In this document: one piece after another, positions 1 through 64,000 of the stretch
Layout of the letters: every line of letters starts with the position of its first letter
Position numbering within the stretch: the stretch's first letter is position 1
DNA from: Antechinus flavipes
Lineage: Eukaryota
Length of the DNA stretch: 64,000 nt
Direction: 5' to 3'
Assembly (NCBI RefSeq): GCF_016432865.1
Contig: NC_067403.1
Location: 255,564,001 to 255,628,000, forward strand
Translations under genes and position numbers: made by a program
Notes under the pieces: model-generated
Database searches by the model: none
Told to the model about the DNA's origin: nothing
What the model saw: the letters and a program-made list of their open reading frames with translations, nothing else

Positions 1-240
1 TCCTTCCCACTCCTGTCTCCTGAGACACTAAAGCCCCACTAATACGAGGGGATGAGGGCTGTTTGGCCGCTGCCACTGAGGTTCTGGGGCTCATTTGGGG
101 CTGAGTCCTGTCCCCTGACCTGCTTTTCCTCGGGAGTGGCCCCGGGGCACCAGTTCACAGCCACCTTTTCCCCTCCAAACTCCCTCTCCCTCAGGAAGAG
201 CTGTGGTGTTGAAAATAAATGACAGACTTTATTAAAGTTG
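1..240 (+). other. Probable 3' UTR end of the upstream + strand gene (ZFPL1 by synteny)
   Basis: + strand AATAAA at 214-219 and ATTAAA at 231-236, with no coding signal. In human, ZFPL1 ends tail-to-tail with TMEM262. The identity is inferred from synteny only. Confidence 0.35.
214..236. terminator. Back-to-back poly(A) signals on both strands
   Basis: + strand AATAAA 214-219 and ATTAAA 231-236. Minus-strand AATAAA (TTTATT 228-233) lies 52 nt after the TMEM262 stop codon. Confidence 0.65.
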
Positions 241-284
241 AGCCAAGGCCTTTCCTTCCCTGGCGCTAGCACCTCACCAGCCTC

Positions 285-866
285 TCAATGCTTCTCCTCC
301 CGGTAGTTGATGGTGAGGAACTCCAAGGTCAGGCGATTGATGAACATGGCCGTGTTGAGCACTGGGGCAAGAGAGGGCTGGAAGTGGCCCCAGTCCCCCT
401 CCCCCCGCTCCCCGCACCTCTTTGGGCCCAGGAGTCGTGGGGTCCACTGTTGCCGCCCCCTCCCTCCTCCCCCTGCCCTCGGCCTCCCCGCCTCCCCACT
501 TTCAGGTTCCCTGTTCTTACTCAGGATGGTCAGGGAAAAACATTTCAGAACCCTATCTTCGATCAGCTCTGCGAAGAGTGACCCCAGGGAGGCCCACCAG
601 ATGCTCATCACCTGTGAGAACTGGCGCCCCCACGAGCTGTAGGAAGGGTCCCGCCGGCCCCGGCCCCGGCCCCCTGCACCCCCTTCACTCACCAGGAGGA
701 TGATGGTGCTGCGGAAGCTCATGTAATTGAAGTTGCGGGTGATGCAGAAGTGGTGCACGTCATTGGCAAAGATGCTCACGTGCAGGATCAAGAGCAGCAG
801 CGCGGCCAGCGTCAGCACCACCCCCTGCGGGAAGAAGAGCACCGAGATCCTGTCACGCCAGCGCAT
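285..866 (-). CDS. TMEM262: Transmembrane protein 262 (CatSper channel subunit eta), 3 coding exons, 116 aa
   Basis: Exons 866-693, 620-521 and 361-285, all GT-AG, total 351 nt. Translation: [20 protein letters not shown]...[18 protein letters not shown]...[27 protein letters not shown]. This matches recalled human TMEM262 (MWWRDRIAVLFFPPG...NRLSLEFLAIEYREEHH, 116 aa), and synteny agrees. Confidence 0.92.
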
Positions 867-2699
867 GGCAGCAGAGCCGGACCACACACCTCACTGGGGG
901 CAGGCAGTTCTAGAACGCGGGAGGAGGAGGCACAGTGGGCACCAGAATGGCCGGAGGGCTCTAGAACCAAGAGGCAATTGTGGGGAGAGGGCAGCTCCCT
1001 CGCCCACCGCCTTTGGGATCTTGGCCCTGTTGTTGGGAAGTCAGTCACCCAAGGGGGAACGATCCTCTCTGGTTCCTGAAAGAATCCAGAAGGGGGTCTC
1101 AGTTTCCCCCTTTGACTCAACAGACATATTAAGGTTCGGTTCTGTAGGCCCTGAGCTGGAGGTGCAGGACTCGGTTCTCATCTTCTTGGAATTCTAGTCG
1201 GAGAACGGGGAATGTGTTCACATGAACAGCCACGGGCTGGAGAGAGGGGGAGGAGAGCTTCCCCAACGGGCGGGCAGTGGGAATGAGGAGGGGCTTTCGA
1301 AGAAAGAGGAGACCCATGGAGTGGGGCCAGTCTGTGGGGAAGGGGCCTGCGAAGGTAGTGGGAGGGGCTTACAGAGGCAGAGATGCCCCACTTACCCTGG
1401 GCCCCCTTCTCTGACATTTCTCCACCCGACCCATCACTCAGCATGGCCCTACCCGCAGTGGACATTGCATGAGCCGCCCAGCTTTGTGTGTCCATTCCAC
1501 CTCATTTCCCGTCTTCCCCCATCACGCAGCCCTCACATTGGCCACATTTGAGCACTCTTCCCCCTTCTCCACTCAGGGTCGCTGCTTCCAAGGAGCAGGT
1601 GCCGCCGGCCCGAGAAAACTACTTTTGGTTCCTTGTTGAATGGCAGGGTTACCCAGTTAGGAAAGACCCAGTGGCCAGCTGTCCAAGGGAGCCAGAATCA
1701 CATGAGGCCCTAGAGATGGCCGCCAGCCCAGGTGCCTCCTGCGTGATGCTCCTTTGACTCCTCAGAGACGATTATTTTGACCTGAGGATCCCTTTCCCCC
1801 AGCTTTTTCCAGGCCAAAGGTCATTTTAGCATCCTGGCAGGCAGCACATTGACTCCTCCCCCCAGCTTTCCCCCAGGCCCTTTGTGGACTGTTAGAGTCC
1901 TTTGGTCTCCACTGGTGGAGCGGGGGCCAGGAGCCCGGCTAAGCTCTTTGCCAGGGTCCGGGTGAGACCGAGCCAGACTGGTGGCAAAGGTCATCGCGGG
2001 AGAAGTGCTTTAGGCCTTTGGCCGGCCCAGGGCACAGCAGCTCCATGGGGCCCATGGTGGTTTCTCAGGAACAAAATGAAGCTGCGGCCGGGCCCTGCCT
2101 TTGAGGAGTGGCTCCGATTGGGAGAAAGCCCCTGGGGCTGATGGCCTTCCTGCCTGCTCCATCTGGAGCCATTTGTCTGCCCCTGCCTTCCCGTGGCCCC
2201 TTAGTGCTGGGACATCCGAGGGTCCGTCCTCACCTTGTACCTGAGATACCTGGCCCTCGTCCTTGGGCTAACGCTCTAAAGTTGGGGGGCGGCCACACGG
2301 GGTTAACTTCCTGCTCCGGGCTGAAACACTGGATGAGGGCTAAATGCCTTTTTCAGTGTGGCATTCAAAGCCCCCTTGGCACAAATTCAGGTTGGTCTGC
2401 CTCTGATCTCTGAGCCAGGGGCTCCCAGGCTCCATGTTCCTGGATGTCCTTCCCTCCCTGCGGGGGTGGGGGTGAGTCACATACGGGTGATTCTGAGAGA
2501 GCTCCCTGAAGGCAGCTGGGGGGCAAGCACCCACTCTGTGCCAGGCCCCGGGAGGGGCTCCCTGCCCTCAAGGAGCTTCCGGGGACAAGTTCCACTGAAT
2601 TCCTCTTGCTGGGTCAGGGCAGGGTGTCTCCCCTCCCTCCCTCTCCCCTCTGCAGGGTGGGGGGAGGGGTCTGTCTGGAGGGCGGGGACACGGGTTCCT

Positions 2700-3204
2700 C
2701 CTCGCCCCGCTCAGCCGCGTTCGCGGAGGAATGATCACGCCAGGACCCCGTGTCCCCTGACGTCGCGTCATTCCGGCTAAACCGGTCCCAGAGTGGCAGA
2801 AGCCCCGCCTCGGCCCGGCCAAGCACACCTTGGGGGAGGGGGCGCCCATGCCGGTATCCCCATTTTACACTCGGGGAAACCGGGGCAAGCAGATGGAGTG
2901 ACTGGCGCAGGTTCACGCCGCTAGTGAGTGGGGCTGGATTTGAACTCGGGGCGGCCTCGGCCCGGGCTCCGAGGGCTCCGAAGATCCACAATCCCCGGAC
3001 TCACCTTGTCTTGCGCCTGCGCATTGGCTGCCGCTTGGAGGGGCGGGTCTCGGAACCATTCTCCCGGTCTCGCGTTTTCGAGGAGGAGGCTTTTCCGGAC
3101 GGACCGCTCCCCGCAGGGGGAACCTGTTTCCTGCCGCACCACCTCCCCATAGCAGGAAGTGACCGGCTACGCTCCTGTGGAGCCACTTGACAGGCGGGGG
3201 CGGA
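2700..3204. promoter_or_regulatory. CpG-island promoter of VPS51, probably bidirectional
   Basis: High CpG density. NRF1-like TGCGCCTGCGCA 3012-3023, inverted CCAAT 3023-3027, ETS CAGGAAGTG 3153-3161. Minus-strand splice donor AAG|GTGAGT at 3005/3004. Confidence 0.75.
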
Positions 3205-6200
3205 ATGGAGGCCGCGGCGGGGCCGGGCCCGGGGCTGGGGGCGTCCCCGGAGGAGCCCGAGGCCCCAGAGCGGCGGCGGAAGGCGCACGGGATGCTGAAG
3301 CTGTATTATGGACTCCCCGAAGCCGAGACCGCGGCCTCAGGGGTGCCCCCCGACCCGCGGGACCCCACGGACCTCAACGGCGCGCATTTCGACCCGGAGG
3401 TGTTCCTGGACAAGGTGGGACCGCCCACAGCCCGTGACAGCCCCGCCCCCTGTCAACATTCCAGTGCCCCCCCCCTCCCCATCCTCGTGACCCCTGACAG
3501 CCCCGCTAGTGCTTCCATAGCCCCCGAAGGTCCCCCACGCACTTGCACCTCGAGGGCCTTTGTGCCCCCTATAAGCCCCCCCAGCACCCTCGGGGATCCC
3601 TTATAGCCTCTGACAGGTTCCCCCAATGTCCCCGTCTCCCAAGGGCTTCTGTGGCCCCTGACAGGTCCCCCCCAGTACACCTGGGCTATCCCCATGGCCC
3701 ACAACAGCCCTCCCAGTGCCCGACCCCCAAGTGCCTCCGTGGCACCTGACCCCCAGAGGCTCCCTGTGCCCTATCCTGGTGGCTCCTGACCGGCCGCCCA
3801 GCCCCAAACTGTCTTCTGATCCTCCCCCATTGTGCTCCAGGGCCCCCCATGGCCTTCCTTTGTACGTCCAGAGTGCCCCCCTTGTGCCCTCTGGGGCCCC
3901 CATGAACCCCACAGCCGCCCAGCTCCCCGGGCCGGAGGAAGGCTGATGGCGTGTGCCGCCCCTGCCCCCCACAGCTGAGGAAGGAGTGCCCCCTGGCGCA
4001 GCTGATGGACAGCGAGACAGACATGGTGCGGCAGATCCGCGCGCTGGACAGCGACATGCAGACCCTGGTCTATGAGAACTACAACAAGTTCATCTGTGCC
4101 ACAGGTGAGGGGGGACACCTGGCCCCTCCCCCTCCCAGCTTCCAGGCTTGGGCGGTGACCCCCCCCCCCCCAGGTGTTAATGTCTCAGGGTTCTGGGCTG
4201 CCCAGAACCTCTTGTGCTGAAGGACGCAGACGGGCCCCTGAGGGGTCCTGAGCACGGGGCCTGCTCCCCCGGGGGGCCGATCCAGGGCCCAGGATCCTTG
4301 GCCTGGGGGTGGCCGGGTGGGCCGGAGGGGGCGCTGCAGACTGAGGGATGGCCGGGGCCCCGCAGACACCATCCGCAAGATGAAGAACGATTTCCGGAAG
4401 ATGGAGGACGAGATGGATCGCCTGGCCGCCACCATGGCCGTCATCACCGACTTCAGCGCCCGCATCAGCGCCACGCTCCAGGACCGCCACGAGCGCATCA
4501 CCAAACTGGCAGGTGCGCGCTACCCGACCTTTCCCCGGGGGCTGATGGGAGGGGGCTGGGCCTGAGGGGAGGGGCGGGCAGTGGGGGTCAGAGGGGAGAG
4601 GCGGCCTTCCGGTGCCTCCCTCATCACCCCCCTGCAGGTGTCCACGCTTTGCTGAGGAAGCTGCAGTTCCTTTTCGAGCTGCCTTCGCGCCTCACCAAGT
4701 GTGTGGAGCTGGGGGCCTACGGGCAGGCTGTGCGCTACCAGGGTCGGGCCCGGGCCGTGCTGCAGCAGTACCAGCACCTGCCCTCCTTCCGGGCCATCCA
4801 GGACGACTGCCAGCTCATCACCGCCCGCCTGGCCCAGCAGTTGCGCCAAAAGTTCAGGTACCCGACGTCGTGCCCGCCGCGGTCACCCCTCGGCTCCCCT
4901 TCTCCCTCCCAGCCGTGCCCGCGCGGGGCCTTCTCCCTCCCGGCCGTGCCGCAGCCAGGGCTCGCTTCTTCTCCCCCACAGGGATGGCGGGGCGGGGGCC
5001 CCGGAGCTGGCCGAGTGCGTGGAGCTGCTGCTGGCCCTGGGCGAGCCGGCCGAGGAGCTGTGTGACGAGTTCCTGGCCCACGCCCGGGGGCGCCTGGAAG
5101 GCGAGCTGGGCGGCCTGGAGGCCGAGCTGGGCCCCTCGCCGCCTGCCCCCGACGTGCTGGAGTTCACTGACCGCGGCGGCAGCGGCTTTGTGAGCGGGCT
5201 CTGCCAAGTGGTGGCTTCCTACCAGGAGCTCTTCTCGGCCCAGGGCCCGGCGGGCGTGGAGAAGCTGGTGGCCTTCGCCCGGGAGCTGGGCAGCCGCTAC
5301 TTCGCCCTGGTAGAGAGGCGGCTGGCACAAGAGCAGGGGAGTGGGGACAATTCGCTCCTGGTCCGGGCCCTGGATCGTTTCCATCGGCGCCTGCGGGCCC
5401 CGGGCACCATGCTGCCCGCGGCAGGGCTGACGGAGGGAGCCACCGAGATCGTGGAGCGGGCGGCGCGGGAGCGGCTGGGCCAACACCTGCAGGGCCTGTG
5501 TGCCGCCTTCTCGGGCTGCCTGACGGACGTGCGCCAGGCTCTGGCTGCCCCCCGGCTGGCGGGCAAGGAAGGCCCGGGCCTGGGGGAGCTCCTGGCCTCC
5601 GTGTCCGGGGCCATCCTGGGCCACATCAAGGCCTCGCTGGCTGCCGTGCACCTCTTCACTGCCAAGGACGTGTCCTTCTCCAATAAGGCCTACTTCAGGG
5701 TGAGGGGCGGGGGGCCGAGGGGGCGGGCCAGGGGAGCTGGGGTGAGAGGCTGCCTGGGTCTGGGCTGCCCCCCTCAGCACCCCCTGAGTCTCTCTCCCAT
5801 CCCCCTCCAGGGCGAGTTCTGCAGCCAGGGCGTCCGGGAGGGTCTCATCGTGGGCTTCATCCGCTCCATGTGCCAGACGGCCCGTGGCTTCTGCGACAGC
5901 CCTGGGGAGAAGGGCGGGGCCACGCCGCCGGCCCTGCTCCTGCTGCTCTCCCGCCTCTGCCTGGACTACGAGACCTCCACCATCTCCTACATCCTCACCC
6001 TCACCGACGAGCAGTTTCTCGGGCAGGTGAGCGCCCAGGAGCCTCTTCAGCTGTGATGGGCTACCTGCCCACGTGGGTCCAGGGCCATTGGCCGAGGAGG
6101 AGGACGGGTGGGCTCGGAGCTTGGGCCAGCCATGGACCGGGCTTGTGGTCGCTATCATAGGAAGGAGAGCTCGGAGGGGTCCTGGCCCAGCCTCCTCGTG

Positions 6201-7653
6201 TAGGTCAGGAGACTGAGGCCCAGCTACAGTGTAACTCCTTTGGCCACATGGATTATGGGAGGCAGAGGCTGAGTCAGAATTGAACTTGAACTTGGGTCTT
6301 GGCTCCGAACTTCACGCTCCTGTTATGCCATCAGTGGTCCCCCCCCCGCCCTGGGGGCTTCTGAAGGACCTCTTCTCTCTGCTCTGCATCCCCCCAGGAC
6401 CATTCCCCCGTGACGCCGGTGAGCACCCTGTGTGCCGAGGCAAGGGAGACCGCGCGCAGACTGCTGACCCACTACGTGAAGGTCCAGGGGCTGGTGGTGT
6501 CCCAGATGCTCCGCAAGAGCGTGGAGACCCGGGATTGGCTCACCACCCTGGAGCCCCGCAACGTGCGGGCCGTCATGAAGCGCGTGGTAGAGGACACGAC
6601 CGCCATTGATGTGCAGGTGCTGGGGGGGAGGGGACAGGGAGGAATTAAGACCCTGAGAAGAGGGGCATTGGCGTTCTTGGTGGGGGGCCTGAGGTGGCTG
6701 GGGGGAGGGGGGACGAGTCAGCCCCCGGCTCCAGCGGCAGCTCCTGCCCCATCTGAGGAGAAGCTGGGGCTGCCTGGGGTCGGGGGAGCCCCTTAGGGAA
6801 GGCCCCCCGGGCCCCGACCAGCCTGCCTGTCCTGACAGGTGGGGCTTCTCTACGAGGAGGGCGTCCGCAAAGCCCAGAGCAGCGACTCCAGCAAGAGGAC
6901 GTTCTCCGTGTACAGCAGCTCCCGGCAGCAGGGCCGCTACGCCCCCAGCTACACCCCGAGGTGAGGGCTGGCGAGGTGGGGGCCGGGCTGGTCAGGGGCT
7001 GGGGGCCCAGGGCTGACTCATGTGCCCTCCCCACCAGCGCCCCCATGGACACCAATCTTCTGAGCAACATTCAGAAGCTCTTCTCGGAGCGCATCGATGT
7101 CTTCAGCCCTGTGGAATTCAACAAGGTGGGAGAAGACCTCCTCCCCCTCCCCCTTCTCCCCTCCCCCCCTTCCCCCTCTGCCTCTGTCCTGTCTGGGCCC
7201 TGTCTCTGCAGCTTCCCAGCACCAGTGACCCCTAGCAGCAGCCAGCGCCTCCACTCAGCAGCACAGCACCCCCCCACACACACACTGGTGCTGCTTTTGT
7301 CCTCCTTCCAGCATCGACCTGGGCCCCCCTGCGCCCCCTGCCCCCATGGGTGCCCCCTGACCTCGTCCACGCTGTCCCTCTCCCTCCCCCAGGTGTCCGT
7401 TCTCACGGGCATCATCAAGATCAGCCTGAAGACGCTGCTCGAGTGCGTGCGGCTGCGGACCTTCGGCCGCTACGGCCTCCAGCAGGTCCAGGTGGACTGC
7501 CACTTCCTCCAGCTTTACCTGTGGCGCTTTGTGGCTGACGAGGAGCTCGTCCACCTGCTGCTGGACGAGGTGGTGGCCTCGGCCGCCCTGCGCTGCCTCG
7601 ACCCCGTGCCCATGGAGCCCAGCGTGGTGGAGGTGATCTGCGAGCGCGGCTGA
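3205..7653 (+). CDS. VPS51: Vacuolar protein sorting 51 (GARP/EARP complex subunit), 10 coding exons, 776 aa
   Basis: Exons 3205-3414, 3975-4104, 4366-4512, 4638-4857, 4982-5699, 5811-6026, 6398-6616, 6839-6960, 7038-7125 and 7393-7653. All GT-AG with consistent phases, 2331 nt. Diagnostic peptides: [31 protein letters not shown] and the C-terminal [18 protein letters not shown]. Confidence 0.97.
3430..3800. repeat. Degenerate C-rich minisatellite in VPS51 intron 1
   Basis: Recurring core (gtg/g)acccctgacag(g/c)(t)cccc at about 3435, 3490, 3610, 3655 and 3745. Confidence 0.6.
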
Positions 7654-7747
7654 CGTGGCCCCCTGGCCAAGCCCCGTGTTCTCCCTGGGCTAGGCAGCCC
7701 CACAGCCCTCTCTGAGAGAGTGCCCGCCTTCCCGCCTTCCCCGGTCA

Positions 7748-7753
7748 ATTAAA
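7748..7753 (+). terminator. VPS51 proximal poly(A) signal (ATTAAA)
   Basis: ATTAAA about 95 nt after the VPS51 stop. A canonical AATAAA at 8263-8268 is a possible distal site. Confidence 0.6.
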
Positions 7754-8879
7754 AAGTGTATTATTCTCCAGCCTGTCCCGGACTTCCTTCTTAGAGGCAG
7801 CAGGGGAGAAGCAGGGGGCACGTGCCCCCCCCTCCAGGGCGTAAGGTGCCCTGGGCTCTGGGGTCTCCTTGGCCCCTGCAGGACCCCCTCTTCCATCCTT
7901 CTGGCCAGGGCTTTCTGGGCTGCCCGGCTTCCTCTTTAAGACGATTGCTCAGCGATTCAGCCAGAATGGCTCTTCCTCTCTCTGCCCATTGCTCCAACCG
8001 GGTAGAGCGGGGCGGCCTTCCCGACCCGCGTCTCTCCCCATTGTCGTCCTTCTTTCCTTCTGACCTTTGCTCCCTCAAGTCAGTGGTGCGGCCCGTGAGA
8101 AAGCAAGTTGGGAGAGCCGTCAGTGACCGGCTGTCTCCTGTGCGTTAATGCCCATTTGGGGGTGTGGTGTGTGTGAGTGTGTGTAATGTGGAAGTGTGTG
8201 CCTGTGCCTGGGCTGCCCTCAGTGCCTGTGAGTCCCGGCCCCAGGCCTGGAAATGAGACCCCAATAAAGTCGTCCCTCCCCTCTAGGAGCTTTAAGTCTA
8301 AAAGGAGAAGAGTCTAGTTAGGGAGGAGCCCCATAGTTGGGGGAGGGGGCAGCAGTGACTTGAGGGTGGGGATCCAATCCTTGGCACATGGGGTGGAGGA
8401 GGAGGGGGAGGGGGAGCAGCTGGCCAGCTTGTCCCCAGTGTAAAGCGGGGCACAGTCTGAAGCCATGGCCACAAGGGGCAGCCTTAGCGAGTCTTTCTTA
8501 AGCTCCTACTGCGTGCTGAGCAGTGCCAGTGACGTGCCCCATTCTAGCACTTCCCAGCGAGTCCATTCGGGCCCACTGTGGGCTGCAGACTTGGGCTCCT
8601 GAAGGCTGGCTCTGGGCGACTCCCGGCTCTCACCGAGGGCAAGAACCAGAGACTAGCTACTCTTGAGAGCTTGAAAGCAGGGGATGTGACTCTCCCAGGG
8701 ACCCGCTGTCGGGGAAACCCGTCTTGCTGGACTTGGCTTCAGGAATCCCAACGGTTAACATTCCCCTACTTAGAACCCGCGGGAGGGAAACGCTCTGCAA
8801 AGCTTGAAGCGTGAAAAATGCCATCAGCAATACAGAGTCACTCCCGTGCCCGGAGTGGGGGCTCGGGCCCGGGCCCCGC

Positions 8880-9395
8880 TGCCTTCCCGGCCTGGGACCG
8901 GGCCTTGGCTCGGCGGGCTCAGGGCAGAGTGGGCGGGGCGGGGGGCGGGACAGCCCGGAGGGTCCTCGCAGGTGGGGTGTGACCGCGAACCCGAGGAGCC
9001 GGGACCGGCGGGAGCAGGTGCGGGGCGGCGCCGGGGGCGGGGGCGTTGTCCATGCCCACCAATCCCGGCCGCCCGGCGAGTCCGGCAGGTCCGGAGCCCA
9101 GCCCTGGCTCCGCCCTCGGCGGGCGAGGATTGGCTGTCGCGTGACCAGGGCCCCGGGGATTGGAGCCGGGGAGGTGGGAGGAGGGTGGACAGGCAGATGA
9201 GCAGGGACTGGGGCGGAGAGCTGGGGAGGTGTGGAGGAGCCCCCTGTGCCCCTGCCCCGCAGCCGCTGGGCAGCGTTCCTGCGGGCTAGAGGGTCAGCTG
9301 GGCTGCCTGTCAAGCGCCCTCGGCCGGCCCCTCCGCGCCCGGGGCTTCCGCAGCCTCGGGCCCTTTGTCTTTCTCTCAGGCCCCGATCCAGAGCC
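8880..9395 (+). promoter_or_regulatory. TM7SF2 CpG-island promoter/5' UTR with GC boxes, CCAAT boxes and SRE-like motifs
   Basis: Several GGGCGG boxes. CCAAT near 9059-9063 and ATTGG at 9129-9133. SRE-like GTGGGGTGTG 8972-8981 and GTCGCGTGAC 9136-9145. A pyrimidine tract plus AG at 9379 suggests a 5' UTR intron. Confidence 0.6.
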
Positions 9396-12300
9396 ATGGC
9401 TCACCAGCAGCCTCCCCCGCGCCCTGACGATCTCGAATTTGGGGGGCCCCTGGGTAAGTAGCGGGCCGGCGGGGGTCTGGAGCTGGGGGGCGGGGCCGCT
9501 CGGCGAGTTCTGCAGGTGTTTTGGCCGGAGTGGGGGTGGGGCAACGAGGGGCCGGTACGGATGGGATCGCGGGGAAGCGGGCAGGGTTCCCTCGGGTGGA
9601 TCCCCCGGGCGGGGCGGGGCTCCGGAGCTGGAGTTTGGGCAGGGTTCCCTCGGGTGGATCCCCGGGCAGGGCTCCGGAGCTGGCGTGCGGGGGTGTCCCC
9701 TTGGTAGTAAGGAGGGGGCGCTAACAGGGGCGGGCGGATCTCCCTCCGGAGCTGGAGTTTGGGGATCCCTGGGTGAAATACTGCGGGCAGGGAGGGTCGG
9801 TGTCCCGGGAGCCGGGGCCCGGACTGAGCTGCTGGAGCTGCTTTTTCCTGCAGGGACGGCTGCCATGCTGCTCTTACTCCCCGTCACCCTCTTCCACCTG
9901 CTCCTCACCTGCCACTCGGGCGCCTGCAGCCTGCTCAGCCTGCCCCCCGAGCTGCCTCCGGCCTCCGCCTTGTGGAGCCCCTGGGCGCTGCTGCTGCTGC
10001 TGCTCTGGCTGGGCCTGCAGGCTACGCTGTACCTGCTGCCCATGGGCAAGGTGAGGGGCAGGGCCCGGGAGGGGGAGCGGGCGGGCAGATGGGGAAGGGG
10101 GCCAGGGTCCTCAGAGCTGCTCTCTGTCCTCTGCAGGTGTCGGAGGGCATGATGCTGAGGGACAAGAGCCACTTGAAATATCCAATTAACGGTGCCAATC
10201 TGCCTCCTACCTAGACTTCGCCACACATCCCCCGCCCTTGCCTAGGACACGGGCACGCTCCGGGCTAGGGAAAGGGGGTGGGGGTGGGGATCCAGGCCCA
10301 GCCTTCTCTGTTCCCTTGTCCCTCTGTAGGGTGGGCTCCCACTGCCCACGGAACCTTGGGAAGTGGCCCGGACCGGTGCGTGGGCACTGCCGCCCCCATG
10401 GGGCAAACCCTGGGTCTGAGACCGCCCCCCACATCTGCCTTCCGCCTCAGGGGCCCCGCCCAGTGGAGACATATGGAGAGGCTTCCCCTGTGGCTTTGGG
10501 GAGGCTCTTCCAAACGCAGGGTCCGGATGGGGAGCTTGCTGAACGAGAGAGGCCCCTGTCCTGAGACTGAGCGCCCAGGCTTTCTTTTGCAGGGTTCCGA
10601 TGCCTGGGACTGACCGCGCTGCTGGTAGGGCTGGGGCTGGCAGGGGGTCTGCCCCTCGGGAGCCTCTCAGAGCTGCTCCTACCACTGGCTTCTGCAGCCA
10701 CTGCTATAGCTTTCATCCTCAGCCTCCTTCTTTACCTCAAATCTTTCACAGTGCCCCCTTCAGCTCTTGCCCCTGGGGGAAATTCAGGTAAGCCCCGAAT
10801 GATTTCCGGTCACAGAGACTAGACCCTGGGTGGGTTCTGGAACAGGGGTCAGTAAACACCTCACCTGGGCTCTCCCACCTTCCTGTTCTAGGTAACGTCA
10901 TCTATGATTTCTTCCTTGGCCGAGAACTGAACCCGCGATTCGGATTCTTTGACCTCAAGTATTTTTGTGAGCTCCGTCCAGGGATGATTGGTTGGGTAAG
11001 GGCTGACTCTGGGCCAGGGGCTGAGCAGATTCCCTGCGAGGAAGGCTCAGGCAGACACTGAAAAACTTGGAGTAAATTTTCCAGGGTGGAGGGATATTCA
11101 TTGGGGCCGCTAGCTGGCGCTGCAGCAGATAAAGTGCTCCGCCAGAATGCTGGGTTGGAATCCAGCCTCAGACACTCCCTAGCTGGGTGACTCTGGGCCA
11201 GTCACTTCATCCTGCTCATTTCCATTTCCTCCTCTGTAAAACGAGCTGGAGTGGGAAATGGCCCACTAAGTCAGGATCTCTGCCCAGGAAACTGGAATTG
11301 GATCCCAGAGTTGGACAGGACTGAATGACGCATTTGCATTAGCCGCTGTCGGCGATTGTGAGCGCCATAGAAAAATTGTCAGAAGAGTCTCTGCCATGTG
11401 CCCTTTACTCTGGATTTCCCAATTTGTTATCTGTACTTCTGACTGGAGGGAGAAGAGGTGGAGGTGGGGTATGGGAGGAAGGAAGAAACCGTCCAGTTAA
11501 AAGAAGACAAAAAGCCCGAGAAAGCCGAGCTGTCGCTCAGCTTGGAACCAGAGGCCTCACTCCTTACAAAATAATAATCATGAGAAATAATACTACTAGC
11601 TAACATTTCCATAGGCCTCTTCTGTGCCAGGCTCTGTGCTAAGCTCTATACAAATATTCTCTCATTTGATCCTCACAACAACCCTGGGAGGTAGGGAGTA
11701 TAATTATCCCCATTCTACAGTTAAGGAAACCAAGGCAGACAATGGTTGTAAGTGTGTGAGGCTGGATTTGAACTCAGGTCTTGGCTGCCAGATTCTTTCC
11801 CGATGCCCTGGGATTGAACCCAGGTTGCTCCAAGCAGGTTCTCCCGGTCCACGGAAGCACAGGCTAGCCTTCATCTTCTCTGCCTAGGCTCTGATCAACT
11901 TGGCTATGCTCTTGCGGGAGGCAGAACGCCGGGAGGGTTGGCCTTCCTTGTCCATGGGGTTGGTCAATGCCTTCCAACTTCTCTATGTGGTCGATGCTCT
12001 CTGGAACGAGGTGAGGACGAGGGAGAAAAGGCCGTCCGCATCGTGGGCCCTGAGGGTAGGGAATCGGGGCAGAAATGCCCTCATCACTAACCACAGATAC
12101 CATCCTGTGCCATTCTCACCCCCCTGAGAGTGGGTGGGGAACAGCTCTTGGGGGAAGGAGTTTGGGTGCATGGGTAGAACAGGACGTACACCTGCAAAAT
12201 AATTGTATGGACATGTACACATTCAACTTATATTTCAACATATTTAACATGTATTGGTCAACCTGCCATCTAGGGAGGGGTGGGGGGAAGTGATGACATA

Positions 12301-14177
12301 TAGATCCTGGCTGGATTATGGGTTGGCCTCCTACTTCTCCAGAACATCCAGTCAGGGCGGGTTCCCCGTGAGAAATTCGCCACACAAAAGGCTGTGCTAA
12401 GCAAAGGCCCTTTATTAAAGAGAGAGACACCAAGAAGTTCTCTTAGTAGGCCATGATAAAGAATTGCAAAGAGACATTTTCTCAGGGCTTACTTTTATCC
12501 AAAAAAACCCAATTGAAAGCCATTTAAGTTTTGCCAGCAAAAGGAGCATACTTGAGATAAGATGTGGGCAAGGAGTCTTTCCCAGGGAATGTATTTCTGG
12601 GCAGGGCTGTATTGTCCTCATCTGAAGGAGGGGAAAAGTTGGAACAAAAGATTTTACAACTGTCAATGCTGAAAAATTACCCATGCTTATGTCTTGTAAA
12701 TAAAAAGCTATTAAAAAAAAAAAAGAGAGAGAGAGAGAGAATGAAGGACGAACAAATACAACAATCCAAGTATATTTATCCTGTAGGACTAAGTGCTGTG
12801 TTGGCACTAGGTCTAAATCTGAATATCTTAATTGGACTAGATGATCTCTAAATCCCTGGATAAGGGTAAAGGATGAGACTATAAACCAGACATGCTTAAA
12901 TTATAGTTTAGATCTTTGTAAATAAACTTTTTTTTTTTTCTGTGAAAAAAAAAAAAAAAAGAACAGGACGTACAGGATAGGTGGGCATGGAGGGAGGGAA
13001 AGAAGTTTGTTCTCTCAGACTATTAACTATTCCTAACAGGAGGCAGTTCTTACCACCATGGACATCATCCACGATGGCTTTGGCTTCATGCTGGCTTTTG
13101 GGGACCTGGCCTGGGTCCCCTTCATCTACAGTCTTCAAGCCCAGTATCTCCTGAATCATCCCCAGTCATTGGAACTGCCTGCGGCTGGGGCCATTTGTCT
13201 GCTATTTGGTTAGTTCATGGGGAAGGGGCTGGAGGAATAGGGAGACTTGGGTTTCAGTCCTAATTCTAACCCTGGGCCATGATCACTGTATGACAAAGGG
13301 GGTGGAAATGTCTAAGGTCTTTCCAACTCTGGCATTCCATAGTGTAGTTGGGGATGGGGAAGGGAGAGAGTATGAAACAAGTGACAGGATGGCACAGTGG
13401 AGAATGATGGGCCAGGAGTTACTCATCTCAGATGTGTTCTTTCTTTTTCCCATAGCAATCGGCTATTTTATTTTTCGTGGGGCCAACACACAAAAAAATA
13501 CCTTCCGGAGGGATCCTTCAGACCCCAGTGTGGCTGGTGAGTTGGGATGAGGGGCAGGAGGAATATGCAGGCAGAATTTGGGCTTCTGCCTTTTTGATTT
13601 TCGGTACCCTCCATCTATTCCAGGCCTTGAGACCATCCCCACGGCTACTGGACGGCGCCTGCTGGTATCAGGGTGGTGGGGTATGGTCCGTCATCCTAAC
13701 TACCTTGGGGACCTCATCATGGCTCTGGCCTGGTCTTTGCCCTGTGGTGAGTTGGCTGTTATAAAAAGAAAGGTCTGGCTGCCGGGAGTCAGGGTGAGAC
13801 GGGCACACTGGCAGGGCAGAGGCCTCAAGCGCTTGATTCTAGATGGTCATTGAGAAAGGTTGGCGTGGAGGATGATGGGGGCTGGGTCACCGAAGGAGTG
13901 GGGATGGAAGCAATGCACCCTGGGAAAGGGACCTGGGCAGGGTTTGGCCAGGCAAGGGGCTTTCAGTGATGGTTTGCTCCTTGTCCAAACTGAAGCCGGC
14001 CGTTCTCCTTTGGCAGGGGTGACACACCTGCTTCCCTACTTCTATGTTGTCTACTTCACCATCTTGCTGGTGCACAGGGAGGACCGGGATGAGCGCCAGT
14101 GTCTCCAGAAGTACGGCCTGGCCTGGCGGGAATACTGTGCCAGAGTGCCCTACCGTATCGTACCCTACGTGTACTGA
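9396..14177 (+). CDS. TM7SF2: Delta(14)-sterol reductase TM7SF2 (DHCR14), 10 coding exons, 421 aa
   Basis: Exons 9396-9453, 9854-10050, 10137-10191, 10593-10787, 10892-10995, 11888-12010, 13040-13208, 13456-13536, 13624-13746 and 14017-14177. All GT-AG, 1266 nt. ERG4/ERG24 motifs: [51 protein letters not shown]-terminal YRIVPYVY. Confidence 0.97.
9579..9763. repeat. GC-rich tandem duplication (about 58-bp period) in TM7SF2 intron 1
   Basis: gggcagggttccctcgggtggatcccc occurs at 9579 and 9637. ctccggagctgg(agtttggg) occurs at about 9620, 9672 and 9744. Confidence 0.8.
11140..11800. mobile_element. Two MIR/CORE-SINE fragments in TM7SF2 intron 5 (about 11140-11260 and 11630-11800)
   Basis: Core-SINE motifs ctgggtgactctgggccagtcactt...ctctgtaaaa and cctcacaacaaccctgggaggtag...ggatttgaactcaggtct. 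Confidence 0.7.
12200..12725 (+). mobile_element. L1 3' UTR/poly(A) fragment split by an LTR insertion
   Basis: The tail tatttaacatgtattgg...ggggggaag stops at 12290 and resumes at 12624 (gaaggaggggaaaagttggaacaaaag...aataaaaagctattaaaaaaa). The same tail is contiguous in the L1 at 37430-37570. Confidence 0.8.
12291..12623 (-). mobile_element. Solo LTR (333 bp) nested in the L1 tail
   Basis: Termini TGATGA...TCATCT form a near-perfect inverted pair. 4-bp TSD GAAG at 12287-12290 and 12624-12627. Minus-strand AATAAA at 12411-12416. Confidence 0.7.
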
Positions 14178-14499
14178 GCCTGCCCGCCCACAGATGAAGG
14201 AGGGGGGAGGGGGAGAGACGCCCTGCCCCTTGCTGCCCATCGTCTGAGTTCCGCTTCCCAGACAGCCGGGAAGTTTGATCAGCCACCCGGAAGAAATGCC
14301 TATGGACAGCTGGGCCCTTCCCTCCCCGGGGGCGCCATCCCCTTGGGCAGATTCCTGACAGCCAGATAGGCTGAGGTTCCTCCCAGGAGACAGAGAAGGA
14401 AGGCTGGGGGGAGGGGCATCTGAACTCTCAGAATAGAGATCTTGCTCCAGGACCGGACCTTAAGTCTTGTAGTCATTGCCGGCGCCTGGGGGGTGAGGG

Positions 14500-14730
14500 C
14501 GGGGCCACACACACACACCCCCAGGAGGTGGGTCTCCAGGTGCTTTATTGGGGCAGGCGGGCACACAAGCACACACAAGCACACGCACGCACACCCATGT
14601 AAAGGCATAAGCCCACACAGAGCCCACGAGGCCTGGGTCCGTTTCCAGGTGCCTTTATTCTGGGGAAAGGGGGCACACACACACAGAGCGCACGAGGCTC
14701 GGTCCGTCTCAAGACGCCTTTATTCAGGGT
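14500..14730 (-). terminator. Triplicated poly(A) cassette in the ZNHIT2 3' UTR
   Basis: Minus-strand AATAAA at 14719-14724, 14654-14659 and 14544-14549. Each sits in a homologous unit followed by a GU-rich tract on the minus strand. Confidence 0.75.
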
Positions 14731-14750
14731 CGAGACCGGGCCAACTGCCT

Positions 14751-15908
14751 TCAGGCCAGCTCTTGGATCAGGGTCCTCGGGGCCGGGGGGCGTGAGCCCC
14801 CCCACAGGCGCTCCAGCTCGGCGCTCAGGGCCTCCACGTGGCCTGCCTCCTCCTCCTCGGCGCGGTACTCTTGCGCACAATCCAACGCCAGCGGTGTGAG
14901 CGCTTCCTCGTGCTCGTTGGTCCAGGACAGTAGGTACTGGCACTTCTTGCGCGCTCTGTAGAGACGTTCTCGGAGCTCGCCCGCGGGCACCAGGTTGCGC
15001 GCGCGCCGAAATGCGCGCGCCAGTTGCGCCAGCGCTGCTAGAGAGAAGTTCTTCTGCACGCCGGGTTGCGCACTCTCGCCCAGCAGGAGGCGCGCGACCT
15101 CGCGCATAGCACCGCGCGCTCCAAGGGGGCCTGGTGGGTGCGCGCCGGCCCTCAGCGCGTGCGCAGCCGCATGCAGCGCCTCGCGCGTGGAGCGGAAGGC
15201 CTGGCGGGCGCCGAGTGCGCCGGCCACGCCCAGCACGGTGGAGCACACGTCCAGCAACAGCTCTGGGTCGTCCTCGAGGCCGCCGTGGTAGAGGCACTGA
15301 GAATGCGCGTAAGCGAAGAGCACGTTGGGGAGCTGGAAGCGAAGCAGCGGCGAGGGCGCGCGGCCGCCGCAGAGCCGCGCCAAGGCGGGGATGACGTCGG
15401 GCAGGGGCGGTGGCGCGGCCACAGGTTCTACCTCACCCTGGGGGGTGGGTGTGGGTTGAGGCGCGGGCCTTTCGGCGTCCTCTTCGTGCACGTGCAGCTC
15501 TTCCAGCAGCGATACCCGAGCACCTGCGCGCCACCACCACGGCCGCCACGGTGGCAGTAGCCGCCCGGCCTCGCCTCGGCTCAGGAGCCGCTCGAAGGCC
15601 GCCTTCTCGGCGGGCTGCAGCCGCTCCCACAGGCCCCCCAGGCCCTGGTCCTGGCCCTGGCCCTCCTCCGGCGCCTCGGTCTCGCGCTGCTGCCGCAGCC
15701 GGCGCAGGGCACCCGCCAGGCGGCTGGGCGAGGCGGTGCGGCCTCGGAGCTCGCCCAGCACCTGGTCCCGGTAGAAGGCCTCGGCGCAGGCCCCGTGCGC
15801 CCGGTAGCAGGGCAGCGAGCAGTAGGGCACGTTGCAGCGGGGGCAGGTGTAGCGCGCCGGCCGCTCCTCGCCAGGGGGGCACTGGCGGCACGGCCCCGTG
15901 GGCTCCAT
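14751..15908 (-). CDS. ZNHIT2: Zinc finger HIT domain-containing protein 2, intronless, 385 aa
   Basis: Starts MEPTGPCRQC...RYTCPRCNVPYCSLPCYRAHGACAEAFYRDQVLGELRG (HIT finger). Later SPLLRFQLPNVLFAYAH and C-terminal PRTLIQEL. Single exon as in human, and synteny agrees. Confidence 0.96.
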   Translation of the reverse strand: MEPTGPCRQCPPGEERPARYTCPRCNVPYCSLPCYRAHGACAEAFYRDQVLGELRGRTASPSRLAGALRRLRQQRETEAPEEGQGQDQGLGGLWERLQPAEKAAFERLLSRGEAGRLLPPWRPWWWRAGARVSLLEELHVHEEDAERPAPQPTPTPQGEVEPVAAPPPLPDVIPALARLCGGRAPSPLLRFQLPNVLFAYAHSQCLYHGGLEDDPELLLDVCSTVLGVAGALGARQAFRSTREALHAAAHALRAGAHPPGPLGARGAMREVARLLLGESAQPGVQKNFSLAALAQLARAFRRARNLVPAGELRERLYRARKKCQYLLSWTNEHEEALTPLALDCAQEYRAEEEEAGHVEALSAELERLWGGSRPPAPRTLIQELA

Positions 15909-16260
15909 GGCTACGGCCTTCGCCGGGCCCGGAAGTGCCTCCCGCCGTTTTCCGCTCAGCTTCGCGGTACTTCCGCTGTTGCGGCGCTTAGCTCTGCGGT
16001 GGAGGAAGCCTCCGCCCCTGCGCTTCCGGTCGCGCTCCGATTGGCTTTCAAAGCTCGGGGGCGGTGTTTCCCGCACAGCCTTAGGCCGATCCCCTCCCAC
16101 GTGCTTGAAGCCCTTCGGAGTGGGCGGGCTTCTGACTGGGAAGGGAGGGCTAGACTTTCCGTGGCCACGGCCGCCCAGAACAACTTCCCGCTTGTCTAGC
16201 GAAGAACACGCCCGAAAGGGATCCACACTATGAGCTCCGACAAGTCTCACGCGGGGCCCT
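15909..16260 (-). promoter_or_regulatory. ZNHIT2 CpG-island promoter
   Basis: ETS motifs (CCGGAAGTG near 15929, CTTCCG near 15970 and 16024), ATTGG near 16040, GC box. Confidence 0.65.
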
Positions 16261-17420
16261 TGGGGCGTGCCTCTAGCGTTAATGGAGCTCGCCCTTCCTC
16301 CCCTCCCTTCTTAGGATCAGTGCATTCATTAAGCGGGCAGCTGCGTGTGCCATGGAGGAGCCCGGGGTGCGAGTCAAGATGTGACCTAGCTGTACATCAC
16401 ATAACCCTGCCTCAGTTTCATCTGCTAAATGAACTCGCAAAGGAGAGTTGTAGAGTCAGACCTCTGGAGAAGCGTACTTGAAACAAGGTGTTAACTCAGA
16501 GGAATTGATAAGAATGGTTATGGTTTAGCATGATGCTTAATAGTTCTCTAGTTCAGTACTTAATGTAGTTCTATAAGATTCACACCTACAAGTACTTAGA
16601 ACCAACAAGGTCTAGACCAGACATTCATTCCATCTCACACCATCGTAGTGGCTGGCCTGTCCTTCACTTGATGCTCGGCTGTCTTTCTGGAGGGCTTTCA
16701 GAGGGGACTTGGTTTCAGTGGAGAAATGAAGTGAACTGAACAGTTGCCTCCATAAAGCTTATCTGAGCAATACTTGGGATCATTTCGATCTGGTATCTTT
16801 CCTAAACATCGGCCTGGGGGATTGGCCAAGGCTGCGGGAGTGGGACTTGATCTCTGCTGCCACAGCAATACAACTAATTCTTGGTCCCCAAGTCACAATT
16901 GGAACTGAAGATTGCTTCCTTTCCCCCAAACCAGATCAAATGGACCAGCATGTGAAACTTTCCTTTCAAATCAGTCCTTTCCTAATACCAAGGGGGTGGA
17001 TATACCAAGGTCAACACAACTCCACACTAATGGCTGCCATTTCCCTATTGCTTTGAGGTCAACAAGATACCTTTTCCCACCGTTGAGGTGGAAATTAAGA
17101 CGTGATCACTGTGATTTGCCTGGTGCCAACACCTGATACTAGCTTTAAATTTTGCAAATAGGGTTCTCATTTCTGTCTTGTTCATAGTTTCAACTAGTGA
17201 GTCAAAAATGGGCAGAGGTTGGGTATAGAAATACATGTATCAGCAAGGGAAACTTAGGGTGACTTTCTCAGCCAATTCCTGACCAGGGCAGAGCCACCCT
17301 CCCCCCTCCTGGCTGCTTGGGGTTCCCTTCTTTTTTTGCTCTTCCTTCACTTTTCTTCAAGGCCTGAAAACATCCATTTCCCAGGATAACAGTGAAGAGT
17401 CTCAGTATAGTCGTAGCGGC

Positions 17421-17426
17421 TTTATT
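17421..17426 (-). terminator. FAU poly(A) signal
   Basis: Minus-strand AATAAA 27 nt after the FAU TAA. Confidence 0.8.
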
Positions 17427-17452
17427 GGGGACAGACAGAAACTACCACTGGG

Positions 17453-20655
<3,203 letters not shown>

Positions 20656-20849
20656 GGTGGCGACTGCGGAGACACAGAAGGGGCGGCTGAGCCGGGGGCC
20701 GGGAGAGGCCGCCAAAGGGCCGAGAGGGGCTTGGAACAGGGAAGGCGAGAGGCCTGTGGCCGGGTCGGACCAGATGAGGGTCTGGAGCTCCGGGCCCGCC
20801 TCGTGCCTCGGCCTCCCCGCTCCCCCCCGGCCTCGGGCCGCGCACTTAC

Positions 20850-20911
20850 CTCGGACACGCTAGTCCTGCTTCCGCCGCGGCGAAGATGGAGACCAGAAAG
20901 AGAGGCAGAAG
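20850..20911 (-). promoter_or_regulatory. FAU: FAU non-coding exon 1 with 5'TOP/TCT initiator
   Basis: Minus strand reads CCTCTCTTTCTGGTCTCCATCTTCGCC...GAG|GTAAG, similar to the recalled human FAU 5' end. Contains the YY1 core CCATCTT. The exon 2 acceptor is at 20663. Confidence 0.85.
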
Positions 20912-21154
20912 CCGAGGGCGCACACGTTCGTCCTACCACGCCGAGTGCGTCATGGCGCAGAAGGACGCGCCCGTCCCCTTTAGCCAATCGGAGGGAGCGC
21001 AACACCCAGGGGAGGAAGTCGCAAGTTCGAACCGGCGCCGACGCGAGGGAAAGGGAGGCGGGACCGGGCTCCGCATGCATCGCGACTGCGCGAGACGGGC
21101 AGGGGGCGGGACTAGGCGGGCGGAAATCCTCCCCTAGACGCAACCGGCTGCAGG
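20912..21154. promoter_or_regulatory. FAU/MRPL49 bidirectional promoter
   Basis: About 250 bp of CpG island between head-to-head genes. CCAAT near 20984, GC boxes, and YY1-like GATGGCGGC over the MRPL49 ATG. Confidence 0.85.
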
Positions 21155-24321
<3,167 letters not shown>

Positions 24322-24424
24322 AGTGGCCTCTGTGGAAGGCCCACAGCAACCCTACTGCTCCCCATTCGTGGCTGGGAGTCTCCAAGGGGATTCTGGGCAG
24401 GTGTTTGTCAACATTATTCTTTTA

Positions 24425-24570
24425 GGGACAGCTAGGTGGCGCAGTGGATAAGAGCACCAGTGCTGAAATCCAGAGAACCCGAGGTCAAATATGACCTCAG
24501 ACACTTTCTTAGAGGGGTGACCCTGGACAAGTCATTTAGCCCCAATTACATCAGCCCCCCCAAAAAAAAT
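24425..24570 (+). mobile_element. tRNA-derived SINE (WSINE1/SINE1-like) in the probable MRPL49 3' UTR
   Basis: gggacagctaggtggcgcagtggata...gtgaccctggacaagtcattt, followed by an A tail. Confidence 0.8.
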
Positions 24571-24781
24571 TCCTTTAACTACTCCCCACTTTCTAGCGAG
24601 GAGTATTCCAGGGAAATTTCCCTAAAAGGAAAAATATTTCTCATGTAGCCAGCTCTTTTTTGGACTAGGAATCGACAGCAGCCTAAGAAGACCAGCCGGG
24701 CACAAAGGAAGAGACAACATCGCCAGTGCCCAGGGAGAAGGGGTACCACGTCACAACCTGGCACCAACTTTAATGCAAGTT

Positions 24782-24842
24782 TTTATTTTGGCCGTATATA
24801 CAATTGAGGCTATTAAAATTTGTACAATATTTACAAATTAAA
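24782..24842. terminator. Overlapping convergent poly(A) regions of SYVN1 (-) and MRPL49 (+)
   Basis: Minus-strand AATAAA at 24782-24787. + strand ATTAAA at 24812-24817 and 24837-24842. Confidence 0.65.
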
Positions 24843-25894
24843 TAATCTGAAACTGTCTCCAGCAACTTTTGTAACACACAAAACACAGGGCAACAAAGGA
24901 GAGCAGGGGAAGGCCTGGGGGAGGCTGGGCCCAGTCCTGGCAATGCCGACCTGGAGAAACCCCGGGCAAGGTTCCCTCTCCTCCCTGCCGGGCTAGCGGA
25001 AGTAAGCTTGCGGGTTGGGTTTTAACCAAAAGACGGCAACAAGAGATTCCCCCCAAAGCAATGAGTTTCAGAAAACTGCCGGTGCTTCCCGGCCGGGACG
25101 GTTCTGGACCGGCCCAGCCTGGGCAGAAGAAAAGCGAGCATTCTGGCTGAGGACGGCTCAGCCTCATGACACCAGAGCACCCCACGCTGCCAACATCCCA
25201 TCGTATCACTCATGGGGAGCAGCCCAGCAGGGGTCTCCCTTGGGGACCCTCCACCTGGAGCGGGCTGTCCCAGCCTGGCCCAAGCACTCCTGACATGGAG
25301 TCACCGGTAGGGCACGGACAGGAGTGCGAAGGGGCAATGGGGCGCTACTGGTACTACAAAGGGACTGCTGGAGGTAGGGGTCGTAGAAGCCCAGCTCGCC
25401 TCGAGCCCCTGGGAGCGAGAGCTAATACTGTTGGGAGCAGGGGCCACTCCCTCAGCTTGAGCTGGGCTTCGCAGCTCTGAGGAAACGCGTCTTCAGAATG
25501 TCCGCCCTCCTCCCAGCTTCCCCCAAAGGGAGGAGTAAATGGGGCCGGAAACTGGCTTCTCAGAGACCTCCAGAGCCCCAGTTCTGCCTGGAGTTAGGAC
25601 AGGCTGCAGGGAGTGGGCAAAGATCAGGAAAGGAGGCTGACCCACAGGTCTCCGGCCCACCACTCCAGCGGGCCCATAAACGGCCCAAGCCACGTGACTT
25701 AGATTCGGGAGCTCCCAGGTGGCACTAGTGGGGGCCTTTCTGCCAGTCGGGAGAGGACGCCGGAACCTCACATTCTTTTCCAAAGCCTGGTGAGAGGGGA
25801 GATGGCACTTGGCGGTGGGATCCACTTCTCACCCGAGCACGAGGGCATCACAGTCAAAACACAAGGTTGGGGAGTGGGACGAGGTCGGGCAGTG

Positions 25895-28800
25895 TCATTG
25901 GGAAGCAGGGGACCCCAGCTTCTGCAGGCGGCGGCGGCGGAGCTCCACTGCATCGGGTTCCACATCTTCCGCCAGGTCCTCGGCCCCAATAGACTCTGCA
26001 GCTGGGAGACAAGAGAGGCAAAGGTCAAGTTCTGAAAAGTTACTTGTGTGCCCCCCCCACCCCCCTCAGGAGAGTCCTTACATGGGTCCGGCTGCAGCTG
26101 TACTGGGTCGGGGGGAGGAGGAGAGGCTTCCGGTGAGGGAGGTGTCGCCTCGGAACTGGGGATGCTGCTGGAAGAGGAGGCTGCAGCAGCAGGTGTAGAT
26201 GCTGCAGGGGGACTGGCGGGAGCAGGAGGTCGGGGAGGGCTGTGGAAGGAAGCAGATAAAAGTGAGCTGGGGCGGGGCCCTGGCCCCCAGCTGACCCTCC
26301 CCTCCCTATCCCTTGGGCCTTACCCCAGGGAGGCCAGCACAGTGAGGTACTGGTTGATCTGCAGCATGGCAGCGTCCAGCAGGGTATGGATATTTCGAAG
26401 GCTTTGTAGCCGAGCTTCCAGGTGCTGCCGCTCGTGGCCCTCCAGGGCCTGTAGCTCCTCAGCCGTCAGGCCTGCAAAGCCTGCTGGGGGCACTGGCATG
26501 GGGGGGAATCCTGTGGAGCAAGAGGAGGCTGGGACCAAGCTGCTGGACCCGGGCCCCGAGGAAGCCCCAGTGTCCTTCTCCCCCTTCCTCCCCCCCAAGG
26601 GTTGCTCAGGAGGGGAAGGACTTACCAAACGGTGGAGGCAGGGGCATGCCCATCCAGGGAGGAGGGAAGGGAAAGCCGGGAGCCGGAGCAGGCTCAGGGA
26701 CAGACCCGGAGGCCCGAGAAGCGTTGCCTAGGAAGAACAGACAGAACACAGATCAACAGAGGGAGAGCTTCGCCCATCTCCCCATCTGGAGGTGAGGTCC
26801 AGAGGCCGTCTTCCCTTTTGGACCCAGGACTAAGGAACCCGGGCTCCCTTCCCTCCTTTCTCCCCCACAGAGGTCCCTGTTAACACCCACAGTGATAGCT
26901 GTGTTCTGACACTCAGCCAGACTCACCTGAGGTGGAAGGTGTGGCAGGAGGGGCGTCCGCATTGCTGGGAGGTGGCATGGGGGGAAAGGGACCCATGGGA
27001 GGCCAGAGGGGGAACATCCCAGGAGGAAATGGAGGCAGGAGGCCTTGGGGAACTGCAATAGAAGAGAAGGAAGAATGGGATGGGGGCCCAGAAACTCTAG
27101 ATGGGGACGCACAGAGAGCCTCCCTGGACCAGTTAGAAGTGAAGGGTCTGTGGAGGCTTGGGCTACTTACAGTTGGGGGGCTGGGGGAGAATGGGGGGCT
27201 GGTGGGGAGCAGGTGGGGGGCCATGGTCAGGAGCCTCCTGCGCCGGTGGGGACTGGACAGGAAGCGAGGCCCGCAGAACGTCCATCCGGCAGGTAGGGCA
27301 GGTCTGCTGCCGCTGGAACCAGGAACGCAGGCAGCTGGGAAAGCAGAGAGGCTCCTTAGCCCTCACAGCCCGGTCTCCCTGTGGCTCGGGAAGCTGGCTC
27401 GGCTTCCTCCTCACCTGGTATGGAAGATATGGTTGCAGGGAAGCCTCTTGGCGCCCGTGACCATCTCTTCTCTGCAGATGATGCAGACGTTGTCCATGGC
27501 TTGGAGCTCCTCGGCCGTGGCGTCCGGGTACCTGAGAAGGAACCGCCCAGATGAGCCCGAGCCTTTGAGGCCTTGGGGCGGGGAGAGGGAGAGGCCTGCA
27601 GGAAGGGGGGGCACTCACAGCGTGTTCATGTTGCGGATGGCCCGGCGAGACATGATGGCGTCCGTCACCGCTTTCTTAAACTGCCTGCAAAGACAGGATG
27701 GGCACAGCTGAAGTGCCCTGGAGTGGAACAGGGCAGGGAGAAAGAACGGCCTCCCAGCCTGGCCACACTCTGTGCAGTCCCCATGTCTTGCACCTGTACC
27801 CTTCTGGCCAGCCCTCAGCTTCTCCCCAGCTGACTCCCTGCCACCCCTCCCCCAGGCCTTTTTCAAGGACCTAATGAGGAAGCTCACACAGGACCGAGTC
27901 CAGCCCCCCATGGCAGCTGCTTGGGCTGGGAAGAGCCTACCTCATGGCCAGGTACATGGGCCGGATGGCAAAGAGCGGGAAGGTGTGCACCTTGATCATG
28001 ATGGTCATGAAGGCCATGTAGAGCAGCACCTTGATGAAGCCTGGAGGGAGGGAGGAGCTGTGGAGGTGCTGCCCAAAGGCCCCAGGCATCCCCAGGTGTC
28101 CCCGCCCCCACAGAAGGGGAGCTCACCTGTGAAGAGCTCCGTGTAGAGCATGTAGACGGCCTTGTTATCCCAGGGGTTCTCATTCTGGAGATCGATGGAG
28201 TGCAGCACGTACTTTATGAAGATGGTGAGGACCATGGTCATTAGGATGGCGTACTGTCGAGGGAGGAGGATGCTGGGTGTGGGAGCCTGTCCTCAGGCAG
28301 CCCTGCCCCAGTCCCCCAGTCCGCAGCCCCCACGGTACCTCAAAGCCGAAGACCAGCTGCACGGAGGCCCCGCGCGTCAGGATGCTGTGATAGGCGTGAT
28401 TAACAAAGAGGAAGTCCAGGGCGCCCAGGAGGAGCATGAGGGCTGCGGGGAATCGAGAGTAGTGTCAGGGGGGCTGGTTGCTTTCTCTAAGATGCTCTGG
28501 CCCTGAGGTTAACGTTAGGGGAGGTGGGAGCCCCAGGGGCCCTCTGGGAACTCCCAGCCTACCCTGGAGGGGAGCGGCAATAGCCCAGTCTCCTGGGTGA
28601 GCAGACACATGAGGAAGTCTCTTTGGGACTTAAGGCAGCTGAAGTGCCCTGGAGTGGAACAGGGCAGGGAGAAAGAATGCAAATAAGCTTCTCAAATTAG
28701 CTCTGGGGTCCAGCTGCCTGTCTCAGGAGGCTGGGGGATGGGGGACAAAGAGGGATGGCTTCGGGTACCCTCCCTGCCACAGCAGACCGCTCTCCTCCCC

Positions 28801-29670
28801 TGCCTGCACAGGGTCACCCCATGCCTCTGTCCAAGGGCCACTCACAGACAATTCGGCAGTGAAAGAGCCAGGAGATGTTGGGACTCCGCTCCATCTGGGC
28901 AAGAAGAGCAAAGGGTATGAGGGAAGCCATTCCCTTCTCTCCGGGCTCCATCTCCATCCTCTCCCTTCCCGTACCCCCCTCCCCTGGCTCTGCTGATGTC
29001 TTTTTCTGCCTCACTCACAAAATCCACGCGGTCCTCAGCCAGCCAGTGGAAACACTTGAGGAAGAGGAGAAGGGTGAAGAGCGCCACAAACCGGGGGCTG
29101 AAGTCATCCCGGAAGACCGTGAAGGCGAGACAAGTCTCGGTCACTGCATACCAGGAGCGCTCCAGGAGGTGCTGAGTGGGGATGGACGAGACCCTCCTAG
29201 ATTTCGACAACTGGTCCCCCGTGCCACCTCTCCACTTGGCCCCCCAACACAAGGGTCCCCAGGTACCAGGACATCACTGTCCCACAAGGCTCAAAGACAG
29301 CTGGTCCCCAACACCAGGTCCCCCAGCCTCAGGACAGCTGGTCCCCCCGCCCCCCCTCACCTCCATCTCGGCAGCTCTCAGCTGGCCGAAGAACACCTTG
29401 CCCATCACTTTGCCCAGGAGAAAGACGAGCACGAAGGCCTGGATGTACAGGACCTGGGGGACGAGGGAGAGGGGCGCTCAGGACGAGGGTGGGGACAGCC
29501 ATCACCCCCCTCCGTCCCCCGTCCAGATCCACACTCACCGCCATGCTGGGACTGGACTTGGTCAGGTAGACCACAGTGGGGTAGAACTGGTGCTTGAGGT
29601 AGTAAGCGTGGGCCACCACGGCCCCGGTCAGCGCCAGGCTGGCGGCCATCATCACGGCGGTGCGGAACAT
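25895..29670 (-). CDS. SYVN1: E3 ubiquitin ligase synoviolin/HRD1, 15 coding exons, 594 aa
   Basis: Exons 29670-29539, 29453-29361, 29171-29019, 28894-28846, 28442-28339, 28253-28127, 28040-27941, 27684-27619, 27531-27415, 27334-27171, 27052-26927, 26727-26626, 26510-26324, 26239-26082 and 26001-25895, 1785 nt. Starts MFRTAVMMAASLALTGAVVAHAYYLKHQFYP. RING-H2 CIICREEM...[25 protein letters not shown]. Confidence 0.97.
27705..27746. repeat. 42-bp exact intronic duplication in SYVN1 (copy 1)
   Basis: cagctgaagtgccctggagtggaacagggcagggagaaagaa is identical to 28636-28677. Confidence 0.9.
28636..28677. repeat. 42-bp exact intronic duplication in SYVN1 (copy 2)
   Basis: Identical to 27705-27746. 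Confidence 0.9.
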
Positions 29671-29874
29671 GGCCCCGGCCGGGAGACCTGGGGGGCGAAG
29701 GCGGCGGGTGAGCGACCTCCCCGCCCCTACGTGTCCACAGCGGGGGCGCGGGGCCGCGGACACCGGGGGTGGCGAACTCCGGGGCCCCGGCCCCGCCTCG
29801 GCGAACCCGCCGCCCCCGCCCGCGGGAGGAGCCCGGCCCCGAACGCCAGTCCTGCCCGGCCTGCGCTCACTCAC

Positions 29875-30060
29875 CGGGAGCTCGGGGCCCCCGAGCTCGC
29901 TGGTCTCGAGACGACGGCGATAGAGGTAAGGGGAGCAGCGGCGGGGAAGCGCTGACGGGACCGTGACGGGGGCGGTGGCGGCTCCACCAGTTAACAACAC
30001 TCCCCACCCCCTCCAGACCGGAAGTGCGAGCCGCAGACACCTCACTTCCGGCCGCTAGGG
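29875..30060 (-). promoter_or_regulatory. SYVN1: SYVN1 non-coding exon 1 and core promoter (copy A of the triplicated block)
   Basis: Donor CCG|GTGAGT at 29875/29874, exon 2 acceptor at 29687. Inverted ETS pair CCGGAAGT 30018-30025 and ACTTCCGG 30044-30051. Confidence 0.8.
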
Positions 30061-30549
30061 CGGCGGGATGGGATGTACCAAGTGCACCGCCCCTAGCCTC
30101 CTGCAGTCCTCTGGAAATCCTTTCCGATCTAAGCTGAACGGGCAGTTAGAATGCCGCGGAAAGTGGTGAAGGGGAGCAGAGGACTCCTTCCCGGGGAGTG
30201 GGCGCAGACTTTGGAGGAGTCGGGTATCCCCCCCTCCTGGTCACACATGGTATGTCCGGACCACCAAGAGGAGGGTTTTACCCTTCGCTACCTGAAGGGA
30301 GGGGGGAGACTCCTCTCTTGGAAAGCAGCCAGGGCTGAACTATTCGAAGGGGTGAACGACCAAGAAAGTTAAGATGGGAGACCCCGGAGGAAGGAAACAA
30401 GGAGAAAATGAGACACGAAATCCCTCAAAAACCAAGAAAAAAATCTGTGGAAAGTGTGTACCTTTGGGAAACGGAGTAGTACTTTCCCGCTGGGAAAATA
30501 TCTGTATCTTGAACTCCCCCTTTCAGGTCTGTGGAGTGAGATGGGTCGC

Positions 30550-30568
30550 CGTGGCCGCCTTTGATTGG
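30550..30568 (-). promoter_or_regulatory. ER stress response element (ERSE) upstream of SYVN1
   Basis: Perfect CCAAT-N9-CCACG on the minus strand (+ strand: CGTGG ccgcctttg ATTGG). Confidence 0.85.
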
Positions 30569-30581
30569 TCAGCTCAGAGGC

Positions 30582-30593
30582 ACGCGGACCAAT
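30582..30593 (-). promoter_or_regulatory. UPRE-II (XBP1) element upstream of SYVN1
   Basis: Minus strand ATTGG-T-CCGCGT matches the UPRE-II consensus ATTGG-N-CCGCGT described for the human HRD1 promoter (recalled). Confidence 0.75.
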
Positions 30594-32029
30594 AAAAAAA
30601 TTGTAAGTTTGCCTACTAATCGGAAAAGCGGATCGCACACGGCTGTTGCTAAGAGGAACGACCCTGGAAGCCAAGCCGACTGTCAAAGCGCGCGGAGATC
30701 TCGGGTGGGGGCGTGGCCGTGGAGGCCGAAACGGCAGGGACTGGAGAGCGGCCAAGGAGCGGAATCAGAGAGCGCTTTAGCCTTCGGGGCCGCGTGGACT
30801 GACGGGTCCATTAAGAATGGGGGCCGCCGGCTGCCCAGCTGGGGGCATGCGCCTCCCCTGACTCGTTTTGTGACCTTGGGCCAGGAGGGCATCCTTGCCC
30901 TTCCATGCCCTGCGGCTCCTGGTTGTTTCTCAGCCTTGGCCTCGAGTCTCTTCTGTCCGGATAGGGGAGATGAAGAAGCGGGAAAGTCTCTTAACTGAGG
31001 ACCTACTACGCGTTATAATAACTTAGGAGAGTCTGGCCGCTGAGAGCTTACTATGTATCGCACGTCCCTACGCTGACTGCGGGAAACCTTGTAACCTCCA
31101 AAGGCCTCAGTTGTTACTTTCGGCTCCGCCCCCACCCCGCGTCCAGAGAGGCCCACGCTAGAGACACGGGACCCGGATTCTGGTTACGCACTTGGTTTCC
31201 TTAACTCCAAGCTCCTTTGTTTGCACCCCTATGGTGCAAGTGTAGCTGTAACGGAGACCGTTGTAATATTATGGAAAGGGGCATTAAGGGGGTGAGGGAG
31301 ATGTGAGATGGCTGCCTCCAGGTGCCGCGACCAGTCTTAGTATCGTGTGAGCTGGCACCGAAGCTGAGCACTAAAAGCTCTCAGTGACGTGGGGGTTGGG
31401 AAGGGGGCACGTGCCCGGGAAGCCCGGATCTTGCCCTTCGGAGGAGTTAACCACCAAGCAATTCGAAGCCGGATAGTTCAGAGAACAAAGAGAAAGGTTT
31501 GCCCAAGTGGGGACTGCGGCCGCCCCTCAGGTGGAGCTGCTCCTTCTCTCCCCCCTCCCCCCAACAGGTGTGGCAGTGCCCTGACTTAGGGAGCTTTTCT
31601 AGACACTCCCCTAGGCAACGCTTTCTAAGACTTTCACTCGCGATTCCTTTTCACTGGACCCCAGAGATAAGTTATAAAACAGGTGTACAAATCAAACATT
31701 TGTGGACAACAAATCATTTTGCGACCCTCAGATTCAATTAGAAGATCCTAGATGACCTCAAGAACCAGTTTCCGAAGCTGGACATTATTACTGTAAGCCT
31801 ACACTTCTGGAGAACAACTGATCATAAAGTAAAATAGATATAGTTGCAAAAGAAACCAACACTACAGAAATACATTTATCAAACCCCCCCCCAAAAAAAA
31901 AAAAAAAAAAAAAAACAAGCCCTGGATCTCAAGAGCCCTTCTTGGAAGTTGTTTCCTGTATATAGCAACACTGAAAAGACTATTCCTGAAAGTGGGGCTG
32001 TTTGCAAAACTAGTGCATTTATAACAAGA

Positions 32030-33600
32030 GAACTGTTCGGTTCTGCACACATATATTGTATCTAGGATATACTATAACATATTTCACATGGCTGCCTGTC
32101 ATCTAGGGGAGGGGGTGGAGGGAGGGAAGGGAAGGGAAAAATCAGAATACAAGTGAGTGCAAGGGATAATGTTGTAAAAAATTACCCCGGCATATGTTCT
32201 GTCAATAAAAAGTTATAATTAAAAAAAAACAAAAACAACCTAATGCATATATAACCGTTAATATTCAATACAAAAATGACAAGTTTTTTGCCTGGAGAGG
32301 TTCATGTCCAAAGAATCATTATGTATCTAAAAATAGATAATTTTGATAACATCATTTTTAAAAAAATTTTGCACAAACAAAATGCAACCAAGATTAGAAG
32401 GAAAGCAGGGAACAGGGAACAAAATGTTTACTGGAAGCTTCCCAGATAAAGGCCTCATTTCACAACTAGATAGAGAACCAAGTCAATTCTATAAAAATAT
32501 GAGGCATTCCTTAATTAATGGTCAAAAGATATAAACAAGCAATTTTTAGAAGAAATCAAAGCTGAATTCAAAAGAAATTAAAGTGGATAGAGTACCAGCT
32601 CGGACGTCAGGAGGTCCAATTTGGCCTCAAACACTTAATACTCCCTAGCTGTGTGACCCTGGGCAAGTCACTTAACCCCAATTGCCTCAGCAAAAAAAAA
32701 AAAAAAAAAAAAAATCAAATATGAAGAAAATGCTCTAATCGTTCTTCATTACAGAAATGCAAGTTAAAACAATGTTGGGGTGCCACCTGATGTCTGTAAG
32801 ATTAGCTAATATGACAGAAAACAAATGCCAGAGTAAATGTGGCAAATTTAGAACATCAGTTCACTGTTGGTGGAATTGTAAACTGATCCAACCATTCTGA
32901 TCCTCTTGACTCCAAGGCCGGGGCTCTATTCACTTTACTGCCCCTCCAACCATTATGGAATGCAATTTGGAACTATATTCAAAGAGTTACAAAATTGGGC
33001 ATAACTTTTGACCTGGGAAATGACTATTTACTAGATCTACATCCCAAAGAGATCAAAGAAAAAGCAAAAGAACCTACATCTACAAAAATACAGCCCTTCT
33101 TTTTGTGGTAGCAAAGAACTGGAAACTGAGGGGATGCCCATCAAATGGAAGATGAACAACTTAGGACATATGATGGTGATGGGAGAGTATTGTGCGTCAG
33201 AAATGAGTAGCACACTGTCAGAAAAACCTAGGAAGACTTTCACGCAGAACTAGAACATTATATACAATAACCGTACATATGCTGATCAACTGGAAATAAC
33301 TTAGCTATTAGTAGTAATAGACAATTTTAAAGAACTTATGATTTAAAATGCTATCTTCCTCCAAGGAAGTGCAGATTGAAACTTATTTTTTAAAACTTTG
33401 TTATTTTGGGGGGGTTTTTGGTCTGTCTTTTGCAACATGGCTAACGTGGGAATATTTTGCATGACCACACATGTATAATCTATACCAAATTGTTTGCATT
33501 TTGATGCAACTCAAAATTAAAGTCAAATTTAATTGGAACTCAAAATTTAAAAAAAAATAAATTTTTTCATTTACATGTAATTGAGAAAATATTTTAAAAT
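32030..33600 (+). mobile_element. Cluster of L1 3' fragments containing a WSINE1-like SINE (32582-32714)
   Basis: L1 tail at 32030-32230 ending aataaaaagttataattaaaa. ORF2-like pieces gataaaggcctcatt and ggaatgcaatttggaactat. The SINE has an A tail. Confidence 0.75.
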
Positions 33601-34346
33601 TTTAAAATAATAAAGAAACATTTGGAAAGCTGGAGGAAGAGAAATCCAGATCATACGAAAGGAAGGCAGAGCATCCAAAGCCCATGAGGTTATAACTGGT
33701 AAAGCTTTTGGAGGAGACAAGATCCATCACCCTACCTGGGTTCTCACTCCTCTCTTCCCAGTTCCTTGCCCCTACATCCGGTGATTCCAATTCAGTCAAT
33801 AAACGTGCACGCATTAAAGGCCTAGTTACATGCCAAGCACTGAAATACCAGAAGACAACAGCAAAACCTTCCTAAAATTCAAGGAACTTACATTCTACGT
33901 GGGGAAACCTTCACGTCCAATTATCTGTTCACAGTCCCGAGTAATTTGAGGGCCAGAAAGTGCCTCGGTGGTCAGACATTGAACGATTTACAAAAGGATG
34001 TCCCATTACACAAACCTAACAAATCGTTGTGTGGTCCGTGTTTGAGGACCCCTGAGAAGAGGGTATATCACCTCTTGAGGAAGACCTCTCCACTCGGGCA
34101 TGCCTTTATAGTTGTGGGCAAATTTGTCCTGACAGAAACTCCACTCTGCCCTCCCCATTGCTGCTCCTGCCCTGCCCTCTAAGACCAAACCAAAGAAGTC
34201 TTGACTTTTCTTTTCAAGGAGCTTTTTAGCTCCTTGAAGATAGCCCTCATGTCCCAGATGAGAATCCCTTCCAGGCAAAATGTACCCACTTTGCAGGATG
34301 GACTCTTCCTGTCCTTCTTCATCCTGATTGTAAACCTTTATTCTCT

Positions 34347-34783
34347 CTCTCTCTTTTTTTTTTAAAAATAACTTTTTATTGATAGAACCCATGCCAGGGT
34401 AATTTTTTACAGCATTATCCCTTGCACTCACTTCTGTTCCGATTTTTCCCCTCCCTCCCTCCACTCCCCCTCCCCCAGATGGCAAGCAGTCCTTTACATG
34501 TTGAATAGGTTACAGTATATCCTACATACAATATATGTGTGCAGAACCGAACAGTTCTCTTGTTGCACAGGGAGAATTGAATTCAGAAGGTAGAAGTAAC
34601 CCGGGAAGAAAAACAAAAATGCAAGCAGTTTCTATTCATTTCCCAGTGTTCTTTCTCTGGGTGTAGCTGCTTCTGTCCATCCTTGATCAATTGAAACTGA
34701 ATTAGCTCTCTTTATCAAAGAGATCCACTTCCATCAGAATACATCCTTATACAGTATCGTTGTTGAGGTATATAATGATCTCC
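34347..34783 (-). mobile_element. 5'-truncated L1 with an 18-bp target-site duplication
   Basis: TGTAAACCTTTATTCTCT at 34329-34346 and 34784-34801 flanks an antisense L1 3' UTR, with the T-rich tail at the left end. Confidence 0.88.
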
Positions 34784-34958
34784 TGTAAACCTTTATTCTC
34801 TAGCATATGTTGGATCAGACTGAACTCAACAATCCAGATTAAGTCTGATGAGAGCTGGATTCAGTGGAATTCTCCCCTTCCCTATTCCCTTTTGCAAATG
34901 ACGAAGAAGGCCCTCACTTTTTTTGGCTACCACTTCACTCATGAAACTTGCAGGAATG

Positions 34959-35106
34959 TTTTTGGTTTTTTGCTGAGGCAACTGGGATGAAGTGACTTGC
35001 CCAAGGTCACACAGCTAGGAAGTATTAAGTGTCTGAAGCCAGATTTGAACTCAGGTCCTCCTGACTTCAGGGCTGGTGCTCTATCCATTGCACCACCTTG
35101 ATGCCC
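34959..35106 (-). mobile_element. WSINE1-like SINE
   Basis: Reverse complement of the same SINE consensus (aagtgacttgcccaaggtcacacagctag...gctctatccattgcacc). Confidence 0.85.
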
Positions 35107-36458
35107 TAGGAAGGTTTTCGTAACTGTTGTCTGTCTGCACCTGCCTGCTTCCCTTATATATTTGGCAACTAGATATTTTTGTTCCATGGGCAAGACTTTA
35201 TAGTTCATCTCTACTGAATTTCACGTTATTAGCCTGATCCTGGTGCTCAAGTCTGTCAGTACCTTTTCAGAGTCCACTATTAGCATCTCCTTCCAGTTCT
35301 GTCATCTGCAAATGAGCCGAATATACCATTGGTCCTATATCCAAATGACTGATAAAAATGTGAGATAACCCAGAGCCAGGCCCAGTCCTAGGATATGCTC
35401 CTCTTGAGATATCCAGGGGTGTGGACTTTGAAGCAAGAATAAGTACTCTCAGAGCAAGCTCAGATCCAAAAGAAGTCCTAGGAAAAGTCCCAAAGAAGGA
35501 AGGCGAGGATCCCCAAGGCAGAACATTGCATAAAGTACCAGGGTTTTTTTTTTTTGTTTGTTTGTTTGTTTTGGGTTTTTTGCTAAATTTTTTCTCTCCT
35601 TTTTTAAAAAAAAAAAATTATTAGATGGGATAATTCTCTAGGAGGAAGAACTGGGGAGAAAACCAAAACATAACTTATTGAAAAGAGCAACAGCTCTTGT
35701 TCTCAGTCTAGTCGTCTGAGCAGTTCTGAGCCCAGCTGGAAGGGTTTCGCCCAATCCATGGCCTTTTTCCCAAAAGAATCCTGTGCTTTTATAGCAAAGG
35801 CTGTGCTCCCATCTGGGTAGACTTTACTGATAGCAGTTCTTTCTGTCAAAAAAGGAGCTGAAGTTAGTCTGGGGACACCTCCCAGTTCTGAAAGGAGACA
35901 TGATGACTTGGTAAGAATCACTTCTTTTGAGGCCATCAGTACTTCTTGGATGACCCCATCTGGAATGGCTGCCCCTGCTTTCTCACCGGTCACTGATGTG
36001 CTCAGCTCTCAGACTCTCAGAGTTTATCTAGATGGGGGGGGGGAGCTTAAATTATGCCAGGGTCACTACAAGCTGGTATGCCCTCCTCTCACCTATCCCA
36101 GATACAAACTCCCCGCAAGACACCATTGTTTTGTCATTTCCCATATACACGTGACTCTCCGTTGCAGAAAAACACATGGAAATACAAAAAGAGCAGCTTT
36201 ACCTTCCGTGTTGTCAGCCAGTAAATATTTACTGTGTCTCCTACGTGCCAGGCTCTGGGACTATCATAAAGGAAAAGAGAGTTTGGGACCTTGAGAAGTT
36301 TCCATTTGAACAAATGACACAAAATGCAAATATGCACAAACACTCTTATGTGCAGGATAAAGAAAATAATTAATAGAGGGAAGTTCCTAGAATTCAGAGG
36401 GAGGAAAAGGCTTTCTGTAGAAGATGGAACTTTAGCTAGGACTTAAAAGAATGACAGC

Positions 36459-37607
36459 CAAAGGTTCTGATAAAGGCCTCATTTCCAAAATATATAGAGA
36501 ACTGACTCTCATTTACAAGAAATCAAGCCATTCTCCAATTGATAAATGGTCAAAGGAACATGAACAGACAATTTTCAGAAGAAGAAAAGGAAAGTATTTC
36601 TAGCCGTGTGTAAAGGTGCTTCAAATCATTATTGATCAGAGAAATGCAAATTAAGACAACTCTGAGATTTGACCACACATCTAGTCAGATTGGCTAGGAT
36701 GAACAGGAAAAGATAATGTTGAATGCTGGAGGGGATGCGGGAAAATTGGGACACTGATGCATTGTGGGTGGAATTATGAATGCAGCCAACCATTCTGGAG
36801 AGCAATTTGGAACTATGCTCAAAAAGTTATCAAACTGTGCATACCCTTTGACCCAGCAGTGTCACTATTGGGCTTATACCCCAAAGAGATCTTAAAGGAG
36901 GGAAAGGGACCCGTATGTGCAAGAGTGTTTGTGGCAGCCCTCTTTGTAGTGGCCAGAAGCTGGAAACTGAGTAGATGCCCATCAATTGGAGAATGGCTGA
37001 GTAAATTGTGGTATATGAACGTTATGGAATATTATTGTTCTGTAAGGAATGACCAGCAGGATGAATACAGAGAGGACTGGAGAGACTGACAGGACCTGAT
37101 GCTGAGTGAAACGAGCAGGACCAGAAGATCATTATGCACTTCAACAATAATACTGTATGATGATCAGTTCTGATGGATGTGATCCTCTTCAACAATGAAA
37201 TGAACCAAATTAGTTCCAATTGTTCAATAATGAAGAGAACCAGCTACACCCAGCGAAAGAACACTGGAAAATGTGAGTGGTGCACAACGTGGTATTTCCA
37301 CTCCTGTTATTGTTTGCTTGTATTTTTGTTTTCCTTCCCAGGTTATTTTTACCTTCTTTCTAAATCCAATTTTTCTTGTGCAGCAAGATAACTGTCTGAA
37401 TATGTATGCATATATTGTATTTAACTTATTTAACATGTATGGGACTACCTGCCATCTGGGGGAGGGGGTGGGGAAAAGAGAAGAAAAGTTGGAACAGAAG
37501 GTTTTGCAAAGGTCAATGCTGAAAAATTACCCATGCATATATCTTGTAAATAAAAAGCTATAATAAAAAGAAAGGAAAAAAAGGCTCTTCTAGCCCAAAG
37601 GGAAAAA
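36459..37607 (+). mobile_element. 5'-truncated L1 (ORF2 C-terminus and 3' UTR)
   Basis: ORF 36757-37089 (IWNYAQKVIKLCIPFDPAVSLLGLYPKE...CPSIGEWLSKLWYMNVMEYYC) matches the L1 ORF2 C-terminus. Tail aataaaaagctataataaaa. Imperfect TSD aaaagaatgacagc (36445-36458) / aaaggaatgactgc (37611-37624). Confidence 0.92.
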
Positions 37608-37710
37608 AAAAAAGGAATGACTGCAATTGAGCCAAGAATTTCTTATTTGATAGGGGGGAGATTGATGCCACTGGATTAAAGGGCATATAAGGTGAAAGAA
37701 GCCTGGAAAG

Positions 37711-37712
<2 letters not shown>

Positions 37713-37750
<38 letters not shown>
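37713..37750. repeat. (GT)19 microsatellite
   Basis: Read directly from the sequence. Confidence 0.95.
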
Positions 37751-37753
<3 letters not shown>

Positions 37754-40649
37754 CTAAAGGACTTCCTCAAACAGACTGTGTATTTGGGAGGCAATAGGGC
37801 CTTTGGAGTTCAGAGAATGGGGTGACCTAGGTAGACTATACTTGAAGAAAATGCCTTTGATGGCTGAATGAAGGAACTGGAGGTAGGCTGTTGCAGAGTC
37901 TAGGTGTGAGGTGATAACTGACTGCATCAGGGGGAGGCAGTGTCAGGAGAAGGGCGGATTCAAAAGCTGCTGCAGAGGTGAAACTGGCAGTCCTTTACAA
38001 CTCAGATGGAGGGAGGGGGGGATGAGGCGTTGGGGGCACCTGTGTGAAGAGGCTGGGGGTTTGTCACCCCACAGCAATAGAGCTGAAGGAGGAAGATCCC
38101 GAGTTCTGGTATGGACATGTCCAAGTGGTCAGCAGGGAGGGGAGGGCTGTGGTTAGTTGTTCCATTTACCCGTTTTGTCTTAAATTCTCCCTTTTCCGTT
38201 CCCTCCTTTAGCTTTAGCTCCCCTCCTTTGCTGCAGCATCTTCTCAGACCAAGATTTTTCCAGGTCTGAGTCTTCTATTCCCAAAGCCTTGCTCTCACCA
38301 TCCATTAGGAGCTTGAGAACACTTTCACTCACTCTACTCTTCTCCCTCTGCTGCTTCCTGGGTGTTCTCCAAACTGGATCATTTCTATGGCTCAGTTCCA
38401 TCATCACGGGATGGATTAGCGGCTTCTTCCTCCTCAGAGCACCCAGCTCTCTCCACTTTAGGGGGCTCCAGGGAGTTTTGAAGCTCTAATGGCACGAGTG
38501 CCCCTTTCCTTCCCTTTGTTCTCTCTTCCATTCTCTCCCTCACAAAGGCACAATCTTCCATCTCCTACCTAAGAGCCCTCCCTCCACCACTGATACTCCC
38601 AAATCTCGTTTCTTTTAGGAATTCGTTGTCCCTAAAAACTTGGAGTGGAGAGGCAGCCCGCAGTTCCTTTGTAGCCATATCAGCCCACACCCGAACGCAG
38701 ATAAGCCAGGGACTGGGGCAGAAATGCAAACCTCACACTCCCTGCTCTCCGTGATGGGAATTCTGGCAGCCTTTCTCAGAACTACTTGTGGCGTGTATAT
38801 ATACCACAACACTAGGCCCAAGCACCTAAATAAAATCACAGATGGCCAACAAGCTTGAAAAATGAAAACATTCACAACCAAGTTGTCCCACCCACCGATG
38901 CCCGCTCCGGTTTCCTGCCTGTCTCTAGCTCCACCAGTGCTTCCTCCTTGCTGTCTGAAGACTTCCTCTCCTTTTTCCCATCACCCTCCTGGGTGACTCC
39001 CGGGGAGCTTTATCTGCCTCCATCCGCACTTGTTCTTTATAAACTAGCTGTACTCTGGCTCAGTAACTGGGTCTAAAGTTTGTTCAACATCCCCCATCTC
39101 TACCACCTTCTGCCAAACCGCTTCTCTGCTCCTAGTCCCAGTGAGCTCCAGGATGACCTCCTTTGCAAGCAGCTTCTATCCTCTTCTCATCTGCTCCAGT
39201 GCTGGGGAGCATGGAGGTGGGGGTAGCATGTGGCAGGGGAGAGTGCCAAGAGACACAAAGGAAAACTGAGCCAAAGAAGTTGTGTGCATTTGCGTGGGCC
39301 AAAGGTCGCCCAACTTGAGAGACCAGCTTCCTAACAGGGGCGGAAGTCCGGGCCTATGGCTCAGAGGGGAACTACAACTGATCTGGAGGTCACCAGTACT
39401 ACCTACCCCTGCCCAGGCTGCCCAGGGTCTCTGAGGGGCACACCGCCCAGGGAAGTGGGGAGAGGTCATTGGGCCTGTGGATCCCCCTCTGAGGGAGGTG
39501 GAAGGAAGGTATGAGCTGGCTGCCTACAGAACGTTTCCATCTGGGTGGGCCTACAAATGATTCAGGTTCATCCCGTTCTCCATTGAGCTCCTTGGGCCAC
39601 CAATGAATCTGCATCTCACCTGACTTTGGTCTTTGAGACCCTCCCAAGCACCAGTTCTGCCACCTGAAACCTGAAACATCTAGGTTTCACACTAGGAACC
39701 ATCAAGTCGAACCCTCATTTTAAAGAGGAAGCTCTTCGGGCCCAGAGAAAGCAGGAGATCCGTCCAAGTCTCGGCTAATCAGCGGCAGGACTGGTCTGGA
39801 CCCAGGTCCCCATTCCTGAGCTGGCTTGGGCTTATTTTCTCCACAAGGTTCCTTGATTCTTCCTGTTCCTGGGTCACTTCGCCCTGCAGATTTCATCCTG
39901 GCAGCATCTCCCCTTCCCTGGTCAAACCCTCCAACAGCAGCCCCACTTGTAGCTTCCTTACAAGTCTGTCCTCTCCTGTCCCCCTCAAATCCATCCTTCC
40001 AATGAGGCCCGGTGTAATCTTCTCTGCAGAGATCTGGGCCATGGTGCTGCTGACAGCCTTGGGGGGATCTCCTCCTATGATCTCAGTCAAGTTCTAGCTC
40101 CTCTGCACAGGCCCGCACCAGTCACTGCTCGGCGAGCTCAGCCCTCCTTCCTGGATCAGTTATTTTGTCTGGTGGGCCTGGAGCTAGCAAGGAGCTCAAA
40201 TTCAGGGTCACTTACTCACTACACTGTGCGACCTTAGGAAAGTCAGAAATCCAGCTTGCCTCAGTTTCAGCTGTAAAATGGGGGTAATAGCATCTACCTC
40301 CCTGTGATGTGAGGATCAAAAAAGAAAGTTGTATAAAGCATTCATCAGTGTCTTGGCACACAGAGGCACCATAAATTCTATAATTAGATATGCTTATAAA
40401 CAACAAATATTAGCTTCGATTTTCTAAATCACCTTGCTGCCCCTTCCATTTTGTGGGTTGGTTCATCCCATTCATATTCGGCATATTCAGTTATGATTGT
40501 TAAATGCATCACTGCTTTGTATTATTCTCTAAAATTGTTTTCCAACTTTTTACATAAAGGTGCAGAGACAAAGTTTGGCCCTCGCAATCTCTAGATTTAA
40601 TTTGCTTCTATCCCTATTCCTCTTTTCTTTTACCCAATAACAGGTTTTT

Positions 40650-41800
40650 TCTCAGTCCTTTTTGAAATCTAACCTTAGTTTTTTTTTACTCAACTAATTC
40701 TTCCCTTAACCTCCTTCCCTCTTATCTCCTCTTTCCTTCCTGTTTTTCTACTGAATGAAATATATCTTCCCACCCAACTGTATATTTTTCTCTCCTCTAA
40801 CCAATTTGGGGTGAGGTTCAAGTGTTGCCTATTCCCCACTCCTCCCAACTCACTCATTTCTAAAGATAAATTCCCAGTGTGAGATAATTTTCCCATCTTC
40901 CTATTCCAACCTCCTCTACACTGTCCGTTCCTCTCCCTTTCAATTTTTTTTCTTAAAGACCAAGAACAGCAAAATCATTCTAGGCCTTCTAATTAGACTC
41001 TGAATTGAGACATCCAATTGAGAATTGATACACATCGAGAATGCAAGTGTTTATCTCTTCAATTCCTTATGATGGCTCACTTATATTCACATATTTGTTT
41101 CTCATGAGGATTTTGCTTGTATTTCAAAGTTTCTTCTTGGTGAGGTCTTTTAATCAGAAATGCTCAGAAATCCTTTATCTCATCAGTTGTTTCATTAACG
41201 ATCCAGTCCTCCTCCCTCCCCACAGCTTCACTAAGATTATACTGTTTTGTTAGGTAATTATTCTTGGTTGTTGTAAGTCTAGATTTCACCTCTTGGAATA
41301 TTTTCCAAGCTCTCTGCCCCTTAAAATCTATGATTACCAAATCTTTTGTGACCTTCCTTGTCTCCTGGATATCTGAATTGATCCTTTCTTGAGATATTTT
41401 CTTCTCTGATTTGGAAGCTGTCTTGGTTTTGGCTGCAATATCTTTAGAAATTTTCAATTTCAATCCCTAGAAACTTCATGCAGAATTTCCTTCCAGGAAG
41501 TAGCCTATCGTTTCTTTCTAAGTTTACTTTGTCCTCTGGCTCTAAGAGATCTGGGAAGTTTTCTTTCATTTCTGAAATTGGATGTCTACATTTATAATTT
41601 TGGTCATGACTTTAAATGATCTCTCATCAATGTTTTCCAGGTCAGTAAGGCAAAAGGATAAATTTACCCAGCCAATGAAGAACATTCTGTACATATTGTA
41701 CAGAATATCCTCCTGTTGGCCAAGAAAACAAAATTTCACTAGTTCTGCTTTTTCCTCTGTGGTCAATTTTAATCATCTCATCCATCCTCAGTAGCTATTA
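40650..41800 (-). mobile_element. Degraded L1 fragment (ORF1 C-terminal region)
   Basis: ORF 41164-41463 contains IQETRKVTKDLVIIDFKGQRAWKIFQEVK, which resembles L1 ORF1 IRITQDLAASTLKDRRAWNMIFQRAK. Confidence 0.7.
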
Positions 41801-44800
41801 TCTGATCTCTTCTATTCTCCTATGTTCCCCAGTGCAGCTGAAAATAATCCTTCAGTTATCCTTAGTTCTCTGCTCTTAACACCTTATGACAATTATTTGT
41901 ACATGATTGTTCCAGGCCTTTTTACTTATCCCCCAGTACCTACCATGACTCCCATCTTTTGTGCAAGTAGTTTTAAAAATTGGACTTTATAAGTTTAGTT
42001 GAGACCCTTCCTTTCATTCCTTTTGTTTACCCAACCCTGTGGAACCTTTGGAAAATAACCAAGGACTAGAAGTGAAGGCAACCTGCTCCCTGACATGAAG
42101 TCTATGTTATTTTTCTCTTAGTCAGTTCTCCTCCCTATCCATTCTGTTCATGAGGTCACTCTGCTGTGGATCATGGCGCGCCACACGATCCAAGGAAGCA
42201 GACAGTGGGGGTGACCAAAGGAGAGGGAGCAGCCACATGAATGTTTCGAGGAGGGGGACGACGACTGGTCCCATTGTTCTTGTTCCACGGATGGCTGAGG
42301 GATCTGGTGCAAACAGAGATGATCCAGAGATCAAAATGGTCAATATTAAGTAGATAGAGGAAGACAGGGAAACTAAGACACTGCCGGTGGAACGGTGCCT
42401 TGGTCCAAATCTCAACCTGGAATGAGGCTTTCCAAAGCTATGAAATGGCACATACCTGCTGACTCAAAGTGAAATAATGAGAGCTATTAACCGTTAGGCA
42501 AGCAGGGACGATGAATGGAGAACGAATGGCAGAACAGTGTTTGTATAATGGAAATATTGCAGGGCTCCGAGGTACGATGACTTTGATGCGTTCTGAGACA
42601 CTTATAAAGACGTCTGACACTGAGCAAAGTTAGGGGCACATTCACACAATAACCACAGTCATCTGAGAATGCAAAAATAAATTCTGACCTGCAACCATGG
42701 ACCCCATGCAATTCTGGATGTACAGTGAGTCTTCTAAATACAGAAAGCCCTTAAACACTGGTCCTACTATTGTTGCTCAGGAGACTGGGTTGGTTCTCTA
42801 ACAAATTTCAGTGATTCCAAATTTCTCCCTGCCCTAGCAAAACATCTCTTTTAACAGCCATACTACTCTTAAGAGTGATACGGATTTGGGAACACAAAGA
42901 ACTCGGAAAACTCCTAATGATAAATGTTCTAATGGGAAAAGGGGTCTCCAAACTGACCTCCGGGCCGTTCCTCTTACAGGGTACTCCATCTCCTATTTCC
43001 ATGTCTTTGTCCTGCCTGTGCTTGCCTGCCTGGAATTCGCTCTCTATTTACCTCTGCCTATAGAATCTCCAGCTTCCTTCAAGTATTAGCTGAAGGCAGC
43101 GACATGAGCTCTTCCCAAATGGCCCCAACTACCAGAGCCCTCTCCTGAAAAATTATTTTATACTTTATTTTTACATACCTGTGTCCATTCTGTCTCTCCC
43201 CAACAACCTCCAAGGAAGGAGGAATCCTCAGAGATTGTTCAATTTTGTCTTTGTATTCAATCAATTAATCAATCAGCATTAACTTTCTAAAATAATAGAA
43301 AACCAGTCCCTGCCTCAGAGAAGCCTCCATTCTAATGGGGGAACAACATCGATCTGAGTATATGCAGAACACACACAAGGAACAGAGGGGAGTGTGGGAA
43401 CGGGGGTGCTGGTGGCTGGGAGATCAGGAAAGGTTTTGTGGACAAGGTGAGGCTCCAGGTGCACTTGAAAGGACCAAGGATTCTAAAAAAGGCCCTGACA
43501 CAGGGCTTGGTAAATGGTAAGCCTTTGGTGGAAGACTATTGAATTGCTCCCTTCTCCAAGTCCACGGACCCTTTCCTTGTGATAAAAATGAGCAAATCCA
43601 AGAGCCACCATTCTGCCTCTGTAGTTCTCCCCAGGAAGTGGGGGTATGGGTGTCCTGCTTCCTCATCGGACCATCAAGTCTAAAACTAGTCACTGAAATG
43701 AGTCTGGGTCTGGCTCTTTCTGCGTGTAGTGTTCTCCTTCACCAGAGGGAAACCGAATATTCTGAAAATGTCGGCCTTCCTGTCCAAAGCACCTTCTTCT
43801 CACTTTCTTGTAGGGGTCGGTGTTCCCAGAGCTCTAGCTGAGGTGACCTGAACTAAAGAGGATGAAGCACCTAGGGATTTCTCCTAGGTGAGAAGGCAAT
43901 GCCTTGTGGGAGGGCAGTGAACCAGGCGCATCCTAAAGGCACCCCCGTCATGGGGAGGGGTCTCCTGAGTAAAGTGTGAATGAATTTTGGGAGGGTGATG
44001 AGGAGCTGAGGATTATCCACAAACCTAAGTAATTCAGAATTCTTGCGGCCCACTCTTCCAGCAAGCTGAGCCAACCTCAAGACCAGAAACATTCAACAAG
44101 GTCCATCGGAATCAAGGCAGAGACCAAGAACTGTATGAGAGCAGGGTGAACAGCCCATCACATCCCACTGAGATACCAACCCTCCCTCAAACCCACTATT
44201 AACCCCCCGCAGATTGAAGTGGAAGGGACCTCAGAAATCACCCAGCCCAACCCCTTAATTCTGGGGGGTGGAGTGTGTGTAAAATTATTTTTATTGACAT
44301 CTTTTGTTTTTACATCATCATTTCTGAACACGTCCCTCCCCTCTCCTGAACTCAGGAAACCATCCCTCACAACCAACATTTCAGGCCAGCACGCCAGCCA
44401 CCGCACAACAGAGCACGCCAGGTTTCCGTTCCAGTTTCCTAAACCTCTTCCAATAAAGGAGGGAGTTGCATTTGCTCCACTCTTCTATGGGGCGGTCACT
44501 GTCAGTACAAGCTTCCAGTTCCTTTTTGAAGGTTTTTCTAGGAATATTTTTGTAGCCATTCTTGATTATTATCCTATTTTGTGCTAAATGCTGGGGATGC
44601 AAAACCATCTGTGTCCCCACCCAAGGACCTTACAATTCTATTGCCAATCGTCCAGCTCCCTCACTTTACAGATGAAGAAACTGAGGATCAGGGTCACATG
44701 GTTACTGGGTGTCTCGGGCGGCACTTGAGCCCAAATCTTCAGGCTTTAGAGATTCCGGGGTCAAGTGCTAGAAAACGGGAAAACAAAGACAAAAGGCCCC

Positions 44801-45429
44801 AGCACTGGCTGCCCATGCTCCGGGGAAGGGATGCGGGTACACACACAGTGAGGGGACACAGTGGGCGTACACGGTGAGCCAGGGAAAGCCAGCCCGGGAG
44901 CCGCAGATCCCAGGTCTGGGAAGCTGCCACACACCTCCTGCGGGAGGCCTGGGCTGCTCTGGGATATCTCTGGCTGTGTTCTGCCGCCTGGGACTGAGCA
45001 GAACCAGGTGAAGCCCCCTTTTCCCTGGAGAGCCCCCGTCAAATATGCCCGTTCCATGGACAGAGCCCACCTAAAGCTTCCGGCACCCCCACGGCCTCGG
45101 AGCAGCCACCACTCTGCACAAGGGGAGCCAGAGGAGGGCTTGGAGTCATTAGCGGCCAAAGTCAGAGTGCGCTGGTGCCATTCCCGGCTGGGCGGCAGCT
45201 CCCTCCTGACATCACCAGGGGGGCCCCATATTCTGCCCCTTCTAGAGAAGCCTCGGAAAGATTCTTTCTGGGGTTTGACCCTATCCTCTGGCTCCAGATC
45301 AAGGGCTCAGAAGTCATGAGCCAAAGGGTTGGTGACGCTGCTGCTGGGTAGGACACGGCAAGTCTGGGAGCTGGGGGTGCACAGGGGGCTGGGGAGGGTA
45401 GGGGATGACCAGCAGTGGGGAGGGGGGGG

Positions 45430-45680
45430 TCAGGGAAGGAAAAAGAGGAGCTCGAGGAAACGAAGGGGAGAGAAACAGGGAAGGACAGAGGGACGAGAAG
45501 GAAAAAAGGAGAAAACAGGGCTAGAAAGGCAAGGGGGCAAAGAAAAAAGCAGAAAGCGGAAAACAACAGAAAACAGGGGAGAGGAAAATGAAGTAGGAAG
45601 AAAGGAGGAAAAGAGAAGATGGAATTGAGGAGGAAGGAGGAAAAAGCGGAAGAAAGCAGGGATGGAAGACGGAGAGGAGG
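45430..45680 (+). repeat. Purine-rich (GA) low-complexity tract, with a paralogous tract at 57520-57710
   Basis: Almost pure A/G, immediately on the intron side of the putative exon 1 donor in both duplicated units. Confidence 0.85.
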
Positions 45681-45720
45681 AGGGCAGAGGCTAGGCCTCC
45701 CGCCGAGCGCCCGCACTCAC

Positions 45721-46400
45721 CCGCAGCCCGGGGGTCCCGAGCTCGCGCTGATCCCGGTCGGCGGCGGCTCCAGCGGCGGGTCCTCCGCCAGCTCATTAGG
45801 CTACACTCCCTCCGCGCCGGAAATGCGGGCGGGGGACACGTAACTTCCGGACCCAGGGCTCTCGCGCGCTCTCTTTCTCTCTCCCCCCTTCACCCGCAGG
45901 GCCCTCGGACACAAGTACGCGGCAGCGGGGGCGGAACGAGTGCCCCGTGCACACACAGAACGTGCCACCAGGAATGGGAGGCCGAGGCTGGCGAGCCCCG
46001 CAGCACCTCGAGCTTTAGCGAGCGCCGCTTCCCGCTGGGAAACTGTGCGTCGTCAGCCTCGCCCCCCATAGTCCGCGGGGCGAGACGTCCCGAGAGCTCC
46101 CTTTGGATTGGTCTAGAAAGAACCGTGCGGACCAATCAGCAGGTAGAGATAGCCTAGCCAATGGCGACAGCGGGCCTCGGCAGGCTGTTGCTACGGCGAC
46201 GGGACTCTGGCTGGGACGGGGAGGGATGGAGCCTAGGCCAAGGCCGAACCTGGAGAATAATTAATGAACGCCAGCCCTAGGCTGTGTGGGCCGAGGGGAG
46301 AAGGCTGCGGGCAGGGCACCGCCACCCGGGAGTCCCTCCTCCGTAACCAAGCCGTTGCTAAGGCTCGTGGATTTCATCTTTGCAACAGCTCTCAGACACG
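45721..46400 (-). promoter_or_regulatory. CpG-island promoter and exon 1 paralogous to SYVN1's (copy B)
   Basis: Exon end gcgagctcgggacccccgggctgcgg|gtgagtg versus SYVN1 gcgagctcgggggccccgagctcccg|gtgagtg. ETS pair at 45817-45824 and 45843-45850. CCAAT boxes at 46107-46111, 46132-46136 and 46158-46162. X-box-like GTTGCTACGGCGAC at 46187-46200. Confidence 0.75.
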
Positions 46401-47911
46401 CCCCCTTCTCTCCCTCCCCTTGCCGCAGGCCCTCGCGGCCCTAGGAGGTGACTCGCCGGAGGCCGGGACAGGCCTTCCTCCAGCTTTCTCCGACCCATCC
46501 TCCCCTCAGCCACTAACGCCCTGTCCCTCCGCTACTTAATAAACACCGTGTGGCCTCCGGGATCAAATACAAAACGCCGCTTGGCGTTCGAAGCCCCTGG
46601 TACCCCAGCCCCCTCGCCGTGCCGTTCTTGCACCTTTCTTCCTTTGCACTTGGGTGATCCCGGCCTCCTGGCTGTTCCAGGAAAACACTCCATTTCCCAA
46701 CCCTGGGCATCCTCTCCGGTTGTCTCATGAAAGCAATCACCTCCCTCCTCAGCTCCAACTACAGACCCCTCCCTTCCCCCTTCAAGTCCCAGATAAAAGC
46801 AAAGCTAGGAAGCATCTCCCCCTCCGCCTTAGCCTACAGAGCTTCCTTTTTTGAGCTCCGCTTTATCTTGTCTAGCTCTCATTTGTACGGGGCTGTTGAT
46901 CAGGGTCTTCCCCATTAGAATCTAAGCTCCTTGGAAGCAGGGACTTGAGTTTTCTGTCAACAGTGTCTGCGACTGCCTGGAAGAGTGGATGCTTAAGACT
47001 TGTTGCCTGGTGCTGCAGTCTTGCTCTGCTCTGTTGCCCCTAAGTTGGGTGACCTTGGATTAGGGGCATCTCCTCCCTGGGCTACAGGGCGTCTGTGCCA
47101 TGTCTTCCAGGGGCCTTTCTCTTTCCTGGTCTCTGCCTCTGCTCATGTCCCCAGCACCCCCTCTAACAAGGAAACAAGGGGCTGGCACCTTTCAGTGGCT
47201 AAGCATCTCTGGGACATGCCAGGTGAGATGGAGGAGTTAAAGGCCCGAATGCTCAGAACCAAGGGAAAGGTTTGCCCAAGTGGGAAGAACTGCTGCCCCC
47301 TGAGGTGCAGCTGCCAGGACCTTCCCCACACAGGTGTGGCAATGCCAACTTAGGGGTCTTCGGATGAAGGCCGGAAATCTAGACTGTCTATATCACTTCA
47401 GTCCATGGTTCTAGCAAGCAGCTGATCGGATTCTGAATGATGGGGGCTCCTGGGGAACCTATGGAATGACGTGATATGATACATCTGAGTATAGCGTACA
47501 GCTCTCCATTTAGCTCTGCCATCCTTTCTCGGCCTGATTTTATTTATAGGAAGATTGTCAAAATTGATAGGATTCGAGGCCTCCATCAATATGTCATCTT
47601 TTGATCAATGAAAAAATATTCCACGTTTGGATTGCCAACGATCAAAAATATCCCATCGGTCTAAAACCTGAGGTTTTTTTGTTTTTGCACTGTCTCGTCT
47701 TTGCCCGTGACCTCCCTGGCAACCAGTAGATTTGTACAAATGATTATCTTCATTAAGTCACTTTGCATCTTGGCAGGGTGACCCAAGGCAAGACTTTAGC
47801 CTCTGCTTGCTGCCATTTCCTCATCCACAAAAAGGGTGGTTTTAAGGACTGAGTCAGGCACCGGTAAAGGGTTTTGCAAATGTTGAAGTACTTTATACAC
47901 TAGCTACGATC

Positions 47912-47955
47912 ATGATGATGATGATGATGATGATGATGACGGTGACGATGATGAT
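47912..47955. repeat. (ATG)n microsatellite, with an imperfect (CA)n tract at 48140-48195
   Basis: Read directly from the sequence. Confidence 0.9.
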
Positions 47956-49699
47956 GGTCTCAAGGCCCTTCCCCATCTCAGTTGCCTTTTTCTCGACACT
48001 TTCACTTTATCAATGTCTTCATTTTAGAAAAATGTTTTATTGATGTTCTTTTTACACAAAGCTGTGACTGAGCAAAGATCCTTTTCTCTCACTTCTAAGT
48101 AAAATGACACTGGACAATTCAGACTGTCTGAAGAGTGTGATCACACACACTCACACACACACACATACACTCACGCACACACACGCACGCACACCCCATC
48201 CCGTTGCAATGGGAGCATGTTTCCTCACTGGTCACTGCTAACAGCAACCCCACAGCATGCAGCCCAGCACCGCTAGACACGGTCCTGCAGACGGCTCAGG
48301 ACACGGGCTGGGGCCATCCTCTGCCTCGCCCTGGACTGTCTCCTGCTCCGGCCACATCACGTGGTCATCCACGATCGGCCTGGCCGGCCACTTCACCCCC
48401 TAGTCCTTTCCCAGAAGCAGCACTGTCCTGCTCCCCAGCCTCTCCCCGTGGTGTACATGTGAGGCTTGTAGCTTCCTTACAAGTCTGTCTTCTCCTGTCC
48501 CTCTCAAATCCATCCTTCCAACAAGGCCCGGTGAAATCGCCCCTCTGCAGAGAGCTGGGCCAAAGCCTTTGGGGGTCTCCTCCTGTGCTCTTAGTCAAAT
48601 TCTAGCTCCTCTGCAGGGGCCTGCACCATGTGACTGCTCGGGCAAGCTCAGCCCTCCTCCCAACACTGGCCACCACCAACCTGCAGGCCTTTATGGCTCA
48701 CTAGTCCCTCAGCACAACATGTTCCTCCTCATCAACTAACGCCCAACTTTAAAGCCCCTTTCCTCAAGAAACCTTTCTGGAAACCCTGTCTGTAAATGGG
48801 CTCCACTCCTTCGGATCAACCGAAGGGCTTTCCAGGGATCTTCCCAATGCACTTAGCAGGTATCGGCAGGTTTTCCAGGCCTCCTCTGAGCCCATGTCAG
48901 ACCTGAGTAATCTGGACTGGGGCTGAGCTGGCCTGTTTCACTCCTTCCATCTGGTTGCTCCCTCTTTTCATTATCTTGCTAATTGGGCGCTAACTCAGTG
49001 ATTTCTGCTGGGCAGAAGGACAATCACATCCTCTAAACTGCCTCCATCTTGGCCCAAGTCCCATTTGCCATACCCTAGTCCTGGCTCTGTCTTATTCCCC
49101 ATTAGGACAGCAGCTCCTTGAGGCGGGGGAACCTGCTCTAGGAACTGAACGGGCTTGGAGTCAGAAGACCTGGGCTCAAGTACCCTCCTGGAGCCTTCCT
49201 GAATAGGAGAGCACAGGTTAAGTCACTTCCTCGCAGAGCCTCAGCTTCCTCCTCTGACAAGCCCCTCGTCAAAGGACCAGATCCTCAGGGACCAGATCTG
49301 GACCCCCTCCCCTCCCTCAAAAAAAAAAAAAAAAAAAAAAAGCTGGTTTTGCCCCTGCATAATTAGGGGCCAGATCACCCACAGCAGACCCAGGAGCCCT
49401 GGGATGGGCTCCCAGGGCCAAGGGAACTATAAGTGGCCCAGTAGTCTCCATAATCTACTTCTCGTAGTTGATACTATAAAAGGAATGGGAGTGTGTGGGC
49501 TTTTCTCCCACACTCCTTCCCTCCTGGATTTGCTTCAAGGCCTGCCTTCCCTTTATCTCACGTCAACAAACTCAACAGATGGACTGTACAACAGGAATAC
49601 ACAGCCCTTCTATAGCACTCCCAGGCTTGCCATCGCTCACTTGGACTGTTGCAATAACAATGATAACAGCCAGCAGGTATGTTCTACTGGAAAAATCTC

Positions 49700-50640
49700 A
49701 CCAAAACACACAGGAGCTATGTGAACATAAACAAAGTCAGGTTTAAATAAGAGGGAAAATATTCATTAGTCATGGTCAGGTAAAGTCAATAGAACAAATA
49801 ATATTCATTTTACCTCACGTCTATAAATTGTTTTGAGTTAGGAGAAATAACAAAATCCTGTTGGAAGAACAAAAGGTCACAAATTTCAAAGAAACTAAAG
49901 GGGGAAATGTAAAGGACCGAGAGACGGCAATACCAGACCTTAAACTGTTTTATAAGGAGAGAAGAGGAAAATGTTGAAGTAAAAAATAATTCGGATTATT
50001 TTAAATCATTTCTTGGATTAAAATAATGTTGTCAAGATTAGAAGGAAAGCAAAACACTGGGAAAAAACCTTCCAGATTCCAATCCATATGATCGTGATGG
50101 AATACTACTGTGATATAAGAAACAATGGGCCAACGACTGATCTAGAAAGACTTGGACTAGGAAGGAAGATGCTATCCACCTTCAGAGAAAGAACTGACAA
50201 ATAGAACCAGGCATAGTGTGGTCTGTGTGTGTTGATAGATATACACGTGGATATACATTAAATGGGCATGGGGGGAGAAAGGGAGGAAAAAAATGAGCAG
50301 AGCAGAGAACAAAAGAAAAGCGCAGAAAAGGTAGATTCCCTTAAAAACAGTGGAAGATTTATTAATAGGTTTTTGTGAAACAAAAATGGTGCTATATTGA
50401 ATCTTTTAAGTGCTACTGTGTATATGGCAATGTTCTTTTGTTCCCCCCATTTTCTCTTTTTGTAGTCAAGTTTGAAATAAAAATAAAAGCGTCATTACAT
50501 TAGATCCTTACAACCACCCTAGTGGTAGGTACTACTATTATCCCCATTTTGCAGTTGAGGAAACTGAGGTCAATAGAGATTTGCTCAGAGCTTTAAGTCT
50601 CCAAGGCAGGATTCAAACTCAGCTCTTGTGACTGGAGACT
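49700..50640. mobile_element. Degraded L1 3' fragments followed by a MIR
   Basis: atggaatactactgtgatataagaaa matches the L1 ORF2 end. A MIR core tatccccattttgcagttgaggaaactgagg lies at about 50540-50570. Confidence 0.6.
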
Positions 50641-51949
50641 TCAGGTCTGGCTTTGGCCTCCCTCGCTGCCTGTAGCCACATGGACCTCCTAAAGGTTCTG
50701 GCCTCCTGTTTCACTGCACTATCGCCCATTCTCTAACCAGAAATAACGTTCCTCATGCTCGGGTCTGAGGTGAGCACAAACTCCCATAAGGCACTGACAG
50801 TTCTGTCCAACCTGGCAGATCCCTTCCTGCCCCTCGCCCTCCATGAGTTGCACAGTCCAGCTCCTGCTATTTCTCCCACAAGAGGCTCCATCTCTCACCT
50901 CCAGATCTTTGCCCTCACTGTCTTAGGAAGACCCGGCTTTCTTTCCCTTCTGTGGGAGGATGCTTCTACCCTCCCTCCGACTGCTAGTTCTTCCTCTAAA
51001 GTTACCAGAATCTCTCTGGGTCTGTGCCCTGCAAAGGCACCGGGCTACTTTGTCCCTAAAATGAAGGTAAGAGGATTGGACAGTGGCCTGGGGCAGGGTC
51101 ACGTGGGTTCTATCCCCCAGATCCCCGCGCGGTCACAGGAGCCGGCACACGGAGCCTGGCTCTCATCCGCAGGCCTGGGGACCTGTCTGCCCTTGTGGCT
51201 GTTGGTCTATGAAAGCATCTCAGTGGGACAGAAAAGTCCTAGAGAAGAGGGGCGATCCACCCAAGAAACATGATGTGGGCCACGCAGCCTGAGGCCCGGC
51301 CTTCACAGGCAGGCTCACTCACGTGTCACATGAGTGAGGAGTGGGGCTGACGGGGGCACGGCTGGCAATCCTGGCAAAGGGAGCTGCGGTAGGAGAGTGA
51401 GGGGAACTGGGAACATGCCACAGGAGCAGCAGCCCCTGGCCTCCCTCATGGAGCTGGGGATCTGCCACCGAGAAACTAGGAAGGCCTGAGGAGACACAAG
51501 CCACGGCCGCTGAAGGGAGGTCCCGCGGGACTGACAGGGACTCCACCAGCCTCCACAACCGGGGGCTGCCTCAGCTGGGCAAAGCCCCTCCACACAACGG
51601 TGGGAACTGTCCTTTGTCCCTCTGGATGTGGCTAAGGTGGCTAATTGGACCCAACGAGCGCTGCTCCTTCTGAAGCTAGCTCCTAACTGATTCCCAAGGC
51701 CTGGGTCTGGCACGGTAAACTGGATCCATGTCATTTCACCACCCTCCTCCTCTCCCACCTCCAACCCTTCCAATCAAGGATCAGCTCCAAGCGGGGAAAT
51801 TAAGATTCCATTTTCTGGGGGAAGTCCCAGCTTGGGGGGGGGGTCACTAGTCGGCGTACAGTTGAGGGCAGAACCAGTGACGAAGGAGGGGGATCAGCCA
51901 GTGTCAGTGCAGTCTAGGCGGTGGAAGGAGGCATGAGGGCCCAGCAGAG

Positions 51950-53300
51950 AGCACCAGGCCCCATAAAGACCCTTCATGAGGCCTAAGCAGTGGGGCCATG
52001 AGCTGAGCGAAGGCTGGACAATGGGAGTATGGTGCACTGGCAGCTGGGCAGTGAAGGCCCTTCAGCCCCAGCCAAGGTCCCTGCCTTGGACATTATGCCA
52101 ATCACGCCAATACCAGGTTCACTGGGCCATCCCAGTGTCCCCAAGGACTTGGGGCGCGGGCCACTGACCCCTTGGGAGTTGGTACCTAGACCTGTGTCAG
52201 TCACTGTGGGTAAGGTCAAATGGAAACCCCTGGAGTTGCCTGAAGCAACACTCAAAAACTCAGCCCTCCCCCCTTCCCCGGGGAAGTCATTTCCCCTGGA
52301 GCTGGAGGAGCTCGGCACTGTGCTCTCCCAGGCCCCGCCATGGAACACGGCCCTTCCTGGCCTCATCCTCCCGTTCTAATCCAAACGATGGCTGAGGAAA
52401 GTGGGGAGCAGAGGTCAAAGGGGCCAAAGTGGGGGTGACCGACTCCCCCAGACCTCGGTGGCAGAGACCCCCGGGAAAACACCCAGCTTCTGCCTATGTG
52501 TGTTTTGCAGAACACAGCAGAGGGTATCCAGAAGCTACTGCTACTTGCCAGCACAGAGAACCCTGGCAGCTGCGTGTGCCTCTGCCCAGCCAGCAGTGTC
52601 ACGGGCACTAGCTGTGGGTGGCGCTGTTGGCAAGGTCAATAAGCAGTTATGAGTCCCTGGAGGCCGAGGCCCTCCACTTCTGCCAGCCCAAGCCGGTGGT
52701 CCCACATTTGACAGGTATTCACACCTAACTTTTGGCGGCCCCGAGTCCCGAGGGACAAGCGCAGCCAGTGGCCGGCAGATGAAAAAGCCTGGAGGGATGA
52801 GCCACGCAAGATCTTTATTTAAAGCGATTCTACAGGTTTGGTCGAACAGTGGGAACAAGCCTAGAAACCCAATGGAGGAATTTCTGTCTTCCTCCATTAG
52901 CTCTTCTTGGGGCATGCTGCTATTAGCGACTTTTACTCTCGGTTGTACTGACCCTCCAGGCCGATGCCCTTAAAAGGACGGCAAAGGTCAGAGTGGGTGT
53001 CCATTGCCAACATGGAAATAGATGCCATGCCGGGGCAGACGTGGGCCATGATCCTACTGACTAAGTGTGAAAGAGCTACTTCTGCCCACCAGAGCTCCTC
53101 ACGCCAATGGCCAAAAACCTGAGGGAATAAGAGCCTGTCCCGTGTGCCCCGACTTCTAGGGCAGGGTGTCCCACCTCCCAGCAGTCACGTCCACGATAAG
53201 AGCGTTGTGTCCTTCACAGGGAAGGGGCGAGGACGAGCTCTCTGGTCCTGTTCGGCTGCTTCTTGTACCTCATCTCAGGAAGGCTTCCCTCATAAAGACA
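51950..53300 (+). mobile_element. ERV-L-like (class III) pro-pol fossil, heavily deleted
   Basis: Collinear remnants against recalled HERV-L: VHWQLGS~VHWGKGN; ALDIMPITPIPG~LLDTGSELTLIPG; VGKVKWKPLELP~VGKAKWKPLELP; RGYPEATATCQH~QGYINSPALCHN (52519-52554); TWK*~KWKW; SAHQ (53081-53092); CPVC~CPIC (53136-53147). Confidence 0.7.
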
Positions 53301-53559
53301 AATTAGCAGCCAACCCTCTCCAACCCTCTTTCTCTCTATGCTTAGTCTCAAAATCCCCATTTCTCTCCCCCCTTCCCCCCAGCCCGGGGTAGGGGCCTCC
53401 ACGTTTTGGGGGAAATGGCTCAGGTCCCCCTCTATGAGCAGGCTTCCCTTTCCATAGAATGCTTCAGGTAAGTTCTTTCCTGAGAGGGCCTGGAGGACCA
53501 TGGGGCTGTACTGATGTGAAAGAAGTGAGCTATCTCAGCATAATTACAATTCACATGAA

Positions 53560-54005
53560 TTTACCTGCACCAAAGGGTCTCTCGACGGCAACCTCAAATC
53601 CCTGGATGAAGGTGGGGAAGACTCCTCGTCCAGGCCCTGGAGAAGAGACGACAGCCTGTTAGCCAAGTAGCAAAGATCCGCTGACAGCTGACCTCAGAGA
53701 GGTGATGACCTCTCAGCTGTTTCTGACCCCGAGGATGAGTGAGAGTCCTGGAAGGGTAAAGGTCCTCATCCAAGCTGTGGTCCTGGGGTTATATTTGCTC
53801 AGTCATCCCTCTGCACCGGGAAGGGACCTTCGTGTGACCCGTGCCGATGATTTCTGGCCTGTGTTCTCTTCCACGCTGGGACTCATGCTGAACTCCTTTA
53901 GAACCTGTCATTTACCTCTTTGTGACCTTTGCTTTCAGTTTTCTTCTCCCCCCACTAAATAACTTCTTGTACTGCCAGTCAGGCTTTTCCTATTCCTAAG
54001 GACAG
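53560..54005 (+). mobile_element. Possible LTR at the 3' end of the ERV-L-like fossil
   Basis: Located just after the pol remnants. Has a pyrimidine-rich end with taaataac and a terminal CA. No matching 5' LTR was recognised. Confidence 0.3.
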
Positions 54006-57000
54006 GGGCTTGTCAGGGCCCTTTAAGGAGTCAGAGGTTGCCTAGAAGGTCTACAGACTCATGATGGAAGTAACGTCTTCTAGGGACTGTGCCACACAGA
54101 CGGGCTGGTTTTTCCTTATTAGGCAAGGAACTGGGTCCAGGGGTTTAAGGCCCCGGCCCTGCTCTGGCTTCTAGATCCAGTAGGGAATATTGAGCCGCTG
54201 AGGCGGCAGGGACTCTCAGACCAGCCATTTCCCACTCTCAAAGATATCCCTGATTTTGCGATGACACTGTCTCACAGGGGTTGCCAAGGTGCAGGTGACT
54301 TACAAGGCAAAGAGCAGAGCCCCAGTAGAGGGAAGGTACCAAGTCTGATTTGTCAGTGTGGGCCCAGAAGCTATCGCCATGGAGACGGCTCATGGGAAAT
54401 CAGGAAGTTGTCTGGGACGGTGGCCCATCAATATGACAAAAGACGGAAATGGACGATGTTGGAGGGGAGATGGGGAGACGGGCAAACTGGTACATTGCTG
54501 GTAGAACGCTGACTGACCCAGTTCTTACGTAATCCAAGTTAGGGTTACACTCTAAGTCACTAAGAGGTGTGTGTTCTTTGATAAGATAACTATAGGATTA
54601 TTAAAACCAAAGATCTTGAGGTGGAAGGGACCTTAGAGGCCATCAGGTTCAGTTCCCTCACTTTAGAGATAGGGACATTGAGGCGAGATAATAATTTGCC
54701 CAAGGTCAAACATCTCATAAGTGGGTGTAGCAGAATCTGAACTCGACTTTTTTTTTTTTTTGCTGAGGTGATTGGGGTTAAGTGACTTGCCCAGAATCAC
54801 ACAGGTAGGAAGACCCAAAGTGAGCAGAACAGGGAGAACATTTACGTAATGACGACAATAACCTAAATAAAGGAAAACAACACTGATAAGACTTCACAAT
54901 TTTAATCAAAGCATGGAACAACATGGCCGCTGAGGGCTGACATAGCCATGCCCTCCCGCCCCATGGGAGAGGGGTGGCCCATTATAGGTGTGGAGAAAAG
55001 CCTGACTTTTCAGACATGACCACCAGGTTGATGTTTTCCTTGACCGTACTTATTTGTTACAAAGATTCAATTGGTCCTGTGGTATGTGTCAGTGGGGAGT
55101 GACAGTTATATTAAAAATATATGAATAATTAAAATATGGAAAAAACAAAACAAAATAAAAAAAACCCTGAAAGATAATAGATGAATGGCAGGGATGATGG
55201 AAGGCCTAGAGAGAAGCATGGAGCACTTCTGTGGAAGTTAGAGAAGCAGGGGAAGAAGAATCATGTGGAATGAGAAACGGGGATGTGTATATATTGATCT
55301 GCCCCAATGGACATATGGGAGTATGGTGGGACCTCGACACATGGCGAGATCCTCAGATGATGCTCTCCACGGGGACAAAGGAGACCCAGCTCGATCTCTA
55401 TCAGCGTTTTCAGTGACCCCAACCTGTTCCCTGCACAAGTCCAAGTCTTCAAACCCTCATTTCCACAGGAGATGTTTAAGTGCTGTTAATCAAGGAATAC
55501 TAAGAGTTCAGAAGACCCTCATGGCAAAATCCTAAAGGGAAATAAGGAGACCTCCAAACAAGCCTCCATGCTGCCATTTATACAGGATATTCCAACTGCC
55601 TTGTCTCCACGCCTTAGCACCAGTTGTGTCTTGTCTTGACCGACTCCTTCCGCCCCCACTCCATCCATCTTCACCTCCGCCTCTTGTTTAGCTCAACTGT
55701 CACCTCAGACAGAAGCTGTTCTTATTTCTCGGCAACAGGGCCTTCCTTGGGAAATCCCTTCGAACATACTCATGTCATATTCTCCTTGTAGCTCCCCTCA
55801 CACCTCCATGAATGCAGCATTCTCAAGGTCAAGGGTTTTTGATTTTTGTCTGCATTCAATCAATCAACTGGCATTTATTAATTAAGATAATTGAGAAGCA
55901 AGCCCTCCTCAGAGACGCCTCCATTCCTAAGAAGAAAATCCAAGAGCCACCATTCTGCCTCTGTAATTTTTCCCTTCCTAAAAAGTGTGTGTGTATGGAG
56001 GGGATGGGGATGGGGGAGTGGGGTGTGTGTGTGTATATGTTCCCTGCAATGAGTCTGGGCCTGGCTCTCTGTGTGTAGTGTTCTCCTTTACCAGAGGCAA
56101 ATGATCTGCAAAGGCAGGAACACTGCACCCCTTGGAGGGTAATGGGGTAGAGAGAAAGGAACAGAAGACCAGGGGGAGCAAGGATTTGCCCCAAGTTCCT
56201 AGGGTGGGTTCCAAGGTTAGAGTGGACAAGAACCACGCCCCCTTTCTGACCTCCCTGTCCACAGCATCTTCTTCTCACTCTTTTTTGTGGGGGTTAGTGC
56301 TCTCAGGCACTTGCTCAGGTGACCTGAGGGAGGGGAAGAAGCAGCTTGGAATTTCTCCCAAGAAGAGGATCTTCTTTCAAAAATGCTCCCTGCAGAGCCA
56401 CAGTTTGGGAGCGAATGAACAGCAGTTTAGGAAGGACCTTCTGAAGAAAGTGTGGGTGGATACTGGGGGGGAGGAGAGGATGGAACTCATTGGAACCCAC
56501 AAAATACCCTCTTATAGAAGAAAAAAAACCCAAAAAACTAATGAGATTTCTGTCTCACCTCTACCCCAAGTCCAGAAGGGAAGATTTTCTAGTATTCAAT
56601 TAAAAAAAAATTCAGTTTCTGTTAGGCCTTGCTATGAATGCTTTTTTTGAATCCAAACAATCAACAAACATCTATTAAGAGCCTATGATGTGCCAGGAAC
56701 TAGGGAATACAAAGAAAAAAAAACAGAGAAACAATCAGCTTTAAAGATGCCCATGTTCTCATGTCCTTGTCTACCCTCTACATTTTCCAGCCAGAAAATC
56801 AGGTACAGGTTGGAAATAGCCTGCAAGTTCACACCAAAATCAGATGGTCCAAGTGGAGACTGGATTCAAGTGCTCAAGCTTTGGGGATCCCTCAGTCAGC
56901 ACAACCCTGACTGCTTACCCAGGAAGGAGTGTCTGCCCTTGGAAGAGGGACTAGGGGGAGTAGGCCAGGAAAAGACTGGTCTTGGAGGAAGCCCAGCCTC

Positions 57001-57800
57001 TCTGCCCCAAGGCAGCCCAAGCATTCCCTTAGCCTTGGGATCTAACTTGGTCTCTGCCGACCCCTACCTGGGATGCCCAATCCCATTCAACCAAGCCTTT
57101 CTGAGGCACCCTTGGACAAGCTTCCTCTCACCTCCTCCTTTTCTCCTTCTAAGCACAGAGAAGATCCATGGGGCTTGGGCATGTACCCTGGATCTGAACC
57201 CCTGTCCAGGGAACCTGTCCCCACCTCTCCCATCGTGGGGGTGGGGGTGGGGGGGGGAAGGCAGCCAAGACGTGCAAACTCTCCAGCCTAGTCCCCGGGT
57301 TTGAATACCTAGTGATTCCTCTTTGGTGGTAATTGGGAGGGGGAGAAGAAAGGGAGGGAGGCTCAGAGAGAAGAAAAGGAGGGATGAGGGAGGAAAGACA
57401 CCAGTTATGATGGCAATGTACCTGAAAACTGTTTAGTTAAAAAAAAAGAAAAAGAAAAAAAAGATGTACATTTTCAAAAACCAATGTAATGATTTTAATA
57501 AAATAGAGGAAGCTGAAGGATGAAAGGAAGACACAAAGATGGGGTAGAGGAGAGGAAGGAAGGGGAAGAGAGAGAAAAGGGAGAGAGGTGGAGGAAGAGG
57601 AAAAGGAAAAAGAATGAGGAAGAGGAGGAAAGAAGGATGAGGAAGGAGGGAGAAAAGAAGGAGAGGAAGAGAGGAGGAGGAGAGGAAGAAGAGGGAGAGA
57701 GAAGGAGGGGACTCACGAAGCCAGCCCCTCCCCGCCCCGCAGTGGCCTGGCATCCCTCTCCTTCAGGGCAGCCGCCCAGGGACGGATCACAACAACTTAC

Positions 57801-58700
57801 CCCGGTGACGGCCCGCGGAAGGTACCGGCCCGGGCAACCTTTGGCCCAAGGCACCAGGAAGCTAGCAGACGCCGCAGCCTAGTAACCGGACTCCCCGCCC
57901 CATCCCAGACGGAAGTGCGGACTGTAGACCCTCCACTTCCGGACGGGGCGGAGAGGCGAGCAGGAGGCTGGGGATGTACCAAGCGCCCCCCTCCTGGATC
58001 CTGTTCATCTCAAAGCGGGTCACTTCAGCGCAGGGCACCAGATAATTCATTAGAGCATTGGCGGGAGCGTATTTCCATGAAGAACTTGGGAAATCAGGAG
58101 TTTGTTGTGGAAGAAAACGCAGTAGTCTCCCCCCGTTCCTCGGGTCAAACATGGTATTATCCTAACGCTCTCTTCAGCCCAGAGGGCTACGGCCCCGCCC
58201 TCGGCCTACAATTTGGCCTGTACCATCGGTGGGGGTGAGAGGTCAAAGAAATTGCTTTTGGAGGGCCGAGGAAACGAAGTCCAGGAGAAATGCGTCCAGG
58301 GTCCACACCTTTAGTAACACTAACATAAACTATGAAGATCATACTAAGTCCGAAGGACATCTTGGGTCCCGGCGTTAAGAATAAAGTTTTTCTAGATCAG
58401 AAACACCACTGCTCTACTCCGTGCGAAAGATAGACCCTCGTGGTTTCTTCAAAGTCGCCGGGACCCTCACAGCCAATCAGGCTCCGAAGGGCGGTGAGGG
58501 GGCGTGACTTCAGTTTAGGTCGGGCTAGCTGAGTCTCCCAGGGGAGTGGCGGGAGATGTGGAAAGTGACACAGGCGCGGAATTACGAAACGCGAATTGGC
58601 TAAGAGGTCTTTAATTAGGGCCTGCATCAGGGGGCGGGGCGGTTAGCATCCTAGAGTCCTCTCCGTAGGCGCCGCTCCGGGGAAGGAGCTTCGGGCTGAG
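57801..58700 (-). promoter_or_regulatory. CpG-island promoter and exon 1 paralogous to SYVN1's (copy C)
   Basis: ccagacggaagtgcggactgtagaccctccacttccgg (57905-57942) versus SYVN1 ccagaccggaagtgcgagccgcagacacctcacttccgg. ggatgtaccaag is shared. Donor GGG|GTAAGT at 57801/57800. Homology to 31030-31580 continues to 59308. Confidence 0.78.
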
Positions 58701-59310
58701 ACCTCTCGCTGCTCCCCGGCTTTCTCTGTCCTTGTCTCGGCCTCTCCATCTCCTCAGTCCCCCCTGCGGAGCAGAGAGTCTGTGGGCTGGGAGATTACTT
58801 TCTATCTCACGTTGGGCGGCGTCTGCGGGGAAACAAAGTAACCTCGGAGGGAAAGGCCTTAGTTGTTACTTTCGGCTTCGCCCCCATCCCTGGCGGGTTT
58901 TCTTGCGTTCCCGAATCTTCTTGAGTCCCTTGCTGGAGATCGGGGCTACCGCACGCCCTCTGGTTATACCCCGGACCCCTAGCTCCAAGCTCTTTATTTG
59001 CGCCTCCTCGGTCTCGGGGTAGCGATAAAGGAGGCCGTTGTAATGCTATGGAAAAGGGCTTTTAGGGATGTGGGGGAGATGTGAGGAGGCTGCCGCCAGA
59101 TGCCAAGGGGGAAGTTCCTCGACCCCCAATATCGGATTATTCAAAAACTTCTGGGAAGAGGGCCCCTGGCCCTAAAGCCTTTCAGAGGAGTTCTCTCTCA
59201 AGCAATTAGAAGCGTGAGAGCTCAGGGTACAAAGGAAAAGGTTTGCCCAAGTCGCAACAGTAGCGGCCCCCTCAGATGGGCCTCCCCCCCCCCAGGTGTG
59301 GCAGTGCCCC

Positions 59311-59810
59311 TGTTGAAGTTGAAAAGGAGACCCCAAAAAGTTAGGATTGCAGGCAGATGTGGCCAGCTGTTTCAAAAAAATGTGCAGGCTTGACCCCATC
59401 TCCAAGTCAAGGGGCAAAGTTTATTATAACCGTAACGCCAATTGAAGCAGGCTAAGTTCCAAAAGAATTTAGCAAAGAACCAGAAGCAAGAAGACATTTA
59501 AAGGAAAAGACCGAGATTCCGGTCTCGTGTCACTGAGATACTAATTTTATGGCTCAGAGATAGAGGAGGGGTCTGGTGTGCCCCCTAGTATTGAATTTTA
59601 TGGTTTAGAGGTGTGGTTGAGAAGTAGTCTGGTTAACCCCTCACCCTATGTCCCGAAACCCTTTTATCACCGCTATCTGGCAGTCAGCAACGTTTGTAGG
59701 ATTCCACTATAGTATTCCTAAGGTCAGGAGACTTTAGGATCATTGACAAATGGAGGGTCAGATTCTCCTAGAAGCTGCGCCCTATCACCCCGACTTAGGG
59801 ATCTTATCAG
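59311..59810 (-). mobile_element. LTR-like insertion where homology between copies A, B and C ends
   Basis: Begins TG exactly where the homology stops. Contains a minus-strand AATAAA near 59420. No TSD found. Confidence 0.4.
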
Positions 59811-60315
59811 GACACGCTCCCCTTCCCTCCACATGGTGTTGGAAGCTATTTTCTTCTAAGAAATGAGCAGAATCAGGAGAACATTTCACACAATAACAGC
59901 GATATTTGTCTGATGATCAGCAAGAATGATTTAGCTATTCTCACTCAACAATACAATGATCTAAGAGAATTCTGAGAGATTTACTATGAAAAATGCTATC
60001 CACTTCAGAGAAAGAACAGCTGGAGTATGAATGCACATAGAAGCATTCTTCTTAAGCCTTTTTGGGGGCCTGCGTTTTCTTTTCTAACATGACTAATATG
60101 GAAATATGCTTTGCAGGACTTCACATGTAGAATCTATAGCAAATCACTTGCCTCCTCAAGGAGGTGGGAGGGGAATAGAGGGAAGGAGAGAATTTTAATA
60201 AATATTTAAATGTTTACATGTAACTGAGAAAAAAAATCTCACAAAATAAACAAGATCGGAAGAATAACCTTCCTGTTGCCTCCTTCACAGAACTGTTGGA
60301 ACAAGAGGATTTTAC

Positions 60316-60343
<28 letters not shown>

Positions 60344-60348
<5 letters not shown>

Positions 60349-60600
60349 GTTAGGTGACTCAATGAATAGAATGGCAAACTTGGAACCAGTAAGACTGATA
60401 GGCCTAAATTGAAATCTAGCCTCAGAGATTTACTTACTGTGTAAATCTGGGCAAGTCACTTAACCTTGTTTGCTTCAGTTCCTCATCTATAAGATGAGTT
60501 GGAGAAAAGAATGGCAAACCATTCTATTATGTTTGCCAAGAAAAGCCCCAATTGAATCAGGAAGAAGAAGTGCATATAATTGAAATGACTCAACCACCAC
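60344..60600 (+). mobile_element. MAR1-type SINE, preceded by an A28 tract and L1 3' UTR remnants (59830-60250)
   Basis: gggcagttaggtg...ctgggcaagtcacttaacc...ggagaaaagaatggcaaaccattctattatgtttgccaagaaaa (RTE-like tail). Confidence 0.75.
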
Positions 60601-61977
60601 ACAAATGGGAACTGTGTGGCCAGCTCTGAAGGCTGGTTAGCCCTTTGGCTATCTTGGCTAATAGTGGTGATAGAATACAGGGAGGTGAGGAAGCATTCCA
60701 CTCCCAAAATGGGGTTCTAAGACTGGCCACCCAACAATGGGGTGTGGGTTGAATCCCCAGTGTTTTCGACCAGGTTCTCGAGGTGTCTCAAGAATTTATA
60801 TTTTTGGGCCGTCTCCAAATCAAGAAGAAAAGATTGTATTATGCTGTTGGCAGCAGGCCGAGTTCCAAATGGGTTTACAGATTAATAGGGAAGGACTCGA
60901 GCAGAATTTAGTGATGCTTCATGGGGTTAAGTTCCAAAAAGGAGTAAGCAAAATAGAGTAACTATGATTTTTTTATAGAAAAAAAAACCCTCAGGGGGTG
61001 GACATCTATAGCTCGGCTTTCTGATTAGCTACAATAACTCGTGATAATTTAGTCAAGTCAAGGAATTCAGCATAAGCCCATTTGAGGACAAGATAATCAG
61101 TGGCCCTCTCTGCTCGTCTCAAGGGACATTTCCAGAGAGCTGTGGGATTCACTGCAACAAAGACCCACTTACATTCAATGAAAGCCTTCTGTTAATGCCC
61201 CTCCCTATGGTCCTTGTAGCTTCCAAGGACCTGGGGTCTTTTGCTGGGATCTTATTCACCCCATCAGTGGGGAAGCAACGGGACTGAAGATGTTGACTGG
61301 GATCCATCGGCAGAGAAAACGGCAGCTATAGATCTCACCATTGAAATCTTCTCTCAACATTGCTTTTGGGAGGTTTACATGAAGCTAGACAGACCAAGAG
61401 AAATTAGACAACTTTGTCTCCTTAGCCCATTCCCAGCCCATGTTCCATTTAGGAGAGTTAAAGCACCGATGAGTAGAATAAAGGTAGAAATGTCTAGTTA
61501 GTGGGTGACAATTGGCTTCTGAGCTGGGCTTTGAAGGAAGCTAGAGAGGCTAAGGAAGCTCCCAGGCCAGACAAGAGAGCATTTGCTTACAGACCTCCAT
61601 GTCTGAGAGAACCTACCACCCCCCTAGGTAGGTCATTCCAATTTGGAGGTTAATTAATCCCTAATTATTAAATCGTGTGGGTTTTTTTTCCCCCTGACTT
61701 CAAGCTTCTTTCATTTCCTGCTTCAAAATTTCCAGTCATTATTCTTGATTTTGTCCTCTAATATATCCTAAATAAACTTAGGGGGTCCTTCAGACACTCA
61801 AGGCAGGGGTCTTCTCTTCTCGGGGCTAAACTGCCCTCTTTGCTTTCCCAGTCCTCAGCTGTCGTGCTCTTCTTTTCTCTAAAATATGATGGTTCTCTGG
61901 GTGCAGGTTTCTTGGAGAGCTTCTGGAGGCAGCCTTAGTTTCAGTTCCAAGTAATAATCACCTCAAATGCAGCCAGG

Positions 61978-62317
61978 TGTTAAAAGTTCAATCTTTTATT
62001 GTCTCCTTCAAAATAGCCCAGTTAGTTTTCTTAGAGGCCTATCTCCCTCCTGGGTTCCAAGGGCTCCAGCTTCAGCCTCCAACTCTCTTTTAATCTTGGT
62101 TCTACTCTATTCAACTGACTCCAGGGGTTCCTTATATATGATTTCTTAAAAGTGTGAACCCAAAGGTTGAGTCCTCCTCTGAGAGAGTGGGATTGTGGGA
62201 GGTGTAAACTTGTGAATCTCCCAACCTTGTGAACTAATGTGTGAACTCTCAAAGGTGTAAACATAAGCATTGTTTCTATCAATTCCAGTGAGTTAACACT
62301 TTGTAAGGATTCTAACA
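61978..62317 (-). mobile_element. Solo LTR (340 bp)
   Basis: TGTTA...TAACA termini. Minus-strand TATATAA at 62132-62138 and AATAAA at 61995-62000. No clean TSD. Confidence 0.8.
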
Positions 62318-62489
62318 CTCAGCATCTCGGCTTTCAAGTTCTCCTTTAGAGTTGTCTTCCCTTATTAGAGTGGAAGCTTCCTGAAGTCAAGCAGCATTTG
62401 TATTTATGTCCTTACAACTTAATGAATACTTGGATGCTTGCTCTTGTATGCTCTCTCTGGCACGCTCACGCTCTCTCTCTCTTTCTCAA

Positions 62490-62870
62490 TTTGAGATAAT
62501 TAGGGTTAAGTGAGTTGCCCAAGGTCACACAGCCAGCAGGCATGTGAGGCCACATTTGAATTCAGGTTCTCCTGACTCTAGAACAGGTGCTTTACCCATT
62601 GTGCCCCTCTCTAACTATGGAGAGGGATGATAAATCATTTTGAAGCTCGATTTCCTTATTTGGACTCAATACTCTCAAGATTCCCCTTCTTCTCTCATAG
62701 CATTTATATAGCATTTGAAAGTTTGCAAAAAGACTTTACTTACATTTGATCCTCTCAATAACCCTGGGAGGTAGATACTAGTATTATCCTGTTTTACAGA
62801 TGAGGAAACTGAGGCTGAGAGGTCGAGAGCAAATGAATGAGGCAGGTTTTGAATTCAGGGCCTATGGATT
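62490..62870. mobile_element. SINE (62490-62610, minus strand) and MIR (62720-62870) fragments
   Basis: gggttaagtgagttgcccaaggtcacacagc and ttttacagatgaggaaactgaggc. Confidence 0.7.
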
Positions 62871-63632
62871 GCCCCCAGGCTGACTTTCTCTGCTTTCTGT
62901 CCTCCAATTCCCAAGCCCTGGGGCAGTTGATCCAAGGCATTGGGAAGTGGAGGTGGGCTGGGGAGAGAGAGAGTGAAGAGATAAGGTCTTTTCCTCTGCA
63001 GCCAAATCAAAATCCCTTGAGTGCCACAGGCCAGGTGCCCAGCCTAGCCTCCCTTAACCCGGGCCCGGGTGACGAGGGGTCAGGTTTCTCTTCTGCTTTG
63101 GACTCTTCAGGTACATGAGCGCCCTTCCTGAGTCCGTTCCTCAGGGGACCTGGAGGGAGTGAGGGGGAGATGGGGAGAAAATAGTCCCTCCAGGAGAACT
63201 GGAAGGAGGCTTGGAAGGGCTAATTGGTGGCTGGGCCCACTTGTGGAGGGGTGGGCGGGGGTGGGGTGGGGCTGAGCCCTTATAGTGAGGAGGTGGGGGT
63301 GGGGAAGGGATAAGCTGTGGGTAATTACCTTGTTCAGGTGAGCTAGCTTCTCTCCCCGGGAGTGTAAGGGGGGCAGTGAGGGTCTGTCAGCCCCCCCCCC
63401 CCGCCAGCTGCTGAGGCCGGAGAGGATGGGTTTGTGGGGGACACCCAGCAAGTTTTCCTTGCTGGCTCTGAGGGTGGGGCTGCAGGACAGGGGGATCTAT
63501 AGCCCCACCCTCAGGCAGGTGCCCCACCTCCCCCAGCTGCTCCACCATTTGCCAGGTCCCCCTAGACCAGTGGAGAGGCTGAGGCCGAGTCCTGCCTCCT
63601 CCTCCCTGAGGCCGGGTTCTGCCCCCTGACAG

Positions 63633-63812
63633 GTCCTGTCCCCCATTCCCTTCTCTCCTTCTCGTTGATGATAAACCTGATGAACCGAGGTCTGGACCCT
63701 GCTGCTGCCCTTCCTGTGTTCAGCAGCTGGGTGAAGCCGGCGGTGTGGGCCGGTTCCGGGCACCCCGCCTTCCGCCAGCAGCAGGAGGTGCAGGCCTTCC
63801 TTAACCTTCTCG
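63633..63812 (+). CDS. SPDYC: Speedy/RINGO family member C, one N-terminal exon (gene continues beyond the window)
   Basis: Acceptor at 63632/63633 and donor CTC G|GTGAG at 63812. MNRGLDPAAALPV...AFRQQQEVQAFLNLL resembles recalled human MSDSQDPTTSPVV...RFRQHQEVQAFLSLLE. Candidate ATGs at 63668 and 63680. Synteny agrees. Confidence 0.8.
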
Positions 63813-64000
63813 GTGAGACCAGGGGTCGGGCAGGCGCCCCTTGGGCTGGCCTCGGGGGTCCCTAGGAGGCTCCCCATGGAGTCACTGCCCTCCCTGCGTT
63901 TGGCTCCCTCTTATCCGCCCGGGGAAGGGGCTGAGGAGCTGTGCCCGGGGTGTGCGTGTGTGTGGGGGGATGTGCCCGGGGTGTGTGTGTGTGGGGATGC

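What the first reader, a model, noticed from the sequence alone, without database searches (positions are those of the whole stretch)
29850..59310. The SYVN1 promoter and first exon exist in three paralogous copies
Blocks A (29.85-31.6 kb), B (45.7-47.35 kb) and C (57.8-59.3 kb) are collinear, in the same orientation, and all still CpG-rich. Each has an inverted ETS pair with exactly 18 bp between the sites (30018/30044, 45817/45843, 57910/57935) and a minus-strand GT donor just downstream (29874, 45720, 57800). Each ends with aaaggtttgcccaagt (31493, 47266, 59237) and caggtgtggca(g/a)tgcc (31565, 47331, 59293). The rest has diverged considerably. Retained CpG density, motif spacing and donor sites suggest B and C are live promoters, but no SYVN1 coding exons follow them. 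This looks like promoter recycling to create new transcription units. I know of no such genes in the human SYVN1-SPDYC interval.
Basis: partly seen in the sequence, partly recalled or inferred. Interest (0 to 1): 0.85.

Follow-up and report, generated by a model that had tools for sequence, protein, structure and literature searches.

The report
Triplicated SYVN1 promoter in a marsupial
In this dasyurid-like marsupial, a roughly 12-kb stretch starting inside the first intron of the ER-quality-control gene SYVN1 was duplicated twice in tandem, leaving two extra copies of its CpG-island promoter upstream that look maintained but have lost the ER-stress switches; whether they are transcribed was not testable here.

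Summary
Blocks A (29845-31596), B (45690-47360) and C (57800-59309) are collinear, same-strand paralogues.

A is the genuine SYVN1 promoter. It aligns continuously with Dromiciops and, at its core, with Arctic fox. The ETS segments of B and C also match the fox and Dromiciops SYVN1 core promoter, so they are not a dispersed repeat.

The copies belong to a tandem array with a period of about 12 kb. The duplications appear to postdate the split from the Dromiciops lineage.

B and C are the only CpG islands in the 32-64 kb interval. Their CpG retention fits a long unmethylated history. Substitutions avoid the two ETS motifs (2/32 against 13/36 in the spacer, p = 0.003) and two 16-nt upstream anchors. 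Each copy keeps a GTRAGT donor. Both have lost the ERSE and UPRE elements.

I read them as maintained, probably active, ER-stress-blind promoters firing towards SYVN1. Whether their transcripts are non-coding RNAs or alternative 5'UTR exons of SYVN1 is untested.

This is a new member of a known kind, and interest is moderate.

The parts
29536..29687 (-). SYVN1 exon 2, the first coding exon; ATG at 29670, acceptor just upstream of 29687
   Evidence: MFRTAVMMAAS... matches SYVN1 proteins; a polypyrimidine tract and CAG precede 29687.
29875..30017 (-). SYVN1 exon 1 region (non-coding 5'UTR; TSS not mapped) ending at donor CTCCCG|GTGAGT (G of GT at 29874)
   Evidence: Intron 1 is about 187 bp. The region is 88-100% identical to Dromiciops.
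29845..31596 (-). Block A: the authentic SYVN1 CpG-island promoter and upstream region (CpG islands 29507-30231 and 30508-31541)
   Evidence: CpG islands; collinear with Dromiciops L009 17292-19616; core and ERSE segments match fox SYVN1 upstream.
30018..30051 (-). ETS module of A: CCGGAAGT, 18-bp spacer, ACTTCCGG in gene orientation
   Evidence: 34/34 identical to Dromiciops. The motifs are conserved in fox. EBS-1 is reported as crucial for SYVN1 expression (PMC1794516).
30484..30667 (-). CCAAT/ERSE segment of A, with ERSE-I (CCAAT-N9-CCACG) at 30550-30568
   Evidence: The fox has an ERSE-I about 480 bp upstream of its ETS site. Human HRD1 has an ERSE-I at -506 (PMC4971459).
31027..31456 (-). 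Segment shared by A and C only (seg6); contains a UPRE-like TGACGTGG at 31385 in A
   Evidence: (z = 57).
31493..31580 (.). Right anchors of A: AAAGGTTTGCCCAAGT and CAGGTGTGGCAGTGCC
42779..45689 (.). Tail of array unit 1, paralogous to 55379-57799; ends in a GA-rich tract (45440-45695) at the unit junction
   Evidence: collinear, 60-78% identity.
45690..47360 (-). Block B: paralogue of the SYVN1 promoter plus the 3' end of exon 1 (CpG island 45533-46757)
45714..45723 (-). Donor of B, CTGCGG|GTGAGT (G of GT at 45720), homologous to the SYVN1 exon-1 donor
   Evidence: (A-B exon-1 segment z = 9).
45817..45850 (-). ETS module of B: CCGGAAGT, 18-bp spacer, ATTTCCGG
46029..46210 (-). CCAAT segment of B: both CCAAT/ATTGG boxes are kept, the CCACG half of the ERSE is lost, and an X-box-like palindrome lies near 46187
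   Evidence: (z = 22).
47266..47346 (.). Right anchors of B
55379..57799 (.). Tail of array unit 2; ends in a GA-rich tract (57501-57708)
57800..59309 (-). Block C: paralogue of the SYVN1 core promoter, seg6 and right anchors (CpG island 57698-59149)
57794..57803 (-). Donor-like site of C, ACCGGG|GTAAGT (G of GT at 57800); not alignable to A's donor
57909..57942 (-). ETS module of C: CCGGAAGT, 18-bp spacer, ACTTCCGT
59237..59308 (.). Right anchors of C

Best explanation
A segment of about 10-12 kb was duplicated twice in tandem. Its proximal end lies about 30 bp inside SYVN1 intron 1, and it runs upstream through non-coding exon 1, the CpG-island promoter and the upstream region. This happened in the lineage leading to this dasyurid-like marsupial, after it split from the Dromiciops lineage. 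Blocks B and C are the promoter portions of units 2 and 3. They have stayed unmethylated CpG islands. They keep under selection the paired ETS (GABP-type) sites of the SYVN1 core promoter and two short upstream elements, and each has a strong 5' splice site on the SYVN1 strand. Both have lost the ER-stress elements (ERSE-I and UPRE). They therefore most likely work as constitutive ETS/NF-Y/Sp1-type promoters that fire towards SYVN1 and are blind to the unfolded-protein response. Shown: the paralogy, the origin from the SYVN1 promoter, the array structure, CpG-island status, motif-specific conservation and loss of ERSE/UPRE. Inferred: germline hypomethylation, promoter activity and the fate of the transcripts.
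For: Paralogy and collinearity. Origin: the ETS segments of B and C match the fox SYVN1 core promoter (alignment A6) and the Dromiciops A orthologue. Only one copy is present in the fox (10 kb upstream) and in Dromiciops (2.9 kb beyond the anchor). Timing: in near-neutral seg6, K(antA-antC) is 0.42, below K(antA-droA) and K(antC-droA), both 0.60. Anchor 1 is identical in the three antechinus copies but differs at 3 sites in Dromiciops. CpG islands: B and C are the only ones in 32-64 kb, with o/e 0.62-0.70 against 0.14-0.34 in flanks. 40-50% of CpGs are shared between copies, against about 0.5-0.6 expected if unmethylated and under 0.03 if methylated; losses are not mainly TpG/CpA; the unit tails keep 0 CpGs. 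Selection: ETS motifs show 2/32 changes against 13/36 in the spacer, p = 0.003, the same pattern as antechinus vs fox; the anchors show 1/64 against 31/80 in their flanks. Donors: perfect GTRAGT 98-110 bp downstream of the ETS pair in B and C. ERSE/UPRE loss. Literature: EBS-1 is crucial for SYVN1 expression (PMC1794516); ERSE-I and UPRE lie in the HRD1 upstream region (PMC4971459); most unmethylated orphan CpG islands show promoter activity (PMC2944787, PMC5927659).
Against: There are no expression, CAGE or methylation data. Outside the short motifs, the core-promoter sequence of B and C has diverged at about the neutral rate (K 0.3-0.55 to A, while A and Dromiciops differ by only 0.085). Large parts of the original block are lost in each copy. 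The motif tests are partly post hoc, because the copies were first spotted through these motifs. Orthologues of B and C in other dasyurids could not be fetched, so conservation across species is unknown. The dating rests on one 357-site segment and assumes no gene conversion.
Confidence: 0.55

Rival explanations
1. A refinement of the best explanation: B and C are distal alternative promoters and first exons of SYVN1 itself. Their short non-coding exons would splice from the retained donors (45720, 57800) into the exon-2 acceptor at 29687, giving the same protein from ER-stress-insensitive promoters. That would be promoter subfunctionalisation by tandem duplication.
For: SYVN1 exon 1 is pure 5'UTR and the ATG is in exon 2. 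B and C lie upstream on the same strand with 99th-percentile donors, and B's donor is homologous to A's. The Dromiciops SYVN1 gene model extends more than 4.4 kb upstream of the canonical core promoter, so distal 5' exons of SYVN1 are annotated in a marsupial. Distal CpG islands are known to serve as alternative promoters of downstream genes (PMC5378174).
Against: No junction evidence exists. Transcripts would have to read 16-28 kb through the other promoter copies, past about a dozen strong-looking acceptors. B's exon carries an ATG that would be in frame with the main ATG, adding about 31 Arg-rich residues before the signal-anchor, which would be awkward if it lies inside the transcript.
Confidence: 0.22
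2. B and C are functionless relics. They would be CpG islands that persist passively because bound ETS/Sp1-type factors keep them unmethylated, producing at most unstable promoter-associated RNA and contributing nothing to fitness.
For: Each copy shows mosaic loss of whole segments. Divergence outside the short motifs is at about the neutral rate. The ER-stress elements are lost. No ORF or conserved exon follows them.
Against: Substitutions are significantly depleted in the ETS motifs and in two 16-nt anchors relative to their immediate flanks, in both copies. CpG-island status has been kept at a divergence of about 0.4 substitutions per site. Both copies keep perfect donors.
Confidence: 0.18
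3. B and C act mainly as distal regulatory DNA for SYVN1 or its neighbours, for example as orphan CpG islands that boost enhancers or as boundary elements, rather than as promoters of stable transcripts.
For: The best-conserved parts include two short upstream elements, which look like factor binding sites. Orphan CpG islands can potentiate enhancers (bioRxiv 10.1101/2020.08.05.237768).
Against: Retention of strand-specific consensus donors just downstream of the ETS pair is not expected for a pure enhancer. No factor was identified for the anchors, and I saw no convincing CTCF-type motif by eye (not scanned formally).
Confidence: 0.1
4. The shared blocks are an ordinary dispersed repeat or transposon, a structured RNA gene, or the 5' end of a plus-strand coding gene family.
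For: None was found, apart from the mutual partial complementarity of the two anchors.
Against: The blocks are homologous to the single-copy SYVN1 promoter of fox and Dromiciops. There are no further copies in the window. Rfam gives no hit in the blocks. Folding z-scores run from -0.3 to +1.4 on both strands, and there is no covariation. Reading frames across the anchors differ between copies. The exhaustive protein search of a block C frame gave only one weak hit.
Confidence: 0.02

Closest known systems
Orphan (intergenic) CpG islands acting as promoters or alternative promoters (PMC2944787, PMC5378174, PMC5927659)
   Same: B and C are intergenic CpG islands upstream of a gene, in its orientation, with housekeeping-type motifs (ETS, CCAAT, GC boxes) and a sequence signature of long-term hypomethylation.
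   Different: Their origin is traceable: they are diverged tandem copies of the downstream gene's own promoter. Their activity and methylation state have not been measured.
Tandemly duplicated alternative first exons, each with its own promoter, spliced to common downstream exons (UGT1A and clustered protocadherin type; from general knowledge)
   Same: There are repeated promoter-plus-first-exon units upstream of shared exons, on the same strand, each with its own 5' splice site.
   Different: Here the first exons are non-coding, the units are only three and highly diverged, and no splicing to the common exon has been shown.
The canonical SYVN1/HRD1 promoter (EBS-1 ETS site; ERSE-I and UPRE; PMC1794516, PMC4971459)
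   Same: B and C keep the ETS module, and B keeps the CCAAT (NF-Y) boxes of this promoter.
   Different: B has lost the CCACG half of the ERSE. C lacks the whole ERSE segment and the UPRE-like site. The spacer and flanks that are 98-100% conserved between antechinus A and Dromiciops are free to vary in B and C.
Partial (5'-end) segmental duplications of genes that seed new non-coding transcripts (general knowledge)
   Same: The copies contain a promoter and first exon without the coding body.
   Different: This is tandem and local, with a ~12-kb period, directly upstream of the parent gene. Read-through into the parent gene is therefore possible.

Membership tests
Paralogous (segmental/tandem) copies of the SYVN1 promoter | Significant, collinear, same-strand alignment among the copies | tested here: met
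   E down to 1e-46; z-scores 8-57 against shuffles; consistent order in all three pairs.
Paralogous (segmental/tandem) copies of the SYVN1 promoter | Homology of the extra copies to the orthologous SYVN1 promoter of other species | tested here: met
   B and C match fox L007 10025-10091 and Dromiciops L009 at 17975-18030, 18539-18631, 19041-19090 and 19477-19607.
Paralogous (segmental/tandem) copies of the SYVN1 promoter | Not a genome-wide dispersed repeat | tested here: inconclusive
   There are no further copies in the 64-kb window or in the two outgroup loci. The rest of this genome could not be searched.
CpG-island promoter (orphan CpG island) | At least 500 bp, GC at least 55%, CpG o/e at least 0.65 | tested here: met
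   B 45533-46757 (GC 0.63, o/e 0.77); C 57698-59149 (GC 0.58, o/e 0.73).
CpG-island promoter (orphan CpG island) | Unmethylated in the germline and in tissues | not testable with these tools
   Only inferred. The shared-CpG fraction of 40-50% fits unmethylated evolution, not the under 3% expected if methylated.
CpG-island promoter (orphan CpG island) | Transcription initiation (CAGE, 5' ends, H3K4me3) | not testable with these tools
   No expression data were available. Exact-ORF look-ups and protein searches for assembled transcripts were blank.
Alternative first exon of SYVN1 | Upstream of a non-coding-exon-1 gene, on the same strand, with a consensus 5' splice site | tested here: met
Alternative first exon of SYVN1 | Observed splice junction to SYVN1 exon 2 | not testable with these tools
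   No RNA data. The only indirect hint is the long Dromiciops gene model.
ER-stress-responsive (UPR) promoter | ERSE-I (CCAAT-N9-CCACG), ERSE-II or UPRE (TGACGTGG/A) | tested here: not met
   A has an ERSE-I at 30550 and TGACGTGG at 31385. B and C have none. B keeps CCAAT but lost CCACG. C's aligned UPRE position is not conserved.
Transposable element / dispersed repeat | Many copies, terminal repeats or a poly(A) tail, target-site duplications, TE-like ORFs | tested here: not met
   Three copies only, homologous to a single-copy promoter in the outgroups, with no TE ORFs in the blocks.
Structured non-coding RNA in the right anchor | Rfam match, or folding stability and covariation above background | tested here: not met
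   no Rfam hit; z from -0.3 to +1.4; the paired columns are invariant, so there is no covariation support.

The most novel reading that the evidence does not exclude
Tandem duplication split the regulation of SYVN1 between promoters. The proximal promoter A keeps ER-stress inducibility (ERSE/UPRE). The distal copies B and C, which kept only the ETS/NF-Y core and two upstream elements, would drive stress-independent or tissue-specific SYVN1 mRNAs with alternative 5'UTR exons. That would be a dated, sequence-traceable case of promoter subfunctionalisation in an essential ERAD ligase gene, restricted to part of the Australian marsupial radiation.
Probability: 0.2. Interest if true: 0.6.

Novelty: new member of a known kind. 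Interest (0 to 1): 0.4.

Why it matters
Promoters are usually thought to arise by co-option or point mutation. Clear cases where a gene's own CpG-island promoter and first exon were duplicated in tandem and then kept for tens of millions of years are few. Here the parent promoter is well characterised (ETS/EBS-1, ERSE, UPRE), and the copies show which elements were kept (the ETS pair, the CCAAT boxes in B, two upstream 16-mers) and which were dropped (the ER-stress elements). If B and C are active, they give a natural experiment on what maintains a CpG island, and on how stress-inducible and constitutive control of an ERAD ligase can be separated. If they are silent, the locus shows how long an island can outlive its function. 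It is a species- or clade-level curiosity, not a new mechanism.

Tried and rejected
1. SYVN1 coding remnants after B or C. tblastn with all SYVN1 exon peptides found nothing significant.
2. Coding genes in 32-64 kb. No convincing ORFs on either strand. The exhaustive search with a block C frame gave one weak hit.
3. Known RNA families or a structured RNA in the blocks. Rfam was blank, folding was no better than shuffles, and there was no covariation.
4. Orthologues from Logan contigs found via the SYVN1 5' ORF. L001-L006 matched exons only and come from distant vertebrates.
5. Marsupial SYVN1 proteins. None appeared in the best 120 of 960 hits. Two attempts to build an antechinus-weighted query profile failed, because MAFFT misaligned the exon fragments; those alignments were not used.
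6. Exact look-ups of ORFs inside B and C. Not on record.
7. Metagenome scans for the ETS module and for the anchor pair. No matches.
8. Other marsupial loci. Gracilinanus and Trichosurus returned no DNA, the Trichosurus hit is a paralogue elsewhere, and the Petaurus protein is not on record. B and C orthologues were therefore never reached.
9. Upstream-ATG avoidance in the putative first exons. Uninformative: 0, 1 and 1 ATG against 0.6-0.9 expected.
10. A conserved second exon in the unit tails. There is a shared acceptor-like site (about 43848 and 56325), but no shared donor, so this was left as a lead.
11. A CTCF site in the anchor region. Only a weak resemblance by eye, not scanned formally, and not claimed.
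Full report
**What is in the window.** The window has no N and carries SYVN1 on the minus strand. The start codon (MFRTAVMMAAS...) is at 29670 in exon 2, and the last coding exon ends near 25.9 kb. MRPL49 ends at 24321 on the plus strand. An MRPL49 exon is 98% identical to the Tasmanian devil protein and 77-88% to other marsupial orders. This confirms a dasyurid-like marsupial. Earlier notes of this scan name the yellow-footed antechinus, which I did not verify to species. SYVN1 exon 1 ends at CTCCCG|GTGAGT (donor at 29874), intron 1 is about 187 bp, and exon 2 begins at 29687, 17 nt before the ATG. Exon 1 is therefore pure 5'UTR.

**Checking the observation.**
- The degenerate pattern for the inverted ETS pair matches only at 30019, 45818 and 57910, with none in 100 shuffles. 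The spacing is 18 bp in all three.
- Perfect GTRAGT donors sit on the minus strand at 29874, 45720 and 57800, in the 99th percentile of all minus-strand GT sites. They lie 98-144 bp downstream of the ETS pair, against a base rate of 0.38-0.44 such sites per kb per strand.
- The two right-hand anchors occur once in each block and nowhere else.
- Sensitive self-alignment shows collinear, same-strand similarity. A-C covers 31027-31581 vs 58774-59309 (64% over 592 columns, E about 1e-46) and 29992-30103 vs 57883-58003. A-B covers four collinear pieces, and B-C four more.
- By segment, against shuffles, the exon-1/donor piece is shared by A and B only (z = 9). The ETS piece is shared by all three (z = 8-16). 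The CCAAT/ERSE piece is shared by A and B only (z = 22). 31027-31456 is shared by A and C only (z = 57). The right anchor is shared by all three (z = 19-29).
- With Takai-Jones-like criteria, B (45533-46757) and C (57698-59149) are the only CpG islands between 32 and 64 kb.
- SYVN1 exon peptides find nothing downstream of B or C.

**Block A is the real SYVN1 promoter, and B and C derive from it.** Dromiciops locus L009 aligns with the window continuously from the SYVN1 3' end through the promoter (window 29346-30901 vs L009 17292-18885, 76%) and on to the right anchor (31337-31590 vs 19380-19616). In 50-bp windows, the ETS region is 98-100% identical to Dromiciops and the CCAAT/ERSE region 92%.

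The Arctic fox locus L007 matches A's core promoter (74%) and ERSE segment (76%). It has a perfect ERSE-I about 480 bp upstream of its ETS site. That agrees with A's ERSE-I at 30550, about 530 bp upstream of the ETS pair, and with the published human position of -506 (PMC4971459). The ETS site EBS-1 is reported as crucial for SYVN1 expression (PMC1794516).

The ETS segments of B and C independently hit the fox core promoter and the Dromiciops A orthologue. B's CCAAT segment, C's seg6 and both right anchors also hit Dromiciops. Only one copy exists in the fox within 10 kb upstream, and in Dromiciops within 2.9 kb beyond the anchor. A dispersed-repeat origin is therefore excluded, as far as these data reach.

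**Architecture: a tandem array.** Similarity between B and C extends to lower coordinates (42779-45689 vs 55379-57799, 60-78%, collinear). SYVN1 itself has no counterpart of this stretch. The simplest model is three tandem units: unit 1 at 29845-45689, unit 2 at 45690-57799, and unit 3 from 57800 to beyond the window. Each starts about 30 bp inside SYVN1 intron 1 and runs upstream. The "left flanks" of B and C are then the tails of units 1 and 2, and GA-rich tracts mark the junctions. The copies are too diverged to be an assembly artefact.

**Age.** In seg6, which evolves almost neutrally between antechinus A and Dromiciops (K = 0.60), A and C are closer to each other (K = 0.42) than either is to Dromiciops. 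The unit tails differ by about K = 0.45-0.5. Anchor 1 is identical in the three antechinus copies but differs at three sites in Dromiciops. The duplications therefore seem to postdate the split from the Dromiciops lineage, at roughly 0.7-0.8 of that depth. That is tens of millions of years, but probably not pan-marsupial. This assumes no gene conversion and rests on a few hundred sites.

**Signs that B and C are maintained.**
- CpG content. The blocks have o/e 0.62-0.70, against 0.14-0.34 for the tails and inter-block DNA. 40-50% of CpGs are shared between paralogous island segments, and the losses are not mainly TpG/CpA. The tails share none. With the observed divergence, about 0.5-0.6 sharing is expected for unmethylated DNA and under 0.03 for methylated DNA with tenfold CpG transitions (the rate figure comes from general knowledge).
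- ETS module. In the gap-free 34-bp module, A equals Dromiciops at 34/34. B and C together carry 2/32 changes in the two motifs against 13/36 in the spacer (one-sided Fisher p = 0.003). Antechinus vs fox shows the same pattern, 1/16 against 6/18.
- Anchors. The two 16-nt anchors show 1/64 changes against 31/80 in the adjacent 20-nt flanks. Anchor 2 is also invariant in Dromiciops.
- Donors. Both copies keep a consensus donor at the expected place.

These tests are partly post hoc, since the motifs were what drew attention to the copies.

**Signs of relaxation and divergence.** Outside those motifs, B and C have diverged from A at about the neutral rate, while A itself is frozen (ETS segment K: A-Dromiciops 0.085, A-C 0.32, A-B 0.55). 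Each copy has lost whole segments. B keeps both CCAAT boxes but lost the CCACG half of the ERSE (alignment A7). C lacks that segment, and its position aligned to A's TGACGTGG is not conserved. Neither copy has any ERSE or UPRE. If they are active, they should not respond to ER stress.

**What they do.** No coding potential follows them, and no known or structured RNA lies in them. Two outputs are possible. One is separate spliced non-coding RNAs; a shared acceptor-like site lies 1.5-1.9 kb downstream of each donor. The other is alternative 5'UTR first exons that splice into SYVN1 exon 2. The second is structurally simple, because exon 1 is non-coding. It has an indirect hint: the Dromiciops SYVN1 gene model (722 aa) runs more than 4.4 kb upstream of the canonical core promoter. 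On the other hand, B's exon contains an ATG that would be in frame with the main start. I could not decide between the two.

**Comparison with known kinds.** The closest known kinds are orphan CpG islands acting as promoters or alternative promoters (PMC2944787, PMC5378174, PMC5927659) and tandemly duplicated first-exon/promoter units. This locus is a new, datable example, not a new kind. I found nothing on it in the paper searches, none of which targeted SYVN1 in marsupials, so this does not show that it is undescribed.

**Limits.** There were no expression or methylation data.

**Verdict.** Novelty: a new member of a known kind. Interest: 0.4.

Noticed in passing
L009 13950-22481 (Dromiciops gliroides): The annotated SYVN1 gene model is 722 aa, against about 594-630 aa in other species. 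It runs off the locus end more than 4.4 kb upstream of the canonical core promoter, which suggests distal 5' exons or a merged upstream gene model.
   Followed up: partly
window 27705-27746 and 28636-28677: A perfect 42-bp repeat lies in two different SYVN1 introns. The second copy is orthologous in Dromiciops (93%), and the first sits just upstream of the acceptor of the QFKKAV exon. There is no Rfam match.
   Followed up: partly
window 39946-40151 and 48465-48661: A pair of direct repeats about 200 bp long and 82% identical, 8.5 kb apart. They are younger than the array units and not collinear with them, so they are probably a dispersed element (family not identified).
   Followed up: no
window 32000-37600: A cluster of L1-like fragments in both orientations, with ORF2-like internal repeats, lies between block A and the tail of unit 1. 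It accounts for about 5.6 kb of the extra length of unit 1. MIR-like elements recur at about 11.2, 24.5, 32.6, 35.0, 54.8, 60.4 and 62.5 kb.
   Followed up: no
window 45440-45695 and 57501-57708: GA-rich (plus strand) low-complexity tracts sit exactly at the junctions between array units. They could be substrates or scars of the duplication events.
   Followed up: partly
window 46175-46200: Copy B has an X-box-like palindrome (GTCGCC-GT-AGCAAC in gene orientation) where A and the fox keep only the AGCAAC/CAAC half. This agrees with another note on this window (s1-189073).
   Followed up: partly
window 45776-45796 (minus strand): An ATG in B's putative first exon would be in frame and open into the SYVN1 start codon if that exon were spliced to exon 2. 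It would add about 31 arginine-rich residues.
   Followed up: partly
window 31493-31580, 47266-47346, 59237-59308: The two conserved anchors are partly complementary to each other (GGTTTGCCCA with TGTGGCAGTGCC). Anchor 2 contains an E-box (CAGGTG) overlapping a T-box-like AGGTGTG. The binding factor is unknown; the motif names come from memory and were not tested.
   Followed up: partly

What the first reader, a model, noticed from the sequence alone, without database searches (positions are those of the whole stretch)
38620..59310. Direct tandem duplication (about 9 kb and 12 kb) with patchy, exon-like conservation
At least seven collinear blocks are shared between B and C, and the units meet at about 47.35-47.4 kb. 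Conservation is uneven: a 30-bp exact match (43594/55936), a block of about 190 bp at high identity (39947/48466), and a conserved acceptor cag|GTCACCT.AGC (43847/56323) sit among nearly unalignable flanks. Each unit has a promoter, exon 1 donor, pyrimidine-rich intron start and exon 2 acceptor on the minus strand. This is the anatomy of a duplicated lncRNA or decaying gene pair, or possibly a gene-conversion mosaic.
Basis: partly seen in the sequence, partly recalled or inferred. Interest (0 to 1): 0.72.

Follow-up and report, generated by a model that had tools for sequence, protein, structure and literature searches.

The report
Triplicated SYVN1 promoter and first exon
Upstream of the ER quality-control gene SYVN1, this marsupial has two extra, very old tandem copies of the gene's CpG-island promoter and non-coding first exon set in non-coding DNA; they still look like working promoters, but I could not show what they transcribe.

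Summary
Six to seven collinear, same-strand blocks link 39.9-47.4 kb (B) to 48.5-59.3 kb (C), where 0.01 are expected by chance.

There is a third copy (A), which is the promoter, exon 1 and 1.7 kb upstream of SYVN1/HRD1 itself (29.86-31.6 kb, minus strand). The repeating pattern is promoter, upstream module, block 1, blocks 2-4.

B and C hold no SYVN1 coding exon, no conserved reading frame, no Pfam domain and no Rfam family.

Both still look like promoters:
- Each keeps a 1.4 kb CpG island (observed/expected 0.63-0.95, against a background of 0.05-0.4), and most of its CpGs are its own.
- Each has the paired ETS sites found only at these three places in the window.
- Each has a perfect GGTRAGT splice donor about 100 nt downstream.

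Best reading (0.55): an ancient tandem multiplication of the SYVN1 5' module, whose extra copies survive as live promoters with non-coding first exons. They could feed lncRNAs or act as ERSE-less alternative SYVN1 promoters.

Block 1 (87% identity against 60-78% elsewhere) points to constraint or gene conversion.

The same reader had already noted the three promoter copies on this window.

The parts
29400..31400 (-). Copy A: the CpG island over the SYVN1 promoter, non-coding exon 1 (ends at 29875), intron 1 (29874-29688) and exon 2 with the ATG at 29670. Paired ETS sites lie at 30018-30051 and an exact ERSE (CCAAT-N9-CCACG) at 30550-30568.
   Evidence: PDB phmmer gives synoviolin residues 1-45 (E 2e-20), 73-129 and 312-368. 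CpG observed/expected is 0.68-0.98. The ETS pair is, the ERSE and the donor GGTGAGT at 29869-29875.
31027..31597 (.). Copy A upstream module. It is homologous to C 58774-59314, and its last 130 nt are homologous to B 47232-47361. Homology ends sharply about 13 nt after a shared CAGGTGTGGCAGTGCC.
   Evidence: nhmmer gives E 7.5e-53 for A-C and E 4.6e-12 for A-B. A-C identity is 69%, K2P 0.40.
39944..40151 (.). Block 1, B copy. This is the best-kept block, with a sharp edge at 39946.
   Evidence: 82-87% identity to 48463-48661. There are only two copies in the window. Indels of 13, 2, 1 and 1 nt and stops in all frames show it is non-coding. The fold z-score is -0.2 to +1.7.
42678..44023 (.). 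Blocks 2-4, B copy. They include the 30-nt exact match at 43594-43623 and the CAGGTSACCTG motif at about 43840-43852.
   Evidence: nhmmer chunks give E 1e-11 to 1e-19 against 55288-56503. blastn identity is 60-78%.
45400..45714 (-). Pyrimidine (CT)-rich tract directly after the B donor. It is shared in position with C and absent from A. The break in homology to SYVN1 falls here, just inside intron 1.
   Evidence: Sequence. HSP 45580-45681 / 57505-57601. A-B homology stops at A 29863.
45715..46800 (-). Copy B promoter module. It comprises a CpG island (45.4-46.8 kb), paired ETS sites at 45818-45850, CCAAT boxes at about 46100-46170 homologous to the ERSE region of A but without CCACG, and exon 1 ending at 45721 with the donor GGTGAGT.
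   Evidence: CpG observed/expected is 0.63-0.95. ETS pair, donor. Homology to A: 45709-45853 ~ 29863-30054 and 46028-46210 ~ 30483-30667. Alignment.
47232..47361 (.). Copy B, end of the upstream module. The rest of the module is lost or unalignable in B.
   Evidence: Three-way identity is 72-74%.
48463..48661 (.). Block 1, C copy.
55288..56503 (.). Blocks 2-4, C copy. They include the 30-nt exact match at 55936-55965 and the CAGGTSACCTG motif at about 56316-56328.
57505..57794 (-). Pyrimidine-rich tract after the C donor.
57795..59200 (-). Copy C promoter module. It comprises a CpG island (57.8-59.2 kb), paired ETS sites at 57910-57942, and exon 1 ending at 57801 with the donor GGTAAGT.
   Evidence: CpG observed/expected is 0.71-0.86. 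ETS pair, donor. 57877-58290 ~ A 29986-30407, E 1.2e-12.
58774..59314 (.). Copy C upstream module. It includes a 35-nt stretch (58852-58886) identical to A 31100-31134 except for two C/T changes.

Best explanation
Shown: an old tandem segmental multiplication copied the 5' end of SYVN1/HRD1. The copied part comprises the CpG-island promoter, the non-coding exon 1 with its splice donor, about 1.7 kb of upstream sequence and neighbouring non-coding DNA. The window therefore reads: SYVN1 body, then P-up (A), then b1, b2-4, P-up (B), then b1, b2-4, P-up (C). The left breakpoint lies just inside SYVN1 intron 1. B and C contain no coding sequence.

Inferred: the two extra modules are not dead relics. 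Each has stayed an unmethylated CpG island with the paired ETS (GABP/ETS1-type) sites and CCAAT boxes of the SYVN1 core promoter, and each has a perfect 5' splice site about 100 nt downstream. They therefore most likely still fire on the minus strand and produce a short non-coding first exon.

Open: which acceptor that exon joins. It could be a local acceptor, giving a lncRNA. It could also be SYVN1 exon 2, 16 and 28 kb downstream on the same strand, giving alternative SYVN1 promoters that have lost the ATF6-dependent CCACG half of the ERSE.

Most of the weakly similar blocks are what is left of the duplicated intergenic DNA. Block 1 alone is clearly better kept.
For: Duplication and third copy:
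- HSPs and the shuffle control.
- A-B and A-C homology.
- The identity of A as SYVN1.

Non-coding nature:
-.

Live-promoter signs:
1. CpG observed/expected is 0.63-0.95 over about 1.4 kb in B and C, against 0.05-0.4 around them. This holds despite 30-50% sequence divergence.
2. Only 5 of 20 to 7 of 22 CpGs are shared with A. The density is therefore kept by turnover, as in germline-unmethylated islands, not by slow decay.
3. CCGGAAGT-N17-CAYTTCCG occurs only at the three promoters, with 0.01 expected. An ETS site (EBS-1) in the proximal promoter is reported as crucial for SYVN1 expression (PMC1794516).
4. Of only three GGTRAGT matches in 30-64 kb, two lie 97 and 109 nt downstream of the B and C ETS pairs on the minus strand, matching the SYVN1 exon 1 donor.
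5. The three copies are about equidistant (72-74% in the shared 110 columns). A is slightly closer to each of B and C than they are to each other, as expected if A evolves slowly and the copies arose close together in time.
6. Four RNA runs of one study each hold 6-7% of the sampled words of 39.9-47.4 kb.

Orphan and distal CpG islands commonly act as promoters (PMC2944787 and PMC5378174, as listed).
Against: - There is no direct evidence of transcription starts or splice junctions.
- The 6-7% RNA share could not be placed on the sequence. It could come from a repeat transcribed elsewhere or from DNA carry-over.
- A CpG island can persist without productive transcription, for example through Polycomb or CXXC binding.
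- B and C promoters are barely alignable to each other (50-53% in forced alignment). The argument for constraint therefore rests on short motifs.
- No orthologues from other marsupials could be fetched, so selection is inferred from one genome.
Confidence: 0.55

Rival explanations
1. One reading: B and C are two copies of a spliced minus-strand lncRNA gene. Its exons are the conserved blocks, with exon 1 joining exon 2 at 43847 / 56323 and block 1 as a distal exon.
For: Promoter and donor are kept in both copies. Blocks 3-4 reach 69-78% identity, include a 30-nt exact match and share CAG|GTCACCT. Block 1 is 87% identical. RNA runs hold about 0.5 kb worth of words of B.
Against: - The 'acceptor' is a near-palindrome that also reads as a plus-strand donor, and conservation runs about 40-50 nt past it on the 'intron' side.
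- Block 1 has no GT or AG at its sharp edge on either strand.
- There is no structure signal or covariation.
- Identity of 60-78% is in the same range as old MIR-type repeat copies in the window, at 70-74%.
- No junction evidence exists.
Confidence: 0.25
2. B and C serve as distal alternative promoters and first exons of SYVN1 itself. Their exon-1 donors splice to SYVN1 exon 2 (acceptor at 29688/29687), which carries the ATG. This would give the same protein from promoters that keep NF-Y and ETS sites but lack the CCACG half of the ERSE.
For: - B and C have the same orientation as SYVN1 and lie upstream of it.
- The donors derive from, or match, the SYVN1 exon 1 donor.
- No coding exon lies between them and SYVN1.
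- An exact ERSE is present only in A. The B homologue keeps CCAAT but not CCACG. ATF6 action depends on the CCACG part (PMC1475745).
- Distal CpG islands are known to act as alternative promoters (PMC5378174).
Against: Such transcripts would have to read through 16-28 kb and through promoter A. No read evidence exists. The joined exon model was not searched, because joined models were to be left out.
Confidence: 0.25
3. B and C are functionless relics. This would be a neutral, very old segmental duplication whose alignable patches are chance survivors, with CpG islands that persist for reasons other than promoter use.
For: - Only about 2.3 kb of 9-12 kb aligns.
- Most blocks are 54-78% identical.
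- B has lost most of the upstream module.
- The ERSE half-site is lost.
- No annotated-like ORF is present, and none of 10 ORFs is in the protein collection.
Against: CpG density is kept by turnover in both copies while the flanks sit at 0.05-0.4. The ETS pair and a perfect donor are kept in both copies; the chance of two perfect donors in the right 150-nt windows is about 4e-4 from the window-wide frequency.
Confidence: 0.2
4. Gene-conversion mosaic. The uneven identity, above all in block 1, reflects later patches of conversion between the units and not selection.
For: Block 1 has K2P 0.15 against 0.4-0.75 elsewhere, and it has sharp edges. The copies are in tandem and in the same orientation, which favours conversion.
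Against: Block 1 still differs at 13% of sites and by a 13-nt indel, so any conversion is itself old. There is no sign of recent conversion anywhere else: the three promoter copies are equidistant at 72-74%. Conversion cannot be told apart from constraint without orthologues.
Confidence: 0.15
5. The blocks are independent insertions of common interspersed repeats that happen to be collinear.
For: The window holds MIR-type and SINE-type repeats that give cross-hits between units. Block 1 has sharp edges and a 'younger' identity. Part of block 2 (43240-43332) looks SINE-like by eye.
Against: - Six blocks share the same order and strand, and flanking homology is continuous over 1.35 kb.
- Profile searches find exactly two copies of blocks 1-4 and three of the upstream module in 64 kb, and none elsewhere.
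- The promoter and exon 1 module is a copy of a unique gene's 5' end.
- No target-site duplications flank block 1.
- The by-eye SINE lead was not borne out.
Confidence: 0.04

Closest known systems
SYVN1/HRD1 proximal promoter (ETS site EBS-1 bound by GABP/ETS1; ERSE bound by NF-Y plus ATF6)
   Same: B and C carry the same paired ETS sites at the same spacing. B also has homologous CCAAT boxes, and both have a homologous or equivalent exon 1 donor (PMC1794516, PMC1475745).
   Different: They are not attached to the SYVN1 coding exons. The exact ERSE is present only in A, and overall identity to A is only 54-74%.
Orphan or distal CpG islands acting as unannotated or alternative promoters
   Same: These are CpG islands away from any coding gene start, kept at high CpG density, upstream of and in the same orientation as a gene (PMC2944787 and PMC5378174).
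   Different: Here their origin is clear: tandem duplication of the neighbouring gene's own island. Their activity was not shown.
Tandemly duplicated alternative first exons (for example the UGT1A and clustered protocadherin variable first exons; from my own knowledge)
   Same: Several promoter-plus-first-exon modules lie in tandem upstream of shared downstream exons, and each has its own donor.
   Different: In those loci the first exons are coding and splicing to the common exons is proven. Here the first exons are non-coding and the join to SYVN1 exon 2 is untested.
lncRNA genes born from partial duplication of a protein-coding gene's 5' end (from my own knowledge)
   Same: A promoter and first exon of a coding gene were copied without the coding body, and transcription would run into non-coding DNA.
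   Different: No transcript evidence was obtained here.

Membership tests
Tandem segmental duplication | Collinear, same-strand homologous blocks in adjacent units, beyond chance | tested here: met
   There are 6 collinear HSPs, and 4 HSPs against 0.01 in shuffles. A third copy of the promoter and upstream module was found.
CpG-island promoter | At least 200 bp with GC above 0.5-0.55 and CpG observed/expected above 0.6 | tested here: met
   B 45.4-46.8 kb and C 57.8-59.2 kb have GC 0.55-0.68 and observed/expected 0.63-0.95.
CpG-island promoter | Transcription initiation, or an unmethylated state, shown experimentally | tested here: inconclusive
No methylation data were available.
SYVN1/HRD1 paralogue or pseudogene (coding copy) | Recognisable homologues of SYVN1 coding exons (transmembrane region, RING finger) | tested here: not met
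   nhmmer of 21-29.9 kb against 31.6-64 kb finds only a dispersed repeat and the promoter/exon 1. tblastx gives no exon hits.
SYVN1 promoter copy | Homology to the SYVN1 core promoter and exon 1, including the ETS site | tested here: met
SYVN1 promoter copy | ER-stress element CCAAT-N9-CCACG | tested here: not met
   The exact ERSE occurs only at 30550-30568. The B homologue has CCAAT but GCTCT in place of CCACG.
Spliced lncRNA gene | Junction-spanning reads joining the proposed exons | not testable with these tools
Protein-coding gene | A reading frame kept open in both copies, codon-wise substitution pattern, domain hits | tested here: not met
   Similarity appears in all six frames with stops. 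Block 1 has indels of 13, 2, 1 and 1 nt. No Pfam hit for 10 ORFs.
Known structured RNA (Rfam) | A covariance-model hit at the gathering score | tested here: not met
   There are 0 hits in the window. Only chance-level hits (E above 1) fall on block 1. Fold z-scores are -0.65 to +1.66.
Interspersed repeat | Many dispersed copies in the genome | tested here: inconclusive
   There are no further copies in the 64 kb window. The genome-wide copy number could not be tested. Metagenome scans for a 25-mer and a 30-mer found nothing.

The most novel reading that the evidence does not exclude
The two extra SYVN1 5' modules have been kept by selection for tens of millions of years as working promoters that lost the ATF6/ERSE input. 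They would either give SYVN1 a stress-independent set of alternative first exons, or produce cis-acting lncRNAs that tune the neighbouring ER-stress gene. On this reading block 1 is a constrained regulatory element duplicated with them.
Probability: 0.25. Interest if true: 0.55.

Novelty: new member of a known kind. Interest (0 to 1): 0.35.

Why it matters
If the extra modules are active, this is a clean natural case of promoter sub-functionalisation by tandem duplication. A stress-inducible housekeeping gene, the HRD1 ERAD ligase, would have gained extra promoter and first-exon modules that kept the constitutive NF-Y and ETS inputs and shed the ER-stress half-site. It would also show how orphan CpG islands and lncRNA first exons can arise from a neighbour's promoter. 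If they are inactive, the case is an ordinary old segmental duplication. Its only oddity would then be how long CpG islands can outlive their use.

Tried and rejected
- **Coding readings.** Rejected, on tblastx of A against B and C and of B against C, plus Pfam on 10 ORFs. A regex scan for Speedy/RINGO signatures, tried because SPDYC follows SYVN1 in human by my recollection, found nothing.
- **SYVN1 body remnants in B and C.** None found.
- **Known or structured RNA.** Rfam at gathering score and at E up to 10, an alifold run and single-sequence folds gave nothing.
- **Further copies of blocks 1-4**, after C or inside A. None found.
- **Orthologous DNA from other species.** Exact look-up of 10 ORFs found none in the collection. 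Two metagenome scans, for a 25-mer of block 1 and the 30-mer exact match, gave 0 hits.
- There was one slip. The local nhmmer run, which compared window against window inside the sandbox, still contained them in its query chunks. The few weak repeat hits it gave there are not used.

Full report
**Setting**

The window is from a marsupial. Earlier notes of this scan place NAALADL1 and CDCA5 just before it and name the genome as the yellow-footed antechinus. I did not verify the species.

On the minus strand at about 24-30 kb lies SYVN1/HRD1. Three ORF pieces match human synoviolin residues 1-45, 73-129 and 312-368 (E 2e-20 to 6e-31). This fixes the following:
- the start codon at 29670;
- exon 2 beginning at 29687;
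- intron 1 at 29874-29688;
- the end of the non-coding exon 1 at 29875.

**Observation**

blastn of 36-47.5 kb against 47.5-64 kb gives six plus/plus HSPs in the same order, listed with their identities under the observation check.
- With word size 11, four HSPs remain, against a mean of 0.01 in 100 locally shuffled controls.
- Chunked nhmmer merges the middle blocks into one 1.35 kb homologous stretch, 42678-44023 / 55288-56503.
- The 30-nt exact match, the high-identity block at 39944-40151 / 48463-48661 and the shared CAG|GTCACCT are all present.
- Only about 2.3 kb per unit is alignable.
- Between block 1 and block 2, B has 2.5 kb and C has 6.6 kb of unrelated DNA. The C stretch includes a dispersed SINE-type repeat copy at 54.75-54.81 kb that is absent from B.

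**A third copy**

A self-comparison of the whole window and nhmmer show that the promoter-side part of both units is homologous to the 5' end of SYVN1:
- A 29986-30407 ~ C 57877-58290 (E 1e-12)
- A 31027-31584 ~ C 58774-59312 (E 7.5e-53)
- A 29863-30054 ~ B 45709-45853
- A 30483-30667 ~ B 46028-46210 (E 1.6e-8)
- A 31459-31597 ~ B 47234-47361 (E 4.6e-12)

In all three copies, homology stops at the same point, about 13 nt after a shared CAGGTGTGGCAGTGCC. Profile searches find three copies of this upstream end, two copies of blocks 1-4, and nothing more in the window. The SYVN1 gene body (21-29.9 kb) has no counterpart to the right of 31.6 kb apart from a dispersed repeat (tblastx). The left breakpoint therefore lies just inside intron 1, about 10 nt after the donor.

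**Phase of the repeat**

The layout is P-up (A), b1, b2-4, P-up (B), b1, b2-4, P-up (C).
P-up) need a separate event to explain A.
- A unit defined as P-up-b1-b2-4, that is the SYVN1 5' end plus its upstream intergenic DNA, needs only ordinary tandem multiplication. Its periods are 15.8 and 12.1 kb between ETS pairs. The third unit's b-blocks would be lost or would lie beyond 64 kb. In unit 1 the gap between the upstream module and b1 is already 8.3 kb of repeat-rich DNA.
- In the 110 columns shared by all three copies, the pairwise identities are 73.6, 73.6 and 71.8%. The site patterns AB|C, AC|B and BC|A number 12, 12 and 10. This is a star-like pattern with no extra B-C kinship, and it fits the second phase better.
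- I cannot decide the phase without sequence beyond the window.

**Age**

Alignable non-island blocks have K2P of about 0.4-0.75. This is the same range as copies of old MIR-type repeats in this window, which are 70-74% identical (that these are MIR is my own recognition of the core motif). I infer an age of tens of millions of years. It cannot be dated without an outgroup.

**Coding and RNA tests**
- B-C similarity appears in all six frames with stops.
- Block 1 carries indels of 13, 2, 1 and 1 nt.
- Ten long ORFs have no Pfam hit, and none is in the protein collection.
- Rfam finds nothing at gathering score in the whole window, and only chance-level hits on block 1.
- Block 1 folds no better than shuffles (z -0.65 to +1.66). 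With two sequences, covariation has no power: 1 compensatory pair out of 46.

**Are B and C dead or alive?**

Four sequence features argue that the promoter modules have been maintained.

1. CpG islands. Both are still CpG islands. In 400-nt windows, CpG observed/expected is 0.63-0.95 across 45.4-46.8 kb and 0.71-0.86 across 57.8-59.2 kb. It falls to 0.05-0.4 on either side.
2. CpG turnover. Most of their CpGs are not the ones A has: 5 of 20, 6 of 28, 4 of 11 and 7 of 22 are shared. The density is therefore held by turnover, as expected for DNA that stays unmethylated in the germline, and not by slow loss. That methylated CpGs decay fast is established knowledge.
3. ETS pair. The inverted pair CCGGAAGT-N17-CAYTTCCG occurs at 30018-30051, 45818-45850 and 57910-57942 and nowhere else in 64 kb, with 0.01 expected. 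A proximal ETS site (EBS-1) is reported as the crucial element for SYVN1 expression (PMC1794516).
4. Splice donors. The window holds 17 matches to GGTRAGT, of which only three lie in 30-64 kb. Two of these are on the minus strand, 97 and 109 nt downstream of the B and C ETS pairs, at 45715-45721 and 57795-57801. They mirror the SYVN1 exon 1 donor at 29869-29875. From the window-wide frequency, the chance of this is about (150 x 17 / 128,000)^2, or roughly 4e-4.

By contrast, the exact ERSE (CCAAT-N9-CCACG) is present only in A, at 30550-30568. The homologous B stretch keeps ATTGG / CCAAT boxes but reads GCTCT where A has CCACG. ATF6 acts through the CCACG part together with NF-Y on CCAAT (PMC1475745).

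**What the modules might transcribe**

This is the untested step. A first exon with a strong donor must join some acceptor.

One candidate is the conserved CAG|GTCACCT at about 43847 / 56323. That motif is a near-palindrome (CAGGTSACCTG). On the plus strand it reads as a donor, preceded in B by a good pyrimidine tract and TAG. It also contains an AGGTCA nuclear-receptor half-site, and conservation continues on both sides of it. It is therefore no proof of an exon.

The other candidate is SYVN1 exon 2, which lies downstream on the same strand. This would make B and C alternative, ERSE-less promoters of SYVN1, in the manner of distal CpG islands used as alternative promoters (PMC5378174).

Expression evidence is limited to one result. 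Four RNA runs from one study each hold 6-7% of the sampled 31-mers of 39.9-47.4 kb, equal to about 0.5 kb, and DNA runs hold 54-90%. The expressed part could therefore not be located.

**Uneven conservation**

Most blocks (54-78% identity) need no special explanation at this age. Block 1 is the outlier, at 169 of 195 identical (87%, K2P 0.15), against roughly 65% pooled over the other HSPs. It has sharp edges with no splice consensus on either strand. Possible explanations are purifying selection on a regulatory element duplicated with the unit, an old conversion tract, or, least likely, two insertions of one repeat family. Only orthologues can tell these apart.

In the upstream module, A and C share a 35-nt stretch that differs only by two C/T changes. 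B has lost it.

**Verdict**

This is a non-coding tandem duplication with promoter-like units, but the units are copies of the SYVN1 5' module and not an independent gene pair. There is no decaying coding gene, and the 'exons' are unproven.

My best explanation is given at 0.55. B and C would be ancient extra SYVN1 promoter and first-exon modules that are still maintained as live CpG-island promoters and feed non-coding first exons into a lncRNA and/or SYVN1 itself. The case is a new member of a known kind and of moderate interest.

After, no letters of 44656-44695 went to any database or search tool, and I masked them in scripts. The exception is one local window-against-window nhmmer run, whose query chunks still held them. 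Its hits there are not used.

Noticed in passing
window 27705-27746 and 28636-28677: There is a perfect 42-nt direct repeat, 931 bp apart, in two SYVN1 introns. On the gene strand it is a pyrimidine tract followed by CCAG|GGCACTTCAGCTG, which looks like an acceptor. An exact match of this length inside one gene is odd.
   Followed up: partly
window 45794-45796 (minus strand): B exon 1 holds an ATG that A and C lack. By hand count, 76 nt to the donor plus 17 nt of SYVN1 exon 2 would put it in frame with the SYVN1 start codon if B exon 1 were spliced to exon 2. That would add about 31 arginine-rich residues. It lies only 22 nt after the ETS pair and so may be upstream of the start site. The joined model was not built or searched.
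   Followed up: no
It reads as a 3' splice site on the minus strand and a 5' splice site on the plus strand, and it contains an AGGTCA nuclear-receptor half-site.
   Followed up: partly
window 24419-24590; also 32582-32692, 34947-35113, 54745-54812, 60344-60484, 62492-62607: A dispersed SINE-type repeat family has copies 65-91% alike. One copy sits in a SYVN1 intron, and one sits in C-only DNA, which means it inserted after the duplication.
   Followed up: partly
window 31100-31134 and 58852-58886: A 35-nt stretch of the upstream module is identical in A and C apart from two C/T changes. It contains a GC box (CCGCCCC). It is absent from B.
   Followed up: partly
window 50700-53200: A GC-rich (0.55-0.62) but CpG-poor stretch is present only in unit C. 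It has several 120-170 aa ORFs on both strands with no Pfam hit. Its origin is unexplained.
   Followed up: partly
window 37705-37781, 48117-48202, 56007-56040: These are (GT)n/(CA)n microsatellites. The one at 48.1-48.2 kb lies in the 1.1 kb spacer between the end of B's upstream module and C's block 1.
   Followed up: no
window 39900-47400: Four metatranscriptomic RNA runs from one study each hold the same small share (6-7%) of the sampled words, whatever the library size. This suggests one discrete expressed piece of about 0.5 kb, or a repeat transcribed elsewhere. It could not be located.
   Followed up: partly
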